A stretch of 58,855 nucleotides of DNA from a virus (taxonomy: Duplodnaviria; Caudoviricetes): the IMG/VR virus record IMGVR_UViG_3300036915_000009, positions 1 to 58,855 of that record; one strand, given 5' to 3'. Both the position numbers and the translations under genes were made by a program. Below the pieces are notes generated by a model, which did no database searches, had not been told where the DNA came from, and was given only the letters and a program-made list of their open reading frames with translations. Shown piece after piece: positions 1 to 58,855 of this stretch (the first letter of the stretch is position 1; every line of letters begins with the position of its first letter).

Positions 1-399
1 AGGATCCGATCTAGGATCGGGCTGGCGTTTAAGAAGATCCGATCCATGTTTTTTTTCGTTAACGCGCCCCTTCCGCTTGGCCGTCTTGGCGGATTGCCGA
101 GCTGCGACTTGCTCCCGGCTATCATTCCAATCGAGATAGTCATGGACGGCGTAGTCATCGCCACACCGGTCCACGAGCCCCACCTCCAGCAGTGTGTCGA
201 GTGCCTTTCGTCGCCATCGAGGAGCGGGTCCTGAGAGCTTTGAAAGCACTTCCTCAGGGACGATGCCATCGGTCAGATGGCGCTTGCAGTAGCCCACCAT
301 GGCCAACCACAAGTGAAGCGGGGTCGAGCCCGCCATGCGTTGCGCGCGGACAAACTTTGGATGATCCAGAAATCCGTCGTCTAACTTCAACCAGCTCAT
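1..399 (-). CDS. Phage replication initiator, N-terminal part (runs off window start)
   Basis: Manually translated, not in ORF track: MSWLKLDDGFLDHPKF...LWLAMVGYCKRHLTDGIVP...VHDYLDWN; open to base 1. Confidence 0.75.
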   Translation of the reverse strand, partial: MSWLKLDDGFLDHPKFVRAQRMAGSTPLHLWLAMVGYCKRHLTDGIVPEEVLSKLSGPAPRWRRKALDTLLEVGLVDRCGDDYAVHDYLDWNDSREQVAARQSAKTAKRKGRVNEKKHGSDLLKRQPDPRSDP

Positions 400-419
400 A
401 GGGGTGGGAGCCGAAGGCT

Positions 420-623
420 CTACCAGGCGGGCTGACGGGTGCGCGGGCGCAAGTCGGTCGCCGTTGACGCTTCGGCGGCAATCTTCGCGTCGAGCTGCTT
501 TCCAAACGCCTTCACCGAACGGCGGACGATCTCCGCCATTGAGCAGTTTGCAATGCCCGCGAGCCGCTCCACCTCGCGGCGCTGGGTCTCATCGAGATGA
601 ACGGGTAACACTTTCTTGGCCAT
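420..623 (-). CDS. Ribbon-helix-helix (CopG/Arc-like) regulator
   Basis: MAKKVLPVHLDETQRREVERLAGIANCSMAEIVRRSV: strand-helix-helix pattern; first gene of the leftward replication operon. Confidence 0.7.
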   Translation of the reverse strand: MAKKVLPVHLDETQRREVERLAGIANCSMAEIVRRSVKAFGKQLDAKIAAEASTATDLRPRTRQPAW

Positions 624-899
624 AGCGATTCGTCTTCCCTTGCTTCGTTGGCGCGCCCCCGCGATCCCGATCTCGATCCACAATAGCGATCCAAATCGGG
701 ACAGGGAAGCCGTTTGCCGATTTGGTCTATTGCCCACGTTCACTTACCGATCCACGCTTGGTGCGTGGAGTGAGCATCAGGCTCAAAACACGCTCGATTC
801 GCGACTGGCCCGAGATACCTGGGTCAATGTGGGACGCCGCCATACTGGCAGCGTGAACACCGAAACCAAGACCAAATCAGTAAGCCCCGCGCGCGGTGT

Positions 900-911
900 G
901 ATCCATGGATC
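900..911. promoter_or_regulatory. Palindrome GATCCATGGATC, copy 1
   Basis: Perfect 12-bp palindrome in the divergent intergenic region; five identical copies in the window. Confidence 0.6.
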
Positions 912-1016
912 TAGATCGTCGTGGCGGGGGGTCGCTGCGGTTGTTTCCTCACGAGCGCGAGAGATACAACGACAGCTCGCAACGCCATCACGAAAGGGGG
1001 CGCGAGCTGCTTAGCC

Positions 1017-2174
1017 ATGAGTGACCAAGACATGACGACATCAGCGAAGAACCACTTCGAGGGGGCTTGCATCGACACCGGCGTCAGCAGCCGGGAGCGA
1101 ACCAGCTGGCTCATAGCGCGCCGCGCCGGCATCGGTGGCAGCGACGCCGCCACCATCATGGGGGCGAACCCATTCTCCAGCGAGCTGGCTCTATACGTGG
1201 ACAAGACCAGCGACGATCCGCAGCCTAAGGACGACGCCGGAGAGCCCGCGCAGTGGGGCAACATTTTCGAGCCTGCGATCATCCGCGAATACAATGCTCG
1301 ATCGAAGCGCCGCGTGGTGACCGGCGGGCGCATCCTGCAGAGCCGCAAAGCGCCCCACTACCTCGTGACGCTGGACGGGGTGCAGCTCAGGCGAGCCCCA
1401 GCGTTCGCGCGTGGCAAGGGCCCTGGCGTGGCTGAGATCAAAACGACCGGCTATGGCGAGCGCTACGAGGAGGACATCCCGGTAGAAGTCCAAATCCAAT
1501 GCCAATGGGAAATGTTCGTTACGGGCGCCGCCTGGGCCACCTGTGTCTGGCTCCCCTTCCCCGAGCGAAAGCTGCAGTGGCGCGACATCGAACCACACCC
1601 GGAGTTCCAGGCGCTGCTCGCCGAACGGGTGGATGCCTTCTGGCAGCGCGTGGTCAAACGCAACCCGCCCGATCCGGATGGCAGCGCGGCGAGCAAGCTC
1701 GCGATCCGGCGGATGTTCCCGGAAGACAATGGCGAGGTGATTCGCCTCCTGGGCGCCGTCGATGCGGCTGACGAATACGAGCGATGTGCAGCCGCGATCA
1801 AGCTGCTGCAGAGCCGCCAGGCCGAGATCAAGAACATGCTGGCCTACACCATCGGGGAGGCGAAATATGCGGTGCTGGACGATGGCCGTTACTTCGGCTC
1901 TGCCACCTACAAGGCTCGGGAAGTGAAGTGCCCGGAGTGTGACCACCTGCTGAGCCAGCGCGAGGGGTACCGCACCCATACCCTGCGCAAGCCGAAGAAG
2001 AAGCCCTTCCAGGTGTTCGACGGCGAGCGCATGCTGCAAATGCCGCCGGCCAACGATGACCTGCTGGAACAGCTGGAGGCATCGAACAACTACCTGGATC
2101 CGAAGCTTCTGGCCAAGGACATCCAGAGCGCGAACGAAACGGCGGCGGAGATCAAGACCGGAACCGAGTCATGA
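1017..2174 (+). CDS. YqaJ-like (lambda exonuclease family) recombination nuclease
   Basis: WLIARRAGIGGSDAATIMGANPF, WGNIFEP, TLDG, EIKT, QCQWEMFVTG motifs. Confidence 0.9.
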   Translation: MSDQDMTTSAKNHFEGACIDTGVSSRERTSWLIARRAGIGGSDAATIMGANPFSSELALYVDKTSDDPQPKDDAGEPAQWGNIFEPAIIREYNARSKRRVVTGGRILQSRKAPHYLVTLDGVQLRRAPAFARGKGPGVAEIKTTGYGERYEEDIPVEVQIQCQWEMFVTGAAWATCVWLPFPERKLQWRDIEPHPEFQALLAERVDAFWQRVVKRNPPDPDGSAASKLAIRRMFPEDNGEVIRLLGAVDAADEYERCAAAIKLLQSRQAEIKNMLAYTIGEAKYAVLDDGRYFGSATYKAREVKCPECDHLLSQREGYRTHTLRKPKKKPFQVFDGERMLQMPPANDDLLEQLEASNNYLDPKLLAKDIQSANETAAEIKTGTES

Positions 2175-2294
2175 GGCGCTGGGTAGCCAACCCCATAGAG
2201 CTTCACTGATCAGGAGATGGCGCGGGCGCTCCGTTACGGCGGGGGCGCTCGCGCTTGGTCGTTTTCTTCGCCGCAAATTGAGGGAGAGCAAGCC

Positions 2295-2837
2295 ATGGGC
2301 AAGATGCCTGTTCAGAAGCCCGGCAAGAGCCGTCAGGACTACCAGACCCCGCCGGAGTTCATCGAAGCCGTCCAGCGTCGGTTTGGAGCTCTGACCTGGG
2401 ATCTCGCCGCGAGCGCTGAGAACACGGTCGTGCCCGGTCGGTTTTTCTCTCGCGGTGGCATCGACGCCGCCAAAGCAGATTGGACGGACTATCTCGGTCC
2501 GCGCGATTTGTGCTGGCTCAACCCACCCTTCGGCGCCATCAGTCACGTCTGGGCGCCGTTGCTGAGCCACTGGTGCCCGCGCATCCCGGGCATGCGCGTG
2601 CTCTTCTTCGTTCCCGCCGCCATCGGTAGCGAGTGGTATCGTGCTCATGTCCACGGCCGCGCCATGACGCTGGGGCTCGGGCCGCGCGTCACCTTCGTGG
2701 GCGAGGTGCACCCCTACCCGAAGGATCTGATGCTGTGCGCCTTCGGCTTCGGCGTGGCTGGCTTCGACCTGTGGCGGTGGCAAGCGAAGCGCGAGCGCTC
2801 AGCGCCCATCGTCACCGCTGGCGCAGAAGTGGCTTAA
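2295..2837 (+). CDS. Phage DNA N6-adenine methyltransferase
   Basis: YQTPPEF, WDLAASAEN and catalytic LNPPF motif; GGAG RBS before ATG 2295. Confidence 0.8.
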   Translation: MGKMPVQKPGKSRQDYQTPPEFIEAVQRRFGALTWDLAASAENTVVPGRFFSRGGIDAAKADWTDYLGPRDLCWLNPPFGAISHVWAPLLSHWCPRIPGMRVLFFVPAAIGSEWYRAHVHGRAMTLGLGPRVTFVGEVHPYPKDLMLCAFGFGVAGFDLWRWQAKRERSAPIVTAGAEVA

Positions 2838-3010
2838 TTATGCACCCGTTCGGGACGACGTGGCGGTTTGTGCGCCCGTCGCTTCCGGCTCTGGGGTAGA
2901 GTTTCGACCACCCCGGGGGAATCAAACCGGAAGAAGCCAAGACCACACCACGCACCCCGGGGGGCTCCTGCGCCTTGGCTCTTCACCCAACCGACAGAAG
3001 GACAGAACCC

Positions 3011-4171
3011 ATGGAAGCAGCAGAAGACCTCTTCGACGGCTCCGCCGTCATCGAAACGCCGGGCGGGCTCGCCGCGATCAGCCGCAGCGAAGTGGAGATG
3101 CAAGTCGACACCGCCCACAAGTATCCGCGCAGCATCACCAAGTGCCTGCGGGACGCGCTGACGCTGGCCACCTACTCGCCGGACGTGGCCAGGGGGTGCT
3201 GGTATTCGGTCCCCCGCAAGGAACAGGGTCGAAAGAAAATGATCGAAGGCCCATCGATCCGTCTGGCCGAGATGATCGCAAACAGCTGGTCTAATATGCA
3301 CATCGCCGCCCGCGTGGCCCACGTGGACGATCGCTCGCTGACCGCGCAGGCGCTGGTCTGGGATCTAGAGCGTAACGTGAAGGTGGCGATCGAAACCCCG
3401 CGCAGCATCATGACCAGCGGCGGCAAGCGTTTCGGGGACAATATGATCCAGGTCACTGGTGCCGCTGCCATCTCGATTGCCATGCGCAATGCGATCTTCC
3501 GCGTGGTGCCACGGGTGTTCGTCGATCAGATCATGGGCGAGGCGCGCAAGGTCGCAGTGGGTGATGCCAAGACGATCGTTGCCAAGCGCGATACAATGCT
3601 CAGCTGGTTCACGCAAGCCGGCGTTCCCATCGAGCGCGTGCTGGCGCCGCTCGGCGTCCGCGAGATCGGGGACGTATCGATCGACCACCTCGCAACGCTC
3701 ATCGGTATGCGCAACGCCATCAAGGAAGGAACGGCGACGCTTGACGAGATGTTCCCCGACCCGCAAGCGGCGCGGTCGTCCGCTCCCCCCGTCAGCGCCG
3801 GCAACGCGCTGAGCGCCCTGGTGGCGCAGGACAAGGAAGCCAAGAAGAAGGCAGCCGAGCCGAAGGCAGAAGTCGAGAAGCCCGCCGAGCCAGCGCCAGC
3901 GCCTGAGCAGCCCAAGCCCCCTGCCCCGCTCGCCACCATCGAGGTCCAGGCGGCGCTCGTCCGAATCGATGAGCAATGGGGCACCGAGGCCGGCCACTTT
4001 CTCATCGAGCAATGGACCGACGAACAGCGCGCAGCGGCCGTTGCCTGGGCGGAAGCGTCGAACGATGGCGAGCCCCCCCCCGCCTTCATGGTGCAGAACG
4101 AAGAGCAGAAAGCGCCGCCAGCGGACAAGGCCGAGAAGAAGTCCTCGAGCCGCAAGCGGGGTGGACGATGA
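3011..4171 (+). CDS. Putative single-strand annealing/recombination protein
   Basis: KYPR...IEGPSIRLAE...WDLERN N-terminal domain, Pro/Ala/Glu-rich tail; same operon as the exonuclease; function inferred from context. Confidence 0.5.
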   Translation: MEAAEDLFDGSAVIETPGGLAAISRSEVEMQVDTAHKYPRSITKCLRDALTLATYSPDVARGCWYSVPRKEQGRKKMIEGPSIRLAEMIANSWSNMHIAARVAHVDDRSLTAQALVWDLERNVKVAIETPRSIMTSGGKRFGDNMIQVTGAAAISIAMRNAIFRVVPRVFVDQIMGEARKVAVGDAKTIVAKRDTMLSWFTQAGVPIERVLAPLGVREIGDVSIDHLATLIGMRNAIKEGTATLDEMFPDPQAARSSAPPVSAGNALSALVAQDKEAKKKAAEPKAEVEKPAEPAPAPEQPKPPAPLATIEVQAALVRIDEQWGTEAGHFLIEQWTDEQRAAAVAWAEASNDGEPPPAFMVQNEEQKAPPADKAEKKSSSRKRGGR

Positions 4172-4638
4172 GCGAGCAGGGCGAAAGTCGCATCGACATC
4201 AATGGGCTACCGAAGCCGCTCGTGCTGTGCGCCCTCTACAACATGGCGAAGGGTGACAGCATCCTAGCGAGAGCGATCAGTCACGCCATGGGACCGATGC
4301 CGTACCGCGTGGCAAAGACCTTCTTCGGCGAGCACGGCAGTCGGTTGGGCGCGGTGGCTGGGCGCGTGCTGAGCGTCGACATCAGCAGCGAGAGCTTCGA
4401 CCCCACCGAATACGATAGGGCGAACGGCGAAGGCATGGCCGCCAAAGCGATCGGCCTGCTGCGCGGGACCGCCGCGCTCGAACAAGCGCTCTCGGCCGTC
4501 GCGGTCCTCGTGCTGAGCTGGCGCGAGAGAACACCGCGCGAGGAGTGCCTGAAGTCTGCGCTCCTGCTTTGGGATGCCGCCGAGGAGCTGCACCGAATGG
4601 CGTTCATCGCGAAGGCGAAAGAGGAAGCCGAGCGATGA
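4168..4638 (+). CDS. Hypothetical phage protein
   Basis: ATGA-coupled; IDINGLPKPLVLCALYN...YDRANGEG. Confidence 0.7.
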   Translation: MSEQGESRIDINGLPKPLVLCALYNMAKGDSILARAISHAMGPMPYRVAKTFFGEHGSRLGAVAGRVLSVDISSESFDPTEYDRANGEGMAAKAIGLLRGTAALEQALSAVAVLVLSWRERTPREECLKSALLLWDAAEELHRMAFIAKAKEEAER

Positions 4639-4850
4639 ACGCCCACGGGGACTTGTACAACTCGGAAGGCGTCCGCGAGTTCGACGCCTTCCTGGAATCG
4701 AGTCATTTCTACGATCTCGCTCAGAAGTATCGGCACGCCTCCGTAGTCACCCAGCTAAACGTGGGCAAGGCCTATGAGGATTTGAAGGCCGAGCTTCGCA
4801 AGCGGGTGCGCTTCGCCATCGAACTCGATCGAAAGGATCGAAGCCAATGA
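4635..4850 (+). CDS. Hypothetical protein
   Basis: ATGA overlaps on both sides. Confidence 0.65.
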   Translation: MNAHGDLYNSEGVREFDAFLESSHFYDLAQKYRHASVVTQLNVGKAYEDLKAELRKRVRFAIELDRKDRSQ

Positions 4851-5728
4851 AGCTCGTAACTCATGACCACTGTGCTGATGGGTTGGCTTGCGCCATGCTG
4901 GCGCTGGACTCGTTCCGCGCCGCCGAGGTCACGTTCGTGGACTACGGTTCGCCCGAGCACGCAAACTTGCCCGCCGAGCCCGGAATGGTGTTCGCTGATA
5001 TGACCCCGCCACGCGAGCGCGTCCAGGAGTTCGTGGACGCGGGCGCCACCGTGCTCGATCATCACGCATACGCGAAGGACATCGTCGAGCAGTTCGGCTC
5101 GCGTGGCATCTACTCCGACGAGCCCGGCGTCAGCGGCGCGGTGCTATTCGCTCGCTACGGTTGGAATGGACCCTCGCTCTACGGTCATCGGTTCGCGGCG
5201 CTCGTCGGCATTCGCGACACCTGGCAGAAGGATCACGACGCTTGGGAGCGCGCCCGACAGTTGCATGCGGTGCTGATGCAGCTGCCTCGGGACTACTGGT
5301 GCGGTCACTCCGACGGCATCGACCACGCGATGACCCTGAGCATGGCGCTGGGAGCGTGTCTGCTGAAGGAGCGTAAGGCGAAGGTCGACAAGGCGCTGCG
5401 CCACCTGATGCGCGAGAGCATCACGATTGCAGACGGCAAGTCGCTGAAGTGGGGTGTGTTCTCCGATCCAGACAACCTGATCAGTGACGTGGCCGAGCAT
5501 GCTCGGCAGACGACGGATCTGGATGTCGTTATCGGCTGGCGCTCTGTCATGGTCGACGGCGAGTTCGTGGATAAGTTCTCGCTCCGCAGCACCAACTACG
5601 ACGTGGGCGCTCTGGCTCGCCATTTCGGTGGCGGCGGACACAAGGCGGCGGCCGGCTTCACCGCGCCTTGCGCGCAAGACCCTGTGGCGATGAGCTGGCT
5701 TATCATCAGAGAGTTGATCATCAAATGA
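4847..5728 (+). CDS. DHH/DHHA1 family phosphoesterase
   Basis: HDHCADG, FADM, LDHH, FSLRS and GGGGHKAAAGF motifs. Confidence 0.9.
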   Translation: MKLVTHDHCADGLACAMLALDSFRAAEVTFVDYGSPEHANLPAEPGMVFADMTPPRERVQEFVDAGATVLDHHAYAKDIVEQFGSRGIYSDEPGVSGAVLFARYGWNGPSLYGHRFAALVGIRDTWQKDHDAWERARQLHAVLMQLPRDYWCGHSDGIDHAMTLSMALGACLLKERKAKVDKALRHLMRESITIADGKSLKWGVFSDPDNLISDVAEHARQTTDLDVVIGWRSVMVDGEFVDKFSLRSTNYDVGALARHFGGGGHKAAAGFTAPCAQDPVAMSWLIIRELIIK

Positions 5729-6189
5729 CGCCGGGATGGATCTTCACTTTCGGCTTCGGTCATGTCCACCCGCTCACCGGCGAGAACTTGATCGGTCGTT
5801 TCGTCCGCATCGGTGGCACGGAGACACAGGCACATACCGCCATGTGCGTTCTGTTTGGGCAGAAGTGGGCAGGACGTTACAAGGACGAGGAAGCGGCCGG
5901 CGTCCACGAGTATGGCCTGAGGGAATTACCGATCGATGACCTCGCCGAGCATCTTCTCCAGGGCGCTCGCACCGCGATCGCCTATCTACTCCATGCCAGC
6001 GCAAAGCACCGCTTCGCCGAAACGCACCCAGAGTGGCGACGGCTCGCAACGGGGTGGCTGGACGTGGAAAGCGTCACGTTCGTGGGCGAGCCCGGCAAGC
6101 TCGGTCAGATGGTGCTCGCTCTGCTGGACGAGGTCGAGCAGCTGCGCGGCGAGGTCGATCGTTTTTCACGTGAAAAGGATCCGAGGTGA
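5725..6189 (+). CDS. Hypothetical phage protein
   Basis: ATGA-coupled; WIFTFGFGHVHP. Confidence 0.65.
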   Translation: MTPGWIFTFGFGHVHPLTGENLIGRFVRIGGTETQAHTAMCVLFGQKWAGRYKDEEAAGVHEYGLRELPIDDLAEHLLQGARTAIAYLLHASAKHRFAETHPEWRRLATGWLDVESVTFVGEPGKLGQMVLALLDEVEQLRGEVDRFSREKDPR

Positions 6190-6410
6190 AGACCAAGGCC
6201 AGGGTGGGTGATCTCGTCCAGTGCCTGATGGGATCCTTCATGCGGGACGTCATCTTCCATGTGACGGCAGTCCGGCGCGAAGAAGTGGTGGGCTTACGTC
6301 TGTTGCCGCGCCTGCAGCAGTCAGTCGAGGCGCGGCTGCCCCATGGGTGTTACCGGAACATCTCGCGGCTCGGAGAGATCGACCTTCAGTGGCTCCGCAA
6401 AAGGGGCTGA
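6186..6410 (+). CDS. Hypothetical protein
   Basis: GTGA-coupled short ORF. Confidence 0.5.
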   Translation: MKTKARVGDLVQCLMGSFMRDVIFHVTAVRREEVVGLRLLPRLQQSVEARLPHGCYRNISRLGEIDLQWLRKRG

Positions 6411-6456
6411 GTTAACGTTTCTCAAGTCGCCCGGGGAGTGGTCGATCTCTCCGGGC

Positions 6457-7134
6457 ATGACCGCCAAGACCACCAAGACCCGTTTTGGGGCGCTGCTCGT
6501 CGCCCTGTCCTCGTTCGCCTGTGGCGCGATCGCGCATGAGCCCGACGAGAGCGCCCCAGACGACCCGCTCGCCACATCCGCCCCGAGAACGGTCGCCAGC
6601 GACGCCAGGAACGCGCCTCCCGTCGTTTCGGCTCCGTTGACGCACACTGATGCGTCCGGGGAAGAAACGACGCCAGAGCGCGAGCCTGAGACCCCGCCCG
6701 ATAGTGTCGATCCGACACAATCCGATGACGCCGAGTCAGTCGACCCTCCCGCGACCGACCCAGAGCCAGAGCCACGGATCGAGTCCTGCGGCTACGAGGA
6801 GCAGTGTGACGATTGCGAGGCGCGAGCAGACAACGACCCCACCCTGGTGTGTGAGTTGCTCCCGCAGTGTGTGAGCCGTTCCGATTGCGACGCTTGCGCC
6901 GCTGCTTCGATGGAGGCCGGGACGTACCCAGAGCTTCGGTGCGTGTATTATTGGTGCGACACGGACGCCGATTGCGCCGAAGGGCTGGAGTGCCTGGAGG
7001 TGACGGCGGGCGGTCGGCTGCACTGCCGTGAACCGCTGCGCGGGTATCGTTCGCGCTGTGAGACGGACGCCGATTGTGACCGCGGGTGGTATTGCACCTA
7101 CGACGCCACGACCGGGCTGGACGTCTGCCTGTAA
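6457..7134 (+). CDS. Cys-rich lipoprotein
   Basis: Signal peptide with lipobox-like LSSFAC, acidic Pro-rich linker, repeated CxTDADC modules. Confidence 0.7.
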   Translation: MTAKTTKTRFGALLVALSSFACGAIAHEPDESAPDDPLATSAPRTVASDARNAPPVVSAPLTHTDASGEETTPEREPETPPDSVDPTQSDDAESVDPPATDPEPEPRIESCGYEEQCDDCEARADNDPTLVCELLPQCVSRSDCDACAAASMEAGTYPELRCVYYWCDTDADCAEGLECLEVTAGGRLHCREPLRGYRSRCETDADCDRGWYCTYDATTGLDVCL

Positions 7135-7142
7135 ACAGCGAA

Positions 7143-7182
7143 ACGGCACCGCGCCTCTAATTGGGAGTGCAAGCGGTGCCGT
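7143..7182. terminator. Stem-loop at the convergence of the + and - operons
   Basis: ACGGCACCGC...GCGGTGCCGT 10-bp inverted repeat just after the lipoprotein stop. Confidence 0.45.
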
Positions 7183-7331
7183 CTATGCGCTAGTGTTGAA
7201 GCCCCGAGTCCGTCGAGACGGGCCGCGGGGCTGCGCGGGTTTTGAATCAATTGGTCTTGGTTTTCCCCGCGTGGCCCTTCGACCCCTCTCAACGGACTCG
7301 CTTCGTTTTGTGGGGTGCCCCGCGGGGGGTG

Positions 7332-7375
7332 TGTTTCACGTGTTACGTTCCACGTGCAACGTAACACGTGAAACG
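7332..7375. promoter_or_regulatory. Three overlapping parS-like sites forming a 42-bp near-perfect palindrome
   Basis: TGTTTCACGTGTTACG, CGTTCCACGTGCAACG, CGTAACACGTGAAACG at 14-bp period; compare bacterial parS TGTTTCACGTGAAACA. Confidence 0.65.
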
Positions 7376-7391
7376 TTGCACGCTGGCGGTT

Positions 7392-7622
7392 TCACGACTC
7401 GGCGCCTTCGATCTGGTCGGCCATGCCGCGCAGTAGCGAAGGCAAGTGGAGGTTAGTCACCGGGCGAGCCGCGACCGAGAAGCCGCCGCCCCGGACGCCT
7501 CCGATCACGATGACGAGCACGGCCACCGCATCCTCGCGCTTCAGCAGCTGCTCGCAATCGGGGCCAAACTTGCCACCACCGGGTTGAGCCGCGCCAAGCG
7601 GTCTGTTGCTCTGGTCGCTCAT
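7392..7622 (-). CDS. Hypothetical protein
   Basis: 76-aa ORF coupled to the upstream gene. Confidence 0.55.
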   Translation of the reverse strand: MSDQSNRPLGAAQPGGGKFGPDCEQLLKREDAVAVLVIVIGGVRGGGFSVAARPVTNLHLPSLLRGMADQIEGAES

Positions 7623-7921
7623 GCTGATCTCGAATAGGTGGCGGCGAGGACCTCCGCGCTGAACTGGTCGAACGTCAGCGGACGGCGACCCGCAAGAGCC
7701 GAGTGGTTGGCGCAGAGTACCTGCTGGCCATCAGTGAAGGAGTGCCAGCGCAGCATCCGCGGGTGACTGACCGGGCACACCGCGCAACGCTCTCCAGCCA
7801 CCAGCGAGCCACGGCACTTGCGGACACGGCACCCGGTGCAGACGTTGCCCTTCCCGATGGGGGTGGAGCAGAGTTCGCACTTCTTGGATTCTGTGATCTT
7901 GGTTTCCATAAGTGCACCCAT
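7619..7921 (-). CDS. Zinc-finger protein
   Basis: CELC, CTGC, CAVC, CANH motifs. Confidence 0.6.
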   Translation of the reverse strand: MGALMETKITESKKCELCSTPIGKGNVCTGCRVRKCRGSLVAGERCAVCPVSHPRMLRWHSFTDGQQVLCANHSALAGRRPLTFDQFSAEVLAATYSRSA

Positions 7922-7957
7922 GGCAAGTTTTCTGCCGTTGGGCTAGTTTTCCGATCC

Positions 7958-8413
7958 ATGACCGCCTCCGTGCCGCCTGCTGGCTCGACTCCCGCGTCCG
8001 CCTACTCTCTGACGGTGACCCAGCCCCAAGAGCCGCCGCCGGCCATCTTGGCCGATCCCATCGGCATCGACGGCGAGTGGACCGATCTGCTGACCAGCGC
8101 CTCGATCGCCGATGGCATGGCGCGCGAAGCGATGGCCATCGAACGAGCCACGGGCGCGGCGGTGCGGGATCTCGGTCAGCGCTTCCGCTTCCTCAGCCAC
8201 GTGGACGACCAGAGCGATGAGGTGCTGGAGACGATGGCGCGCGAGGCATTCCGGCCTGCGGTGGAGGCCGGAGTGCTCTCACTAGAGCGAGTCTATTCGG
8301 AGGTCGATCCGAGTGACGGCACGCAACTCAATGCGGTGGTCGAATATCGCGATCTGCTCGCGCCGCCATCGGCTGCGTCCCGGCGCATCGAGTTCCCGCT
8401 GGGCACCACGTAA
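7958..8413 (+). CDS. Putative baseplate wedge protein (Mu gp46 / gpW-gp25-like), displaced
   Basis: 151 aa; GAAVRDLGQRF...AREAFRPAVEAGVL...VVEYRDL pattern; no other gp46 candidate in the baseplate cluster. Confidence 0.5.
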   Translation: MTASVPPAGSTPASAYSLTVTQPQEPPPAILADPIGIDGEWTDLLTSASIADGMAREAMAIERATGAAVRDLGQRFRFLSHVDDQSDEVLETMAREAFRPAVEAGVLSLERVYSEVDPSDGTQLNAVVEYRDLLAPPSAASRRIEFPLGTT

Positions 8414-8956
8414 CAAGCGCAGGGTTAGCGCCGCTCGCCGCTCGCCCTCGGGCGATGGGGCACATCGATGACCGCTCGTGTATGCGGTGTGGACTGCAGA
8501 CAACAAGGGACGACCGCGAGCGGTGCCAACGCGTCGAGCGCATAGGCGGCGGGCGGCGACCAGACTGGCGACACCAGCGTCCGCACACAGGCGCGTGGCC
8601 TCCGGATCCACACCAGCCAAGGCCCTCCAACCGGTGGCAGCGAACGCGTCGGGATTGCCACGGTTGATTTGCATGAAGCAGATCGAACGGCCCCGATCGC
8701 CAAGGCGCTCACCGGAGTGCACCCCACGATCGAGCCCACCGCTTTCGCGCGCCGCCGTCGCGGCCACTGCGGCCGCCCACAAGCGTCGTTCGTGACCGGG
8801 CAGATTGCCGGTCATGACGGCCACGTTGATGGCATCGGCGAGCGCTGAAGCCATCACCTCGATCCGCTGTGCTCGGGCTGCCTCAGGCTCGCTCGATCCG
8901 TATGGCGGCGGTACCATCAGCAGCGCTGCCAGGATCCAATGGGCGAGGGGAGTCAT
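8282..8956 (-). CDS. Putative lysozyme-like / lytic transglycosylase
   Basis: N-terminal hydrophobic segment; ARES...GRSICFMQIN...AYTSG resembles SLT motifs; follows holin and endolysin; 3' end overlaps the + gene. Confidence 0.5.
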   Translation of the reverse strand: MTPLAHWILAALLMVPPPYGSSEPEAARAQRIEVMASALADAINVAVMTGNLPGHERRLWAAAVAATAARESGGLDRGVHSGERLGDRGRSICFMQINRGNPDAFAATGWRALAGVDPEATRLCADAGVASLVAARRLCARRVGTARGRPLLSAVHTAYTSGHRCAPSPEGERRAALTLRLLRGAQRELDAPGRSRWRREQIAIFDHRIELRAVTRIDLRIDSL

Positions 8957-9071
8957 CGGTTCCACCGCATCGGAAACTGGAACACCTTCGCCCACGGTTG
9001 CAACTCTGGCGCCTCGCTCCGCTTCTCGTCCGTCACAGGCTCCTCGTGCGCTACGCGACCGAGCCCAACGA

Positions 9072-9374
9072 TCACTTCCGCGAGCTTCCGCGCAGCTCGG
9101 TTAGCGTCGCGCTCAACGTGCTCTCTAACCATGCGAACATACTTTTTACGGTTGAGGCGTGAACGACCATGAAGCGTTCTTCCCTCTTTGACTGCTCTAG
9201 CAAATTGGATTCGGTGCTTCGGAGCAAGCGCTCTGAGAGTTGCGAGTTCCTCTCCCTCAAGTCCGCGTTCAGCTTCCGCAAGCTCCAGATCCAAAGGGCC
9301 ATCACTACAAGCGCCCCATAGGGCCCGAGCACGAGCCCGATCCATTGCTCTAGCGATAGATCGGCGGAGGGCAT
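9072..9374 (-). CDS. Holin-like membrane protein
   Basis: N-terminal TM segment plus coiled coil; immediately after the endolysin. Confidence 0.5.
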   Translation of the reverse strand: MPSADLSLEQWIGLVLGPYGALVVMALWIWSLRKLNADLRERNSQLSERLLRSTESNLLEQSKREERFMVVHASTVKSMFAWLESTLSATLTELRGSSRK

Positions 9375-9380
9375 GAAGCT

Positions 9381-10190
9381 TCATGCTAGCATCCTTGTTT
9401 GTTGCACGATGCGATCGAGGTAGGAAGCCATCGGGAACTTTGAGCCGGGGTCGGTGTGGGTGCTTTTCCCCCACGCCTTGGTTACGTCCCAATGGGTCGT
9501 AATGCCCCACGCCCCATAGTAGATCTTAGTGGCGTCCACATAGCGGATCGGGATCCGGAAGCGTGAACAGAGCTGCGCCGAGAGCTGCGCCGAGAGATCG
9601 AGCATTCGCTGCGAAAATGGATCCTCCCACTGCGCCGAGCTCTGGCGAGAATAGCCGGCATGTTCAAGGCCGATTCCAACACGATTGGCACCCGGTGCGT
9701 GCCACGCGATCCGATCGGGAGGAACGCACGAGATCACCGTCCGATCGTCAATGCAGTAGTGGGCGCTAGCGCGCGGAGGTGGGCCCTTCTGCCCAGCGAA
9801 CCAGCGAGAGCAACTTTCTGCCGTCGTGGAAGCCTCCGGCGCTTCCATGACGTGGATCACGATCAGCCGCTTTTCTTGCGGACCGACCCAACGCGTCCAG
9901 TTCGCCGCCTCGATGTACGGCAGTGATCGGTGATCCTCTAGCGGCTCGATGACGACGCTGATCGGGGGCGCATCGATCATGGCGATCGTCTTAGGTCCGA
10001 CGATCCCATCTGGATCGAGTCCTCGCTCGGCTTGCCACGCGATCGTGAAGTTGTGCGTCTGCCCGCCGAACACCCCATCGACGAGGACCGGATACTCATC
10101 GCCTTCGAGCACCTCTTGCCAGCTGTAGACATCGTCGCCCGTGTCACCCTTGTGCAAGCGTGCTCGCCACTTGGTGTGATGGAGCTTCAT
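9381..10190 (-). CDS. Endolysin: peptidoglycan-binding domain plus N-acetylmuramoyl-L-alanine amidase
   Basis: DGVFGGQT...WQAERGLDPDGIVGPKT; IVIH, SAHY, AWHA, IGLE, H..DPG amidase motifs. Confidence 0.9.
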   Translation of the reverse strand: MKLHHTKWRARLHKGDTGDDVYSWQEVLEGDEYPVLVDGVFGGQTHNFTIAWQAERGLDPDGIVGPKTIAMIDAPPISVVIEPLEDHRSLPYIEAANWTRWVGPQEKRLIVIHVMEAPEASTTAESCSRWFAGQKGPPPRASAHYCIDDRTVISCVPPDRIAWHAPGANRVGIGLEHAGYSRQSSAQWEDPFSQRMLDLSAQLSAQLCSRFRIPIRYVDATKIYYGAWGITTHWDVTKAWGKSTHTDPGSKFPMASYLDRIVQQTRMLA

Positions 10191-10431
10191 GGCTCCTAAG
10201 GGTGCCAACCACTGGCGCGGATAGCAAAGGGAGAACCGGGAGCGCCGCCCCTAGGAACCAACGTCCACCATCCGTCGAGAGCACACCCTAACCAGGCGCG
10301 GAAAAGATGAGCTAACGAGCAGAACTGGAATCAATTCCGAGAGCAATGCCTCCCGGACTCCCTTCAAGCGTTCAAGGTACCGAGCGCGGTCCTGGCTCTC
10401 AAGCGATCGGCCGATCGGTGGTGCGCTTTGC

Positions 10432-10443
10432 GATCCATGGATC
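10432..10443. promoter_or_regulatory. Palindrome GATCCATGGATC, copy 2
   Basis: Extends to GCGATCCATGGATCGC; upstream of the lysis genes. Confidence 0.6.
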
Positions 10444-10447
10444 GCTT

Positions 10448-11224
10448 TTAGGTCCCGATCTCGAAGGGACCGTCGGGCAGTATATCGCCGGGAACAAAGT
10501 TGCTTCCGGTCGCATCGTTGCCGTCGCTACCGTGGTCGGTGATCGTTGTGAGCGAGTCGGTGTTGTCGAGCTTGAGCCATTTGTCGGGGGCGGGGGCCGT
10601 GGCTAGGTTGTTCAAATCAGGCGGAGCGCCGTTGTTGTAAACCTCGCCAACGTGCGTCGCGGTCAGCTCGCTTGTCCACATTGCCGCGTGGGCAAAGCGA
10701 GCCGTCGCTCTATTCGCTAGATCGCTGTAACCAGGGCGCCCGATGTACCAAGGCTCGCTTCCGATCAGGCTTGCTGGAGAGTCGTCAACGAGGACGCCGG
10801 TCGTTTTCTGGACGGCGTTGCGAAAGAAGCTGAAGTTTGCCGCCGTCGACCCGCTCGCCTTCGTGACTACGATATTGATCCATTCGTCGACGCCGACGAT
10901 CGGGCGGCAATCGGCATGTGCGATCTGTTTGTCGCCGCTTCTTTCGATCCAAACTGCACATTGTTCTGTAGGCGAAAGAGGGATCCCCGTGAAGCTCGCC
11001 GGAGTGGCAAGCTCTAGCGTGATGCCGAGGAAAGAACCGCTCATTTTCGAGAACGAGAGCGAACCGACGTCATCGAGGTTCTTGACCCAGATCGACCACG
11101 TGAAAGCATCACCATGATCGAAGTCGAGCACGTCACCCAAATTGATGGCTTGCGAGTTCGCGAAGCGGAAGCTGTAGCCTCGGGGTGGTCGCACACACCG
11201 GCCTTCGAATACGCCGAAGCTCAT
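10448..11224 (-). CDS. LamG/concanavalin A-like virion protein (receptor-binding candidate)
   Basis: AFTWSIWVK, EWINIVVT, AMWTSELTATHVGEVYN. Confidence 0.7.
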   Translation of the reverse strand: MSFGVFEGRCVRPPRGYSFRFANSQAINLGDVLDFDHGDAFTWSIWVKNLDDVGSLSFSKMSGSFLGITLELATPASFTGIPLSPTEQCAVWIERSGDKQIAHADCRPIVGVDEWINIVVTKASGSTAANFSFFRNAVQKTTGVLVDDSPASLIGSEPWYIGRPGYSDLANRATARFAHAAMWTSELTATHVGEVYNNGAPPDLNNLATAPAPDKWLKLDNTDSLTTITDHGSDGNDATGSNFVPGDILPDGPFEIGT

Positions 11225-12120
11225 GACGGGATCGGCTTTCGTGAATACCCTATGTAGCGGGCGAAGCTGACGGTGTTTGCGGACTGGTTGTCGATCTCGA
11301 CGGTCACATCGTTGCCGGAGACATCGACGGTGACCGAGTAATTGCCCCCGATCGGCTCCTCCACTGGCGCCTGCGCTGGCTGGTAGTGGATGACCGCCCC
11401 GCCACCGTCGCGATACGCCTCCACCTGCTGGCGGTAGGTGTAATACTCGACGGCCGTGGGGTCCTTGATCGTGACCTCCACCGTGATGGTGTACCAGTAG
11501 CCGTCTTCCAGTGTGAGAGCGACACTGTCCTGGGTGGAGGTCGCCATGTCGTCCCGATCGAAAGCGGTCGGGAGCACCAGCAACTCATAGCCATCACCCA
11601 GCTGGTAGGTGCTCTGCCCAGCCACATCGGCTAGGTCACTCAGCGCGCCAGCCCAGCCGTCAACTTCAAACTGGGCGACTTCGGTGCACACGATCTTGCG
11701 CGTGCTCAGCCCCGTGGGGATGTAAATTCCGCGTTCGTGAATGAGCGTCGGATCGGCAACCGCGGTGCCGTTCGGAAGCTGACGGACGCCGCCATTGACC
11801 ACGCACCGCAGGATCCAGGAGTGAACTCCGCTCGATGGCAGTGTGATCTGGACGGTTCCGTCGACCGTGGCGGGCGAAACCGTCTGCCCGTTCGTCGCGC
11901 CCACGATCGTCAGCTCCGGCGCGCCCTTGCTCGCCCGTGGCGGGTTGGCCGCAATGCCCAGATCAGGATCGAAGCCATCAGCATCGAACACCTGGAAGGC
12001 AACCGAGTTGACGCCCACCGGAGGCGAAGCGCGCAGCCCGATCGTCAGGACTTCGCTATTGGTGGCTGAATAGCCACGGTCGCCGCCGTCGGCGTTGATG
12101 TCGAATAGTGGGCTGGGCAC
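11221..12120 (-). CDS. Putative tail-associated structural protein
   Basis: Beta-rich 299 aa in the tail-fibre cluster; GGAGG RBS. Confidence 0.55.
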   Translation of the reverse strand: MPSPLFDINADGGDRGYSATNSEVLTIGLRASPPVGVNSVAFQVFDADGFDPDLGIAANPPRASKGAPELTIVGATNGQTVSPATVDGTVQITLPSSGVHSWILRCVVNGGVRQLPNGTAVADPTLIHERGIYIPTGLSTRKIVCTEVAQFEVDGWAGALSDLADVAGQSTYQLGDGYELLVLPTAFDRDDMATSTQDSVALTLEDGYWYTITVEVTIKDPTAVEYYTYRQQVEAYRDGGGAVIHYQPAQAPVEEPIGGNYSVTVDVSGNDVTVEIDNQSANTVSFARYIGYSRKPIPS

Positions 12121-12174
12121 GCGATCCTCCGCTGGTGAAAAACCCGCGCCCGGCTTTCGCGGTTCAGCCTACCA

Positions 12175-12519
12175 TCAGGCGCGCGTTCGGTCGCCGGCAA
12201 TGTCCAACGTCAGCGAGCCAAACCATTGGTTGTGAAATTGCTCGGCGAGGCGCACGAGGTGCGAGCCCCCTTCACGGGGCAGGAACGTAAGCCCGGACGG
12301 CTGAAAGCGCCGGAACACGGTGCGAGTCACCTGCTCGCCGCTCGGCCCGGTTACTGTGAATTCCAGCGGCAAGACCACGCCCTCGGGCAACGTGGCGGAG
12401 TAGTCGACCGAGATCAGCACTGGCGTGAAGGTCTGCAGCAACTGATCGCTATCGGTCAGAGTGACGCGGATCCGATCCTCGCCATAGTAGCTCGGCGAGA
12501 TCTCATCGAGGAAGCTCAT
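12175..12519 (-). CDS. Hypothetical Ig-like structural protein
   Basis: ATGA-coupled; FTVTGPSG...FLPREGGSHLVRL. Confidence 0.55.
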   Translation of the reverse strand: MSFLDEISPSYYGEDRIRVTLTDSDQLLQTFTPVLISVDYSATLPEGVVLPLEFTVTGPSGEQVTRTVFRRFQPSGLTFLPREGGSHLVRLAEQFHNQWFGSLTLDIAGDRTRA

Positions 12520-12896
12520 GGGTCCACCACATCCAGGTGCATGAAGACTCGGCCATGGTTGGGGCGCGCGAGCACGATCGTGTAATGACCGGCAGCTGTA
12601 GGCGTGAAGGTTTGCACGCTGGACTGACCAGCGGCGCCCGTGAACACCGGGATCGTCGTGAAAGGCCACTCCACCGGCGTCGCAGTGAACAGCTCTCCGC
12701 CTAGGTTCGAGTCCACCTCACCCGCTACGCCATCGACTGATGCCGTCACAGTGATGGGCGTGCCCGTCGTGCCCACGCGGCGACGGTGAGGCAGGTTCGC
12801 CGCGGTGTTGGTGCGATCCGGCTTACTCGCGGTGGCCGGATCACTCCAGACGGCGGAGGTCACTCCCGAGGTGAATGCAACGGTAAAGTCAGCCAT
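12516..12896 (-). CDS. Hypothetical Ig-like structural protein
   Basis: Beta-rich; QTFTPTAAGHYTIVL. Confidence 0.55.
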   Translation of the reverse strand: MADFTVAFTSGVTSAVWSDPATASKPDRTNTAANLPHRRRVGTTGTPITVTASVDGVAGEVDSNLGGELFTATPVEWPFTTIPVFTGAAGQSSVQTFTPTAAGHYTIVLARPNHGRVFMHLDVVDP

Positions 12897-12912
12897 GGCG
12901 GCGCCGGCCCCT

Positions 12913-13197
12913 TCAGTCCTGTGCTACGTCCGGATCTTCCTCGTCGCGTTGCACGGTCAACGCCCCGAAGGCCTCCCGAGTGGCGCGGAGATCGTCGATC
13001 TTTTCCTGGCACTTCACCCGCTCCGCTTCCAGTGCCGCCACATGCTTGCTCAGCTTCGCGATTTGGCGATCGAGGGTTTGGATGTCCAGCAGCTGCACCG
13101 AGGTCCCGAGCGTCACCACCGCGTGCCGGCTACCAATGCGCCGCAGCTTCGGGGGGATGTGATCGCCGACGCGGGCAAGCTTCTTCTTCGTGGCCAT
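12913..13197 (-). CDS. Coiled-coil hypothetical protein
   Basis: Heptad pattern; in operon. Confidence 0.55.
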   Translation of the reverse strand: MATKKKLARVGDHIPPKLRRIGSRHAVVTLGTSVQLLDIQTLDRQIAKLSKHVAALEAERVKCQEKIDDLRATREAFGALTVQRDEEDPDVAQD

Positions 13198-13200
13198 GGT

Positions 13201-14229
13201 CTACAGAACCTCCTGTGTTTGACGCATCCGATTGCGCCGATAGGTCACCGACACCGAGAGAACGTCCAGCTGATCGTCGAACGAATCCGTTCCCGACTCG
13301 CCAATGATGCGGATCTTGATCCGATGACCGCTGACGATGGTGTGTGAGAGCGAGCCGACCGTGATGTCGTGCGCCGCATCATAGGCGGCTTGGCTTGCTG
13401 GCGCGTCCGTCGTGGATCCGAGCGCGCTGGAGGTGCCCGTGCTCTGGGTGATGTCGTCCACGAACACCTGCGGCGGAAACTCTGGGATGTCGGAGTGGGT
13501 GCCACCAGCAACTCTCACGGTTACGCTCTCCAGCACATCGCCAGGGCTCAGGCGAATCGGCATTGAGAGCTGCTTCGCTATGCTGGTGTCGGAGTTGACC
13601 CAGCGGAGGCCAGACATCACCCAACCAACCGTTGCCGAGCTGCCCGCCTGCGTTGCGACGCCGTCCTCGAGTGGCACGTATCCGGTGCGAACGCTCGGCA
13701 CATCGATCTGAATGGTTTCCTGCTCGCCGATCAGGAAGGTGGCGGTCGATTTTACGTCCAGCGTTGCCGTCGAGAGTAGGCTGGTGGTCGTTCCGGCCCC
13801 GAGTTGCAAAGCACCTGTGGCGCCTTGTTCGAGCAGAAAGGTGGCGCCGTTCTCGATCGTCAGATCACTGCCGAGTTCGAAAAGCACGGCTCCGCCATCT
13901 TCGACGGTTACCAATCCACCGCTTCCGACGGCGGCATCCCCGTCGATCGTCAGCAGGCCGCCTGCCTCCACCAGCAACTCTGCAGTGGACTCGATGACGA
14001 GGTTTGCGGTGCCGAGCACGGTCAGCTCGCCGCCGGCAACGATGTCGATATCATCGCTGTCCAGGCGGACATCGTCGCCCGTGAAGATGAGCGGAGCGCT
14101 CAGGCTGTAGGTGCCGCCTGCAGCACCATCAACGGCCTTGAGTAGCTCGGTTTGCAGATGGGTGACCTGGGTTGAGGTCAGGAGATCCTGCAGCGCCCAG
14201 CCGCCGCTTTTCGCTGCTGTCAGTGTCAT
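13201..14229 (-). CDS. Putative tail fibre / baseplate-attached protein
   Basis: Follows the gp48-like gene; LTV/LTI-GG beta-helix-like repeats then a beta-sandwich-like C-terminus. Confidence 0.55.
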   Translation of the reverse strand: MTLTAAKSGGWALQDLLTSTQVTHLQTELLKAVDGAAGGTYSLSAPLIFTGDDVRLDSDDIDIVAGGELTVLGTANLVIESTAELLVEAGGLLTIDGDAAVGSGGLVTVEDGGAVLFELGSDLTIENGATFLLEQGATGALQLGAGTTTSLLSTATLDVKSTATFLIGEQETIQIDVPSVRTGYVPLEDGVATQAGSSATVGWVMSGLRWVNSDTSIAKQLSMPIRLSPGDVLESVTVRVAGGTHSDIPEFPPQVFVDDITQSTGTSSALGSTTDAPASQAAYDAAHDITVGSLSHTIVSGHRIKIRIIGESGTDSFDDQLDVLSVSVTYRRNRMRQTQEVL

Positions 14230-14239
14230 CGTTCGATCC

Positions 14240-14947
14240 TCATGATCCGAAGCTCGTTAGGTCCAGCAGGTCGACGTCCAGCACGAAGCCGACGCTGGTG
14301 GTGGTGCCGAAGCGTTCCCAGGCTGGGAGCATATCACCGAGCAGCTTGTTCGCGGCGATCAACGCTTTCTTGTCCGCTGTGCTCGGCGCCACGCCCGCGC
14401 CAATGTCCAGCAGGACGAACCAAATGTAATCTTGGGCGTAGTTGGGCAGACGGCTCGACTTGCGCCCGCCTCCGAACGGCTCGCTCGCTGTGTAGTCCTC
14501 GAATGCTCGACCGGGATGGGTGGTGTCGGTCTTGGCTCGGTTGATGGTCAGTACCGCGAAACGCGGATCGATGCGCTGGAGCTCCGCCTCCACGTTGGGC
14601 ACGGTGGCCTCGGGGTTGCGCCGATAGCGCCGGGCAATCGTGGCTCGGCGCTCCTCGGTACTGTCGGCGGGGCTGCTCGTGGTCAGAAACAGCCGCTCAT
14701 AGTAATTGAGCAGGTCGGTCGCCAGCGACGGGAACACCTGCAGCACCGCGCGCTCGCCGAACGTGCTCGCTGCGCCGATGCCGACGGCTTTCGCTTGGCG
14801 CCACAAGCCGTCGACGGTGTTGTCTTCATTGTCGGCGGCGCCCCCTTTGCCCGCGTTCGCGCGCAACGCGAGGTAGACGGTCTCGATGGCCGTCTCGCCG
14901 CCACCGAACTCGATGGGAAAGGGGTTATGCCAGCCGAACCCGCCCAT
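14240..14947 (-). CDS. Baseplate wedge protein (Mu gp48-like)
   Basis: FPSLATDLLNYYERLF...EERRATI...LPAW; position after baseplate J. Confidence 0.65.
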   Translation of the reverse strand: MGGFGWHNPFPIEFGGGETAIETVYLALRANAGKGGAADNEDNTVDGLWRQAKAVGIGAASTFGERAVLQVFPSLATDLLNYYERLFLTTSSPADSTEERRATIARRYRRNPEATVPNVEAELQRIDPRFAVLTINRAKTDTTHPGRAFEDYTASEPFGGGRKSSRLPNYAQDYIWFVLLDIGAGVAPSTADKKALIAANKLLGDMLPAWERFGTTTSVGFVLDVDLLDLTSFGS

Positions 14948-14950
14948 GCA

Positions 14951-15451
14951 TCAGCCGATCCAGATGGCGACGTCGTTGCCGTCTTCCAGCGCGTCCGATG
15001 CATCGAACACGCAAACCTTCACGCCGTTGGCGGTGCCGGACAGCGGCGTCACCATGACCGACTTGCGTACCGCAAGGCTGGGCGTCACCACGACGCCAAA
15101 GCCCCACGAGAAGCTGAGCGCCACCGAGTTGCCGTCCTTGTCCGTCACCGGCGTGGTGTATTCCACATCGTAGTTCCCCGTGGCCTGTTTGGTCAGGCTC
15201 GGATCGTTGAAGGGTGAAGCAGTCAAGCCGGAGGGGTTCCACGCTTCGGCGCGCGAGATGACCGCGGGCGAGGTGTCGGCACTGAAGCTCAGAAACGCCA
15301 GCGGCGTCACGACGCCCAAGCCGGCGAGCTGAAACTTCATGAGATTGAACCGCGCCGCCGAAAGTGCTCTCGACGGGTCGCGAACCGGGTACACGTCCAC
15401 CGCATCGGGGCCGAGAGCGGCAAGGTCTGGACGGTTCGGGAAGCTAGTCAT
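14951..15451 (-). CDS. Hypothetical baseplate-region protein
   Basis: ORF between baseplate genes. Confidence 0.55.
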   Translation of the reverse strand: MTSFPNRPDLAALGPDAVDVYPVRDPSRALSAARFNLMKFQLAGLGVVTPLAFLSFSADTSPAVISRAEAWNPSGLTASPFNDPSLTKQATGNYDVEYTTPVTDKDGNSVALSFSWGFGVVVTPSLAVRKSVMVTPLSGTANGVKVCVFDASDALEDGNDVAIWIG

Positions 15452-15465
15452 GCGGGGGGCGCCTT

Positions 15466-17043
15466 TCAGAAGGGATACACAGCAAACTTACCCGCCACGA
15501 GCAGGCTCGGGCCATCGACGGGATCGGTGGGTAGAGTCGGCTCGGAAGTGCTGACGCTCGCCAGCGTGACATCGGTCAGAGCGGAGCCGAGAGCATCGGA
15601 AAGGAAGCTCGTGACCCCTTGCCCCGCCCGCGAGGGGTATTCCTCCGACGGCACCGGATTGCGGAACGCGCGCGAGCCGAGTTCGCTGCTGTCAAGATCC
15701 ACCACTTCACCCGGGCCAAGCGAATCGAAGTAAGCTGACACTGCCTCGTCCACGAGAGTACGGCGCGACATCTCGGGCGATACATAATCCCCGACGGTAA
15801 GGGTCTTGGATGGCGCGGTGCCGAGCAGCACGCGATAGATGCCGCCGCCAAGATCCTCCACTGAGGTCACGTCCAGCGCGACGAACTGGCTGACGGCGTC
15901 GTCCCATACCATCAGCGATACTCCAGCGAGCGGACCCGAAACGGCGCCAGGGAGCTGCCCAGCCGCTCCGGTGGTGATCCGGATGTCCTGCTGAGTGGTG
16001 ACGGTCGTGATCTGGATCGCCGCGGTGCCGTTGATGGGAGGGAAGGGGGTGGCATCCGCCCAGCCAGCGGTGGATCCGAACGCTTGATCGAGCTGCAGCA
16101 CCATGTTCGTGCTCTCGGCAACTGGAGGCACCACCACGACCAACACATGACCCGGGAACAGCGCCGAGCCCGGCGGCACGATGAAGCTGACCACCGCCTG
16201 CAGCGTCGAAAGCCCCGGGATGCGTGCATTGGGGCCAGTGCCGCTGCCTCGCTTGGCGGTGATGGCAACCAGGACGCTGCCAGCATTCAACGCGCAGGGG
16301 TAGACGAACGCATCCTCCACCGAGTTCGCGGCCGCCCGAGCGAACCCGCGGATGTGACTCCAGTTGCCGCTGGCTGGCTTGTGACGGATGCGAGCGGACA
16401 AGCGCGGGGCGAAGTCGGCATCTGTCTCGGCATCGATGCCGCCTTGCATGTCCGCCGTAACGGTCGCAGTGGGCGCGCTGCCCGTCGGGGGGTTAACCCA
16501 TGTGATGACCGCATCCGCCGAAAGGTTCGTCGCGTCGCCACCGTCGAGCGCAACGATTGCCACAGTGGCCTCACCGTTGGCGTCCGCCGTTGCGCTGACC
16601 ACCACCTGATAGCGATTCCCCGCGCTATCGGTGCCGACCGTGGCCAATGGATCGGGAAGCGATGTGGAGCCTTGCCACACGGTGCCCGCGTTGCCTGTTG
16701 CCGCGACGGTACCGCTCGCGCCGAAGGCGGGTAGGTACTCCTCGCCCCAGAAGCTCGCGTGATAGTTGCGAAGGAAGGCCGAGCCAGCTCGATCGATCCG
16801 CAGCTGCTGGGCCAGAAATTCATCGCGCTTCTGAGTGCCGAGCAGCGCAATATCGATGGCTTCCGCTTCGCGATAGAAGCGACTCCCTCTAGCCGTTGAT
16901 CTTCGGATCGTGTCTTCAGTGAACGGCGCGCCTGTGTTCAGATCGTCGAGCAGGCGCAGACCCTCACGATGTTCGCGCAGGATGATCTCGCGAACCTCGC
17001 CGCGACGATAGACAACAAACTCGCGCTCGGCCGGCGTCGTCAT
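15466..17043 (-). CDS. Baseplate J-like protein (Mu gp47)
   Basis: ASGTVAATG...GGIDAETDADF..RL..RIRHKPASGN...AFVYP...GSVLV. Confidence 0.85.
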   Translation of the reverse strand: MTTPAEREFVVYRRGEVREIILREHREGLRLLDDLNTGAPFTEDTIRRSTARGSRFYREAEAIDIALLGTQKRDEFLAQQLRIDRAGSAFLRNYHASFWGEEYLPAFGASGTVAATGNAGTVWQGSTSLPDPLATVGTDSAGNRYQVVVSATADANGEATVAIVALDGGDATNLSADAVITWVNPPTGSAPTATVTADMQGGIDAETDADFAPRLSARIRHKPASGNWSHIRGFARAAANSVEDAFVYPCALNAGSVLVAITAKRGSGTGPNARIPGLSTLQAVVSFIVPPGSALFPGHVLVVVVPPVAESTNMVLQLDQAFGSTAGWADATPFPPINGTAAIQITTVTTQQDIRITTGAAGQLPGAVSGPLAGVSLMVWDDAVSQFVALDVTSVEDLGGGIYRVLLGTAPSKTLTVGDYVSPEMSRRTLVDEAVSAYFDSLGPGEVVDLDSSELGSRAFRNPVPSEEYPSRAGQGVTSFLSDALGSALTDVTLASVSTSEPTLPTDPVDGPSLLVAGKFAVYPF

Positions 17044-17306
17044 GGTCGGCCCCCGCCGTTGCCCGGATCATCGGGCCGCCCTTGGCGCCAAATCGCGAGC
17101 GCTGCGTTCTCGTTGGCGGTTTCGGGCAAGAGCACGTTGCGCACCTGGTAGCGATCGGGTCCGTTCTGGCTGACTCCGTTTGAGAAACGGATGCGCTCGA
17201 ATTCTGGCTCGGCGTCGTGCCTATCGTTGAACACGATCGCAATGTCGACGCGACCGAACACGCCGCCGCCGAGGTCTTCCATATGGCTTGGGTACCAGAT
17301 GATCAT
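17040..17306 (-). CDS. Hypothetical protein
   Basis: ATGA-coupled on both sides. Confidence 0.55.
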   Translation of the reverse strand: MIIWYPSHMEDLGGGVFGRVDIAIVFNDRHDAEPEFERIRFSNGVSQNGPDRYQVRNVLLPETANENAALAIWRQGRPDDPGNGGGRP

Positions 17307-18073
17307 ACGGTCGGATCCTCGAAGCCGTAGAAGAAATCGCGCGTCCCTTCGGTTGGGATCGTTAGATCCATATAGATGTTGGCAAAGGCCATGCCCTTTC
17401 GCGCGACGCCTTGGAAACAAGCAATGTATGCGTCCGGGCTCGCCGATTGCAGCGTCGAGGGAATGGTGCCGCTGCCACCGGTGCTAGTTTCCTCGCCGCG
17501 GTCGACGAAGTACTTTAGCCGATTGCTTGCTGCCAAAAGCCCGTTGTAGACGACCTCGACGAAATGGTCGCCTGTATCGGGCAACGCTGGGAAGACGAGG
17601 GTTCCGAAAGTGACCATGCTTTCCGCGAGCGTGAAAACATACTCGTTCGTTGTGTTGCGCGCGAACTGCCAAAGCTCGTCGGAAGAGTCCCACTGCGACC
17701 AAAAGTTGCGATTTTGTGTGGTGCCGTCTTGCATCCACGCCGCCCAATAGAACGACGTGGTCGGCGTCATCTTCGCAACGCTGGGAGCCTGCAAGAAGTC
17801 TTGTGTGCCGTCGAAGCTTATCCGTGCAGGCGGACCTGCAATGTATGTTGGCTGCGAAGAGCCAACCGCTTGTGTGAATGTGACCGAGCTTGATCCGGCT
17901 TGGTCTTCCATGGAGGCGACCGTCGAAGCGAAAGCATGCCCGCGGCTCGCTGACAGCCACATTCCATTTGTCGTTAACAGATCGGCGGGAGTGGCGATCG
18001 CGCCGCCGCCCGACTCGTAAATGCGGCGGCGCTTTGCCTCTACAATGCCCCTATGCTTCGGCAGATACAGCAT
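17303..18073 (-). CDS. LamG-like virion protein
   Basis: WLSAS...DQAG...QPTY...ISFDGTQDFL...HFVEVVYNG. Confidence 0.6.
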   Translation of the reverse strand: MLYLPKHRGIVEAKRRRIYESGGGAIATPADLLTTNGMWLSASRGHAFASTVASMEDQAGSSSVTFTQAVGSSQPTYIAGPPARISFDGTQDFLQAPSVAKMTPTTSFYWAAWMQDGTTQNRNFWSQWDSSDELWQFARNTTNEYVFTLAESMVTFGTLVFPALPDTGDHFVEVVYNGLLAASNRLKYFVDRGEETSTGGSGTIPSTLQSASPDAYIACFQGVARKGMAFANIYMDLTIPTEGTRDFFYGFEDPTV

Positions 18074-18079
18074 TCGTGG

Positions 18080-18670
18080 TTAGCCGTTGCGCTCGAAGCC
18101 GTCGATCTCGACGGTCAGCCGCCCCGTGCCACCAGCGCCCATCAAGATCTCGTTTGAAACGAGGATTCCTTCCTCGTTCTCCAGCACGCAAATCGGATGG
18201 TCCGGATCCTCGCGCTGCTCATCGATGAATCCTTTGTAAAGCAGCGATGAGTCCGCAAGCTCGCTAAATGAACCCTGCAGCAGCTGAGCACCGATCGTTT
18301 GGGTGCCGGCGGTGAGCGCGCCCGTCGTCCCGATGCGAGCGGACAAGCCACTGGCCGCGAACTCGGGCGAGCGAGCGAGCGCAGTGATGGCAGTGCCGCC
18401 CGTGTGCGCTGCGCTGTAGCTCGTCAGCTTGAACGCGGCGAGCGCCATCTCCTGAGCCGCAGTGAAGCCCGCGATCGTCTGCCAGTAGACCCGGAGCCGA
18501 GTCACCGCGAACACCTTAGACGCGCTCGCGAAACGCGCCGCAAACACATGCCCAGCGCTCGCGGTGCGAGCGGCTACCGTCGTCAGGAGCCCGCTTACAC
18601 CCACGATCGAATAGAACGCGTCCCGGGCGATGCGATTCGGATCTCGAACGTAGCTGGGCGTCACCGCCAT
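18080..18670 (-). CDS. Virion protein, paralog A
   Basis: Colinear paralog of 18671-19240. Confidence 0.7.
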   Translation of the reverse strand: MAVTPSYVRDPNRIARDAFYSIVGVSGLLTTVAARTASAGHVFAARFASASKVFAVTRLRVYWQTIAGFTAAQEMALAAFKLTSYSAAHTGGTAITALARSPEFAASGLSARIGTTGALTAGTQTIGAQLLQGSFSELADSSLLYKGFIDEQREDPDHPICVLENEEGILVSNEILMGAGGTGRLTVEIDGFERNG

Positions 18671-19240
18671 TTAGCGCTCCCAGCCGTCGATTTCGACCGC
18701 CAACACGCCCACGCCCGAGGCGCCCATCAGGACTTCGTTCCGAACGAGCAGCCCTTCCTCTTCTTCGAGGATCAGCGGATGATCGTCGCGTGGCTCATAC
18801 ACACCTTCGAAGGCTGGCGTGGTGCCGAAGCCGCCCGCCCGAAGCAGTGGTTGGCCGGCGATCGTGTGAGTGCCGGCGGTGAGCGCGCCCGTCGTCCCGA
18901 TGCGACCAGCGGCGACGCTTGCATCGGCCTCGCTGGTGATGCGCTTCGCTGGAGTGATGGCAGTGCCGCCCGTGTGCGCTGCGCTGTAGCCCGTCATCTT
19001 GAACAGGGCGACCACCATGGCCTGGGCTGCACCGAAGGCGACGGTGGGGTGGAAGGCCAATCGAACGCGACTGATGAACACCTTCTTGGTGCTGCTCGGG
19101 TTGCGAAGCACGTACAGATGGCCCGCGGTAGCGCTGCCAGCGGCGACCGTGGTGATCAGCCCGCTCGCGCCCCCGTAGTTGAAGAAAGGACGGTTGTAAT
19201 TGTGTTTGGGGTCGATCAGGTTCGACGGTTCGACGGCCAT
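18671..19240 (-). CDS. Virion protein, paralog B
   Basis: Shares YSAAHTGGTAIT, RIGTTGALTAGT and VEIDG[FW]ER with paralog A; AGGAG RBS. Confidence 0.7.
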   Translation of the reverse strand: MAVEPSNLIDPKHNYNRPFFNYGGASGLITTVAAGSATAGHLYVLRNPSSTKKVFISRVRLAFHPTVAFGAAQAMVVALFKMTGYSAAHTGGTAITPAKRITSEADASVAAGRIGTTGALTAGTHTIAGQPLLRAGGFGTTPAFEGVYEPRDDHPLILEEEEGLLVRNEVLMGASGVGVLAVEIDGWER

Positions 19241-19267
19241 TGCATACCTCTCCTGCTGGGTGACAAA

Positions 19268-19283
19268 GAGGCGCGCCTACCTC
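19268..19283 (-). promoter_or_regulatory. AGGCGC-loop hairpin, copy 1
   Basis: mRNA sense GAGGU-AGGCGC-GCCUC, 27 nt before the paralog B start. Confidence 0.55.
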
Positions 19284-19356
19284 CGCGATCGCGTCCCACT
19301 ATGACAGCCGCCCGGATGGCACTACAAAGGGCCGAGCCGGATCCGGTGCTTTTTAA

Positions 19357-19368
19357 GATCCATGGATC
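19357..19368. promoter_or_regulatory. Palindrome GATCCATGGATC, copy 3
   Basis: Divergent intergenic region between 19240(-) and 19417(+). Confidence 0.6.
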
Positions 19369-19416
19369 GGGTTTCGTGCCGGGTATTTGCTGCTGCTCGG
19401 CGCTAGGCTGATCGCT

Positions 19417-19629
19417 GTGAGTTGCGCGCTGCCATCACCGCCTACGCTCGGCTTCACGCTGCCATCGCCAGTCGTGCCCGCGCTGCCCGATCTGCCTGCG
19501 CTGCCCGCTGCGCCCGCTCTGCCTGCGCTGCCATCACCGCCTACGCTCGGCTTCACGCTGCCATCACCAGTCGTGCCTGCGCTGCCCGATCTGCCTGCGC
19601 TGCCCGCTGCGTTCTGTCCGCTCGCTTGA
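19417..19629 (+). CDS. Small Pro/Leu-rich protein with a 33-aa internal duplication
   Basis: MSCALPSPPTLGFTLPSP...FCPLA; 99-bp repeat period; stop abuts the spike gene stop. Confidence 0.5.
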   Translation: MSCALPSPPTLGFTLPSPVVPALPDLPALPAAPALPALPSPPTLGFTLPSPVVPALPDLPALPAAFCPLA

Positions 19630-20406
19630 TCAAACAGGCGAGACGAACAAGCTCGGGCAAGGCGGCGAAGAAGCGCCAGGCAGCAGCGCCACGCCAGCAT
19701 CCGCTTCGGCGCCCACGTATACGTTGCCCTTCAGCGTGATCTTCTGAGCGTTCACCACGAACTCGCCCGCGCTCATGCGCCCGAAGGTGCTGCCATCGCA
19801 TGACCACACGATGCCGGGATCGCCGCCGCCCGCGTCCTCGGTGAGGCTGAAGAAGACGCCGTCGCCATGGATCAGCGAGATCGAGCTATTGCCATCGGTT
19901 GGATCGATGCTGATGGCGTGGGCTTTGGTCGGTGCCCCGTCGCCGTCGAACTCATAAGGGACGTAGATCGTGGTCACGTTGCCCTTCTTGCTGCCCGTGT
20001 TGGCGGAGGTCATCGTGTGGGCGACGAACGCCCCACCGTAGCCACCAAACATCAGCTGACCCTTCGCTGGTGCTGACGTGCCGCCAGCGTTGATGGCGCG
20101 GTGGATCCTCAGATCTCGAAAGGCGAACGGCGTCAGTCCGTCCTCGGTGCGAGCCGCCAGTGCCTCCGCGAACAAGTCGCCTTCTGGTTCAAGTGGGCGG
20201 CCTACGATGCCGAGCGCGCTGTAAGTGTCTTGCTCGTGCGCCTGCTCGCCTTGTTCGTTGTCTTCCTCAGCGCCAGTTATTGCGCCGTTCGCATCAACGG
20301 CAAAACCAGCGATGCCGGCAACGTTGAAAAGGGTCGCCTTGTTCGTGCCCGCCACGCTGGAGGCGACCACTCGAACGAACTCGATCACTTGATTGAGAGC
20401 TGACAC
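19630..20406 (-). CDS. Baseplate spike / assembly protein V (Mu gp45-like)
   Basis: YSALGIVGRP...RDLR...KGQLMFGGYGG then beta repeats; downstream of the hub gene. Confidence 0.65.
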   Translation of the reverse strand: MSALNQVIEFVRVVASSVAGTNKATLFNVAGIAGFAVDANGAITGAEEDNEQGEQAHEQDTYSALGIVGRPLEPEGDLFAEALAARTEDGLTPFAFRDLRIHRAINAGGTSAPAKGQLMFGGYGGAFVAHTMTSANTGSKKGNVTTIYVPYEFDGDGAPTKAHAISIDPTDGNSSISLIHGDGVFFSLTEDAGGGDPGIVWSCDGSTFGRMSAGEFVVNAQKITLKGNVYVGAEADAGVALLPGASSPPCPSLFVSPV

Positions 20407-20412
20407 CAGCCG

Positions 20413-20664
20413 TCACAATACCGCGTTGAGCGCTCGACGCACCAGAGCCCAGACGGAAGCCGAGCGGCGAGGGAAGTCCTCTACTCTCGCGCGCCGCTGA
20501 ACGGTGCTCGGCCTGCCTCGGCGCATGAGTTCCACCACGTAGTTACCGCGGGGCGCGTCCCCCGATCCGTCGCTTGCGGTGCCGTCGTTTGTGATCGCCA
20601 TGCGCCCGATCTCGGTGCTCTTGCCGGTACGACTGGAGTGCAGCTCGATCCGGACGATGAGCAT
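20413..20664 (-). CDS. Small hypothetical phage protein
   Basis: MLIVRIEL...IGRMAITNDGT...RGNY...FPR..VWALV. Confidence 0.65.
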   Translation of the reverse strand: MLIVRIELHSSRTGKSTEIGRMAITNDGTASDGSGDAPRGNYVVELMRRGRPSTVQRRARVEDFPRRSASVWALVRRALNAVL

Positions 20665-20816
20665 AATTGCCCCACGATACGACCAAGATGGACAGGCCGA
20701 TCAGTTTTTTTTGTTCAGCCTGAGCACCGATCCATGTATTTGATCCAGGTTCAGGGCCAAGAGGGGAAACCAAGACCAAACCAACAACCAAGACCAACCA
20801 CGGAAGGGGGCCAGCG

Positions 20817-22052
20817 ATGGCGTCCAGACAAAATACTAACGCCTCAGGTGGCAGCCCGAGGCGTCAGGTATCCGTGCGAGGAGCTACAGATACGTCGTCA
20901 ATTCGAGACGGACAATATGCTGCAGCTCGTCGCGCAGGCAAGAAAAACAACACACAAAGACAGTCCATGGGCCGGCTGCCACTCGCCCAGTTCAATCGGC
21001 GCGTCAAACGGGCGCTTGCGGCGGCTAGAGCCGTTTTGCGTGATGCCTGGGGAAGTGTACGCGAGCAGTCGAACCACGTCCTGAGAGCGCTGCTTCGCCT
21101 GCTTTTCCGCCATGGTGGGTTCGTTCTCGGTCAGCGGGTCGCTTACTCGGTGGAGCGTTTGGCCGAGGCGCTGGAGTGTAGCGAGCGGACCGTCTATCGG
21201 CACTTGGAGGTGTTGCGCGGCGAGCTGGCGGGGCTGATCCGGGTGGTGAAGATCGAAGCCGGAGAGCTGGCGCATGACGGCTGGCTCGCGCGGAAAAGTC
21301 ATCTTGAGTATGAGCTTCAGCCGGAAGCGCTCGCTCGCCTGACCCCTGACAACCCGTCACTGGGCAAGAGAGCAGCGGACAAGCGCACCCCTGACAACCG
21401 ATCAGCCGATCCATGTTTAGGCACTTCCACTCCTGCAACCCATCAACAAATCTTGGGCCTAAGCCAGGCGACTGCTCCTAATTTTGAGCATTCGACTGCC
21501 AGGAGGAAGGACAAACCGCGCGCCGCGACATACAACCCAACCGAGCCACCACCGCCACCCGAGCGGGTAGCAGAAGCGGAGGCCGCTATTCGCCAGCACC
21601 GAACGCTGGCAGAAGGCAAAGCGGCGGTCGAACACATCGCCCCCGAGGAACTCAGCGTCGCATTGGCCGCGCTGGACAGCTGCACCGAGCCGAGCCGAGC
21701 CGAGCGCCTGGCTTGCCTAGCGGAGGTCAGCAAGCTGGCGCTGCGCGACTCCAAACGCAACGGCCACGGCGTTGCCACGCTGCGCTATGCCTGGGGCGAG
21801 AACGGCGAGTGGGTTCGCGAGCGGCTAGCTCGGTTGCGCGAGGCGGAGCGCGAGGCGGAGCGCGAGGCGGAAGCTCGACAGTGCAACGCCCTGTTTGATC
21901 GGATCGAGCGCAACGCGCCGCGCCAGCCGCCAGTGCCCCGAGCCGTCCGCCGAGCAATCCGAAGGCCTTCCGTTTCGCCGAGCAACCAAGCGCGCCCCAC
22001 CATCGAGGAACTGACGGCGGGGCTTGCCATCGTGGAGGCAAGTTTGCGGTAG
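20817..22052 (+). CDS. Winged-HTH protein resembling a replication initiator, inserted antisense in the tail operon
   Basis: YSVERLAEALECSERTVYRHLEVL HTH; internal direct repeat CCCCTGACAACC; C/A-rich leader. Confidence 0.55.
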   Translation: MASRQNTNASGGSPRRQVSVRGATDTSSIRDGQYAAARRAGKKNNTQRQSMGRLPLAQFNRRVKRALAAARAVLRDAWGSVREQSNHVLRALLRLLFRHGGFVLGQRVAYSVERLAEALECSERTVYRHLEVLRGELAGLIRVVKIEAGELAHDGWLARKSHLEYELQPEALARLTPDNPSLGKRAADKRTPDNRSADPCLGTSTPATHQQILGLSQATAPNFEHSTARRKDKPRAATYNPTEPPPPPERVAEAEAAIRQHRTLAEGKAAVEHIAPEELSVALAALDSCTEPSRAERLACLAEVSKLALRDSKRNGHGVATLRYAWGENGEWVRERLARLREAEREAEREAEARQCNALFDRIERNAPRQPPVPRAVRRAIRRPSVSPSNQARPTIEELTAGLAIVEASLR

Positions 22053-22150
22053 CGTAGGCGGTTGGGTTGGCGGTATACAGTCCGCGCGGGCGGGGTCCGG
22101 GGGTCGAAAGCGTCCCCCCCCGTTTCCCTCCGGGCCTTCCCCGCGACCTA

Positions 22151-23299
22151 CTACAGCACCCAAGTGCCTTGGCGCACGAGCGAGAGTGTTGTGGAGTCCG
22201 CATCGGATGCCGTGCGATTCATGGTGACCGCCTCCACGTAGTAAGCGCCGAGCGCGCCGCCCAGTTGCTCGATGATCACATCCACCACCGTGTCGGGCGA
22301 CCATGGCAGCAATTCGCTACCCTCGCGGTAGCTCAGGCCGTCCACGCTGACCGTGATCCGTTCGAGGCCGCGCGAGCGCAGCGAGAACTCGCGACGGGCG
22401 CGCCGCTCGGCAAGTTGTTTGGTTCGCACCGCCTCGTCAACGATGACAGCAGCTCGTCGGAAGCCGCGGGCGATCAGATCGGCGTTGAATTGAGTGGAGC
22501 TAACGCGCGCCCGGCTGAAGTCTCGGCCGCCGCCGATGCCGAACACCCCGAGCACAGTGGGCGCGTCGCTGACGTTCTGCTCGCGGCTGGCGCTGCGAAC
22601 ATTGTTGTACTGCCCGTTGGGCGCTCGGAAGCTGCGCAGCGTGGCGATAGGCTCCTGCGTATCGTCAGGGGCGGCGACCACGATGCGACCGTCCGCGCCA
22701 TCCCAATGCAGCAAGCCATGGCGCCTTAGATGCCGATCCACTGCGCTATAGACGGTTTCGGGCGGGTTGACTTTCGCCTGATCTTCTTTGAGCGGTTCGA
22801 GGTTCGGCGCTGTGCGCTGGCCGCGACTGGTGCGCCCCGTCATCAGATCGCGAGAGACATCCGCCTGGAAGTCGAAATCGACTTCCTCGAGCCCGATGGC
22901 TTCATAGCAACCGAGCACGAAATCCTTGATGCTGCTGCGCTTCAGCTGAAGACCCTGCGGCGCCGATGCTGCCACTGCGTCGGTCATGCGGGTTCGCACC
23001 ACGAATTGCTGTGTGGAACTCTGCCCCGAGTCCAGCGAGCTATTGCGTGCCTCCACGCGTCCGACGATGCGCGAACGGTCGTTGACGGTAACGTAGAAGC
23101 TAGAGCCGAGTTCGCAGGCCGCCTCAATGCGATTATACCCGGTATCATCGCCGAGCTCTAAGCTTGCTTCCGCCGGTCCCGTGATCGAGTGGCTGAGCGA
23201 GAAGCTGGTCCATTCGGAGAAATTGAAGTCGAAATCGCCCGCGTTCGATGGGGTGCCGAGCGCGTAAGCTCGAACGCTATCGATCAGCGACCCGCTCAC
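22151..23299 (-). CDS. Baseplate hub protein (Mu gp44/gpP-like)
   Basis: WTSFSLSHSI...KVNPPETVY...GLLHWDGADG...WSPDTVV...YYVEAV. Confidence 0.8.
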   Translation of the reverse strand: MSGSLIDSVRAYALGTPSNAGDFDFNFSEWTSFSLSHSITGPAEASLELGDDTGYNRIEAACELGSSFYVTVNDRSRIVGRVEARNSSLDSGQSSTQQFVVRTRMTDAVAASAPQGLQLKRSSIKDFVLGCYEAIGLEEVDFDFQADVSRDLMTGRTSRGQRTAPNLEPLKEDQAKVNPPETVYSAVDRHLRRHGLLHWDGADGRIVVAAPDDTQEPIATLRSFRAPNGQYNNVRSASREQNVSDAPTVLGVFGIGGGRDFSRARVSSTQFNADLIARGFRRAAVIVDEAVRTKQLAERRARREFSLRSRGLERITVSVDGLSYREGSELLPWSPDTVVDVIIEQLGGALGAYYVEAVTMNRTASDADSTTLSLVRQGTWVL

Positions 23300-23658
23300 C
23301 GCGATGCCTTGGCTCTCTTCTTCGCCGCCCGCTTCGCCGCCCGCTTGCTGCGCTTGGCCTTGCGCTTCGGCGCCTTCGGCTCATCGCCAAACAAGAGGCA
23401 TCGGACGTCCAGGTCGAGCGCATCGGCGATAGCCGCCGCTTCTGCCAAGTTGAGTGCCACGGGGGGCTCGCCCAGCTCGCTCGCCTCCAGCTCTCGCACA
23501 AAAGCTGGCTCCAGCACGCCCTCACGATCGCGCTCGCATAGTTGGTCAGCAGACAGCCCCAGTTCCAGCCGCCGAGAGCGACACCGCACACCCATGCCGC
23601 CATAGAGAAAATATGCCCGGTTGGCGGGCGACTGTGGTTCATCGATCTGAGTTGCCAT
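23296..23658 (-). CDS. XRE/Cro-like HTH protein with basic tail
   Basis: RSRRLELGLSADQL...ELE...AIADALDLDVRCLL; K/R/A-rich C-terminus. Confidence 0.65.
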   Translation of the reverse strand: MATQIDEPQSPANRAYFLYGGMGVRCRSRRLELGLSADQLCERDREGVLEPAFVRELEASELGEPPVALNLAEAAAIADALDLDVRCLLFGDEPKAPKRKAKRSKRAAKRAAKKRAKASR

Positions 23659-23662
23659 TGCT

Positions 23663-24613
23663 TCACCGCGGGGTGGTTTCGAATATTCGCACCACCTCAC
23701 CACGGGTCAACAGAAACGGATCGCCGACGCGGGACGCGTTCAGATCCAGCAGCTCCTCGGCGTCCTGATCGAAGCGAGCGGCGATCTCGAAGAGACTGGT
23801 CCGCTCGACGTCCACCACGAAGGCACGCACCCGGGGGCGGCTGCGGACCCGCTCATCTTCAGCCGCCGCTTCACGATCGAGCAGCTGCTGGAATTGTCGC
23901 GCCGTTTCGCTGCCACGCGGATCGGCAAATAGACCCTCGTCGCCCGCTTCCTTCCGCGCGGTTCTCACCACGCCTTGGATGATCCGGCGATGGGCTCGCG
24001 CCTGGGCGGCCACATCTGCCGAAGCCGCCCCGGGCGCTCTCATGAGCGTTTCGATCTCGCTTGCTGCCGTGCGCAGGCTGGCGATGCCATCGGACCACAC
24101 TCCACTCTTCTGAGCACTGAAAGTGGTTTGCTCGGCGAGCTTCCGAACGGTCGCGGTTACGGAAGGGGGTTCGAGGATGGAGCGATCCAGCGCGTCCTCG
24201 TTGTCCTGCAGAAACACCACATCCAAGATAGCGGCGTCATCTTCCTCCGGCATCTCGCGGCGGGTGTAGTCCACCACTCGGGCGCGGATCTCGCCCACCG
24301 TTGGGCACACCAGCGTTCCCGTCTCGTGGACGTCGAAGCTATCGATCATCCGCCGCAGCATGAAAGGGTAGAGTGGCTGGGGATTGTCCTCGATGCCGGG
24401 CTCTTCGATGGTGTTGGCGAAGATCATGGCCACTTGCCACTGGCGCGCTTTGCTGCCCGTGTCGTCCAGCTTGGCGCCGTTGCGACCGGGGCGCTCGTGA
24501 GTGACGATGCGGTTGCCACCCTGCTCTGTCACGCTGAGCACCGGAAACACGATCGGATCGAGCGAGCCTACGCGCCAGCGACCCGGCGGGTATTGAGCGA
24601 ATACAATGCCCAT
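23663..24613 (-). CDS. Mu gp43/gpN-like DNA circularisation (tube initiator) protein with LysM-like C-terminus
   Basis: GGNRIVTHERPGRNGAKLDDTGSKAR...GTLVCPTVG; SLFEIAARF...LLDLN. Confidence 0.8.
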   Translation of the reverse strand: MGIVFAQYPPGRWRVGSLDPIVFPVLSVTEQGGNRIVTHERPGRNGAKLDDTGSKARQWQVAMIFANTIEEPGIEDNPQPLYPFMLRRMIDSFDVHETGTLVCPTVGEIRARVVDYTRREMPEEDDAAILDVVFLQDNEDALDRSILEPPSVTATVRKLAEQTTFSAQKSGVWSDGIASLRTAASEIETLMRAPGAASADVAAQARAHRRIIQGVVRTARKEAGDEGLFADPRGSETARQFQQLLDREAAAEDERVRSRPRVRAFVVDVERTSLFEIAARFDQDAEELLDLNASRVGDPFLLTRGEVVRIFETTPR

Positions 24614-26653
24614 TCAGTAGCCTCCCAGCGCTTGGCTCGGTCCCATTGCCATTGGCCCGCGCGTGCCTGGACCGGGATCCGCGTTGCCAGCCGCTCCCCT
24701 TGATCCAGGGTTGGCAAACGCAACGCGCAACGTGGTGCCGCCCATGGCGGACCTCACCGCCTGAGCGATGGCGCGCGCTGACTGATCGTCCAGGTTTACC
24801 TGCTGTTTTTTACCAGGGCGCGTTACAGGTTGCTCAGTTGGTTGTGGAGCGGTGGGCGTCGGGGTTGCTGGTGTGCCGGCTGCCTGCGCCTTCTCCAGCT
24901 TGTCAATATGGGCTTTCTTCCACTTCAGATCCTCCCGCGCCTTGGCGAGTTCCGTCTCCTCCATGCGGCGCTGATCGTCGCTCAGAAAAAGGCTGTTGCT
25001 GAAGCTTCCCAGTTCCTTTTCCTTGGCCGCGATGGCCTTCTCGGCGAAGCGAGCTTCGGCCCGTTCCTTGCTCAGCGACTTGCTCCTCCCAGCGAGCTTT
25101 GCGCGCGCCACCGAAATGCCACCAGTACTCTTCGCGTTCTCGTCCGCGTCCTTGCTGATTTTCTCGGCCGCCAGAGCGCCAGCAATTGCGACGGCTGCCA
25201 GAGCGCCGGCACCCTTGATCAGATTTCCGACCTTCATCCCGCCCACCACATGAGCCTGCGCGATGGTAGCAGCGGCGCCGGTCGCACCCGTCGCGTGCCC
25301 CGAGACAATACTGGCCATCATACTGGTGAGGAAGCCTTTCGCTGCCACGCCACCGAGCCCCAGCGTGCCCGCTAGGACGGGGTTTTTCGCAGCGAAGGAA
25401 ACAAAGTTCCCGAACAGCTTCGCGATCTCGGGCAGCGCAGCCGATAGATCTTCCATCGCTGTGAGTATTTCGGGAGAAGCGAAGGCCTGGTTCAAGTTTT
25501 CGAGCGCCACCCGAAGCCGCGCTTGCGGCTCGGTCGCCTTCTTCGCTGCTTCCTCCTGCAAAGCCGCTGCGTTGAGAGATGTCTTGCCGAACTGAGCAAT
25601 CGATTCGTCCAGCGAGCGCAGCGCTTGCTCGGTCGCTTCTTTGCCCCGCAAGCCGCCGGCCTTGGCTCGCTGCAGCGCTTCCTCGAAGGGCTCGGTGAAC
25701 AGAATGCGGAGCGCGTCCTTTTCTTCGGGGCCGATGAAAGCAGTCTGAAGCGCCTCCATTCCCTTCTTGCCGCGCGAGAGCATTACGCGCATCCGGGCTA
25801 GGAAGTCCTTTTCGTTGAGCAGCTTGCTAGCATCGATGCCGGCGATCTTGGCCATCGTCTTGAGCGTATTGGGGCTCCCGAGCTTCACGAGCATGTTTTG
25901 AATGCCGGACACTTGGCGACCCAAACCACCCATCTGAGCATCCGTGGCGTTCATGGCGCCCGAAAGGAACTCCAGCGCCCGCTTGCCCTCTAGCCCCGCC
26001 GTGATCAGTTTCGCCCCAACCACATCGATGACTTGGGCGAACGCTTCAAAATTGGGTCCACCTTGCTGCGCTTGCTCGTACACCTGCGCCAGCGCTTCCT
26101 TGGCTTCGGCGGCACTCAGCCCAAACTTACGCTGCATTTGTTGTGCGATGGTCGCTACCGTCTTGACCTCTTCGTTGGTCGCGGTGGCAGCCATGCCGAT
26201 GGCCTCCATCATTTCTTTGGTGAACTTCAGATCCTTGGTAGCGCCAAACACTTCCTCGAACGCGGTGGCCATCTCCTCGCTCGTGCGAGTGGTCTTGGAT
26301 GCTGAGCGCTCAACGATTTGCTGGATGTCTGCCGACTTGGTCATCGCCCCGGTGGCCGTCTGCACCCGGAAGGCGAGCGTCGAATAAGTCGAGTTGAGTT
26401 GCACCGCGTTTTTCAACGCAGCGCCAGCGCTGAACGCACCGCCGAGCGTGGCGATGGCCGTCACCCCTCGCTTCGCAGCGCTTGCTAGGCCGCCTAGTTC
26501 CTTCTTGGCTCCCGCAAGGCCCGCCTTGAGATGCTTGGCAGCATTCTTTCCCGTCACGCCCATGCGGCGCAACGAATCGCCGGCTCGCTTCATCCCAGCA
26601 AGGAATTGCGAGTTGTTCAGTGTGAGCTTAACGCTTGCTTCGCGCTGCGCCAT
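24614..26653 (-). CDS. Tape measure protein
   Basis: 679 aa, Ala/Lys-rich helical with a hydrophobic segment; follows the chaperone gene. Confidence 0.85.
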   Translation of the reverse strand: MAQREASVKLTLNNSQFLAGMKRAGDSLRRMGVTGKNAAKHLKAGLAGAKKELGGLASAAKRGVTAIATLGGAFSAGAALKNAVQLNSTYSTLAFRVQTATGAMTKSADIQQIVERSASKTTRTSEEMATAFEEVFGATKDLKFTKEMMEAIGMAATATNEEVKTVATIAQQMQRKFGLSAAEAKEALAQVYEQAQQGGPNFEAFAQVIDVVGAKLITAGLEGKRALEFLSGAMNATDAQMGGLGRQVSGIQNMLVKLGSPNTLKTMAKIAGIDASKLLNEKDFLARMRVMLSRGKKGMEALQTAFIGPEEKDALRILFTEPFEEALQRAKAGGLRGKEATEQALRSLDESIAQFGKTSLNAAALQEEAAKKATEPQARLRVALENLNQAFASPEILTAMEDLSAALPEIAKLFGNFVSFAAKNPVLAGTLGLGGVAAKGFLTSMMASIVSGHATGATGAAATIAQAHVVGGMKVGNLIKGAGALAAVAIAGALAAEKISKDADENAKSTGGISVARAKLAGRSKSLSKERAEARFAEKAIAAKEKELGSFSNSLFLSDDQRRMEETELAKAREDLKWKKAHIDKLEKAQAAGTPATPTPTAPQPTEQPVTRPGKKQQVNLDDQSARAIAQAVRSAMGGTTLRVAFANPGSRGAAGNADPGPGTRGPMAMGPSQALGGY

Positions 26654-26671
26654 CGGCTCGCCTCCGTCCGG

Positions 26672-27319
26672 TCAGGATGTTTCGGAGTTCGTCGGGGGTG
26701 ACGAGTCCAGTGGCGAGGTCGGCGATGGCTGAACCCACGAGGGCGCGTTCGGAGAGCGCAAGGCTTCCTCGGCCATGAGCACTATACAACTGTACTGCGC
26801 GGGCCCAACCATACCGACTAAAGGGGCGGGGGTTTTCTCCCCCGCGATGCGAACAATGGTCTGCCAGAGTTGCTCGCCATCGAGTTCGCCGAACCGCGGA
26901 TCGAGCATCTCCACCCAGGCATCGTAACGTCCCCACACCTCCGACAGTGTTTGCCAGTCGTAAGTGTCCAACAGCGCCTTGGCGTCTATGACGTGCTGAT
27001 CGAACGTGCCGGGGTCGCGAATCGCGAAGGCGAGGATCGAATAATTCTCCAGATCGTCCAGGTAGTCTTTGTCTCGATCCAGGTCGAGCTTCAGTTCGGC
27101 GGCAAGTGCTCTCGCCTGGATCCGCGCTCGAAACCGCTGCTGGTTGGTCACGTTGCGCAGCCGGACGTCCACCTCTTTCAAGTCGCCGTTTTTCGTGCGG
27201 CGTTTGAGCGTTGCTGGCAGGTGCAGCACCTCGTTGTGCTCTTCGACACCAAGAGCCTGCCAGTTGTCCAGCGCGATCCGCACCGCGCGATCTTCGGCAG
27301 GCTCCTCAGCGTCACTCAT
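26672..27319 (-). CDS. Tail assembly chaperone
   Basis: Between tube and tape measure; carries an in-frame slippery heptamer. Confidence 0.75.
   Translation of the reverse strand: MSDAEEPAEDRAVRIALDNWQALGVEEHNEVLHLPATLKRRTKNGDLKEVDVRLRNVTNQQRFRARIQARALAAELKLDLDRDKDYLDDLENYSILAFAIRDPGTFDQHVIDAKALLDTYDWQTLSEVWGRYDAWVEMLDPRFGELDGEQLWQTIVRIAGEKTPAPLVGMVGPAQYSCIVLMAEEALRSPNAPSWVQPSPTSPLDSSPPTNSETS
26819..26825 (-). other. Candidate -1 ribosomal frameshift site C CCU UUA
   Basis: X XXY YYZ heptamer in the chaperone frame; the -1 frame stays open to 26628. Confidence 0.55.
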
Positions 27320-27337
27320 GACTTTGCAAGTTCCGCC

Positions 27338-27721
27338 TTACAGGCGGACTTCCTCCATGTGTCCGATGAACGTTGCCGACCCCTTGGTGGCGTCGTCCAG
27401 TGGCGCGTCCAGATCGCAGCCTTGATATGCGCCGTTCACGGTCCAGGCGACATTTGGACCCTTCGCGCGCAGCTGGCGGACGGTGCCCGTTTTCACGTCC
27501 CGCCAATAGTTGCGCTCGGGGCCGTCCTCGTCGATCGCGAAGTCGAACGAGATCGAGCATTCTTCGGTGCCGAGCGTGATGCCGGCTCCCTTGCGCCGCA
27601 GGGTGTGAACCTGCTTCGCATTGTTCGTCAGCGTGATCGTGAAGTTTGTTACCTGGACCAGGTCGCCGTTGCCCTGCGCCAGAAAAACCTTCGGGTAAAT
27701 CAGTTGTTCGCCGTCTGCCAT
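27338..27721 (-). CDS. Tail tube protein
   Basis: 127 aa beta-rich ORF right after the sheath. Confidence 0.75.
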   Translation of the reverse strand: MADGEQLIYPKVFLAQGNGDLVQVTNFTITLTNNAKQVHTLRRKGAGITLGTEECSISFDFAIDEDGPERNYWRDVKTGTVRQLRAKGPNVAWTVNGAYQGCDLDAPLDDATKGSATFIGHMEEVRL

Positions 27722-27754
27722 TGGATGTGCCTCTCGTTAAGTGCCTTCCGCCGT

Positions 27755-29263
27755 TCAGGCGACCTTGCTTGCGACCACGCCGAGCTTCGCGAGCGGCTTG
27801 ACGATCGCGAGCGGTAGGAAAATGTTCACCTGGGTCGGGTCCACGTCATCGATGGCCACCACCAGCTCATCGTTCTCGATGGATGCATCCAGTGCGGGCT
27901 TCTGCACCACGCCCGAGCGAGTCCAGAACGTCAGCCGCGAGATCACGAACTCTTCAACGTCCCTTCGCTCCACCACTCCGGGGGGCAATGCATCAGCGCC
28001 CGGCGGGAGATCTTCCGAGATCGAAGCGTTGGCGAACTGCTGCGGAAGCACGGTTCGCATATCGCGAGCAACCGCATACATGCCGAGCGTGTCCGTCATG
28101 TCGAAAGCGCGGTAATCCTGGGTCGCGCCGTCCAGCGAGTGGGTCGTGATGGGCCGCACCACCACCACCTGGCTCGTCCCTTGTGCCACCTGCAGCGGAG
28201 TGACGCCGTTCTCCAGAAGGTCCTCGACCTCGGCCGCCGTGAGGCGCTCGGCTGAAACATCTCGTGGACCGTAGAGGTTATGCACGTTGCCGATCCGGTT
28301 GTAGTTCGGTCGCAGCGCAGCGAAGGCGAGCGCGTCGCCAGCTTCGGACGCCGCCAGTTCGCACGGCAGATCGTCGAAGGTCTGCCCAAATACGTATTCG
28401 CAGGCTTCGTTATTGCGGTCGATGGCGCCTGCCTTCACGTCCGCGATCGCGCCCGTGTGACCGATCCAAGCCACCTGGAGCAACGCATCAGCGCCGCTTT
28501 CGTAGGTATTGATGTGATCGGTCAAACGCTCGGCGTTGCTGCTGCTGGTGGCGGCCGCATCGGCGTTGCTGGTGCAGCCGATGATCGCCGCGTATTCGGT
28601 GGTTGAGATGGCGGTGAGCGCGGTCGTCCAATCGGGCTCGGTCGTGCCGGATGCAAGCGCGGTTGGGTTGGCTGCGATCGTGATGCCACCTCCGCCTTCG
28701 ATGACCGAAGCGAAGATCCTTACATCATTGCCCCAAGGGCCAGCGACCTTCGCGGTGTAGTCGATGTCGCCGGTTCCACCATCGGCAACCGTGACGAACA
28801 GATCGTTTGCCTGTTGGTTGATGTAACTCACCGCGCGGGTCACGAAAGCGGTATTCGCTTCGCCGCTGAGCCATGGGACATCGATGGATCGACCGTGGAT
28901 CCGAAAGCGGATCGTGCTGTTCTCGGTGGCGGTGCCGCTAAAGGTCTGGGTCTCCGAAGCCGCGGCGCCGCCGCTCGCTGTTGGGGCGAGCACGTCCAGC
29001 TTCCCCAAGCCATTGCGCTCGAAGAAGCGCTTCGCCGCGAGATGGCCTGGCGTGCCTGCGCCGAGCGCTGTGGCCACGTCATCGGCGCCGAAGCACTGGC
29101 GTACCTCGGTGTCTACTGTGATGTCGCCCGCGGAACTCTTGGGGGCGATGATCAATGCTCTCAGGGCTGCGGTGCCTGGGTTGGCTACTGCAGCGAGCAG
29201 ATTGACGGTGAGGAAAAGTCCTGGAGTCTTGACGCTACTCGCTACCGCTTTCGGGATGGTCAT
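27755..29263 (-). CDS. Tail sheath protein (Mu gpL-like)
   Basis: VKTPGLF, TAKVAGPWGND, LASGTTEPD, LLENGVTPL, RPITT. Confidence 0.9.
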   Translation of the reverse strand: MTIPKAVASSVKTPGLFLTVNLLAAVANPGTAALRALIIAPKSSAGDITVDTEVRQCFGADDVATALGAGTPGHLAAKRFFERNGLGKLDVLAPTASGGAAASETQTFSGTATENSTIRFRIHGRSIDVPWLSGEANTAFVTRAVSYINQQANDLFVTVADGGTGDIDYTAKVAGPWGNDVRIFASVIEGGGGITIAANPTALASGTTEPDWTTALTAISTTEYAAIIGCTSNADAAATSSSNAERLTDHINTYESGADALLQVAWIGHTGAIADVKAGAIDRNNEACEYVFGQTFDDLPCELAASEAGDALAFAALRPNYNRIGNVHNLYGPRDVSAERLTAAEVEDLLENGVTPLQVAQGTSQVVVVRPITTHSLDGATQDYRAFDMTDTLGMYAVARDMRTVLPQQFANASISEDLPPGADALPPGVVERRDVEEFVISRLTFWTRSGVVQKPALDASIENDELVVAIDDVDPTQVNIFLPLAIVKPLAKLGVVASKVA

Positions 29264-29618
29264 CGCGCTTGTCCTGTCGTTTGACGGGAGGTGCGCCTAC
29301 CTCCGATGGGTTGCTAGCTAGTGTAGTTGTGGCTCGGGCCTGTTTGGCCTTCAGCTGGGGGGCTTGGCTCGCTCGCCACTCGTCTCCGGTGCGAGCTCGC
29401 AGCGAGCCGTTCGCGATGGCTCGCTGATACTCACGACGATAACGCCGAAGCTCAGCGTAAGGGATGGCGACGATCTGTTCGGGGAAGTAGTTGATGCCGT
29501 TCGAGCCATCGAACCGCCGAGCGGCTCCGATGAGCACCCGCGAGGCGCCGAAGCGCGCCACTGGCTTGCCAGGCACCGAGCTGACGAACAGACCGAAGGG
29601 CTCCGAAGGATCCGCCAT
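29235..29618 (-). CDS. Small pre-sheath protein (Mu gp38-like position)
   Basis: EYQRAIANGSL motif; directly upstream of the sheath. Confidence 0.5.
   Translation of the reverse strand: MADPSEPFGLFVSSVPGKPVARFGASRVLIGAARRFDGSNGINYFPEQIVAIPYAELRRYRREYQRAIANGSLRARTGDEWRASQAPQLKAKQARATTTLASNPSEVGAPPVKRQDKRDDHPESGSE
29287..29304 (-). promoter_or_regulatory. AGGCGC-loop hairpin, copy 2
   Basis: GGAGGU-AGGCGC-ACCUCC, 23 nt before the sheath start. Confidence 0.55.
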
Positions 29619-29661
29619 GGCCGACAAACTACGCCATGCCAGCATCGGCGTCCACAACGGG

Positions 29662-30642
29662 TTACGGATCGTCCGTCATGTCGACCTCCACGTCCACGAC
29701 AGTGAGATCACCGGTTGGCTCGGGCGCCTCCCCGCCAGGTAACGCCTGCGCGATCGCGGAAGTGATCCATGTGTTGAAGGTTCGCGAGTCGATGGGCTGC
29801 AGGGTCTGATTGACGCGCAGGCTGAGGAAATAGATGTAGTGCTTCGCTCCTCGTGCCAACCGATCCCGGTTGACGATCTCGACCCCGGCGCCCACGCTGG
29901 AGAGCGCTTCGCCGTCATCGTTGCATTGGCGATCGGTCAACAGGCGCGTGGCCGCCTGCAGGATCAAAAGGCCTTCCTGACGCCGTTTGGTGTCCCCTTC
30001 CAGTCGCCCGCTGATGGCGTAGAGGCTGAAGGTCTCCCGCATGAAGCGCACCCGCCGAGCGCCACGGGTCGAGCCCTGGCGCAGGCCGGCCGTGGTGCCT
30101 TCGGCTGGCTCGGTGCTCTGCCACGCCAGCATCAGCGCGGGGAAGCGGGCGAGCAGGCTCGCGAAAATGTCCTTCGATGGGTTGGCGGCATCCAGATCCT
30201 CGAAGAAAGCGACCTCCTTCACCAGTTGCCCCGTGTCCGCGCCGTCCACCATGGCAGCGTCGAGCGTGGCGGTTGCGACGAACCCTTCGACTTCAGGCGA
30301 AAAGCGCAGGGTGGTGCCGTCCGCCAAGTTGTGGCGAGCGCCGCCCACGTTGCTCGTGATGGCGACCGATCCCGTCGCGCCGCCTGAGATAGTCCACGCT
30401 CCACCCGTACCGTTCGCGTTCACGGTGGCGGGGTTGCGAGTGACCTTGAACACGAGATCGCTGCGCTCCTGGCCGCCGATCACAGGCACCAGATACGTAT
30501 TGGGCTGCAGCACCTTGTCCGCGCCAGCGTCGGCGGTGACGGTGACAGTGCCGGTCGAACGCACCCCGCACATAGGCGAGAGTTGCGCGAGGATGGCTCT
30601 GCCGAGCTTTTCGATTGTGTTCAGAGCAAGGGACTCGGTCAT
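29662..30642 (-). CDS. Tail terminator-like protein (Mu gp37 position) with an inserted baseplate-J-like barrel
   Basis: Gene order plus FPALMLAW...FSLYAIS; residues ~28-136 parallel the barrel of 15466-17043. Confidence 0.55.
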   Translation of the reverse strand: MTESLALNTIEKLGRAILAQLSPMCGVRSTGTVTVTADAGADKVLQPNTYLVPVIGGQERSDLVFKVTRNPATVNANGTGGAWTISGGATGSVAITSNVGGARHNLADGTTLRFSPEVEGFVATATLDAAMVDGADTGQLVKEVAFFEDLDAANPSKDIFASLLARFPALMLAWQSTEPAEGTTAGLRQGSTRGARRVRFMRETFSLYAISGRLEGDTKRRQEGLLILQAATRLLTDRQCNDDGEALSSVGAGVEIVNRDRLARGAKHYIYFLSLRVNQTLQPIDSRTFNTWITSAIAQALPGGEAPEPTGDLTVVDVEVDMTDDP

Positions 30643-31127
30643 GCCACATGGCCCCGGCTAGGCGGCGCTTCGCTCGGCGATGTGATGCGGGCGACGAGCA
30701 TCTCCGCCATATCGGCCACGTCCTGCTCGAACGCTTGCGTTTCGATGTCGAAGAAGTCGCGCAGCGGGATCTTTTTCCGCGGCTGATGACTGGCATGGTA
30801 CTTCGCATAAGGCACATTGGTGAACACCTCGGCGAAGTCGACGCCATGATCGGGCGTGATGCTGCCCACCAGGTTGCCGGTGTCCTGCAGCAGCTGTGGG
30901 TTGCCGAGCCAGCGGCGCCCTCTAGGCTTGGGCAGTCCCCTGCGCTGCCACCAGAAGTCAGGCCAGGAGCCGAAGCCCTTGGTCTCGAATTGATCGAGCA
31001 CGTATTGGTGGAGTGACTCGGCGGTGACCGCCAGCACTTCCTGGATGCTTAGCTGACCGCGCCGCGTCAGCAAGCCGAGCACATCGCCCATTTCGCGGAA
31101 ATGGAGGTCGATTGTATCGGCCATCAA
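30639..31127 (-). CDS. Virion morphogenesis / tail completion protein (Mu gpG-like)
   Basis: FETKG..W...LQDTGNLVGSI...TNVPYAKYH...IPLRDF. Confidence 0.8.
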   Translation of the reverse strand: MMADTIDLHFREMGDVLGLLTRRGQLSIQEVLAVTAESLHQYVLDQFETKGFGSWPDFWWQRRGLPKPRGRRWLGNPQLLQDTGNLVGSITPDHGVDFAEVFTNVPYAKYHASHQPRKKIPLRDFFDIETQAFEQDVADMAEMLVARITSPSEAPPSRGHVA

Positions 31128-31630
31128 AAGCCACCCGGTCCGTTGCGATCGTTGGGGTTGTTTGGATCGCGATTGAAAATGAACGTGGGCGTGGCGGTGC
31201 TCTTTTCCCCGCGCAACGTGCTGTTGATGCCAGCTCCACCGCTCTCCAGTTCCAGGCGGCTGCGGATCTCGCCCCTGCTCATCGCCTTCAGCTCGGCTCG
31301 CGAGCGTTGCCCCAGGCCGTCGAACGGACCTTTGCCTTCATCGTCCAACCACTCTGTTTTGGCTTCGCCAGCGAGCTGCGCACAAATGCCAGCCCAGGCG
31401 CGGACGATCTGGGAGTCAGTCACCAGCAAGGCCAGCTGGGCGAGAGTGAAACCCTTGCCCAGCAGGATGCCGGTAACGACGTCGTTGGCGTCATTGATGA
31501 TCGCTTCCAGCCGAGTCTCGTCGGTGCCCGCCACGAGGCCATCGCCATCGAAGTCGAACAGCTGCACCACGCGCTGGGGCGTGAAGCGGTCCTCGAGCTT
31601 GCTCCGATCACCAAACGCAATCGACGCCAT
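31124..31630 (-). CDS. Head-tail adaptor (Mu gp36 / DUF1320-like)
   Basis: LEDRF...VQLFD...AIINDANDVV...LKAMSRG; gene order. Confidence 0.7.
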   Translation of the reverse strand: MASIAFGDRSKLEDRFTPQRVVQLFDFDGDGLVAGTDETRLEAIINDANDVVTGILLGKGFTLAQLALLVTDSQIVRAWAGICAQLAGEAKTEWLDDEGKGPFDGLGQRSRAELKAMSRGEIRSRLELESGGAGINSTLRGEKSTATPTFIFNRDPNNPNDRNGPGGF

Positions 31631-31634
31631 GCGA

Positions 31635-32036
31635 TCAGCCCAGCAGGTTCGCGCCCGGAGGCACGTGAGACGGGGTTACGCTCATCGCTGGCAGCGAACT
31701 CGGATGAACGGGCATTGGAAGGCCGAGATCGCGATGCGTGATCGGCCCGAACTTGATGCCGTCTGCCTCCGCCGCCTTCCGCACTGGCGCCGGTACTTTG
31801 TCGTACTGAGCGCCGCGGTAAACGTGGACGCGGCGACCTTGCACGAGCCCGATCCAGTTGGTCTGAGCCACGTTGCCGGCCTGTGTCAGGTGGACGTTTG
31901 GCTCGGGCTTGAAATCATACCGAGGCGCGCGCTTCTGCTGGCCTGGCAGCGAGGGACTTGCCGCCATGGGCTGGGGCTCGCTCTCCTCGTCGGTGCTGGC
32001 GTTCTCTGGGCGGACTTGGTTTTTCTTGTTTGCCAT
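31635..32036 (-). CDS. Hypothetical protein
   Basis: AAGGA RBS; between capsid and adaptor genes. Confidence 0.6.
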   Translation of the reverse strand: MANKKNQVRPENASTDEESEPQPMAASPSLPGQQKRAPRYDFKPEPNVHLTQAGNVAQTNWIGLVQGRRVHVYRGAQYDKVPAPVRKAAEADGIKFGPITHRDLGLPMPVHPSSLPAMSVTPSHVPPGANLLG

Positions 32037-32068
32037 GGGGTCCTTTTCGGGGGTTGTGTGGAAAAGAG

Positions 32069-32113
32069 AAAGGCCGCGAAACCACCGCGTGGGAGCGAGC
32101 TTTCGCGGCCTTT
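32069..32113 (-). terminator. Terminator-like hairpin downstream of the capsid gene
   Basis: 13-bp inverted repeat AAAGGCCGCGAAA/TTTCGCGGCCTTT followed on the - strand by CTCTTTT. Confidence 0.55.
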
Positions 32114-32145
32114 GCTGGGGTGCAGTCAGTCGCACCCGCTTGGGA

Positions 32146-32295
32146 TCACTTCATCTGATCACAAGGCGTCGGCGAATAGGCCATCTCACTGCCCACTTCA
32201 AAGCCGAGAGCACTAGCGATGGCGAGCAGGACAGCCACGATCGTCCGCACAATTGCCGGGCGCATTGGTTTGCTGGGTGGATTCACGGTTGTCAT
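32146..32295 (-). CDS. 49-aa single-TM peptide (below the ORF-track cutoff)
   Basis: MTTVNPPSKPMRPAIVRTIVAVLLAIASALGFEVGSEMAYSPTPCDQMK; AAGGGA RBS. Confidence 0.5.
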   Translation of the reverse strand: MTTVNPPSKPMRPAIVRTIVAVLLAIASALGFEVGSEMAYSPTPCDQMK

Positions 32296-32325
32296 GGGGC
32301 TGTCCCTTTCGCTTGGGGGGAGGGG

Positions 32326-33429
32326 TTACTGAATGGTGTTGATCAGGATGCCGCCAACGTTGTTTGCGACCATCTTCACCTGCTCGGCATGGCCGGAGGC
32401 GAGGAAGGCGCCACCGTGCAAGCCACGGCGGTCCAGCTGGAACTCGCGACTGGTGAAGCCATTTCCACTCGGCCCACGCCTGCGGAAAGTCTTGCACGTC
32501 ATGATGTCCTCGCCGGTGAGTGGTGTGCCAGCGGGGGTGCCCGTCGCGATCACATTGTCGGTCAGGATGTAGTCCAGAGCTCCAGTGCTGGGGTTCAGCA
32601 CCTTGCCGGCGACCACGTGGAACGGCGGAAGCCCTGGGATCTGGAAGTCCATGTTGTTCGCTGCGGCCGTTGCTGCAGCAGCGCCAGCGCCCGGTGCTCC
32701 ATCGCCCAGCATGGTGCGAAGGTGATCTCGCACCGCCTCGCTGCGAATGAAGTGATGGGCCACCGCTGGGTTCAGCCAGAGGTCGGTCACTGGCTGCGCT
32801 GATGCCTGGATCAGATCAAATATATCGCTGACGGGATCGCCATTGGCTTGCGAGTTCCACTCCACTCCGCTGGAGATGGTGAATTGGTTGCCTGACGCCC
32901 AGTTCGCAGCAGTGCTGAGCAGGCCGCCCGTGCCGAATACGCGAATCTCGCGATCGAGCGCCAGCGCCCATGCAATGCGCCGGCCCACCGCGGCCCGAAC
33001 GTCATAGAGCCCATTTCCTTCGTTGGCGTTCTCCTCAGTTACCGCCGGAATGAAGCCGCCGAGCGCGCGTTCCTGCACCCGGTAGGTGTCCAGCGATGAC
33101 TCGGGATCCACTTCGGCGATGTCTGCCTGGATCGAGCTGAGCACGTTGATTTGCTGGAAGGCATTGTTCAGACCGAACACTCGAAACTGGTCGGTGTCCT
33201 TGCCAACCAGCATGATCGGACACGCCTCGTCCGCTCGGTAACCCGGTGGTCTGTAGCCAGCCATCAGGGTGTCGACCTCTTCGGAGATCGTCACGTCAGA
33301 CGGCGACAGAGCCAGGTTGATCACATCGCCAGCGCGCCCAAGTCCGGGTGCGTCGGCTACGAGGCGGACGGTCATCCCGTCATTTCCCCCCGAGCGTGGG
33401 GGGGCCGCGAGGGCAGCGCTTGTTACCAT
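32326..33429 (-). CDS. Major capsid protein
   Basis: SPSDV...GYRP...ADEACP; position after protease and decoration genes; AAAGGA RBS. Confidence 0.8.
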   Translation of the reverse strand: MVTSAALAAPPRSGGNDGMTVRLVADAPGLGRAGDVINLALSPSDVTISEEVDTLMAGYRPPGYRADEACPIMLVGKDTDQFRVFGLNNAFQQINVLSSIQADIAEVDPESSLDTYRVQERALGGFIPAVTEENANEGNGLYDVRAAVGRRIAWALALDREIRVFGTGGLLSTAANWASGNQFTISSGVEWNSQANGDPVSDIFDLIQASAQPVTDLWLNPAVAHHFIRSEAVRDHLRTMLGDGAPGAGAAAATAAANNMDFQIPGLPPFHVVAGKVLNPSTGALDYILTDNVIATGTPAGTPLTGEDIMTCKTFRRRGPSGNGFTSREFQLDRRGLHGGAFLASGHAEQVKMVANNVGGILINTIQ

Positions 33430-33455
33430 GGTATTCTTCCTTTCGGATCCCAAGC

Positions 33456-33479
33456 GGGGTGGCGCGCCTACCGAGCCCC
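33456..33479 (-). promoter_or_regulatory. AGGCGC-loop hairpin, copy 3
   Basis: GGGG-CUC-GGU-AGGCGC-GCC-A-CCCC, 26 nt before the capsid start. Confidence 0.5.
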
Positions 33480-33496
33480 AGAGTGTTTTCTAAAGT

Positions 33497-33520
33497 GGGT
33501 TTGGGTTTGGGTTTGGGGGG
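33497..33520 (+). repeat. (GGGTTT)3GGGGGG tandem repeat
   Basis: Directly visible in the decoration-capsid intergenic region. Confidence 0.8.
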
Positions 33521-33524
33521 TGGA

Positions 33525-33914
33525 TCAGGAGTCCAGCTGACCGCGCTGGATGTCGACCTCGATAACGTCACCGTCATCGTCGGCGGCGGTGGCTGCGTAG
33601 CCGAGGATGTATTCACCCGCGGCGGCCACAAAACCTTTGCCGTCTGTGCCACCGGTCACTGGCTCGCCAATGGCGATCGCTTCGCCTGCTTCGACCTTGC
33701 CCCGATTGTTGTGTTGAACATCACCCGTATAGCCATTGAGCACCTCCGCCATGGTGACGCCGTCAATCGGCGCAGTGCCATCGGTGGCCGGGGCGATGGA
33801 GTCGACGGTGGTGCTCTTTATGACTAGGCGCAGGGCCGAGATGGTCGACCCGGTGCCGTTGTACCCGTGGCGGATGTCGCCGCTATCGGCAACAATTGCT
33901 CTCGCTGAAGTCAT
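33525..33914 (-). CDS. Capsid decoration/cement protein (DUF2190-like)
   Basis: VEAGEAIAIGEPVTGGTDGKG...ILGYAATAADDDGDVIEV. Confidence 0.75.
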   Translation of the reverse strand: MTSARAIVADSGDIRHGYNGTGSTISALRLVIKSTTVDSIAPATDGTAPIDGVTMAEVLNGYTGDVQHNNRGKVEAGEAIAIGEPVTGGTDGKGFVAAAGEYILGYAATAADDDGDVIEVDIQRGQLDS

Positions 33915-33960
33915 GGCGCTTGTCCCTTTTTTCTTTGGGGGGTTTGAAGTTTTTGAGTCA

Positions 33961-33982
33961 TCGAAGGCGCGCCTACCCTCGA
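33961..33982 (-). promoter_or_regulatory. AGGCGC-loop hairpin, copy 4
   Basis: UCGAGGGU-AGGCGC-GCCUUCGA, 46 nt before the decoration gene. Confidence 0.55.
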
Positions 33983-34001
33983 AGCTGCTGCAGTGCGGTG
34001 C

Positions 34002-35441
34002 TTAGTTGTTGATGACCAATTGCGACTCGGTTCGAGCCTGGTGAACGCGGGCGAGTTGAGTCTCGATTGGCAGCGAAGCGAAGGCCTGATCCTTCTGGGT
34101 GAAGTAGTGGATCAGTCGTTCCGTCGTATTGCGCCCCCTGCAATTGGTCAGGTCGATTGTCGTCTCCGTACGGTCGCCTTCATCGGCGCGTTCATCGATG
34201 GGCAGGCTGCTGACCTGCTGCCCGCCGGGGCCAGCGACGAGTGGTCGGCTCAGCTGCACCTTTGCCGGATCGTTGATGCCGTACTCTGTCAGGAAGCGCT
34301 TGCGAGCTTCGGCGCGCGCTGCGCGGTGCTGAGAAAGCGTTGGCTCGTGGCCATCCTTGGATAGCTTCGCCAATTCCTCCCGCACGAGCTTCTCGCGAAA
34401 AGCGCCGAGCGCTTTCTTCGCCCCGTCGCCTTGCATCCGCTGCGCGCTCATCGCCGCGCCCACATCAGCGTTTGCGACTTCGGCATCCGACGCCATGTCC
34501 TGCTGCAGCAGCGCGTCCAGTTCGGCGAGCAGGGAAGCAACGCGCTCGCGGGCGCTTTGCAACTCCGGGATCGCCTTCATGGCGTCCTCGGCTCCGGATA
34601 CGCCCAGGGCTTCCAGTAGCCCCTTCAGATCCGACGCTCCGCTCGCTGCTTCCTCGACCGCTTCGGCCACGGCAGCATCGTCTTGCAAGACTCGGATTTT
34701 CAGGGCCTTGCACACCCTTTCGCGTAGTTCGCTCATTTGTCGATCGCCCTCGGTTGGAGTTGAGCCGGGCGCCTCCGACTGTGGTGGTCGTTTTACCTCG
34801 CGCTCTCTCGGTTGGCCAGCACCGCGGTTTGCGGCGGCGAGTGGCTGAAGATCGCGCATGAATGGGTGGTTGGTGAACGCGATCGAGGTCAGCACCGGAC
34901 CGATCGACTTGCCCGTCACCCAGTGCACCCCGTCCAGCGTGAAGGCGATCGACACCGATCGATACTGGTTTTCTGCGATTTGTCTGCGGATCTGATCGCC
35001 CAGTTGCGAGAACGCCCACAGCTGCGCCTTGCCATTGTCGCCAAGGCGCACTTCCACATCCAGCACCCAGCCACAGGCGGGAGCGCCGCCGGAAGCGATC
35101 GATCCCTCCCAGGGCGGCATCTCGCTCGCGTGCTCATAGTCGTATTGGATCACCGGCTTGACCCCGCCGGTGAACGACTGGCCATCGCCGAGATCGATGG
35201 TACCGGCCTTGTACTGCGGATCGTCGCGGAAATTGCGAACGAACGCATCGAACACGGACCGCGTCAGGTCGAACTCGCCCTGATGGTGCCCCCTGTACAC
35301 GCCTTCGTTGGCGCAGTGGATCCACTTGTAGGGCGGAGCCAGCTTCGCGGAATTGTCGTTGGCGGGCGCTTCGCCAGCGTCCAGAAGGATCGACGGCGCG
35401 AAGAAGCGGGCGAGGTTTACGCGCTCAGCGGCGGCATTCAT
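34002..35441 (-). CDS. Mu gpI-like prohead protease with C-terminal scaffold
   Basis: YDYEH, APACGW, YRSVS, SIAFTNHPF; possible internal scaffold start at 34736. Confidence 0.85.
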   Translation of the reverse strand: MNAAAERVNLARFFAPSILLDAGEAPANDNSAKLAPPYKWIHCANEGVYRGHHQGEFDLTRSVFDAFVRNFRDDPQYKAGTIDLGDGQSFTGGVKPVIQYDYEHASEMPPWEGSIASGGAPACGWVLDVEVRLGDNGKAQLWAFSQLGDQIRRQIAENQYRSVSIAFTLDGVHWVTGKSIGPVLTSIAFTNHPFMRDLQPLAAANRGAGQPREREVKRPPQSEAPGSTPTEGDRQMSELRERVCKALKIRVLQDDAAVAEAVEEAASGASDLKGLLEALGVSGAEDAMKAIPELQSARERVASLLAELDALLQQDMASDAEVANADVGAAMSAQRMQGDGAKKALGAFREKLVREELAKLSKDGHEPTLSQHRAARAEARKRFLTEYGINDPAKVQLSRPLVAGPGGQQVSSLPIDERADEGDRTETTIDLTNCRGRNTTERLIHYFTQKDQAFASLPIETQLARVHQARTESQLVINN

Positions 35442-35507
35442 GCGTTCAAGTCTACGGACGGAACGTGCTCGCTCGCAATGCAAGGGGCCGATTGACGCCC
35501 CTTTCGT

Positions 35508-35519
35508 GATCCATGGATC
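35508..35519. promoter_or_regulatory. Palindrome GATCCATGGATC, copy 4
   Basis: Between the portal stop and the protease start. Confidence 0.6.
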
Positions 35520-35523
35520 GCGC

Positions 35524-38442
35524 TTACAGCAAAGTGCCGATCCCGGAGGTGAAGCCCGGATCAGGTAGACCCGCGATCGATCCGCCGTTGCGAACCACGT
35601 CCTTGCCCTGGTTGGTGGAGATGGATCGGATCCGGCAACGACAGTTGTAGCCGAAGGGTGGCGTGGCGCGCTGCCAGAAGGGATCGGCGGCGGCCAGAAC
35701 GATCCCATGCACCGCTTGGTGTGATGAACGCTGGCGCGGGGGGCCGTCGTTCACGGTCATGATCTGCCAGAAGGGTCGGAGCTCCAACACCTCAGGCTGG
35801 CGCATTTGGCGGACGCGTCCGCCGTTGTAACCGCTGATCACATTCGTTCGGAAAATGGTCTCTACGTGGCTCGGGTTGGCGGGGGTCCAGCCGGCGGCTT
35901 CGAAACGAGCGACGGCATTCTTTCCGAAGTCCGCCAGATCCGCCCCAATGGCGAGCTGACGCATCAACTCACGTTTGACGGTGCGCACCATCTCCTCGTT
36001 TGCAGCGCGCGCCACAGTGAATGCCCGGCGCTGCGCCGCCTTGCTCATCGAGTCGAATACGTCCCTGGTGACGGCTTCCTTGTCCAGGAACACCCGGATC
36101 GCTTCTTCGATGGGACGCGCAGCGAAGCGTGGATCCCGCTCGGCAAGTAGGTGCGTCGGGTGCAAGGCGGTGAAGCTCTCGACGGCGACCGGCTTGTTCT
36201 CTTCAGCTTCAAAGTCCGCATCCAGCGCGCCGAGCATGCCGCCCTGAAGAAGCTCGCGCTCGATGGGCTCGGCGATTTTGCCATTGTCGAAGCGCTTTGC
36301 CGCTGCTTCGATGGCAGCGCGGATCGATCGCGCGGTCTTCTTGCCTTGCACTGCCTCTACCAGCTCGCGAGCGAAAGCCCCGGTGCCGCTTGCGCTCGTT
36401 TCCGCCACGCCTCGGGTCACGAGAGTATCGGGCGATCCATTCACGCTCTCAGGCTGCACCGCCAGGCATACCGTGGATCCGTGCAAGGCGCAGGCGTGAT
36501 GGGTCGTGGTCTCCGGATCGCGCAATAGCTCCGGACGCCACTCGATCGACTGGCCATCGATTGCGGCGGACAGTATGCCATCCACATCGCACTGCTCGCC
36601 GGCCGTGATGGGTCGAGCTTGCCGCGCCGCTTCGGTTAGTGCTGGCGGCGAGCTTGCCTTGGGTTTGCGGATCGGACGCCAAGCGATCGACCACACCGGC
36701 TCGCCATCGTCAGCGAGTTCGACATCACGAACGCGCTCGATGCCGCATTTGTGGCAGCGGTTGCTGTGCCCATGCTCGCACCGCACGATGCCGAGTTCAG
36801 TCATCTTCGCGGCGAGCGCTTCGATCATCTCGTCCGGTGTGTCCTCGTCGGCCGTCATCGCGGTAGCACCGCCGTCCGGCGGGGGCTCTGGCGGTGGACC
36901 CGCTGGCGGTGGACCCGCGTCACCGGATGGCGGCGGGGTTCCGCTCGGCCCGTTATCGTTGGTGGGAACGTTCAGGCCGATAAACGGGGTATCGGTGATC
37001 TCGCCAGGCGGTGGCGCTTGGCCGACGGGGTAAATGATCGTTGGCGCGGGCGGTGGAGCGACCATGCCGGGCTCCGATGGTCGTTGGATGGTGCGAAGGA
37101 ACGGCTCGCCTTCCTTCAACTCGCGGAAACCCATCTTCTGGCGCGCTTCCTCGAGCGAGACATCGATCCCAATTCGGAGAGCTTTCTCGATCCGATCGCC
37201 TTCCTGCAATCGATCGAGCGGTGGATCGGTGGACAGCAGAAAGCGAGGCGCGTGCCGGATCTCGTTTGGTCCAAAGTTGACCGCGATCATGGCGTCGGTT
37301 ACCGCCGACTCCACCGCTTCCGCCAGGCGTCTGGCATCGGACGCGATGAGCAGATCTTCCTCGGTGACGTGGGCGTCACCAATCGAGGATCCGAGCCCGG
37401 TGCTGACCGCGTCGGTCGTGCCGGTCGAGCCGAGCACGAGCTTGCTCAGGACCTTCATGGCGTGATCGATCGTTTGGTCGTGAACGTCTCCCGCGCCCTT
37501 CTGGGGTTGTGTGATCTGCACCTCCATCCCCGGCGGCATCCGGGCGGTGCTTTGCGCTCCGAGCGCGTTGATCTGCTCGAAGGCGCTGTTGAGCGATTCG
37601 GTGTTGTGAGGCAGATCACCCTTCGGCATGACAATGCGCCAAGGCTTGCCGAACAACTCCAGCAGCGCGAGGCGTTCTCTCGTCCCGAAGCGACAGAAAA
37701 ACGACCAGTAGAGGGTCCGCGGGCTCAGCCCTTCGCGCTCCTGGTAGTCACCGAACATCCGGGGCTTGTGGACGACGAATTTGTAGGGCACTTCTTCGAT
37801 CGCGAAGCCGACGCCGGGTTGAAAGCCAGAGCCATCGCGAGCTGAGTCCACCACACGCAAATCGCGGTTGGGTCCGAAGGACAGCCGGCGGGGGTGGATC
37901 CAGTGCAGATCGTCAATTCGCCACCACCGGCCGTCAGCGCACCAACCGAGTTCGCTCGCTGCGCGGCCGTCGAAGGTGCCCCAGGCCAGATCCATGATGC
38001 GCTCGCGAAAGTTCGGAAGCAGCTCCAACTGGTGGCGCACAAACGTCGCATAGGCTTCCGCCTTGCCCTCGTCGATGCCTTGGCCTTGTGCTGGCTCCAC
38101 AAGCCAATCGAGCGCTGCCACGCGGTTCAATCGCTTCTGCAACAGCGCTGAGAGATGACCGTCGAGCGCCACCGTCTCGCGGGACAAGTCGGTCATGGGC
38201 CGCATGAACCCGTGGTTAGCGCAGCGGATCGAGTAATCGATCCTCGTGAGATCCAGCGAGCGGCCGAAGTGGGTCCGGTAGTTTTCCTGCTGGGGAATGA
38301 TGGCGCCCACGTACGTCCGTTGCAGCACCCCACGATCCGGTGGGGGCGCGGTGGCTGCGGATGCCTGGCGCCTACGAGGTCGAAAGTTCCGTGCTGTGCT
38401 GTTCACGGTCCGCAGCGTACCCGCTCGCGCGGTGCGTTGCAC
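35524..38442 (-). CDS. Portal (Mu gp29 / DUF935-like) fused to a head morphogenesis domain (Mu gpF / SPP1 gp7-like)
   Basis: N: DGHLSALLQKR, ELFGKP, SKLVLGSTGT; C: RRAFTVA, ETIFRTN, PPFGYNCRC; exact start uncertain. Confidence 0.85.
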   Translation of the reverse strand: MQRTARAGTLRTVNSTARNFRPRRRQASAATAPPPDRGVLQRTYVGAIIPQQENYRTHFGRSLDLTRIDYSIRCANHGFMRPMTDLSRETVALDGHLSALLQKRLNRVAALDWLVEPAQGQGIDEGKAEAYATFVRHQLELLPNFRERIMDLAWGTFDGRAASELGWCADGRWWRIDDLHWIHPRRLSFGPNRDLRVVDSARDGSGFQPGVGFAIEEVPYKFVVHKPRMFGDYQEREGLSPRTLYWSFFCRFGTRERLALLELFGKPWRIVMPKGDLPHNTESLNSAFEQINALGAQSTARMPPGMEVQITQPQKGAGDVHDQTIDHAMKVLSKLVLGSTGTTDAVSTGLGSSIGDAHVTEEDLLIASDARRLAEAVESAVTDAMIAVNFGPNEIRHAPRFLLSTDPPLDRLQEGDRIEKALRIGIDVSLEEARQKMGFRELKEGEPFLRTIQRPSEPGMVAPPPAPTIIYPVGQAPPPGEITDTPFIGLNVPTNDNGPSGTPPPSGDAGPPPAGPPPEPPPDGGATAMTADEDTPDEMIEALAAKMTELGIVRCEHGHSNRCHKCGIERVRDVELADDGEPVWSIAWRPIRKPKASSPPALTEAARQARPITAGEQCDVDGILSAAIDGQSIEWRPELLRDPETTTHHACALHGSTVCLAVQPESVNGSPDTLVTRGVAETSASGTGAFARELVEAVQGKKTARSIRAAIEAAAKRFDNGKIAEPIERELLQGGMLGALDADFEAEENKPVAVESFTALHPTHLLAERDPRFAARPIEEAIRVFLDKEAVTRDVFDSMSKAAQRRAFTVARAANEEMVRTVKRELMRQLAIGADLADFGKNAVARFEAAGWTPANPSHVETIFRTNVISGYNGGRVRQMRQPEVLELRPFWQIMTVNDGPPRQRSSHQAVHGIVLAAADPFWQRATPPFGYNCRCRIRSISTNQGKDVVRNGGSIAGLPDPGFTSGIGTLL

Positions 38443-38523
38443 TGGCTCTGGCGGTTTGCTGCGCTTGTAGAGATCCCGAAACCTGTATATGGATCACTTC
38501 CGGAGGGAGGCAAGACCAAATTC

Positions 38524-39072
38524 GTGCGTAGAACCTTGGGCAGTGTTCGCTACTCAGGCGACTTGGGGGACTGGATCGTCGAGGACGCCAGAACGTTCTC
38601 GTTGGAGCTTCGCGCTGATTGGAAGTCGGGGCCGTGGCAGCACGAGCCCGATCGCGTGCTGTGGCGCACCGAGCAAGCCCCCGATCTGGTGATGCTCATC
38701 AGCCGGGGGCCGCTCGGCAGTTTCAACGGCTACGTGGGAGTCCCCAAGGGCCATCCCGCCTTCGGCGCATCGTATGAGTCACCCGATCAGCGGTTGGAGC
38801 ATATGGAAGTCCATGGTGGAGTCACGTACACGAACCACGGAAGTCCGTTCATCACCAGCACTTTCGGGCTGGTCGATGACTTGTGGTGGATCGGCTTCGA
38901 TTGCGGCCACGCGGGGGACTTCACTCCTTCCATCCATGCGCGGGCAAGGGTCGGAAACGAGCAATACAGGGATCTCGCTTACGTCCGTTTCGAGGTCGAG
39001 CTACTGGCGGCGCAACTTCAGATCATGGCCGAGCGTGCTCGGCAGACAACAGAAGGGAAACAAAACCAATGA
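38524..39072 (+). CDS. Hypothetical phage protein
   Basis: GYVGVPKGHP...VHGGVTY...WWIGFDCGHAGD; start uncertain. Confidence 0.7.
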   Translation: MRRTLGSVRYSGDLGDWIVEDARTFSLELRADWKSGPWQHEPDRVLWRTEQAPDLVMLISRGPLGSFNGYVGVPKGHPAFGASYESPDQRLEHMEVHGGVTYTNHGSPFITSTFGLVDDLWWIGFDCGHAGDFTPSIHARARVGNEQYRDLAYVRFEVELLAAQLQIMAERARQTTEGKQNQ

Positions 39073-39503
39073 CCAACAAATCTCAATTGCCGAAGCCTGT
39101 GCGTAGGGGCAACGGCCGCTTTTTCGGCGCCGAAACGATCGAAGCTGCGACCAAGGCCATTGCAGACGGTGTGATCGATGTCGCCGGGATGGCAGAGCAT
39201 CTCGGCACCAGCCCCGGCACAGTACGCAAGTGGGTGCGGGCGGAAGGCGCACCCAAGCCGAGAAGAAAAAAGCGCAGCAGCAAGAAGAAGCGCAGGCATC
39301 AGCAGCGCGACGAGCTGGTGGAGACTTCACCGGAGACTTCACCGGAGACTCCACCGGAGACCGAGCAAACGCCCGTTGCCGATCCGCTGCTGCGCACCAT
39401 GATCGAGCGCTATCGCAAGGCCTACGAGGACATCGCAAGCTACATCCGCGGTTGCGGCATCGACCCCGATCAGGTCACGCGCAACCCAATGCTGCGGCCA
39501 TGA
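39069..39503 (+). CDS. HTH DNA-binding protein
   Basis: VAGMAEHLGTSPGTVRKWVR; 12-bp tandem repeat encoding ETSP. Confidence 0.65.
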   Translation: MTNKSQLPKPVRRGNGRFFGAETIEAATKAIADGVIDVAGMAEHLGTSPGTVRKWVRAEGAPKPRRKKRSSKKKRRHQQRDELVETSPETSPETPPETEQTPVADPLLRTMIERYRKAYEDIASYIRGCGIDPDQVTRNPMLRP

Positions 39504-39931
39504 TCGAGGGACCCTTTCTCTACGAGGGCGAGGAGTATCAGAGCCTTCTTGCCCTCCAGGTTAGATGCGCTTCCCTCTACCACCAGGATCGCGATCGGTG
39601 GTGGCTCTATCATCGGGAGGTGGGAGAGTTGCCGGATCGGCAGTTCCTCGGCTTTGTGGTCGAGACGGGCCCAAACGGAACGGACGTCGTTCTGCAGCCG
39701 GTGCCGCAGACCCTTTGGCTGCAGCCCATGGGTGCAAACTTGCGGCTATCACTGGGGCCAACGGATGGAGTGACCTTCAATTCGAACTATTGCTTCGCTG
39801 ACCGCGCCGCCGCTTGGCAGGCGGCGCTCTCGTGGGACGGCCACGGTGATCCAGATGGCTGGATCCGTCACATCGAGAGTGGGCGGCGAAGGCCTGAAGG
39901 CGATCCGGCGCGAGAATACTACCGCGTTTGA
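39500..39931 (+). CDS. Hypothetical protein
   Basis: ATGA-coupled; WDGHGDPDGWIRH..SGRRRP. Confidence 0.65.
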   Translation: MIEGPFLYEGEEYQSLLALQVRCASLYHQDRDRWWLYHREVGELPDRQFLGFVVETGPNGTDVVLQPVPQTLWLQPMGANLRLSLGPTDGVTFNSNYCFADRAAAWQAALSWDGHGDPDGWIRHIESGRRRPEGDPAREYYRV

Positions 39932-40212
39932 GCTTTGCGTGGGCGGTGGCTACGCCATGCGGTGGTAGCCGCCTCCCACGCGCTGCGGACCCGTTGCAGA
40001 AGGGGAGGCGCTGGGTCGAGTTCGCACAGCAACGCTTCGGCCTGCAGTCGCGCCTGTTCAGCGCGCTGGCGCAGCGCAGCCACCTGTGATGCCACTTGCC
40101 GGGCGTCCTTCAGCAATTCAGGGTGCTGGCTGATTCGTTCGATGGCTTCCGCCTCGCCGATGGTGCGACCGAAGCCAACGAAGAGCCCGGCGGCGTCGCG
40201 CAGTTTGTTCAT
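39919..40212 (-). CDS. Hypothetical coiled-coil protein
   Basis: TGATG-coupled to the upstream gene. Confidence 0.5.
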   Translation of the reverse strand: MNKLRDAAGLFVGFGRTIGEAEAIERISQHPELLKDARQVASQVAALRQRAEQARLQAEALLCELDPAPPLLQRVRSAWEAATTAWRSHRPRKAQTR

Positions 40213-40529
40213 CAGTGGGGGCGCTCCAGATTGGCGAGTCGCCGGACGTATTCCTCCGCCTCGGCACGCAGCCTCGCAATGGCCGCTTCGTGATGACCCC
40301 GGAGGCGATCGAAGTGACGGTCTGCTGTCGTCCAAAGCAGAAAGCTCAGCAGGGCCGCAAAAACAAACGCCCAGTCCCAAGAGAAACTGAACCCGAGCAC
40401 CATGCCGCACGGCATGGTGAGGATCGCAGCAAAAGTGAAGCGGCGCCAAAGCGTATGGTGCCGACAATACTGTTCCCGAGCCAGCAGCTGCGGCTCGCGG
40501 GTTCGCTTGGATAGTAGTAGTGGAAACAT
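40212..40529 (-). CDS. Two-TM membrane protein
   Basis: Two hydrophobic segments; follows the terminase. Confidence 0.55.
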   Translation of the reverse strand: MFPLLLSKRTREPQLLAREQYCRHHTLWRRFTFAAILTMPCGMVLGFSFSWDWAFVFAALLSFLLWTTADRHFDRLRGHHEAAIARLRAEAEEYVRRLANLERPH

Positions 40530-40551
40530 TGGCCTCGGTCTTCTGCTGGCT

Positions 40552-42066
40552 TTAGAACGGCGAGGATGCCATGGCGGTCGGGCTGCCCCCTTGCGCTTGG
40601 GCCAGGGCGGCCAGCGCGTGCTCTGAATAGTCGTATAGCTGGGTCAGAGCGTCAATCCGGTTGTCCTTCCCGCCGGGCTTTCCGGTGAAGCGCTTCGCTT
40701 CCTTGTGAAAGCCATCGACCCAGGGAGCGGCGATCGGAGTTCGGATCCGCCCCTTGTTCCAGGCGTTGCCCGCCGGCTGCGCTCGGAACCATTTGTCGCC
40801 CTTCGGAGTGACCGGGTAGATCGAAAGTTGTTTGTTCAGTCGGCGCGCCACCTTGCTGAGCGCCTTGAACGCGCTGACTTCCTCGAGCAGGATGGGTGCG
40901 CCGGGGAAGACCTGCGTTTGCAGCACCTGAAGATAGTCCAATAGCTCGGGCCAGTCGCGCCACTGGTCCTCAGCCAGCAGGACGTCCACGTACACATCGA
41001 AGTCTGGCTTGCCCGGCGCCCAGTACGGCGAAGGCAGGCGGTAGCACGAGCCGACGAGGATGCCGCTGGAGTCGCGCATTTTGTTGTCCTCTACGCCCGG
41101 GTCGACCGAGATCATGACCACTGCGCCGTCGACCCGGGGCGATGTGTAGCGAGCCGGATCGCGGAACAGGGTGTCGCCGCGCGGCCGCCGATCGGTCTGC
41201 CACTGGGAAAACCAATCGTAGTCCCCAGAGTTGTATTTGCGCCGAGCGAGTTCCTTCAGCGACCAGCGAGCGGGCCACAGCGGGGTGCCGCCGATGAGTC
41301 TTCCGGTCTTCTCATCGTACACGGCATCAATGACGGCGGGCAGGCTGATGACTTCCCACTCTTGGCCGTCGTTGCCCTTGCCCATGCCGTCCTTCAGCTG
41401 AGCGATCACATCGAGATCGTTCCACGCTTGGTGCGTGATGAACGCCGAGCCACCGGGGTCGATGCGGTCGGAGAGCATGCCGCGCCAGGTGTCCATGGCG
41501 GCGTCCTGGATGGTGGGGCTCTCGGCCTCCTGGCGATCCTTAAACGGATCGTCATAGACGATCTTTGCGTAGCCATCGCCTTTGAACGAGCTGCGCCGGC
41601 CGCCAGCGGTGAAGCTCCCGCCTTCCACCGTGCCCCAGTGGCTGACGGCTGCGGACGGATCGAAGCGCTTGCCGCCGGGTGGTTGCGAGCGCTGGTCCTC
41701 GCCCACCCAAACGCCGCTTCTGACGGCGATGTCTCGGCACTTGCGGCTCTTTCGCAGCGCCAGCGGCGACGAATACGAGCAATAGGCGATCTCGTCCTGG
41801 GGTCTGTAGCGCAGCCGCCGGGCGCAACCGTGAAGCAGCGTATCCGTCTTGCCATGGCGGCAAGACACCTCCACCAGGGCATAGACTGGCTCGGTCATCG
41901 AGCGATCCAGCGCATCGAGCAACGGCGCCAAGTGCTCGGGGCGCTGATACTCGGGGGTATTGAGTTCGATGAACAGGCCGAGGTCATGCTCCGCCATGTC
42001 GACGAGCGCGCTTTGGCGGGCTCGCGCGCGTTGCTCTAGCTCGTAGTCATCGGCAACCGCTGTCAC
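40552..42066 (-). CDS. terL: Terminase large subunit
   Basis: Walker A variant SCRHGKT, Walker B IVYDDPFKD, LWPARW, nuclease SVDPG...DNRIDALTQ. Confidence 0.92.
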   Translation of the reverse strand: MTAVADDYELEQRARARQSALVDMAEHDLGLFIELNTPEYQRPEHLAPLLDALDRSMTEPVYALVEVSCRHGKTDTLLHGCARRLRYRPQDEIAYCSYSSPLALRKSRKCRDIAVRSGVWVGEDQRSQPPGGKRFDPSAAVSHWGTVEGGSFTAGGRRSSFKGDGYAKIVYDDPFKDRQEAESPTIQDAAMDTWRGMLSDRIDPGGSAFITHQAWNDLDVIAQLKDGMGKGNDGQEWEVISLPAVIDAVYDEKTGRLIGGTPLWPARWSLKELARRKYNSGDYDWFSQWQTDRRPRGDTLFRDPARYTSPRVDGAVVMISVDPGVEDNKMRDSSGILVGSCYRLPSPYWAPGKPDFDVYVDVLLAEDQWRDWPELLDYLQVLQTQVFPGAPILLEEVSAFKALSKVARRLNKQLSIYPVTPKGDKWFRAQPAGNAWNKGRIRTPIAAPWVDGFHKEAKRFTGKPGGKDNRIDALTQLYDYSEHALAALAQAQGGSPTAMASSPF

Positions 42067-42413
42067 CGGGCCTTCGCGTGGGTCAGGTTCCGAGCGCGCG
42101 CCTCCAGTGAACGGATCGCCCTAGCGAGGCGCTGCTGGCGCTCTCTATTGGTGGTCAGGCGCTCTTGTTCTCGGAAGTCCTCGATGACCGCCGAGTAGGT
42201 TTTAAGCGCGCAATCGGCGCAGGCAAACACGCTGTGCTCGTGGTCGTGCACCCACTGACCGCGCTCGGTCAGCCGCGAGCACTTCGGGCACTCGCGGACC
42301 GCCCGCTTGCCCTCCGGCACATAACTCGCCATGGGGAAGCCCAGGCCATTGAGCACCGGGACGTTGGGGCATTGGGGGCAGATCTGTTGGTCGCTGTGGC
42401 GGCACGCCATCAA
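42063..42413 (-). CDS. Zinc-finger protein
   Basis: CPQC, CPKC, CADC. Confidence 0.6.
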   Translation of the reverse strand: MMACRHSDQQICPQCPNVPVLNGLGFPMASYVPEGKRAVRECPKCSRLTERGQWVHDHEHSVFACADCALKTYSAVIEDFREQERLTTNRERQQRLARAIRSLEARARNLTHAKAR

Positions 42414-42976
42414 TGGATCCGATCGTCGTCTGCTGCGGCGAGCGCCGTTTGCATCGTCATGCGTGCCGCTCGCCGCGGTTTCCTCCCCGTCTCCGCATAG
42501 GCAAGTTTCTCCTGTGGCGTCCAGCCCTCGAACTCATCTACCCGGGGGTTGATGTCGAAGCGCTTGGCAGGCTCGATACCGAGGTAGAAGCCATACGCGC
42601 GGGTGGCATCGAGCGCCACACGCAAGCCGTTGGGGTGACCGTTCGCCATGGCCTTCGCTCGAATGACCTCGAAGATCTGCAGCATGGCCGCTCTCGCGTC
42701 CGCCTGCGCCTCCGGATCGGTCCGGATCGCCTTGCGCACCATGCGGCTCGCCTCGGCGCTCATCTTGCGGATGGTGTTCGGTGAAAGGCGCCACCGCTTC
42801 GCGAAGTGCTTTTCAGTTACTCCAGTCAGCCAAGCGCCGCGCATCATATGATCGAAGATCTCCTCGATCCGCTTCTCGCGCTCGCTCAGCGAGTTCTGCC
42901 AGCCTCGGTACGTCTCCGGGCTGGGCTTCGGTGGCAACGGGGGTGCCGGCTTGCTGCGTTTACGCTTTGTTGCCAC
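42410..42976 (-). CDS. Putative terminase small subunit
   Basis: HTH-like N-terminal half, helical; upstream of terL. Confidence 0.6.
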   Translation of the reverse strand: MATKRKRSKPAPPLPPKPSPETYRGWQNSLSEREKRIEEIFDHMMRGAWLTGVTEKHFAKRWRLSPNTIRKMSAEASRMVRKAIRTDPEAQADARAAMLQIFEVIRAKAMANGHPNGLRVALDATRAYGFYLGIEPAKRFDINPRVDEFEGWTPQEKLAYAETGRKPRRAARMTMQTALAAADDDRIH

Positions 42977-44087
42977 TGATCAACCCACTGGCTTTGCTGG
43001 CGGCCTCGCCGCAATATTCGAAGGTAGCGCACGGTCGACCCCCAACACTCTTGCTCAACCCGCTGGTGGTGGACGTCGCTGAAGCCGCGTTCCGGAAGCC
43101 CGGTTTCTTTATGATGGTCCAGCACCGCGAGCGATCGAAGGCGCCGATCAAAGAGGGGTGGGCGGGGTAAGTGCGAAGCCGCTTACCTTCCGCCTTGTGC
43201 TCGGCGCCGAGCTTATCCACCAGAGCCATGGCAAGCCCCATGCCCTGCCAGTCGGGCAAGGTGACTAGTCTCGACACCTGGTGGACCACCTTGCCGCGAT
43301 CGGGGCCGTTGGATACCGGTATCCAGAGCAGCCCCGCGAAGGCAGCCAACCGCCCATTCGCCCATAGGCCGAAGCAGTGGGCGCCCCGGTGTAGCTCGGC
43401 CGTCAGATAGTGAAACGGAGCGAAGAGCGCCCACGCGGAGTGGGGTAGCCTCCCAACGACACATTCAACGGGCGGGCGTCGTTGAAGTAACCTCCGGGTG
43501 AATTGCCGCGTCGCCATGTCGAGCACCCAGTCGGGCTGGAGCCAGTCGACCAGATCGTGGTGGCAGGTGACGCCGACAAAGCGCTTGCCGTTGCGCCGGC
43601 AATACTTCTGCACCGCGTGGGCGCCGATCTGGGCGACCTGACGATCCACCACTGAGGTGAACTCATCGACCACGATCGGATCGCCGCCTTCGATCATCCG
43701 CCTGGCGAGCTCTACCCGGAATTGCTCGCCGTTGGACAGCACGGCGAAGGGTCGCATCCACGCCGGGATGGTGTTGAAGCCAACCGCCTGGCAAACGGCG
43801 GCCACATCCTTGGTTGCGAGGCCCTTCGGGAAGTCATCGATGACGCTCAGGCCCGTCCACGAGAGCGGCTTTGGCTCGCCCCACACTTCCCGCATGAAGG
43901 TGCTTTTGCCCGAGCCGCTTGGTCCGCATACGAGGCCAACCGACCACGGCTCCCCCTCCAGGTCGACTTCTATATCCCACTCCAGCTTGCACTTCTCCCC
44001 CACCGGGGCGTCAAACATGGACGACAGCTGGCGAGCGCGCACCGAGTTGCTCAGCTTGGTCTCTACGCTGAATTGCACGCGTTGCAT
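42960..44087 (-). CDS. ABC-type ATPase fused to a GNAT (Mom-like) acyltransferase
   Basis: GPSGSGKS, LSNGE, IVVDEF, TCH; C-terminal VSRLVTLPDWQGMGLA acyl-CoA motif. Confidence 0.8.
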   Translation of the reverse strand: MQRVQFSVETKLSNSVRARQLSSMFDAPVGEKCKLEWDIEVDLEGEPWSVGLVCGPSGSGKSTFMREVWGEPKPLSWTGLSVIDDFPKGLATKDVAAVCQAVGFNTIPAWMRPFAVLSNGEQFRVELARRMIEGGDPIVVDEFTSVVDRQVAQIGAHAVQKYCRRNGKRFVGVTCHHDLVDWLQPDWVLDMATRQFTRRLLQRRPPVECVVGRLPHSAWALFAPFHYLTAELHRGAHCFGLWANGRLAAFAGLLWIPVSNGPDRGKVVHQVSRLVTLPDWQGMGLAMALVDKLGAEHKAEGKRLRTYPAHPSLIGAFDRSRCWTIIKKPGFRNAASATSTTSGLSKSVGGRPCATFEYCGEAASKASGLISGNKA

Positions 44088-44665
44088 CAGCCCACCCACG
44101 GTTTGCAGGTGAGACCATCGGCCTCGAGCCGTTCCATCACCTCGCTCTGGTGGTCCTCGTCGCGGCACTCCACGATGACCGAAAACGAGAGCCCCGAGCC
44201 AAGTGCTTGCCTGGACTCCTTGGGCCAAGGCGCGAACATCAGCGATTTGATCTCCTTTTCCTGAAAGCCGGCGGTCATCCAATCGTTTGGGTCCAGCTCG
44301 CCCAGCCCCACCACCTCGCCGAGCTTGCCAGCGTCCCACTTGCTCTTTTCGCCGAGCTTGTTGTCAGCGACGGCGAGCGCATGCGCTTTCTTCGCCGGCA
44401 AGGACACCCAGCGGACCGGCACCTTGTCCTCGCCCAGACGTTCGGCGGCGAGTAGCGCGGTGTGGCCGACGATGATCTCGCCCTCCAGACCCTTGTGACG
44501 GTTTGCAATGATGGGGCGTCCCCACCCAAACCGTTTGATCGACTCGGCGACGAGCGCGATCGACTCCTCATTGTCTCGCGGGTTCAGAGCCCAGGGCTTC
44601 AGCGATGAACGCTTGACCCATTGGAACTCTTCTTCACTACCCGCGGCACTAGTCCGCTTGGGCAT
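44087..44665 (-). CDS. ParB N-terminal (Srx-like) domain protein
   Basis: LKPWALNPR...SIKRFGWGRPII...IIVGH...ADNKL; no C-terminal HTH. Confidence 0.85.
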   Translation of the reverse strand: MPKRTSAAGSEEEFQWVKRSSLKPWALNPRDNEESIALVAESIKRFGWGRPIIANRHKGLEGEIIVGHTALLAAERLGEDKVPVRWVSLPAKKAHALAVADNKLGEKSKWDAGKLGEVVGLGELDPNDWMTAGFQEKEIKSLMFAPWPKESRQALGSGLSFSVIVECRDEDHQSEVMERLEADGLTCKPWVG

Positions 44666-44957
44666 TGATCTCGGTCTCCTTTTTTCGTCCCGCGCCTGGG
44701 CTCGTTTCGTTCCCATCGTACACAGCGAGGGTCGACCCGTCCACGAGAACGCGAGCCAGGGGGACGAGGGCGGGCGAGGTGACGCCCGCGCGCGGGGGGC
44801 TAGATAGTCACTCGCGGGCGGGCGCGGGGCGTTCCTCGCGCATCCTCGCGGGTCTATGCGCGAGGGGTGTTTCAGCCCCGAACAGAGCCGTTTTTCCGCT
44901 GTTTTATGCGGTTTGCGCGTTGCGCCCCCTTGGGCCTCCGTAAGACTGTAAAGGGTG

Positions 44958-45125
44958 ATGACGTTGACTCTCTCAGAAGCAAAAGCGCGACTCTCTGCAA
45001 TGAATCGCGAGATCAAGGAACTGCAGAACTTGGCCCCGTCCGTTCGACGCGGGATGCGACAAGCACGACTGCAGTCACTCAAACAACAGCGCGCGGGTCT
45101 GTTGAACGCGTTGCGAGCACTCTAA
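44958..45125 (+). CDS. 55-aa coiled-coil protein (below the ORF-track cutoff)
   Basis: MTLTLSEAKARLSAMNREIKELQN...LLNALRAL; ends just before the first leader motif. Confidence 0.45.
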   Translation: MTLTLSEAKARLSAMNREIKELQNLAPSVRRGMRQARLQSLKQQRAGLLNALRAL

Positions 45126-45151
45126 GAGAGAACGAAAGGAACCCAAGACCA

Positions 45152-45457
45152 ATGAGCTACGAACTATCGTTTTCCCCCGAGTTCTTTTTCGCAGAAGGCG
45201 AGCCCTACGATACCAGCGAACTGTCTTTAGACGAGCAAGGCCGCCCGACGAGCGTCTACAGCGCGCTGAGTCTCATCGCACAAAACGACCCGGCGCGGTG
45301 GCGTGAGATCGCGGACTCTATCGGCATGGATGCGGAGTACGTGAGCGTTGAGGACATCGTGGGCACGATCATCGAAACGAACACTTGCTCGAACATTGAC
45401 ACGCCCGTCCACGTCTGGGTCGACCCCGAAGGCGAGCACACAGTCGCCGTTTACTAA
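45152..45457 (+). CDS. Acidic hypothetical protein
   Basis: Starts at the leader motif. Confidence 0.75.
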   Translation: MSYELSFSPEFFFAEGEPYDTSELSLDEQGRPTSVYSALSLIAQNDPARWREIADSIGMDAEYVSVEDIVGTIIETNTCSNIDTPVHVWVDPEGEHTVAVY

Positions 45458-45483
45458 CTCTGTCTGAAAGGAAACCAAGACCA

Positions 45484-45786
45484 ATGCGACCCACCGATCT
45501 CGAACGAATTTGCAAGCAAGATGGCTGTTGCGTGATCAGCGAATGCACGATGGCACCCGAGGACACGATCCCGAAGATGCTGCGCACACTGCAGTCACTC
45601 GACCCGGAAGGCTACGAGCAACTTGCTTGCCCCGCCGTTGGGTTCTCTGCCCTCTACAGTGGCGACGAATACAGCGAGGACGCCTTCGACATCCTGCTCA
45701 ACGCGCTGGACGAACTGTCACCCGAAGGCTTTCGCTTCGGCGCCCACGATGACGATCCGGCGTGTCTCGGGTTCTTCCCGTACTAA
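45484..45786 (+). CDS. Acidic hypothetical protein
   Basis: Leader motif; LNALDELSPEGFRFGAHDDD..LGFF. Confidence 0.75.
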   Translation: MRPTDLERICKQDGCCVISECTMAPEDTIPKMLRTLQSLDPEGYEQLACPAVGFSALYSGDEYSEDAFDILLNALDELSPEGFRFGAHDDDPACLGFFPY

Positions 45787-45815
45787 GATCAAACTTTCAA
45801 AGGAAACCAAGACCA

Positions 45816-46241
45816 ATGCAGAAGCTACACCTCGTGAACCCGTCCCATCGGGACATCTGCCAAGCCGAGCACAGCTACATTTTCCACTTCGGCGCTTACG
45901 GTTGGACCGCGTGCCGCGTTTGGGCTGACTCGCTCGAAGGCGCGTTAGACATCGCCGCCGACTGGTTGCGAGAGTTCGCGCCCGGACTGATCATGACTCG
46001 CGAGAGCGATGCCTTGATGGAACTCTACAAGGAAGCGCGGGACGAGATCGCGCCCGGCTTCGATCTAAAGTCTGACTGGTCAGAGAACGAGGAGACGTTC
46101 CTGGCGATCGAAGAAAAGGCCACCGCCGATCTGACTCACACCGAGTCCGGCTACATTACTTCGCACGAATGGTCCGTCATCGAGGACCCATCGCGAGAGC
46201 TGATCAAAACCCAATACGAAAGCATCTTCAGCGGCGAGTGA
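45816..46241 (+). CDS. Acidic hypothetical protein
   Basis: Leader motif. Confidence 0.75.
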   Translation: MQKLHLVNPSHRDICQAEHSYIFHFGAYGWTACRVWADSLEGALDIAADWLREFAPGLIMTRESDALMELYKEARDEIAPGFDLKSDWSENEETFLAIEEKATADLTHTESGYITSHEWSVIEDPSRELIKTQYESIFSGE

Positions 46242-46274
46242 TCTCGCGCTGCACCGAAAGGAAAACCAAGACCA

Positions 46275-46616
46275 ATGAAACATTCAAACGCATACTGGAT
46301 TGCTCTCGCCGCCGCCGAAGAAGTGGAGCAAGTATGGGGTCGATCGGATGTCGGACTGACCATCGCACAGGTGGCAGAACGCATCGGACGCCCCGCGACT
46401 TATCGCGAAGCGCTCGCGCTAGCGGCTCGCGTCCACACTGGACGTCTGACCGTCGATCTCAGCGGGATCTTCGGCGTCTATCTCCCCCGCGGCTGCGGCT
46501 TCATCAACCACGCCTACATCGAACGCGTGGGCAGCGATCGCGATGAGTTTACTCGCGTTCCTTGCGATCGCGACCCTTCTCCCACTCCAGAAGAAACCGG
46601 GATCTGGCCGCTATGA
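46275..46616 (+). CDS. Hypothetical protein, possible HTH
   Basis: Leader motif; LTIAQVAERIG. Confidence 0.65.
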   Translation: MKHSNAYWIALAAAEEVEQVWGRSDVGLTIAQVAERIGRPATYREALALAARVHTGRLTVDLSGIFGVYLPRGCGFINHAYIERVGSDRDEFTRVPCDRDPSPTPEETGIWPL

Positions 46617-46999
46617 AGGCGCTATCTGTTCGCCAGCCGTGGGCGTCGCTGATTGCAAGCGGCGTCAAAACGATCGAACTCCGCACCTGGCAGCGCAGCT
46701 ATAGCGGTGATCTTCTGATTTGCGCTAGCTCGAATGTGTGGCGTGGACAGTTTGAAGGTCTGATCGACGCTGACTCGTGGAACAAAGCGCTAAAGGGGCC
46801 GCGCGGTGTTGCTCTGTGCGTCGTGGAGGTGCTCGCGATACGTCCGGCGACTGCAGCGGACGCTTCGGCGGCATGCTCCATGCCTTCGCCTAGAGACTAT
46901 GCGTGGATCCTGCGCAACGTTCGAGCGATACCACCTCGCGCCGTGAGGGGTCGACTCGGGCTATTCGATGCGGACACCGCGATTCCCGCTTCACTATGA
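46613..46999 (+). CDS. ASCH domain protein
   Basis: MKALSVRQPWASLIASGVKTIELRTW...LLICAS...RGRLGLF. Confidence 0.9.
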   Translation: MKALSVRQPWASLIASGVKTIELRTWQRSYSGDLLICASSNVWRGQFEGLIDADSWNKALKGPRGVALCVVEVLAIRPATAADASAACSMPSPRDYAWILRNVRAIPPRAVRGRLGLFDADTAIPASL

Positions 47000-47010
47000 C
47001 GGCTCTCTCG

Positions 47011-47060
47011 CGTTTTGCGGACCTCCGCCTAGTGTCCAGCTGCTGGACGTCCGCAAAACG
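47011..47060. terminator. Branched stem-loop after the ASCH gene
   Basis: CGTTTTGCGGAC...GTCCGCAAAACG arms with inner GTCCAGC/GCTGGAC. Confidence 0.45.
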
Positions 47061-47147
47061 GCTCTGAATCGAACCTCGCGGGTTCGTTCACTTTTGAAAC
47101 AATTGCCTGGGGCCACTGTCGCCCCGTAGACTGAAAGAACCAAGACC

Positions 47148-47525
47148 ATGAAAAAAGACATCCAAGCCGCCATCGCGGCCGGGCACGAAAAGACCGACCT
47201 CCACAACCTGGAAAGTGCCCTCGCATCGGAGCGCCAGGACTTCGACACCGCTCTGACCGCATGGCTGCAACGCGCTCAGGCGCTCGTCACTGCGGAGTAT
47301 GGCAACGAATCGCCGCAGCTGTCTGTTATGGACTCGCGCTATCGGTACATCCGGATCGTGCGCACGATCTACGGCGACCAAAAGAGCGTGTTTTGCTTCA
47401 TTGATCGAGAAACGGGAGACGTGCTGAAAGCAGCCGGGTGGAAGCGACCCGCTAAGCACGCGCGCGGAAACATTTTCACCGGCAAGGATGGAATCACTGC
47501 ATACGGTGGGATCTATATGCGCTGA
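47148..47525 (+). CDS. Hypothetical phage protein
   Basis: Leader motif; FIDRETGDVLKAAGWKRPAKHARGNI. Confidence 0.75.
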   Translation: MKKDIQAAIAAGHEKTDLHNLESALASERQDFDTALTAWLQRAQALVTAEYGNESPQLSVMDSRYRYIRIVRTIYGDQKSVFCFIDRETGDVLKAAGWKRPAKHARGNIFTGKDGITAYGGIYMR

Positions 47526-47609
47526 AAGCGACCGGCGCAGCGCGCCCCCCCGCCAAAGGGGGCTCGCAACGCTGGCCACCTTCGGCCACTGAAAGGGACC
47601 AAGACCAAA
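47521..47609 (+). repeat. ~90-bp direct repeat, copy 1
   Basis: GCTGAAAGCGACCGGCGCAGCGCG...TGGCCACCTTCGGCCACTGAAA...CCAAGACC. Confidence 0.9.
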
Positions 47610-47867
47610 ATGACCACGCTAGACAACGCATTCGCACCCGAGATTTCATGCCTCCGATCCCTCGCCCTCGTGCGGGACAACACCGCGCATGAGGGGAAGC
47701 GCATAGCCGAGATCGGGGTGGACAGCCTCGCGCGCGAGCTGCGGCGGGGCGACGATCTCGCTCTTGCGCTGCGCTGGGTCGAGAGCCTGCGTACGACGCT
47801 CGGCACGGCGGCGGCGGCCGAGCTAGACGCGATCCGGGCAGGGGTCGAAAGCAGGCTCGGAAGCTGA
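47610..47867 (+). CDS. Hypothetical protein flanked by direct repeats
   Basis: Leader motif; stop codon lies within repeat copy 2. Confidence 0.7.
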   Translation: MTTLDNAFAPEISCLRSLALVRDNTAHEGKRIAEIGVDSLARELRRGDDLALALRWVESLRTTLGTAAAAELDAIRAGVESRLGS

Positions 47868-47953
47868 AAGCGACCGGCGCAGCGCGCCCCCCGCCAAAGG
47901 GGGGGGCTCGCAACGCTGGCCACCTTCGGCCACTGAAAAAGGAAACCAAGACC
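47863..47953 (+). repeat. ~90-bp direct repeat, copy 2
   Basis: Differs from copy 1 mainly in C/G/A run lengths. Confidence 0.9.
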
Positions 47954-48781
47954 ATGGCAGATCCAAACGAAACCTGCGGACCATTTACGACTCTTGTCGA
48001 CGCGCAAACCTGGCTCGACAATTCGGGCACCCGCGACTGGCAATGGTTCGCGGGCTACGACGAGGGCGAGCACGCGCTATTCCTCTATCGCTACGCCGAC
48101 GGCGAGCACCCGGACGCCGTGCTCTCGGCGTGGCTGCTGAGCAAGGCCGAAGATCCCCACGACTATTCAATGGATCGCGATCGGGTCGAGGAAGGGGAAG
48201 CGATACTAGCCGCGAACGATCCCTGCCTGCGCGAGAAGAGCCGCGAAGGGATCAGCGACGAGCTGCGAACCGCCATCGAACGCTACGAGCGTCGAGCGGC
48301 CGCCATCGGCTACGGCACGATCGTGCGGGCGACCATGCCGGACGGCGTCGAGCGCGAGGGGGAGTTCGTCGAACTCGGCTATGGCGGCTGCCAGCCGGGG
48401 CTGAAGGCGGACGGAAAGCGTTTCGCGATCCCACCTCGCGAGTTCGAGCGTTTGGCGATCGAAGCAGAGCATCCACTGGGCGGGGAGCTGATAACCGATT
48501 GCTTTGACGATCCGATGGAGTCACTGCCGAAGCTCATGACCGCGCTGGAAAAGCTCTCACCGGCCGCCCACGCCGCACTAACGGCGCCCAATGCCCTCTA
48601 CTCTCGCATCCCCCCGGACGCCATGCGCGATCCGTCGCACGATTGGTGGACCGAGCACGCGGACGAGCTGCTGAAGCCGATGGTGGCCGCTATCTTCGCA
48701 GCGTGCCCACCGGGATACGAGGTCACGTGGGCACCGACTCGAACGGGCGACGCGCTGCTGCTCAGGCGGGTGAACGCATGA
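47954..48781 (+). CDS. Multi-domain hypothetical protein
   Basis: Leader motif; C-terminus resembles 45484-45786. Confidence 0.7.
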   Translation: MADPNETCGPFTTLVDAQTWLDNSGTRDWQWFAGYDEGEHALFLYRYADGEHPDAVLSAWLLSKAEDPHDYSMDRDRVEEGEAILAANDPCLREKSREGISDELRTAIERYERRAAAIGYGTIVRATMPDGVEREGEFVELGYGGCQPGLKADGKRFAIPPREFERLAIEAEHPLGGELITDCFDDPMESLPKLMTALEKLSPAAHAALTAPNALYSRIPPDAMRDPSHDWWTEHADELLKPMVAAIFAACPPGYEVTWAPTRTGDALLLRRVNA

Positions 48782-48957
48782 GGATCCGAACCATCACTGG
48801 CGCGCTGCGGAAGATCGCAGCGTGCAAGACTCACGAGGAACTAGTTCGCGTGGAAAGTTACCTAAGCCGAATTGCATGGAACGACGGGGGGGCAATTCGC
48901 CAAGCCGCCGAAGAGCGGCGCAGCGCGCTATGGCTGGAAGGGGAGCCTGACAAGTGA
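48778..48957 (+). CDS. Hypothetical protein
   Basis: ATGA-coupled. Confidence 0.55.
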   Translation: MRIRTITGALRKIAACKTHEELVRVESYLSRIAWNDGGAIRQAAEERRSALWLEGEPDK

Positions 48958-49541
48958 TCTCGACCAAGGAAAAGATCGAAGCGGCCGAGCACGCGGTGAA
49001 GGCTTGCGAGGAGCGACTGGCGCAGGCCGTCGAGCAGCTGGCCGCCGAGCACCGCAGGCTGCAGCGCGAGCGTGGCGTCCTCGACCGCTTGCGCAAGCGG
49101 CTGCAGCTGGAGCGGCTCGGCGGCAAGAAGCTGGCCGACGCTGAACTCGGCTTCGATGACGTGGTCGACAGTAAGACGGATGGCGAGCCGCGGGATCACA
49201 GCGCGCAGGCAGCATGGTATCGCGAACTCACACCAGCGCGGCGCGATGCTGTTGCCATCGCGAACGAGGAGAACTATTCCGTCCACGTGGGGTGCGGTGG
49301 CGAGGTGTGGAACGATAGCTCGATCGGCATGCCGGTCTGCGCCCGTTGCAACAGCCGCGTGCTCTCCATCGACATCCAGCACCCCACGGTGACCGTTCAC
49401 CTGCTGAGACATGGCCTTGCCGCCTGCGGCTTCTCGCGCGAGGTGCCAGCGCTCTGGCCCAAGGGGCACCGATGGTGCCGGAACATAACGGGAGTAACTT
49501 GCGCGGGCTGCCGCCACGAGGTGGAGCGAACGACGTGCTGA
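48954..49541 (+). CDS. Coiled-coil plus zinc-finger protein
   Basis: GTGA-coupled; HVGC...CARC, CAGC. Confidence 0.55.
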   Translation: MISTKEKIEAAEHAVKACEERLAQAVEQLAAEHRRLQRERGVLDRLRKRLQLERLGGKKLADAELGFDDVVDSKTDGEPRDHSAQAAWYRELTPARRDAVAIANEENYSVHVGCGGEVWNDSSIGMPVCARCNSRVLSIDIQHPTVTVHLLRHGLAACGFSREVPALWPKGHRWCRNITGVTCAGCRHEVERTTC

Positions 49542-50527
49542 CCGAGCCCATTCGCCAGGCCATCGTGGACGACATCGCTCGGCGGTGGCCGCAGGCGATC
49601 CACGTGGACATGCTGCGCCGCTGTCCCCTTGAGCGGGCGCCCGCCGTGATCGGAGCCATTTGCGTGATGTGGCCGGAAGCTCGCGCCTTCTCGCGCTGGC
49701 TTATCAGCACGACGGCGCCCGACTTTGCCGCTGCAGTGGTGCGATCGGCGCCGCAGTACCCCCACGCTCGGCTAACGCAACTCGCTCGGCTCGTGCTGGG
49801 CGAGTCCCCGGTGCAGCTGAGTGACCACCAGCTAACGCGGCGGGAGGCGCATCAATGGCTTGCTGCGCGCCCAGACGACACCGAGCCCGCCGAATGGTAT
49901 CTACAGCACCACAACATTGCGGAGATCTCGCACTGCAGAACGATCGCGGTAGCTCGCTGGATCGTGCGGTGCAGCAAGGATCCACACAAGTGGCGTTCGA
50001 TGCTGAAGCTGCGCCGGCAAGGATGCTACATCTACCGGGTGGACGAACTCTCTGACGTGGACCTATGTCCTGGCGTTCACGAGACGTTTCGGCGCGCCAC
50101 TCGCAGGCTGGCGGCCAGCAACCGTGCGCTGCAGTTCGCTGCGGACGCGCCGCTCTATGAGCCACCGTCGTGGTGGAGCGAGATCGAAGGGATCCGCCTG
50201 CTGCGGACGATCGATGACCTTCGCGCCGAAGGCCACGCCATGAAGCACTGTGTGGCGGACTACGCTCCGATCGCGGCGATCGGCAGCACCGTGCTCTTGT
50301 CCGTTGAGGCGGACGGCCAACGCTCCACCGCAGAGTTACGCATGAGCAGTGGCGAGGTTGTGCAGCACCTCGGCTGGCGCAACCAACCGCCGCCCAAGGC
50401 TTGCATCAAGCGACTCGAGGAAGCGACTAGGACATGGGCGAAGGCTCAGCGCTTCAGCCAGCACGCATCGCGTGGCATCATCATTGATGATCCCTACCAC
50501 CCCGATCGAGGGCCTCAGGGGGCGTGA
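49535..50527 (+). CDS. PcfJ-like domain protein
   Basis: LRTIDDLRAEGHAMKHCVADY...TAEL...QHLGWRN. Confidence 0.7.
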   Translation: MLTEPIRQAIVDDIARRWPQAIHVDMLRRCPLERAPAVIGAICVMWPEARAFSRWLISTTAPDFAAAVVRSAPQYPHARLTQLARLVLGESPVQLSDHQLTRREAHQWLAARPDDTEPAEWYLQHHNIAEISHCRTIAVARWIVRCSKDPHKWRSMLKLRRQGCYIYRVDELSDVDLCPGVHETFRRATRRLAASNRALQFAADAPLYEPPSWWSEIEGIRLLRTIDDLRAEGHAMKHCVADYAPIAAIGSTVLLSVEADGQRSTAELRMSSGEVVQHLGWRNQPPPKACIKRLEEATRTWAKAQRFSQHASRGIIIDDPYHPDRGPQGA

Positions 50528-50952
50528 TAGATGACGGGCGGCGCGAAGGCAGCACTGGACGCGCCGCCGATGCGAACCGCCTGATAGTAGTACCAAGCGC
50601 GCAACGGCGCGCAGCCATCCTCTTTTAGGATGCCATAGAACGTCTCGTCCGCTGCCTTTCGGAAGTCTTGATCGAGCATGCCGAGCCGCATTAGCTCGTA
50701 CAGGCCATCGTGAACGAGCCCGGCTCTCATGTTTGTGCGGTCGTCCCTGGTGGGGCCGCTGCAGCCGTCCCATGTGTAGCCGAGCCGATGAACGAGGATG
50801 CCGTCAGGTCGAAGGTAAAGGCGCTGTGTCTTCACGTTCTGCCCGAAGATCCCGGTGTAGTTCGCCGCCCAGCGCGCAAGCTCGTACCCTCCAGCTCGTC
50901 GAAAGTATTCGATGCGCTTCTGATCCGCGCGTTCGATCACCGCATCGGCCAT
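50515..50952 (-). CDS. DUF1353-like protein
   Basis: GYTWDGCSGP...AGLVHDGLY...ADETF...YQAVRIGG. Confidence 0.7.
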   Translation of the reverse strand: MADAVIERADQKRIEYFRRAGGYELARWAANYTGIFGQNVKTQRLYLRPDGILVHRLGYTWDGCSGPTRDDRTNMRAGLVHDGLYELMRLGMLDQDFRKAADETFYGILKEDGCAPLRAWYYYQAVRIGGASSAAFAPPVIYHAP

Positions 50953-50991
50953 GCCGAGGAGTGTAGCGCAGCCAGCGAGCCGCCGCCCGCG

Positions 50992-51279
50992 TCAGCGCTT
51001 CGCGTCAGCGCTTGGTGGTGGTGGCGGAGCGACTGGCGGGCGGCAGAACTCTCGGTAAGCGCGATCGAAGGCGGTGGCGAGCGCGAGCGCAAGATCGGTC
51101 AGCGAGAGTCGTGTCTCCACCCAATTGGGCTCCACCTGCTCCCAGCCGATGGCGTCCTGATACCTCACCCGCACTTCGAGATCCTTGCCGTCGCGGACGC
51201 TGATGTCGATGTCGGAGTAGCCCATGGCTTCGATCGCACGGCAGATCATCAAAGCCAGTTCGAGTTCCGTCCGTTTCAT
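50992..51279 (-). CDS. Hypothetical protein
   Basis: ATGA-coupled to ruvC. Confidence 0.55.
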   Translation of the reverse strand: MKRTELELALMICRAIEAMGYSDIDISVRDGKDLEVRVRYQDAIGWEQVEPNWVETRLSLTDLALALATAFDRAYREFCRPPVAPPPPPSADAKR

Positions 51280-51887
51280 GAGATGAGCCCGAGCGCTGCG
51301 CGCTGTTTGGCCAGTTCGATGGCATGCCTCCGGCCCGTGGCAACCGCGACGGCCAGCGCATCGGCGGCGTGCTCGCTGCAGCTGACGCCGAGCATACGGC
51401 TGACGGCTTGCTTTACCTGCGCTTTGGAGCCACGCCCGCCGCCCTTGCCGAGCAGCGAAACCTTCACTGTAGCCGGGGCCACCTCGTAGCATGGCAAGCG
51501 ATGGATCCGCGCAGCGCAGCGCAGCGCGCCCACCACCTCGTGGACCCGGCGGCTCGACGCGTTCGAGTGCACCTTGGTCGGGTCTTCCAGCATGAGCTTC
51601 GCTTTGCCTGCTTCGACGCCCGCTTGGTTCTCGTACCCCATCACCTCAGGCTTGTGGAGCTCTAGCAGTTCCAACACCCGATCGCAAATCAGATCCATCC
51701 GCTCAGGCGCGGTCATCTTGGCGGTGGTGCGGAGCGTGTCATGGTGCAGGACGCGAACGCGGCTCGCCGTTAGCAGAAGCACGCCGATGCCAACGAAGGC
51801 GAAGCCAGGATCGCACCCGAGCGCGATCATCGACACTTGGGGCAGGGTGCTGGGAAGTTGTTCGTGGGGCCGCCAGGGCAGCGACAC
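51276..51887 (-). CDS. ruvC: RuvC-like Holliday junction resolvase
   Basis: LGCDPG, MGYE, VAPATVK..LLGKG..SKAQV, HAADALAVA; start may be 51830. Confidence 0.88.
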   Translation of the reverse strand: MSLPWRPHEQLPSTLPQVSMIALGCDPGFAFVGIGVLLLTASRVRVLHHDTLRTTAKMTAPERMDLICDRVLELLELHKPEVMGYENQAGVEAGKAKLMLEDPTKVHSNASSRRVHEVVGALRCAARIHRLPCYEVAPATVKVSLLGKGGGRGSKAQVKQAVSRMLGVSCSEHAADALAVAVATGRRHAIELAKQRAALGLIS

Positions 51888-52258
51888 CGCCTAACGTGGC
51901 CGCAGGAATAGATCGTCGTGCCGTGCCCCGGGTGCGAGCCACCAGTGACTGACTTGACCTCGATCTTTTGCTCGGCGCCCACCAGTGGCTCGGTGCTGCG
52001 CGTCTCGACGCATCGGGTTAGTTGATACAGCGCCGCGACGGGCGTCAGGTGGTTATCGGCCACGAGAGACGATATTCCCAAGCTCGCCCCCGTCAGCAGC
52101 TGACGGAACTCCTGCGGCTCGGCTTCGGCAAGCGCCACGCTGATCAAGTGAACGAAGCGGGCGAAGTCAGCGCCCAGCTTCGCCTTCAGTTTGCCGGTCA
52201 GCTGCGGGGACTGGTGCAGCAGGTGGGCAAAGGGGTCGCGCTTGGGGTCGATCATCAT
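51827..52258 (-). CDS. Hypothetical protein with C-terminal Cys cluster
   Basis: CGH..CRC..CPKC. Confidence 0.55.
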   Translation of the reverse strand: MMIDPKRDPFAHLLHQSPQLTGKLKAKLGADFARFVHLISVALAEAEPQEFRQLLTGASLGISSLVADNHLTPVAALYQLTRCVETRSTEPLVGAEQKIEVKSVTGGSHPGHGTTIYSCGHVRRCRCPGGPTNNFPAPCPKCR

Positions 52259-52716
52259 AAGGCCGACTCCTTTTGCAGCAGCGCGAGTGCTGCCCGTTGC
52301 GAGGTTTGGAAGTCAGTATCCGGATTGAGCCGCCCATCGGCGAGCATCCTCGTGAAGCTGCTGAAGATGGCCAGCGCTTGATCGTCCTCCAATGCTTCGA
52401 ACTGGTGAATGAGGTTCACTGGCGACAGAACCGAGATCGTGGAGGCCAGTCCCGGATCCGGATCCACATCCGGGTTCAGTGCATAGATCAGGATCTCGTG
52501 CGAGATATGCTCAGACCACTTATCGGCCTTCGGAAGCTCAGGTGCGTTGCGCAGATGGCATAAGCTAACGAGATAGTCGTGCCACACCGGATGCGCATCA
52601 GGACGGCGAAGCAGCACGCCACGCAAACAGCCAGGCGCGCCGCCACGGAAATCCCAGACGTTTGCGCCCTCGTCGGCGCTGGGTAGCTCGATCGGTTTGA
52701 TGCTTCTTTCAGCCAT
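52255..52716 (-). CDS. Hypothetical protein
   Basis: AHPVWHDY...HEILIYALNP. Confidence 0.65.
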   Translation of the reverse strand: MAERSIKPIELPSADEGANVWDFRGGAPGCLRGVLLRRPDAHPVWHDYLVSLCHLRNAPELPKADKWSEHISHEILIYALNPDVDPDPGLASTISVLSPVNLIHQFEALEDDQALAIFSSFTRMLADGRLNPDTDFQTSQRAALALLQKESAL

Positions 52717-52870
52717 TCGCGCTCTGCTTCCTGCGCCGCTTGCGCTTCGGCGCTGCTTCCCGTTTGCAGTCCTCGCACACTACTGGGTGCCCCGGCTCGT
52801 CGCCGCCCATGAACACGCCGCACCGCTCGCACAGCAGACCCGAGAGCATCATGTCCGCGATCTCACCCAT
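52709..52870 (-). CDS. Small zinc-finger protein
   Basis: MGEIADMMLSGLLCERCG...CEDC. Confidence 0.7.
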   Translation of the reverse strand: MGEIADMMLSGLLCERCGVFMGGDEPGHPVVCEDCKREAAPKRKRRRKQSANG

Positions 52871-53210
52871 GCGTCGGCCCTCCAGTGTCGGTCGCCCACA
52901 GTCCGCCGAGCCTGCGCTCCTCGTAGCTGAGCCCCTGGGAGCGGTAGAACTCACGAGCCAGCACCATGCCTTCAGACCATCCCCGATCGAGGTAGAAGGC
53001 GCGTCGCTGCAAAGTGGCTGCCATCGCGAGCCCTGCGCTCCTGCCTTGGTCACGTTGCTGCGGATCGCTATCGTCCACCGCGGTCGTCAGCATCTTATGG
53101 CTCGCATACGGCGTCTCAGCGCGCAGCAGGCAGTCCCGGATGCATGCGTCGAGATACACCAGCGCCAGCGGATCGGCTCGGAAGGGGCTCTCGATTGCGA
53201 CGGTGATCAT
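52863..53210 (-). CDS. Nucleoside 2-deoxyribosyltransferase-like fold protein
   Basis: IESPF...PYASH...DD....R..G...YLDRGWSEGM. Confidence 0.6.
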   Translation of the reverse strand: MITVAIESPFRADPLALVYLDACIRDCLLRAETPYASHKMLTTAVDDSDPQQRDQGRSAGLAMAATLQRRAFYLDRGWSEGMVLAREFYRSQGLSYEERRLGGLWATDTGGPTHG

Positions 53211-53650
53211 TGCACCGCCTCGCGAGCGAGCAAAGCGCGCCGCGCCCGAAGCCATCCCTCGCACACGGGATAGTCTGGCGCAGTGACGATCCGGCCTTCG
53301 AGCACCACGAGCCGCGGCCGATAGTTGCCCGGCTCAGGCGTGCCGCTGCGCGCTTCGATTGGCATCCCTTGATGGCATCGGAACGGCTCCTGGCGAGCGG
53401 CTAGCTCGGCGAGCATGCCTTCCTCCGGGCTGCCCTTGCGGAATGCACAGTCGAAGCACATCTCGCCGCCCCGCGATTCGTGGTCGGCCCAGGCGTCAAC
53501 CACACACTGCTCGTGACTTGCCTCGGGGTGCGAGCAGGTACAGCGCTCCGGACCCATGGCGGCGGCGCCCATGCATTTCGGATGGTGGTGCACCTCGATG
53601 CACGAGCGCACCAGACGGTGCTCGGGGTAGTCATATCCTGCGGCGCTCAT
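53207..53650 (-). CDS. Cys-rich hypothetical protein
   Basis: CFDCAFR...FRCH...CEGW. Confidence 0.6.
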   Translation of the reverse strand: MSAAGYDYPEHRLVRSCIEVHHHPKCMGAAAMGPERCTCSHPEASHEQCVVDAWADHESRGGEMCFDCAFRKGSPEEGMLAELAARQEPFRCHQGMPIEARSGTPEPGNYRPRLVVLEGRIVTAPDYPVCEGWLRARRALLAREAVQ

Positions 53651-54006
53651 AGCTCCCCCCGGGCGTTGGCGGCCACCATCTGCTCGAACGACGGATATTG
53701 CTCGCCCACCACCTGCAGCGCCTCGGGGTCGAAGCGATCGGTGGCCAAGGCCATGCGCAGGTGAAAGTTCATCGGCCCGGTTCCGTCGGGCCGAGTCTGG
53801 TTGTGCAAGTACCCAACGCAAGCCGCCTCTCGGCCTTCCGGCGTTTCGTGGCACGCGAACAAGGCTCCAAAACCCTGGCGGATGCTCGGCTCAAGGGCGA
53901 AGAAGCGCGCGAGATTGAAGCGCTGAAGCTGCGCTTGTTTGCGCCATGGGCAAGTCGGACATTGCCGCTTGATGCGAAAGCTCGGCGAGCTGTTGCATTC
54001 ACGCAT
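53647..54006 (-). CDS. DUF6283-like Cys-cluster protein
   Basis: CPTCPWR...FACH...CVGYL. Confidence 0.6.
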   Translation of the reverse strand: MRECNSSPSFRIKRQCPTCPWRKQAQLQRFNLARFFALEPSIRQGFGALFACHETPEGREAACVGYLHNQTRPDGTGPMNFHLRMALATDRFDPEALQVVGEQYPSFEQMVAANARGEL

Positions 54007-54026
54007 CGGACGCCACCACCGTTCCC

Positions 54027-54371
54027 CTAGTGGTCTTGATCTCTCGCATGGTCTTGGTTTCCCTCATGTTGTCCCTTCTCGGCGGGAGGCCCGTCGCCCC
54101 CCGGATCCCAAACGATGTAGGTCCCGCGTTCTACCGCCGGATGGCTCACGATGCGATCGCAAAGTGAATGCCGCGGGAGCCGCTTGAAGTCATCGGGGTG
54201 GAGATAGACAAACGAACTCGGGTTCAAAAACGCCCTTGCGAGCGCCTGTGCCTCGGAACGGCCGCGCTCGCCATCGCTCTGCAGCTCGTCCGCGAACCGC
54301 TCCACCTCTTGCTCCTGTAGCTTTGCCAGTCGAGCCATGACGCTCTCGATCGCTGAGCGCAGAGCGATCAC
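54027..54371 (-). CDS. Hypothetical protein
   Basis: ORF in operon; start uncertain. Confidence 0.45.
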   Translation of the reverse strand: MIALRSAIESVMARLAKLQEQEVERFADELQSDGERGRSEAQALARAFLNPSSFVYLHPDDFKRLPRHSLCDRIVSHPAVERGTYIVWDPGGDGPPAEKGQHEGNQDHARDQDH

Positions 54372-54506
54372 GACGCCACCACGCGAGCCAGGCAGACGAC
54401 CCACAGCGCGAACACCACCGAGCCAAACAGATCGGGGTGGGTTTGATCGCACCCGCCCATGAAGCCCGCCATCACCAGCAACGCTAGCACCGTCGCAACC
54501 ACTCCC

Positions 54507-54935
54507 TTATTCACCTGAGCCCAGCATCAGCTTCGGCATCGTGCCCGATTCGTAGGCCTCGGCGATCCTCGGCGCAACGCTCGTGCCGAGCGTCGAGCCG
54601 TCAGGCAGCACGAGGTCCGCGAGGAACTCCTGCTCGGCGTTGGCGCCACCGCTCGCCACAAGTTCCAGCTTTGCCTTGATAACCAGCAGCAAGACCCGCC
54701 ATCGCTCGCGATCGATCTGCTTCGCGTCCTCGCAACCCTTTGGCCGCCGTGCTGGAACCGCTCGTCGGAACTGTCGGCCATCAAGAGTGAAGGCCACGAA
54801 ACCCTCGCGCTGGTGCACATCCCAACCGTGGACGACCTGAGCGGCGCCATGCTTGTTCAGCGCCCGCTCGATCTCCATGCGCGTGGTGGAGATGTCGACC
54901 TTGGTTCCGTGGGCGTAGCCTCGCCCGCGCGTCAC
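54507..54935 (-). CDS. Hypothetical phage protein
   Basis: YAHGTKV...EIE..L..HGA...WRVLLLVIKAKLE...EFLADLVLPDG. Confidence 0.75.
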   Translation of the reverse strand: MTRGRGYAHGTKVDISTTRMEIERALNKHGAAQVVHGWDVHQREGFVAFTLDGRQFRRAVPARRPKGCEDAKQIDRERWRVLLLVIKAKLELVASGGANAEQEFLADLVLPDGSTLGTSVAPRIAEAYESGTMPKLMLGSGE

Positions 54936-55291
54936 TAGTCGCCCGCTACCGCATTGTCGTTGCTCGCCTTGGCGCGGCGACTGGCGCGCTTCTTCGCTGG
55001 CTTCGCTGGCTTCGCTGCTGGCTCGTCCACGAATGGGTGTCCAGCATCGTACAGTTCCGCCTGAGCGCTCACCCAAGCCTCGCCCGTGTTGACCTCGGTG
55101 GACAGCTGGCGGATTGTCTCGCGGAACTGGCGCAGCTTCTCGTTCCACTCGCGGTTGTGGCTGCGCTTTTTTTCGAGCAGGGCTTCGCGATCGAGTTCGG
55201 CTTGGGCGAGTTCGTCGCTTCGCGCCCTCAACTCAGCTTCGTTAAGTCGCTTTTGGATCATCCCTGTTCGATCAACTGCAGCTTCACCCAT
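54935..55291 (-). CDS. Coiled-coil hypothetical protein
   Basis: GGAGG RBS; helical. Confidence 0.65.
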   Translation of the reverse strand: MGEAAVDRTGMIQKRLNEAELRARSDELAQAELDREALLEKKRSHNREWNEKLRQFRETIRQLSTEVNTGEAWVSAQAELYDAGHPFVDEPAAKPAKPAKKRASRRAKASNDNAVAGD

Positions 55292-55326
55292 GGGTCGTGC
55301 GCCTCCGGCTTGAATGGTCTTGGCTT

Positions 55327-55407
55327 GGCGAGGGGGTTGTCACCAAGTGGTCCCCACCCTGTGGATATGACTCACAGCAGGGTGGGGGACTTGGTGATGT
55401 TCTCGCC
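55327..55407. other. ~80-nt imperfect hairpin in an intergenic leader
   Basis: GGCGAG/CTCGCC, TCACCAAGT/ACTTGGTGA, CCCCACCCTG/CAGGGTGGGG arms. Confidence 0.6.
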
Positions 55408-55474
55408 CTGCCACGAGCGTAAGGGCAGATCGACCGCGCTAGCAAGCCAAAGGCCGCCGAGTGATCTCGTTTGC

Positions 55475-55486
55475 GATCCATGGATC
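55475..55486. promoter_or_regulatory. Palindrome GATCCATGGATC, copy 5
   Basis: Overlaps the stop of 55485-55781; upstream of the next gene block. Confidence 0.6.
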
Positions 55487-55781
55487 ACGCTGGCTCTGCT
55501 GGCTCCGGATCGGGTGGCAGATAGTCGCAGCCGTGAATGTGCACCGTGGTGTTGGCGGGAAGGGCCTTGAGTAAGCTCGTCGCAACTGGCTCGGGCTCGG
55601 TGCCACGGCTGAGATCCAGCACGAGCCCGGCCTCCACCACCAGTTCGAGCGTGGAATGACCGCGGTTGCAATCGTGACTCCAGCGCAATTGGCTGATGTA
55701 AGCGCTGATGTCCACGCCTTCGATGCTGATGCGGGTGCCTTCGTTGGTGCCGTCGCTGCTGATGACGATGGGCGTGGTCAT
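55485..55781 (-). CDS. Hypothetical protein
   Basis: ATGA-coupled. Confidence 0.6.
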   Translation of the reverse strand: MTTPIVISSDGTNEGTRISIEGVDISAYISQLRWSHDCNRGHSTLELVVEAGLVLDLSRGTEPEPVATSLLKALPANTTVHIHGCDYLPPDPEPAEPA

Positions 55782-56071
55782 GTCGTTGACGCCTGCTGCT
55801 GGTTCGCTTCCTCAGCGCGGCGAGCTGCTACTGCGGCCAGTTCCTGCGCTTCTGCGGCCAGGGTCTTTGCGATGTCGCTCAGCATCGCCTCCTGGTTGCG
55901 CAGTAGCTCAAAGCCCATCGTGCGCTCCATGGAGTCCCCCCGCTGCAGCCGCTTGCGGCCTTGTGCGACCCACTCCCCAATGCTGAGAATCAGCGCTGCT
56001 AGCGCCGTCCGTTCCTTGCTCAGCGTTATCAAGACTTCACTGGTCATAGCTGTGGCTGCTTCACTGGTCAT
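55778..56071 (-). CDS. Hypothetical protein
   Basis: ATGA-coupled to dnaB. Confidence 0.55.
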   Translation of the reverse strand: MTSEAATAMTSEVLITLSKERTALAALILSIGEWVAQGRKRLQRGDSMERTMGFELLRNQEAMLSDIAKTLAAEAQELAAVAARRAEEANQQQASTT

Positions 56072-57459
56072 AGCTCTGGCTCCTCTTCTCGGTTCTCTAG
56101 ATCGTCGTAATTGAAACCCGCTTGCTCATCGAGATCGAGGAAGCGGACGCACCAGGGTTGCCATTGCACGGTAACGCTGCCAGCGCTGACGTTGCGACCC
56201 TTGGCGAGGATGAGATCGGTTTCTCCTCGCTCCTCGCCCTCCACCTCGTCGCGATGAACGAAAAGCACCTTGTCCGCGTCCTGCTCAAGGGCGCCCGATC
56301 CACGCAAGTCCGCCAGCGTGGGGCGCTTGTCCGATCGGTCGCGCTGGCCGCGGTTGAGTTGCGAGAGCGCCACCACCGTAACGCCGAACTCCTTCGCTAG
56401 CAGCTTCAGCGCTCGGCTGATCCGTTCGAGTTCGTCGCTGCGGCTCAGGCCCCGCCAGTTCGCCTCAGGGCCCATCAACTGGACGTAATCCACCACCACC
56501 AGACCGAGCTTGCCTTGCTCGTGCTCGCTTCGAAGCCGACTCGCATGGCGGCGTACCCGAGAGCGCAAGCGGCTCGGCGTCAGCTGGCTGCCATCGTCCA
56601 CGATGACGGGCAGGCGCGCGAGATCTACCGTGGCTTGCATGACTTGCGACCACTGCGCCGAGGACAGTTGGCGGCGCTGGAGGTGCGAGAGCCCTACCCC
56701 GCTCGCGGCACTGGTCATGCGCTCGCCCAGTTCGTCGCGTCCCATCTCCAGCGAGAACACCACGCCATGACAATGGCGCTTGGCCGCTGCTGCTACGAGC
56801 CCCATGGCAAGCGCGGTCTTGCCCTGACCGGGGCGGCCGGCGACATACCAAAGCTCTCCCGGCACAAGGCCGAGCGTCATCGTGTCCAGCTCGGTCAAGC
56901 CGGTGGTGTTGCCCCGCGAGCGATGCTCTCGATCGGGGGCCAAGGCTTCGCGCGTGCCATCCATGACCTCGCGCAGCGTGCCGCTCGTTTCACGGTCGAC
57001 CCGTCCAGCAGCTGCGGCGAAGATCTCCGCCTCGCATTGGTTCAAGAAGGCTGGCACGTCCGCCGTCGTCTCCGGCTCCTGCGCCTGCGCCAGTAGTCCC
57101 TGCAGGCACGCCCGCATCCGTCGCAAGTCGCCTAGCCTGCGCACGATGCGCGCATGGCCCACCACGTTGCCGACCGATGGCGTGGCATCGACGAGCTGGG
57201 CGACGAACGCGGTTCCCCCGATGCGAGAAAGCGCGCCATTGGCTTCCAGCTGATGGCACAGCGTGACCACATCGATCACGCTGCCCACACTGTCCAGTTC
57301 CACCAGCGCCTCGAACACAAGCCGATGCTGGATCAGCCAAAAGTCCTCGGCGTCGAGTTCGTCGCGAACCTCGTCCAAACGCTCTGGCGCGAGCACTACG
57401 GCCGAGAGCACCGCGGCCTCGGCGTCCACGTTCTGCGCGGCTTCGTTCGTTCTAGCCAA
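56068..57459 (-). CDS. dnaB: Replicative DNA helicase
   Basis: AEAAVL, AGRPGQGKT, FSLEM, VVDYVQL, LSQLNR, LRGSGALEQDAD. Confidence 0.95.
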   Translation of the reverse strand: MARTNEAAQNVDAEAAVLSAVVLAPERLDEVRDELDAEDFWLIQHRLVFEALVELDSVGSVIDVVTLCHQLEANGALSRIGGTAFVAQLVDATPSVGNVVGHARIVRRLGDLRRMRACLQGLLAQAQEPETTADVPAFLNQCEAEIFAAAAGRVDRETSGTLREVMDGTREALAPDREHRSRGNTTGLTELDTMTLGLVPGELWYVAGRPGQGKTALAMGLVAAAAKRHCHGVVFSLEMGRDELGERMTSAASGVGLSHLQRRQLSSAQWSQVMQATVDLARLPVIVDDGSQLTPSRLRSRVRRHASRLRSEHEQGKLGLVVVDYVQLMGPEANWRGLSRSDELERISRALKLLAKEFGVTVVALSQLNRGQRDRSDKRPTLADLRGSGALEQDADKVLFVHRDEVEGEERGETDLILAKGRNVSAGSVTVQWQPWCVRFLDLDEQAGFNYDDLENREEEPEL

Positions 57460-58249
57460 GCGTCGACCTCAGCACATCCCATGCCGCCGCAGCCACGATC
57501 GGAACTTGTCCGTTGCCAGTGGCTCTAATGCGGTCCATCCGGTGGGCCACGCCATCAGCCACTCGCGTAAGATCAGGGAAGCTCCCCCAAAGCGCTTCTC
57601 TAAACTCAAACGCTTCTTCCCGACCCTTCCGGCGGAGCCGCCCTGATTGTAACCGTACGTGTAAGCCGTTGGCGTCGGCAGCATCGCTAGCAACCTTTGC
57701 GTGGGCTGGCCAGGTGCGTGCCATGTATAAGGGGAGAGCTCGTTCGCCTTCGTGGTCGGCGTTGGCAACAATCCACATTCGGCGGCGCTCGTGCGGCGCA
57801 CCGAAGTGATCAGCACCGAGCACGCCCCACGCCACGCGATACCCCAAGCGGGTAAGCCCTTCGATGACGAGGTCCAGGCCGCGAGTTCTGAGATGCGGGG
57901 AGTTCTCGGCAAACACCCACTGAGGCCCCACCTCGTCAACGATGCGGAGCATCTCTCGCCATAGCCCCGAGCGCTCGCTTTCGATTCCCGCCCGTTTGCC
58001 GGCGCTAGAGATGTCCTGGCAAGGGAAGCCGCCGGAAATAACATCAACTGCACCCCGCCACGGCCGGCCATCGAAGGTGCGGATGTCACTCCAGATCGGG
58101 AAGCTCGGCAGACAGCCGTCGAGCTGGCGTTGGCGCAGCGTGCGGGCGCAATAACTGTCGATCTCGACCCCGCCGATCGGAGCCCAGCCAAGTAGGTGGC
58201 CAGCGAGCAACCCGCCACCTGCTCCGGCGAAAAGTGCCAGCTCATTCAT
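57452..58249 (-). CDS. DNA cytosine-C5 methyltransferase, alpha-type polypeptide
   Basis: LFAGAGG (I), GGFPCQD (IV), ENS (VI), PHERRR (VIII), ATGNGQVP (X); no recognisable motif IX. Confidence 0.88.
   Translation of the reverse strand: MNELALFAGAGGGLLAGHLLGWAPIGGVEIDSYCARTLRQRQLDGCLPSFPIWSDIRTFDGRPWRGAVDVISGGFPCQDISSAGKRAGIESERSGLWREMLRIVDEVGPQWVFAENSPHLRTRGLDLVIEGLTRLGYRVAWGVLGADHFGAPHERRRMWIVANADHEGERALPLYMARTWPAHAKVASDAADANGLHVRLQSGRLRRKGREEAFEFREALWGSFPDLTRVADGVAHRMDRIRATGNGQVPIVAAAAWDVLRSTLG
57469..58245 (-). CDS. Overlapping-frame partner of the C5 methyltransferase (beta-type polypeptide)
   Basis: 258-codon nested frame; LPTPT twice and REWLMAWPTGWT resembling motif IX. Confidence 0.6.
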   Translation of the reverse strand: MSWHFSPEQVAGCSLATYLAGLRSAGSRSTVIAPARCANASSTAVCRASRSGVTSAPSMAGRGGVQLMLFPAASLARTSLAPANGRESKASARGYGERCSASLTRWGLSGCLPRTPRISELAAWTSSSKGLPAWGIAWRGACSVLITSVRRTSAAECGLLPTPTTKANELSPYTWHAPGQPTQRLLAMLPTPTAYTYGYNQGGSAGRVGKKRLSLEKRFGGASLILREWLMAWPTGWTALEPLATDKFRSWLRRHGMC

Positions 58250-58437
58250 TCGCCGCCTTGTGTGTGACGCCGCACGATGTGGTTGGCTTCGAGCAGGCCG
58301 ACGCCGAACACCTTGCTGATCGCTTCGACCAGTTGCCAGTGGGTTGCACCAAAGCATCTCGATTGCTGCACCAAGCGCTTCACCAGTTCGTCGTCCTTCA
58401 ATGGCTCCGGAAGCCCTGCCTCGATCTCGTGCTTCAT
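58246..58437 (-). CDS. Hypothetical protein
   Basis: Coupled on both sides. Confidence 0.55.
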   Translation of the reverse strand: MKHEIEAGLPEPLKDDELVKRLVQQSRCFGATHWQLVEAISKVFGVGLLEANHIVRRHTQGGE

Positions 58438-58855
58438 GCGAACAGCTGGGTGACGTTGGTTTCGAACTCCTCCGGTACCGGCGCAGCGCTTTCCGTTTTG
58501 GCCTTGGATCGCGCGAGAGCGGCCTGGTAAGCGGCTTTGCGAGCTTCCGTCCTCGCATCACGCTGGATCGGTTTCAGCCCCTTCACCTCCGCCACCTTGC
58601 GCAAGCGGTTGCGGTAGCACGCTTGCCAGTCGGTCATCATTTTGCCGTTGGCTCGCCAGTAGTCCACGAACTCTTCGCGGCACCGAAGCTCGTAAGCTTG
58701 CGAGAACCCGAGTTCCTCCGCCTTCGCCAGCACCGAAGCGTTTGGGGCGAAGTCTGCAGCTATCCGGCTTTTCCCTCGGTTCGACGAGCCTGACAAGCGG
58801 GTATTTTTCGACCTTGGATCATCATCCACCTCGTTCTGAGCGGGGGGGTTATGAA
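58434..58855 (-). CDS. Replication initiator, C-terminal DnaT-like domain (runs off window end)
   Basis: IAADFAPN...EEFVDYWRANG..MTDWQACYRN; frame open to the window edge. Confidence 0.65.
   Translation of the reverse strand, partial: HNPPAQNEVDDDPRSKNTRLSGSSNRGKSRIAADFAPNASVLAKAEELGFSQAYELRCREEFVDYWRANGKMMTDWQACYRNRLRKVAEVKGLKPIQRDARTEARKAAYQAALARSKAKTESAAPVPEEFETNVTQLFA

Follow-up and report, generated by a model that had tools for sequence, protein, structure and literature searches.

In the window, as we call the whole 58,855-bp stretch of phage DNA that was analysed, an array of parS-like words lies between the ends of a plus-strand gene for a Cys-rich protein (g6343) and a minus-strand ORFan (g7392), that is, at the 3' ends of genes and not at a promoter (Table 1). 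Most of the array forms one palindrome, the arms of which (7333-7353 and 7354-7374) are 95% complementary, and which was the sole palindrome in a window-wide scan for arms of at least 14 with at most one mismatch. CACGTG starts at 7337, 7351 and 7365, and ACGT occurs six times at exact 7-bp steps (7338-7373), against totals of 12 CACGTG and 158 ACGT in the 58,855 bp. TRF reports 7333-7382 as 3.6 copies of a repeat of period 14 with 77% matches. Seven consecutive heptads (7333-7381) read GT..CAC or its complement and vary only at their two middle positions; the GT..CAC positions that are kept are those which we take to carry the specificity of parS.

The preliminary description of this locus had reported a 42-bp palindrome with one mismatched pair and CACGTG at a 14-bp period, and both observations are confirmed, as is the presence of the further parS-like palindrome that it had listed upstream, which lies 10 bp before the GTG start of a small gene (6186-6410). 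Its view of the three repeats as three separate sites is not supported. The single 14-mers are not palindromic by themselves, unit 1 being the exact reverse complement of unit 3, so that the symmetry belongs to the 42-mer and not to its units; nor does the array end with the palindrome, since it continues in decaying form to 7395, where the last half-site overlaps the stop codon of g7392. With a G at 7357, both the core of unit 2 and the 42-bp palindrome would presumably be perfect. Between 6300 and 8500 the window shows 0 differences from an independent Logan assembly of its probable source run, which was the one DNA sequencing run listed as containing this phage; no RNA run was listed. The exact array pattern had no match among the 2.9 million viral contigs of IMG/VR, and three CACGTG at 14 bp were found there in three other contigs only, none of them parS-like.

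Table 1. Coordinates of the array, its units and the other features discussed, in window positions.
Feature	Position	Strand	Remarks
Separate parS-like palindrome	6163-6176		TTTTCACGTGAAAA; 2 mismatches to the 14-bp core
g6343	6343-7134	+	Cys-rich protein with a 102-bp internal repeat
Structured non-coding stretch	7135-7330		Hairpins 7143-7182, 7205-7300 and 7311-7327
42-bp palindrome	7333-7374		One mismatched pair (7350/7357); 48% G+C in a 63% G+C genome
Unit 1	7333-7346		GTTTCACGTGTTAC; left half-site perfect, right half with 2 differences; reverse complement of unit 3
Unit 2	7347-7360		GTTCCACGTGCAAC; its 16-mer spans 7346-7361
Unit 3	7361-7374		GTAACACGTGAAAC; right half-site perfect
Decaying array continuation	7375-7395	+	Half-sites GTTGCAC (7375-7381) and GTTTCAC (7389-7395)
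g7392	7392-7622	-	76-aa ORFan, ends at the array
g7619	7619-7921	-	Cys-rich protein of ~100 aa
Decayed promoter-proximal parS-like site	7924-7939	+	CAAGTTTTC...; TAGTTT at 7944-7949, 8 nt before the ATG at 7958
Slot gene	7958-8413	+	Homolog of the gene directly preceding baseplate J in relatives
ParB N-terminal-domain protein	44087-45082	-	Near the terminase genes; below the Pfam cut-off, without the ParB HTH

The window corresponds to an entire IMG/VR virus record (63% G+C), which is classed as 'linear' and has a CheckV completeness estimate of 97%. PHROG and Pfam matches identify a contractile-tailed phage with sheath, tape measure, baseplate J, large terminase, amidase endolysin and portal proteins; the plus-strand early arm encodes a RecE-like exonuclease, Dam and a DHH phosphoesterase, while the genes for DnaB and a methyltransferase occupy the far end. 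Megablast and blastn found no DNA-level relative among cultured phages, the large terminase (TerL) is at most 28% identical to those of cultured phages, and the sheath was matched by five records only. The phage is an uncultured myovirus of about 59 kb, the host of which is probably a member of the Myxococcota. Single-protein searches of IMG/VR loci with g6343, TerL and g7392 recovered no relatives, the endolysin as query recovered two unrelated phages only, and no tRNA was found in the window. As a separate observation, a single 972-aa ORF (35524-38442) fuses the portal protein to a Mu-F-like minor head domain.

Against the general parS consensus, the 16-bp palindrome TGTTTCACGTGAAACA, the window contains two matches at up to three mismatches (6162 and 7332), where 0.17 were expected and 1 of 100 shuffles reached two, and four window sites match the 14-bp core with two mismatches each; in relatives, parS-like sites with one mismatch are present. 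No window site comes within 2 of 16 mismatches of the general consensus, which is a limit in use for calling parS (PMC10197239), and this argues against the array units being bound by a ParB of the host. The comparison with Myxococcus points the other way. The M. xanthus chromosome carries 22 parS within 3 kb, with the consensus TGTTCCACGTGGAACG and demonstrated ParB binding (PMC3899335), and the 16-mer of the central unit differs from that consensus at 2 of 16 positions, being identical at the other 14 with the 3' G included. Both clusters are thus dense sets of imperfect parS copies; the M. xanthus cluster, however, is chromosomal, adjoins parAB and consists of spaced sites with proven binding, whereas the units of the array abut and would be candidate sites. 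A further likeness is to P. aeruginosa, where ParB binds half-parS heptamers (PMC10419367): GTTCCAC and GTTTCAC heptamers occur there as they do in the array and its extension, even though the P. aeruginosa half-sites are scattered over a chromosome of another phylum.

The genes that meet at the array are poorly represented elsewhere. For g7392 no sequence homolog was found in a set of 5.8 billion proteins, and its Atlas matches are unnamed small viral proteins only. Homologs of g7619 occur only in the window phage and in the relatives L018 (6679-6924), L082 (1198-1464) and L086 (1074-1319), and are absent from the genomes G002-G005; its structural look-alikes, weak ones (TM 0.5-0.58) from a low-confidence model, are HNH/endonuclease VII nucleases and hypothetical proteins of Myxococcota. 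These two genes form a small, separate minus-strand unit. The array had been placed at the convergence of the two transcription arms, which is correct locally, as g6343 runs into this two-gene unit, and incorrect for the late operon, which meets the plus strand near 8400-8950. The homologs of g6343 in L086 (221-889) and L082 (311-991) begin with a lipoprotein-like signal peptide, and the L086 gene is preceded, at about 45 bp, by a parS-like word.

The gap between g6343 and the array is itself strongly structured (z of -8.1 and -9.7 for the folding of 7135-7330). In an alignment with L082 and L086 this stretch is common to all three, and a 12-nt block (7250-7261) is invariant in the window and in the corresponding stretches of L082 (990-1200) and L086 (900-1035), while the array and g7392 are found in the window only. 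Because it is absent from two close relatives, the element composed of array and ORFan turns over quickly, and the same absence counts against a role in loading host ParB. The structured stretch, a neighbour of the partition slot, could be an RNA element, comparable to the RNA-based origins described near parABS in mycobacteriophage prophages (PMC7157519); the 12-nt block could instead begin a 50-aa minus-strand ORF that runs from 7250 down to 7098. Rfam gave one sub-threshold match, to mir-431 (23.7 bits against a gathering score of 70), which we dismissed as a chance match to a hairpin.

Given this setting, the palindrome may be a hairpin and nothing else, acting either as an RNA stem-loop that ends, pauses or stabilises the transcripts of g7392 and of the plus-strand arm, or as a DNA cruciform, with its likeness to parS incidental. 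It lies between the ends of two facing genes in a gap that is structured throughout, its RNA stem is predicted at -28 to -33 kcal/mol on either strand and its DNA fold at -21.6 kcal/mol (z -3.7). In addition, the substitutions of unit 1 mirror those of unit 3, which keeps the 42-bp dyad intact and not three independent sites; a hairpin or cruciform would be expected to look like this, as would one inverted duplication, and the symmetry weighs against host ParB. Even so, we consider a hairpin without further function distinctly unlikely. The features of a Rho-independent terminator are not found here, the stem having 48% G+C and no T run (U tract) on either strand, and a terminator scan returned the hairpins at 7223 and 7306 in place of the palindrome. 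L082 and L086 lack the array yet keep the neighbouring hairpins by the g7619 stop codon, the single 14-mers of relatives sit at promoters and in genes where a long hairpin does not form, and a hairpin has no need of a 7-bp ACGT periodicity or of the half-sites at 7375 and 7389.

Relatives of the phage were found by way of baseplate J, whose homologs, with 55-69% identity, number over 200 and lie on contigs roughly 60-66 kb long; profile searches gave 51 loci in IMG/VR, 10 in GTDB genomes and 9 in metagenomes. Fourteen of these ~60-kb uncultured myoviruses form a subclade in which the slot gene (46-60% identity between the window and five relatives) heads an operon adjoining the early arm: the window phage, L018, L004, L005, L008, L010, L082-L087, L089 and L090. 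Just upstream of the slot gene, 9 of the 14 carry a divergently transcribed gene for a small Walker-A ATPase followed by a ribbon-helix-helix (RHH) gene. The ATPase matches AAA_31 and CbiA, and over its full length the structures of ParF and ParA; the pair is a type Ib (ParF/ParG-type) plasmid-partition cassette. In the window phage, L018, L082 and L086 the slot holds g7619 instead of ParA, and L083 has neither.

The preliminary description had suggested looking for the sites in related phages and had named their absence there as a refutation. That refutation fails, as 9 of the 14 members, window included, have between one and six parS-like sites in this slot, ahead of the slot gene. With no more than one mismatch and with Y/R allowed at the two variable positions, the 14-mer occurs in the 200 bp that precede the slot gene at 7 of 43 distinct loci, and the reversed motif at 0 of 43 (a slot-gene match of E ≤1e-3 was required, and the duplicates L017, L029, L072, L076 and L088 were dropped). 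All seven positives belong to the subclade, namely six of its nine ParA-bearing members and L086, which has two copies in a 47-bp direct repeat. In L018, the closest relative by baseplate J (68%), six copies of GTTTCACGTG lie within 1.8 kb of the slot (reversed control 0), both in and between small genes; gene duplication as their origin was rejected, since the small proteins are unrelated. No site was found in L004, L087, L090, L082 and L083, some of which are short contigs, and this patchy distribution is a point against host ParB. Among five complete and more distant relatives, four are without GTTYCACGTG and one has a single site elsewhere. One parS-like core with one mismatch was also seen in each of the more distant relatives L074 (15040) and L011/L072 (15165), in the tail-fibre region and not in the slot, and one of this set lies inside a 235-kb Myxococcota MAG contig. 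In the six-site slot of the closest relative (G001 (L055), 1604-3862) the accessory genes are unrelated to one another; by our reading of the translations, the product of one is HicB-like and that of another is a lipoprotein in which an HExxH motif occurs.

The cassettes of the relatives recall the type Ib ParF/ParG system of TP228, with a small ParF-like ATPase, an RHH protein and repeated boxes upstream; the window differs in lacking both genes, and the RHH boxes are sequences other than the parS-like word. The RHH proteins fall into two beta-strand types, each with its own box repeated upstream of parA, GGGAC in L005 and L010 and CGTGCA in L004, L008 and L090, a clean co-variation of protein and site. 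The parS-like site occurs unchanged with both types and is therefore not the site of the RHH protein. RHH centromere sites of the heptad type are runs of 7-bp units. The array is such a run, it contains CGTGCA (7353) and TGCACG (7377), matching the box of L004, L008 and L090, and the RHH proteins of these three have one common beta-strand sequence, so that the array might be read as a relic or variant of a type Ib centromere or operator left by a lost ParF/ParG cassette. We regard this as highly improbable: the repeats of a type Ib centromere are present, but neither an RHH gene nor ParA was found in the window (a clade-specific RHH profile gave a best E of 1.1, and RHH_1 and ParG had no match up to E = 1), and in relatives the parS-like word is independent of the RHH type. 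Elsewhere in the subclade, the slot gene of L087 is separated from a divergent ParA (30% identity) by about 430 bp (5560-5990) filled with many short repeats of the GGGCTA/GCCCGG type, probably a large centromere array.

A regulatory function, which the preliminary description had not raised, is suggested by the position of the sites in relatives. A TAnnnT hexamer precedes the ATG of the slot gene by 5-9 nt in 11 of the 14 members, and no ribosome-binding site is evident, which suggests that the slot-gene transcripts are leaderless. In L005, L008, L010, L084, L086 and L089 the parS-like site lies 4-12 nt upstream of this predicted -10 hexamer, within the predicted core promoter; for L085 the corresponding distance is 20 nt, to a candidate hexamer that is weaker. 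Since the site is inside the core promoter of the slot gene, a protein bound to it would also affect the baseplate operon in these relatives. This placement is typical of operators and as such weighs against host ParB as a partition factor; it is the main support for the site being an operator of a non-ParB regulator, phage- or host-encoded, of the baseplate/late operon, the window array then being a displaced and multiplied copy, and it also supports a dual role for ParB. At this very position the window has a copy in decayed form, and the three multi-site phages (the window phage, L018 and L086) all encode the Cys-rich g7619. An operator of this kind is nevertheless unlikely in our view. No candidate binder is common to all site-bearing phages, g7619 itself having no counterpart in G002-G005 and its look-alikes, weak as they are, being nucleases and not regulators; site and hexamer are anywhere between 4 and 20 nt apart; the window array is at gene ends; and a motif equal to the near-universal chromosomal parS would be a strange one to meet in a regulator that has nothing to do with ParB.

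A ParB that could bind the sites would come from the host. Neither the window nor any of G001-G005 gave a match to HTH_ParB, and the ParB-N protein of the window is indeed, as had been said, without a DNA-binding HTH. The earlier claim that ParA, integrase and protelomerase are missing was likewise borne out, as ParA, RHH_1, ParG, resolvase, protelomerase and tyrosine integrase all had no match in the window; five complete relatives also have no tyrosine integrase, and four have no resolvase domain. Six of 10 matches to genomes fall in Myxococcota MAGs, three of these on contigs of 155-235 kb, and the remaining four in bins of other phyla, which may be mis-binned; the host would thus probably be myxococcotal, judging from MAG bins only. 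Myxococcota proteins are also the nearest of the weak structural look-alikes of g7619. Three of these Myxococcota MAGs have two perfect parS cores each, 1-2 kb apart (three of the six sites are canonical over all positions of the 16-mer), with a conserved aminotransferase gene flanked by the parS pair in two MAGs, and all three candidate-host MAGs encode a ParB (ParB_N above cut-off). An HTH ParB for the parS-like sites would accordingly be supplied by the candidate hosts and not by the phage. In a sample of 401 Myxococcota genomes the clade was seen in only two, both already-known matches, and this narrow basis for the host counts against the involvement of its ParB.

We propose, with a probability of about 0.4, that the array is a parS-like site at which host ParB is loaded onto an episomal phage genome. 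The clade apparently lives as non-integrating episomes, and most close relatives have their own ParF/ParG-type cassette at this position. The window phage, which has no gene for partition, integration or a ParB HTH, would instead have multiplied parS-like sites; clustered sites of the host type would load the host ParB-CTP clamp onto phage DNA, and the ParB-bound genome would be moved by host ParABS, with neighbouring promoters possibly damped. Three things we infer here, namely the binding of ParB, its service to inheritance and the episomal state of the window phage. The proposal draws on the motif being that of a near-universal centromere, on its enrichment in the clade, on the lack of a phage-encoded binder of known type, on the partition-cassette context and on the precedent of phi29 (PMC2731898). 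Use of host ParB by an episomal phage had already been put forward in the preliminary description, and that idea is partly supported, with the slot cassettes, the missing integrase and ParB HTH, the parS and ParB of the candidate host phylum and phi29 on its side. The role in segregation or in spores suggested there is at this point a hypothesis. The temperate state that it implies is unsupported, since no repressor was found among the PHROG- or Pfam-annotated genes of the window, and Pfam recognised neither a repressor nor a replication initiator in ten ORFs between 45 and 56 kb; the missing repressor is a further point against host ParB. Abutting sites 14 bp apart may also not be bound together, and relatives with a complete ParF/ParG system keep one site too, which argues against a pure substitute centromere.

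That phi29 carries host parS sites, as the preliminary description stated, is in print: it has five and uses the host Spo0J (ParB) (PMC2731898). Like phi29, the window phage combines several parS-like sites of the host type (four parS-like cores and two half-sites) with the lack of a ParB of its own. The two differ in other respects. phi29, a small podovirus with a Firmicute host and protein-primed, has its five sites dispersed, and they serve endospore entrapment; the sites described here abut or cluster in a single slot, and the ~59-kb myovirus that carries them, with a probable host among the Myxococcota, has relatives with plasmid-partition cassettes. The cluster A mycobacteriophages, which have extrachromosomal prophages, offer another parallel, their parABS occupying a fixed, exchangeable slot next to a non-coding element; they encode their own ParA and ParB and use an 8-bp direct-repeat parS unlike the chromosomal consensus (PMC7157519), while the window phage encodes neither protein. 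In full-text literature searches, the phi29 work was the only case to come up of a phage or phage-plasmid exploiting host ParB by way of chromosomal parS.

The array could finally be a by-product, without function, of slippage or of an inverted duplication of one ancestral site, maybe tied to rearrangements in the slot. With L082 and L086 as reference, the array and ORFan are an indel; nested inversions with breakpoints beside the slot gene occur in the clade, and one inverted duplication followed by one substitution would give the 42-mer. We find this very unlikely, because clusters arose independently in L018, where they are dispersed, and in L086, as a direct repeat, and because the positions presumed to bear specificity are kept in all seven heptads. 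The inversions themselves involve window positions 7958-17043 when compared with L004, L005, L008 and L010 and with L006 and L009. In the window, the block from baseplate J to the endolysin has the opposite orientation to that in L004, L005, L008 and L010, and only in the window is the slot gene apart from baseplate J. A search for inverted repeats flanking a possible invertible segment, between 7.3 and 17 kb, found none matching the array and none flanking the inversions.

Beyond loading of host ParB as such, the distribution of sites and cassettes raises a wider scheme, which we hold to be possible but doubtful. This clade of probable myxobacterial phage-plasmids would switch its mode of inheritance, some members keeping their own ParF/ParG cassette and others, the window phage among them, having lost it and multiplying copies of the host centromere, so as to be segregated by host ParABS; in relatives, through the single site kept within the promoter of the baseplate operon, host ParB would in addition repress late genes, and titration by rising numbers of phage copies would lift this repression. 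If host ParB does bind, the window phage would be a case of centromere mimicry by a tailed phage outside that of phi29, and would show a partition strategy without an annotatable gene, so that surveys of phage-plasmids based on ParA and ParB would miss such phages. The clade would then offer a natural series, from own cassette through single site and dispersed sites to abutting array, from which one could learn how mobile elements give up a segregation system of their own for a borrowed one, and whether ParB also regulates transcription on foreign DNA. With parS near-universal, the ParB of a cultured species would be usable for such work although the host is uncultured.

Two further sequence elements deserve mention. 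In ECF-type promoters a CGT is expected at a set spacing after the -35 element; a reading of TGAAAC/TGCAAC as an ECF-sigma -35 element was rejected by eye, there being no CGT at that spacing. The 11-mer ACCAAGACCAA occurs eight times in the window (865, 7251 on the minus strand, 20769, 20787, 45474, 45806, 46265 and 47598) against 0.012 expected, and is also present in L018, L082 and L086. In most cases this 11-mer follows AAAGGAA. Five of the eight copies directly adjoin a start codon and the other three lie 19-45 nt upstream of one, so that the 11-mer looks like a shared ribosome-binding leader of early or accessory genes.

Follow-up and report, generated by a model that had tools for sequence, protein, structure and literature searches.

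An AGGCGC-loop hairpin ahead of phage structural genes looks like an undescribed expression signal

Described leader hairpins and phage repeat elements

Hairpins that serve as 5'-terminal stabilizers or processing boundaries of polycistronic mRNAs are known from e.g., the Escherichia coli ompA leader and the RNase III sites of phage T7, a 5'-terminal stabilizer being a hairpin located a few nucleotides from the mRNA 5' end. The AGGCGC-loop element described here was found in a 58,855-nt stretch of tailed-phage DNA (the window), and is comparable to these hairpins as a short stem-loop in leaders that belong to strongly expressed genes of long operons. However, the ompA and T7 examples either work without a conserved loop or consist of long RNase III duplexes, whereas here a stem of 5-8 bp carries a near-invariant loop. 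A generic 5' stabilizer would not need such an invariant loop.

The combination of a conserved loop and a variable stem, suggesting protein recognition, is shared with lambda boxB and its partner N as well as with the coat operators of MS2 and PP7. Lambda boxB features a GNRA-like pentaloop on a 5-bp stem, and the nut site adds boxA and N. Unlike lambda nut, the element displays the hexaloop AGGCGC and occurs repeatedly in late structural operons instead of once behind an early promoter; neither an N-like or coat-like gene nor a boxA partner was found in the scanned ORFs and the flanks read. A lambda-type boxB loop was rejected, as the loop is a hexamer in all 21 aligned copies. Also rejected were an N4-type hairpin promoter, which goes along with a giant virion RNA polymerase gene and a 3-nt loop (here the loop has 6 nt and the longest ORF, of 972 aa, is a fusion of portal and minor head protein), and a CsrA/RsmA binding hairpin, which presents GGA in its loop (the AGGCGC loop is devoid of GGA, found only in some 5' arms).

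Among short repeats of phage genomes, the SAS of Cluster K mycobacteriophages is a 13-bp sequence, GGGATAGGAGCCC, located right at the site of initiation, and the ESAS consists of two 17-bp repeats in inverted orientation, mostly spaced by 4-13 bp; in the accessible part of that report, both are placed in the non-structural right arm only, with 11-19 copies per genome (PMC3203893). To the extent of that part, the AGGCGC element resembles SAS in being a clade-specific short repeat tied to some gene starts only, always in the same orientation and conserved by gene family among related phages, but differs from SAS/ESAS in sharing no common sequence, in lying 23-58 nt upstream, in preceding structural genes only and in its 2-5 copies (PMC3203893). 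On this partial account, membership was rejected on sequence, position and gene setting. The PeSL of T4-type phages, to judge by the titles of the two reports composite promoter-terminator motifs linked to hyperplastic early regions, are likewise portable intergenic stem-loop motifs, and one baseplate copy of our element, in the related record G006, appears as a cassette of ~50 nt (PMC2839356, PMC4122927). In contrast to PeSL as these titles present them, our sites contain no U-tract terminator or sigma-70-type promoter and belong to a late structural setting. So far as the accessible sources on LoaP and other NusG paralogs and on RfaH go, their leader hairpins and ops element offer a further parallel, in that an elongation factor could be recruited through the leader; unlike in those systems, a NusG-like gene was undetected and many copies stand ahead of individual genes. 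The element has GGTAG in common with the ops core, but matches the RfaH ops sequence at only 7/12 positions.

Searches of Rfam 15 gave 0 matches for the whole window at gathering thresholds and, around the sites with E up to 1, one unrelated sub-threshold sRNA model within the decoration gene (20 bits vs 45). We also found no published description of an AGGCGC-loop element, in line with the original prediction, in which it had not been recognized as a described one.

Copies in the window and the genes behind them

The motif GGTAGGCGC occurs 4 times in the window versus 0.52 expected (0/100 shuffles reach 4), at 19273-81, 29293-301, 33464-72 and 33969-77, all on the minus strand, and the four AGGCGC hairpins of the original prediction thus stand. 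At these four sites the 12-mer GGTAGGCGCGCC is found three times exactly and once with one mismatch; allowing up to 3 mismatches yields 138 occurrences versus 148 expected, which equals background.

The first copy, S1 (19267-19284, minus strand; GGAGGU-AGGCGC-GCCUCU), carries the exact motif, scores 26.1 bits with the family model R1 and precedes a pair of tail-module paralogs of 189 and 196 aa (18080-19240, minus strand; 51% identical). The pair had no PHROG or Pfam match, and the structure model, a low-confidence beta-sandwich, no significant PDB match. S2 (29287-29304, minus strand; GGAGGU-AGGCGC-ACCUCC; 31.2 bits) is followed by the tail sheath gene (27755-29263, minus strand; phrog_165, E 5.8e-55) and lies within the 3' end of a 140-aa ORF (29235-29657, minus strand) overlapping the sheath start; homologs of this ORF were found by tblastn with 37-47% identity in 5/5 related records, the S2-containing C-terminal tail being poorly conserved. 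S3 (33456-33479, minus strand; GGGG-cuc-GGU-AGGCGC-GCC-a-CCCC, with an internal loop) is the weakest of the five copies (17.8 bits) and stands in front of the major capsid gene (32326-33429, minus strand; phrog_1005, major head protein, E 1.1e-16). Behind S4 (33961-33982, minus strand; UCGAGGGU-AGGCGC-GCCUUCGA; 22.9 bits) lies the gene of a 129-aa head protein (33525-33914, minus strand), either cement/decoration-like or scaffold-like, which matched phrog_673 (labelled scaffolding, E 7.5e-16) and scored 20.5 bits with Pfam Phage_cement_2, under the cut-off of 24.

A fifth copy, S5 (34763-34780, minus strand; AGUCGG-AGGCGC-CCGGCU; 26.7 bits), had been missed by the original prediction. It is located inside the protease-scaffold ORF (34002-35708, minus strand; phrog_328 protease), which features an in-frame M at residue 325, and a nested scaffold protein (34002-34736) is probably made from this internal ATG behind S5. 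In the related records L098, L099, L104, L008 and L009 a TAA/TAG triplet occurs shortly upstream of the scaffold hairpin, where it could possibly be the stop codon of the protease.

The gap to the ATG amounts to 26-27 nt for S1 (start at 19240), 23 nt for S2 (sheath start at 29263), 26 nt for S3 (major capsid start at 33429) and 46 nt for S4 (start at 33914), which reproduces the predicted spacing of 23-46 nt; the hairpins are also separate from the ribosome-binding sites, as had been claimed. S5 stands 26 nt ahead of the in-frame internal ATG at 34736. With respect to the genes served, the structural setting holds, but high-copy virion proteins may not be encoded by all of them, as the S1 paralogs are without assignable function.

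The five copies represent the top five R1 scores (17.8-31.2 bits), and the sixth-ranked match, at 17.0 bits, is a mere GGAGG ribosome site adjoining an ATG. A proposed variant, GGU-AGGCUGA-ACC (12161-12173, minus strand), is no member of the family: its R1 score of 9.6 bits (E 5.2) falls among chance matches, its stem has just 3 bp, its 7-nt loop differs from AGGCGC, and it overlaps a stop codon and adjoins a terminator-like hairpin. Folding energies of single sequences are unexceptional (z = +1.25, -1.66, +0.89 and -0.32), the hairpins being no more stable than shuffled sequence. It is conservation and covariation, rather than stability, that make the case for a hairpin.

Conservation, covariation and distribution among relatives

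The element is present in ~12 related environmental records of uncultured tailed phages, with 2-5 copies per genome and hairpin-to-start distances of 23-58 nt. As the original prediction required, it is enriched ahead of structural genes in these relatives, occupying the scaffold place in 11 records, the sheath place in 8 and the decoration place in 4. One further copy, in G006, precedes a baseplate-wedge gene; it lies on the genome strand opposite to the record's other copies, the same as its gene, and resembles an inserted or duplicated leader cassette of ~50 nt, consistent with gain and loss of the element in this form. An exact 16-mer scan of IMG/VR returned 17 stretches, 6 of them from relatives of the window phage, and in 6/6 of these the motif stood ahead of a sheath or decoration gene. 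Among sheath-related loci, 7/17 carry the preceding copy, all 7 with at least 60% sheath identity. R1 recovered copies outside its training set in G002, G006, L216, L009 and L008 (24.2-28.9 bits). The place equivalent to S4 is occupied in L098, L099 and L104 and that of S5 in 10 other records; at the S3 place, no relative carries a copy.

In an alignment of 21 copies (20 distinct), the loop reads AGGCGC in 20 and TGGCGC in one; L008, a further copy outside the 21, also has TGGCGC. The constancy claimed for the loop was hence confirmed, but that of the closing GGU did not hold beyond the four copies originally listed, since the closing pair of S5 and the relatives varies between G-C, C-G, U-A, U·G and G·A. 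It is G·A, a mismatch, in both GAGG-type copies of L099 and C-G in both of L104. The stem is G+C-rich and falls into two classes, GAGGY/RCCUC and (C)GUCGG/CCGRC, which have one common loop; the stem GAGG/CCUC of the relatives' sheath copies is nearly invariant. Stems were expected to differ yet pair, and in the 21 copies paired cells indeed reached 81.3% compared to 59.0% in shuffled controls (0/500 shuffles reach the observed value), with a covariation score of 0.551 compared to at most 0.15 with slid partners. Changes on both sides were seen in 7/8 tested pairs, in copies that are related to each other, and the five inner pairs show 1-5 pair types each. The predicted bias for the transcribed strand appeared as 9 G·U versus 2 A·C cells among the inner pairs. 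For 8 scaffold leaders, the AGGCGC-loop helix was the sole prediction of RNAalifold. These compensatory pairs on one strand qualify the element as a structured RNA motif. Much of the covariation, however, stems from two classes of arms that recur among related genomes, and the cells are not independent events.

Conservation appears to act on nucleotides rather than on peptides, because the same bases occur in non-coding DNA (S1, S3, S4 and the decoration copy of L098) or in different frames, namely GTA GGC GCA at the sheath place, in the tail of the preceding ORF, and GAG GCG CCC at the scaffold place, in the protease ORF. At the sheath place, mean identity reaches 0.88 across the stem-loop compared to 0.61 and 0.58 for its two flanks. 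L099 (GGGAGG), L104 (GGCAGG) and L105 (GGTTGG) no longer have the TA of GGTAGG, with the arms still complementary in two of these three, which argues against reading it as a -10-type promoter.

A proposed leader stem-loop and competing readings

Altogether, the observation behind the original prediction was partly confirmed and its interpretation partly supported. We give an even chance to the element being, as the sequence comparisons suggest, a sense-strand RNA leader stem-loop that acts in cis after transcription and raises the output of the next gene. Such a stem-loop would form in the sense-strand RNA of late structural operons, 23-58 nt upstream of start codons and separate from the ribosome-binding sites that serve the scaffold, decoration, capsid, sheath and some tail genes. 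By the likeliest route, processing or an internal start would yield an mRNA with the hairpin near its 5' end, the hairpin would protect this mRNA, and the invariant loop would be read by a trans-acting factor. We thus infer an element that works as RNA, binds a factor by its loop and leads to higher expression, and which looks like an undescribed signal ahead of the most abundant virion proteins. The factor is probably a host protein, since we found no phage gene whose presence tracks the element; the phage genes that all five complete carriers share and G008 lacks belong to replication or the tail, and the sole RNA-related domain, an ASCH domain (46613-46999), is unique to the window.

A hint from RNA comes from salt-marsh metatranscriptome contigs, which map to the capsid, decoration, scaffold and S1-gene regions; as assembled sequences, they tell neither ends nor strand, and DNA may be among them. 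One of them (19098-19285) extends just 1 nt beyond the S1 stem on the 5' side, a weak hint that would fit hairpins of the ompA and T7 RNase III kind, and another bridges S4. An intrinsic terminator, in which a U tract follows a G+C-rich hairpin, and a sigma-70-type promoter, with -35 and -10 hexamers 16-18 nt apart, were rejected by site scans of 18500-35000: the 17 terminator-like sites include none of the five copies, whose 3' flanks are free of T runs, and the single promoter-type site (23710-23682) lies away from all five.

A symmetric DNA-binding dimer would account equally for such complementary changes within an inverted repeat. A DNA-level signal, i.e., a 12-22 bp duplex serving as phage late promoter core or as operator of a dimeric activator or repressor with the arms as half-sites, is conceivable, though we regard it as rather unlikely. 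A distance of 23-58 nt from the start codon suits a promoter with a short leader, the S1 contig end fits a transcription start equally well as a processing site, and most records have a TAnnnY-like hexamer 10-14 nt ahead of the scaffold copy, so that transcription may start nearby. Moreover, the sequence itself is strongly conserved, with GAGGTAGGCGCACCTCGCGA identical among several genomes of just 60-69% sheath identity, S1, S4 and L104 contain the perfect 10-bp palindrome AGGCGCGCCT, and the genome-specific closing variants of L099 and L104 fit a genome-specific protein. However, half-sites should be constant, whereas the outer arms vary yet pair (UCGAG/UUCGA in S4, GGGG/CCCC in S3, GUCGG/CCGAC in the scaffold class), and one class has an additional nucleotide at either end of the loop (GGU-loop-RCC vs GG-loop-CC), which would be awkward for a reader of duplex DNA. 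The excess of G·U over A·C, the G+C-rich sequence without an AT-rich melting region or conserved TA and the empty sigma-70 consensus scan at all five sites point in the same direction, as does the lack of sigma, RNA polymerase or activator families in ~80 scanned frames, of which many ORFs had no match at all.

Processive antitermination, in which the nascent hairpin would load a factor onto RNA polymerase for read-through of the long structural operons, appears improbable. A short conserved-loop hairpin in transcribed leaders, oriented with transcription, would be in keeping with it, terminator-like hairpins do occur in the late region (e.g., 20867-20836), and dependence on an RNA hairpin is a documented principle from lambda boxB and, within the accessible source, LoaP. 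Yet 2-5 copies per genome stand directly ahead of particular abundant-protein genes, not once per operon start, and the hexaloop is no GNRA-like pentaloop as in boxB. N-like, Q-like and NusG/KOW families had no match among the scanned ORFs, an N-type arginine-rich antiterminator was absent from the Pfam and PHROG matches (many small ORFs being unmatched), and no boxA-like or other conserved linear motif was noticed in the flanks read. Quite improbable, too, is a mimic of the Shine-Dalgarno helix, by which the hairpin would keep an anti-SD-like segment off the true site or offer ribosome docking or standby. Its 5' arm is SD-like (GGAGG, GAGGG, CGGAGG) and its 3' arm resembles the 16S rRNA 3' end (ACCUCC), S2 (GGAGGU/ACCUCC) even being a canonical SD:anti-SD duplex, if judged by the general consensus, which may not be the host's. 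The 3' arm of S1 (GCCUCU) could pair with the true site AGAGGU, relatives without the loop at the S1 place have ACCUC upstream of a GAGGU ribosome site, and a start codon always lies downstream. Such pairing is, however, no general feature, being absent from S2, S4 and S5, the distance to the start ranges as widely as 23-58 nt, and the invariant loop is left unexplained. A recombination scar, gene-conversion repeat or coding by-product with no function of its own is very improbable. Copies within a genome are more alike than same-place copies of other genomes, the G006 baseplate copy resembles a duplicated leader cassette and two site classes overlap ORFs; against this, the scaffold and sheath places are kept across records with 60-69% sheath identity, the same bases are used in different frames or none, and the element forms a conservation island amid variable flanks under strict rules of strand and position.

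A stem-loop in the leaders of virion genes

The window has four occurrences of GGTAGGCGC where 0.52 would be expected, each of them on the minus strand, and none of 100 shuffles reached four. The 12-mer GGTAGGCGCGCC matched the same four sites (three exactly, one with one mismatch) and was at background when up to three mismatches were allowed, with 138 matches found versus 148 expected. These hairpins lie at 19267-19284 (S1, 26 nt before the start at 19240), 29287-29304 (S2, 23 nt before the start at 29263), 33456-33479 (S3, 26 nt before the start at 33429) and 33961-33982 (S4, 46 nt before the start at 33914), and precede a tail paralog pair, the sheath gene, the major capsid gene and a cement-like gene, respectively. 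A scan for hairpins with NGGCGC as the loop revealed a fifth minus-strand copy, S5 (AGUCGG-AGGCGC-CCGGCU, 34763-34780), inside the ORF of a 568-aa protease. An in-frame ATG follows 26 nt downstream, at 34736; the C-terminal part from there on is helical and scaffold-like, and this ATG looks like the start of a nested scaffold gene, an arrangement known for Mu and lambda.

The record itself (IMG/VR; complete, 58,855 bases, estimated completeness 97%, G+C content about 63%) features a long minus-strand block with terminase, portal, protease/scaffold, cement-like head protein, major capsid, sheath, tape measure, baseplate hub and wedge, and endolysin genes, while its ends carry replication and recombination genes (DnaB, RuvC, YqaJ-like exonuclease, two DNA methylases). 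Named phages are only distant relatives, as a search with the sheath protein gave only five records at 26–30% identity. Family matches agree with the sheath and capsid assignments originally made for the genes behind S2 and S3. The gene behind S4 had been called a decoration protein; its 129-aa product matches a PHROG labelled scaffolding, and Pfam Phage_cement_2 appeared only below the cut-off.

Folded singly, S1–S4 showed unremarkable energies (z = +1.25 to -1.66), so hairpin stability is not the argument here. In a window scan with R1, a covariance model of the hairpin family, S1–S5 ranked as the top five matches (17.8–31.2 bits), followed at 17.0 bits by what is merely GGAGG beside an ATG. 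A proposed variant at 12161 scored 9.6 bits (E 5.2), among chance matches, abuts a terminator-like hairpin and is consequently not counted as a member. The structural core of the original prediction, a strand-specific hairpin, holds and was strengthened by the related phages.

Anchored on the loop, 21 copies aligned without gaps, with the loop AGGCGC in 20/21 and UGGCGC in 1/21; a further copy outside the alignment (locus L008) has UGGCGC, too. Over an 8-bp helix, 81.3% of the cells were standard pairs versus 59.0% after shuffling (0/500 shuffles reached 81.3%), and the covariation score was 0.551 versus at most 0.15 when the 3' partners were slid by 1–3 columns. Pair 1, which adjoins the loop, is GC in 6, UA in 6, UG in 4 and CG in 2 cells (unpaired in 2); pair 2 is GC in 20; pair 3 is GC in 14 and CG in 6; pair 4 is AU in 12, UG in 3, UA in 2, CG in 1 and GU in 1 (unpaired in 1); and pair 5 is GC in 16, AU in 1 and GU in 1 (unpaired in 2). 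These counts refer to cells of related copies and not to independent events, and most of the covariation comes from two stem classes, GAGGY/RCCUC (GAGG-type) and GUCGG/CCGRC (scaffold-type), which have one loop in common. RNAalifold, run independently on eight scaffold leaders, predicted the same helix and no other. The inner five pairs contain 9 G·U versus 2 A·C cells, which favours the sense strand as the one that folds. The variant at the closing position is common to copies within a genome: among the GAGG-type copies, both of those in L104 have C-G, both in L099 G·A, both in L098 U-A, and three of the four in the window U·G. This sharing indicates either that copies converted one another or that they co-evolved with a reader.

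Distribution and orientation in related phages

An exact IMG/VR scan with GAGGTAGGCGCRCCTC returned 17 stretches, six of them from relatives of the window phage, where the motif precedes the sheath gene and, in one phage, the decoration gene as well. A search with an alignment of five sheath proteins (65–69% identical to that of the window) led to 19 fetched loci, and the DNA before the sheath gene was read in 17. The element was present in 7 of these 17, all at 60% sheath identity or more; it was absent before the sheath gene in ten less similar loci (25–51%) and in L101 and L102 (64%), which belong to phage G008 and are identical in the stretch read. Scaffold-type copies were found in ten further records, and R1 scored copies outside the model at 27.0 (G002), 28.9 (L216), 25.7 (L009) and 24.2 bits (L008). 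At the scaffold place, G008 has only CGUC-GGA-GACG, and the best R1 score in this genome was 13.8 bits. Counted by downstream gene over the sites read, copies precede scaffold genes in 11 records, sheath genes in 8, decoration genes in 4, a baseplate wedge gene in one (G006), and capsid and tail paralog genes each in one, the window itself. In relatives found through the capsid protein (56–61% identity), the spacers ahead of the decoration and capsid genes are short and lack a copy.

Broader searches added little to this set. Among the 80 listed of 93 IMG/VR stretches with GTCGGAGGCGCCCGR, 77 newly numbered loci were put through tblastn, giving at least five relatives with the scaffold hairpin, of which only L216 was a new record. 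A search for two GGTAGGCGC about 500 nt apart (IMG/VR, 53 stretches) gave no hairpin-type context among the copies listed, as judged by inspection, and the repeat-rich loci inspected (e.g., L016, L033, L042) proved to be tandem or coding repeats. Neither the capsid protein nor the sheath alignment found a prophage relative in 185,579 species genomes, which therefore offered no host clue. The carrier clade is small (about 12 records), limiting the immediate reach of the element; within it, the motif is real, conserved, strand-specific and so far undescribed.

The copy before the sheath gene sits in the weakly conserved C-terminal tail of ORF 29235-29657, a real gene with homologs in 5/5 records (37–47% identity), where it translates as ..E-V-G-A-P... 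Elsewhere these bases stand in spacers that clearly do not code (S1, S3, S4 and, before the decoration gene, L098), and the protease ORF reads them in a different frame (G-AG-GCG-CCC). At the sheath sites, alignment columns are on average 0.88 identical in the stem-loop versus 0.61 and 0.58 in the flanks. Judged by this pattern, the constraint is on nucleotides and not on peptide.

In G006, the baseplate wedge gene and the sheath gene are encoded on opposite genome strands, and the wedge leader contains a scaffold-type copy on the wedge gene's own strand together with the same ACGGGUGCC box before the ATG; G001, G002 and G007 have just about 20 nt at this spot. Since the wedge copy shares the strand of its gene, the element follows transcription and not the genome strand, which argues against a role tied to the replication strand or to packaging. 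Its behaviour in this comparison is that of an approximately 50-nt leader cassette copyable to a new gene.

Known systems and possible functions

No match was obtained in Rfam 15 at gathering thresholds, and nothing relevant appeared around the sites at E up to 1; no description turned up in the full-text literature, which was looked through by topic rather than by motif sequence. The start-associated and extended start-associated sequences (SAS/ESAS) of Cluster K mycobacteriophages, themselves without an assigned function, have another sequence, are placed differently and accompany other genes. Also among the nearest classes are the PeSL cassettes of T4-type phages, whose defining features the element seems to lack. 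The nearest class of hairpin-binding regulator is lambda N/boxB, whose defining features it fails. As the defining features of the nearest classes fail, the element was filed as a variant of a known general kind, the cis-regulatory leader hairpin.

Overall, the results support a hairpin that forms in the sense strand, in leaders of genes whose virion products are abundant, and an effect on expression, as originally proposed for high-copy products, appears plausible. One rival, a late promoter or operator acting at the DNA level, would be read as duplex. Four features fit an RNA hairpin better than such a site: stems that covary, a bias towards G·U, loop closure that differs by one nucleotide between the two stem classes, and loss of the motif's TA dinucleotide in three genomes. 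For these reasons a post-transcriptional role is favoured. A TAnnnY-like hexamer lies 10–14 nt upstream of most scaffold copies and is absent at the sheath copies of the relatives; as an internal promoter it would set the hairpin at the very 5' end of the mRNA. A site for antitermination loading, as in lambda N/boxB, would be a second rival. Mimicry of the Shine-Dalgarno helix, a third, would suit stems such as GGAGGU/ACCUCC. In its most far-reaching form, such a stem would imitate the SD:anti-SD helix while the AGGCGC loop recruits a ribosome- or RNA polymerase-associated host factor, so that a cassette of about 50 nt raises the output of any gene behind it, even inside an ORF as for the nested scaffold. 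We consider this improbable; if true, bacteria would have a novel type of enhancer, acting on translation or on transcript fate, that phages shuttle between genes.

The post-transcriptional reading would have the hairpin act after transcription as a 5'-proximal protective or factor-binding structure, on an mRNA that is either processed or internally started. The invariant loop would call for a reader, for which a host factor is our guess, because the phage genes tracking the element are replication and tail genes only and the ASCH gene is unique to the window. All five complete carriers, and not G008, encode the YqaJ-like exonuclease, DnaB, a DnaT-like protein, tail genes and ORF 7703-8413, which has no assigned function, a profile that hinges on a G008 genome 88% complete and ending inside the tail module. 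The ASCH-domain gene (46613-46999, plus strand; Pfam E 4e-11), encoding a putative RNA-binding fold, was rejected as partner, having no homolog in five related records. The idea that the loop is complementary to the leader behind it (GCGCC ahead of the S4 start) was dropped, as this did not hold generally across sites. A tRNA-like origin was discarded as well: GGTAGGCGC resembles part of a tRNA D-arm, and a chance match in L060 looked by eye like tRNA genes, but ARAGORN found no tRNA in the window.

Contigs of a salt-marsh metatranscriptome map to four regions, those of the capsid, decoration, scaffold and S1 genes. The end of one contig (19098-19285) falls a single base 5' of the S1 stem, and a second contig spans S4. 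Late-region parts lacking contigs in this low-depth run include the sheath gene. The metatranscriptome comes from another study than the DNA run that may underlie the record. Its library may contain DNA, its contigs cannot define RNA ends, and the support that it gives to a post-transcriptional role is weak.

Long phage structural operons need hundreds of capsid, scaffold, decoration and sheath copies and few of their neighbours, and to our knowledge it is understood in only a handful of phages how such output is set within one transcript. A leader hairpin that is short, transferable and placed at just the high-copy genes would be a compact answer. The present one combines a sequence-specific loop with conservation across a clade, and it is gained and lost as a cassette. 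It would also be a candidate part for expression tuning in G+C-rich hosts. Among phage repeats of the clade-specific "start-associated" sort, of which there are few, it is a further member open to testing.

Neighbouring motifs and further features

Upstream of the scaffold hairpin, at 10–14 nt in most records and 25 nt in L104, GTAnnnY versions (GGTAAAAC, GGTACGCT, GGTACCCT, TGTACAAC, GGTATGTC) were seen at 34786-34793 (minus strand) in the window and at equivalent places in L098, L099, L100, L104, L105, L111, L124, L008, L009 and L101, and relatives carry the ACGGGUGCC box a few nt before the scaffold ATG. The former could be a -10-like element and the latter a ribosome site. The S1 place is occupied by GGTACCTC in G001 and G002 and by GCACCTC in G006, and the loop is missing from all three. 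In each of them, ACCUC is complementary to GAGGU, the ribosome site of the gene concerned (homolog of 18671-19240), and could pair with it, possibly as a masking helix that S1 would relieve.

The two paralogs behind S1 are 51% identical to each other and gave no family match (PHROG, Pfam). The fold predicted for one is a low-confidence beta-sandwich (mean pLDDT 60) for which no PDB entry reached E 0.001, the structure search yielding only weak jelly-roll, C1q/TNF-like and receptor-binding-domain rows. Just upstream of S1, gene 19353-19700 (minus strand) has a weak collagen-repeat match and two 87-nt direct repeats (19426-19611; 98% identical, 99 nt start to start), and together with the paralogs it may form a fibre-like module. 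A strong terminator-like hairpin (20836-20867, minus strand; 13-bp stem followed by TATTTTGT) occupies a 233-nt spacer of the tail module, and plus-strand ORF 20817-22052 (411 aa, no family match) begins right beside it. Between terminase and portal, a 2.1-kb interval (38155-40400) is devoid of a convincing minus-strand gene; it contains plus-strand ORF 38155-39072 (phrog_2164 match, homologs in four relatives). Either a small module may be inverted here, or the portal gene may have been given a start that lies too far upstream.

A second leader family, distinct from the hairpin, consists of AAAGGAAACCAAGACCA directly followed by ATG before small plus-strand genes, which are probably early. 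Its copies lie at 45135-45158, 45467-45490, 45799-45822, 46258-46281 and 47938-47961 (plus strand), three of them spaced exactly 332 nt, with weaker ones at 858-881 and 20762-20785, and it resembles a start-associated sequence. Repeats around the 12-bp palindrome GATCCATGGATC occur at or near gene ends (10420-10449, 19345-19374, 35496-35525, 55463-55492), one of them about 70 nt upstream of S1. Finally, a 55-nt repeat with two small hairpins by eye is present in two 85% identical plus-strand copies (47540-47594, 47884-47938), the second of which adjoins one AAAGGAAACC leader copy on its upstream side.
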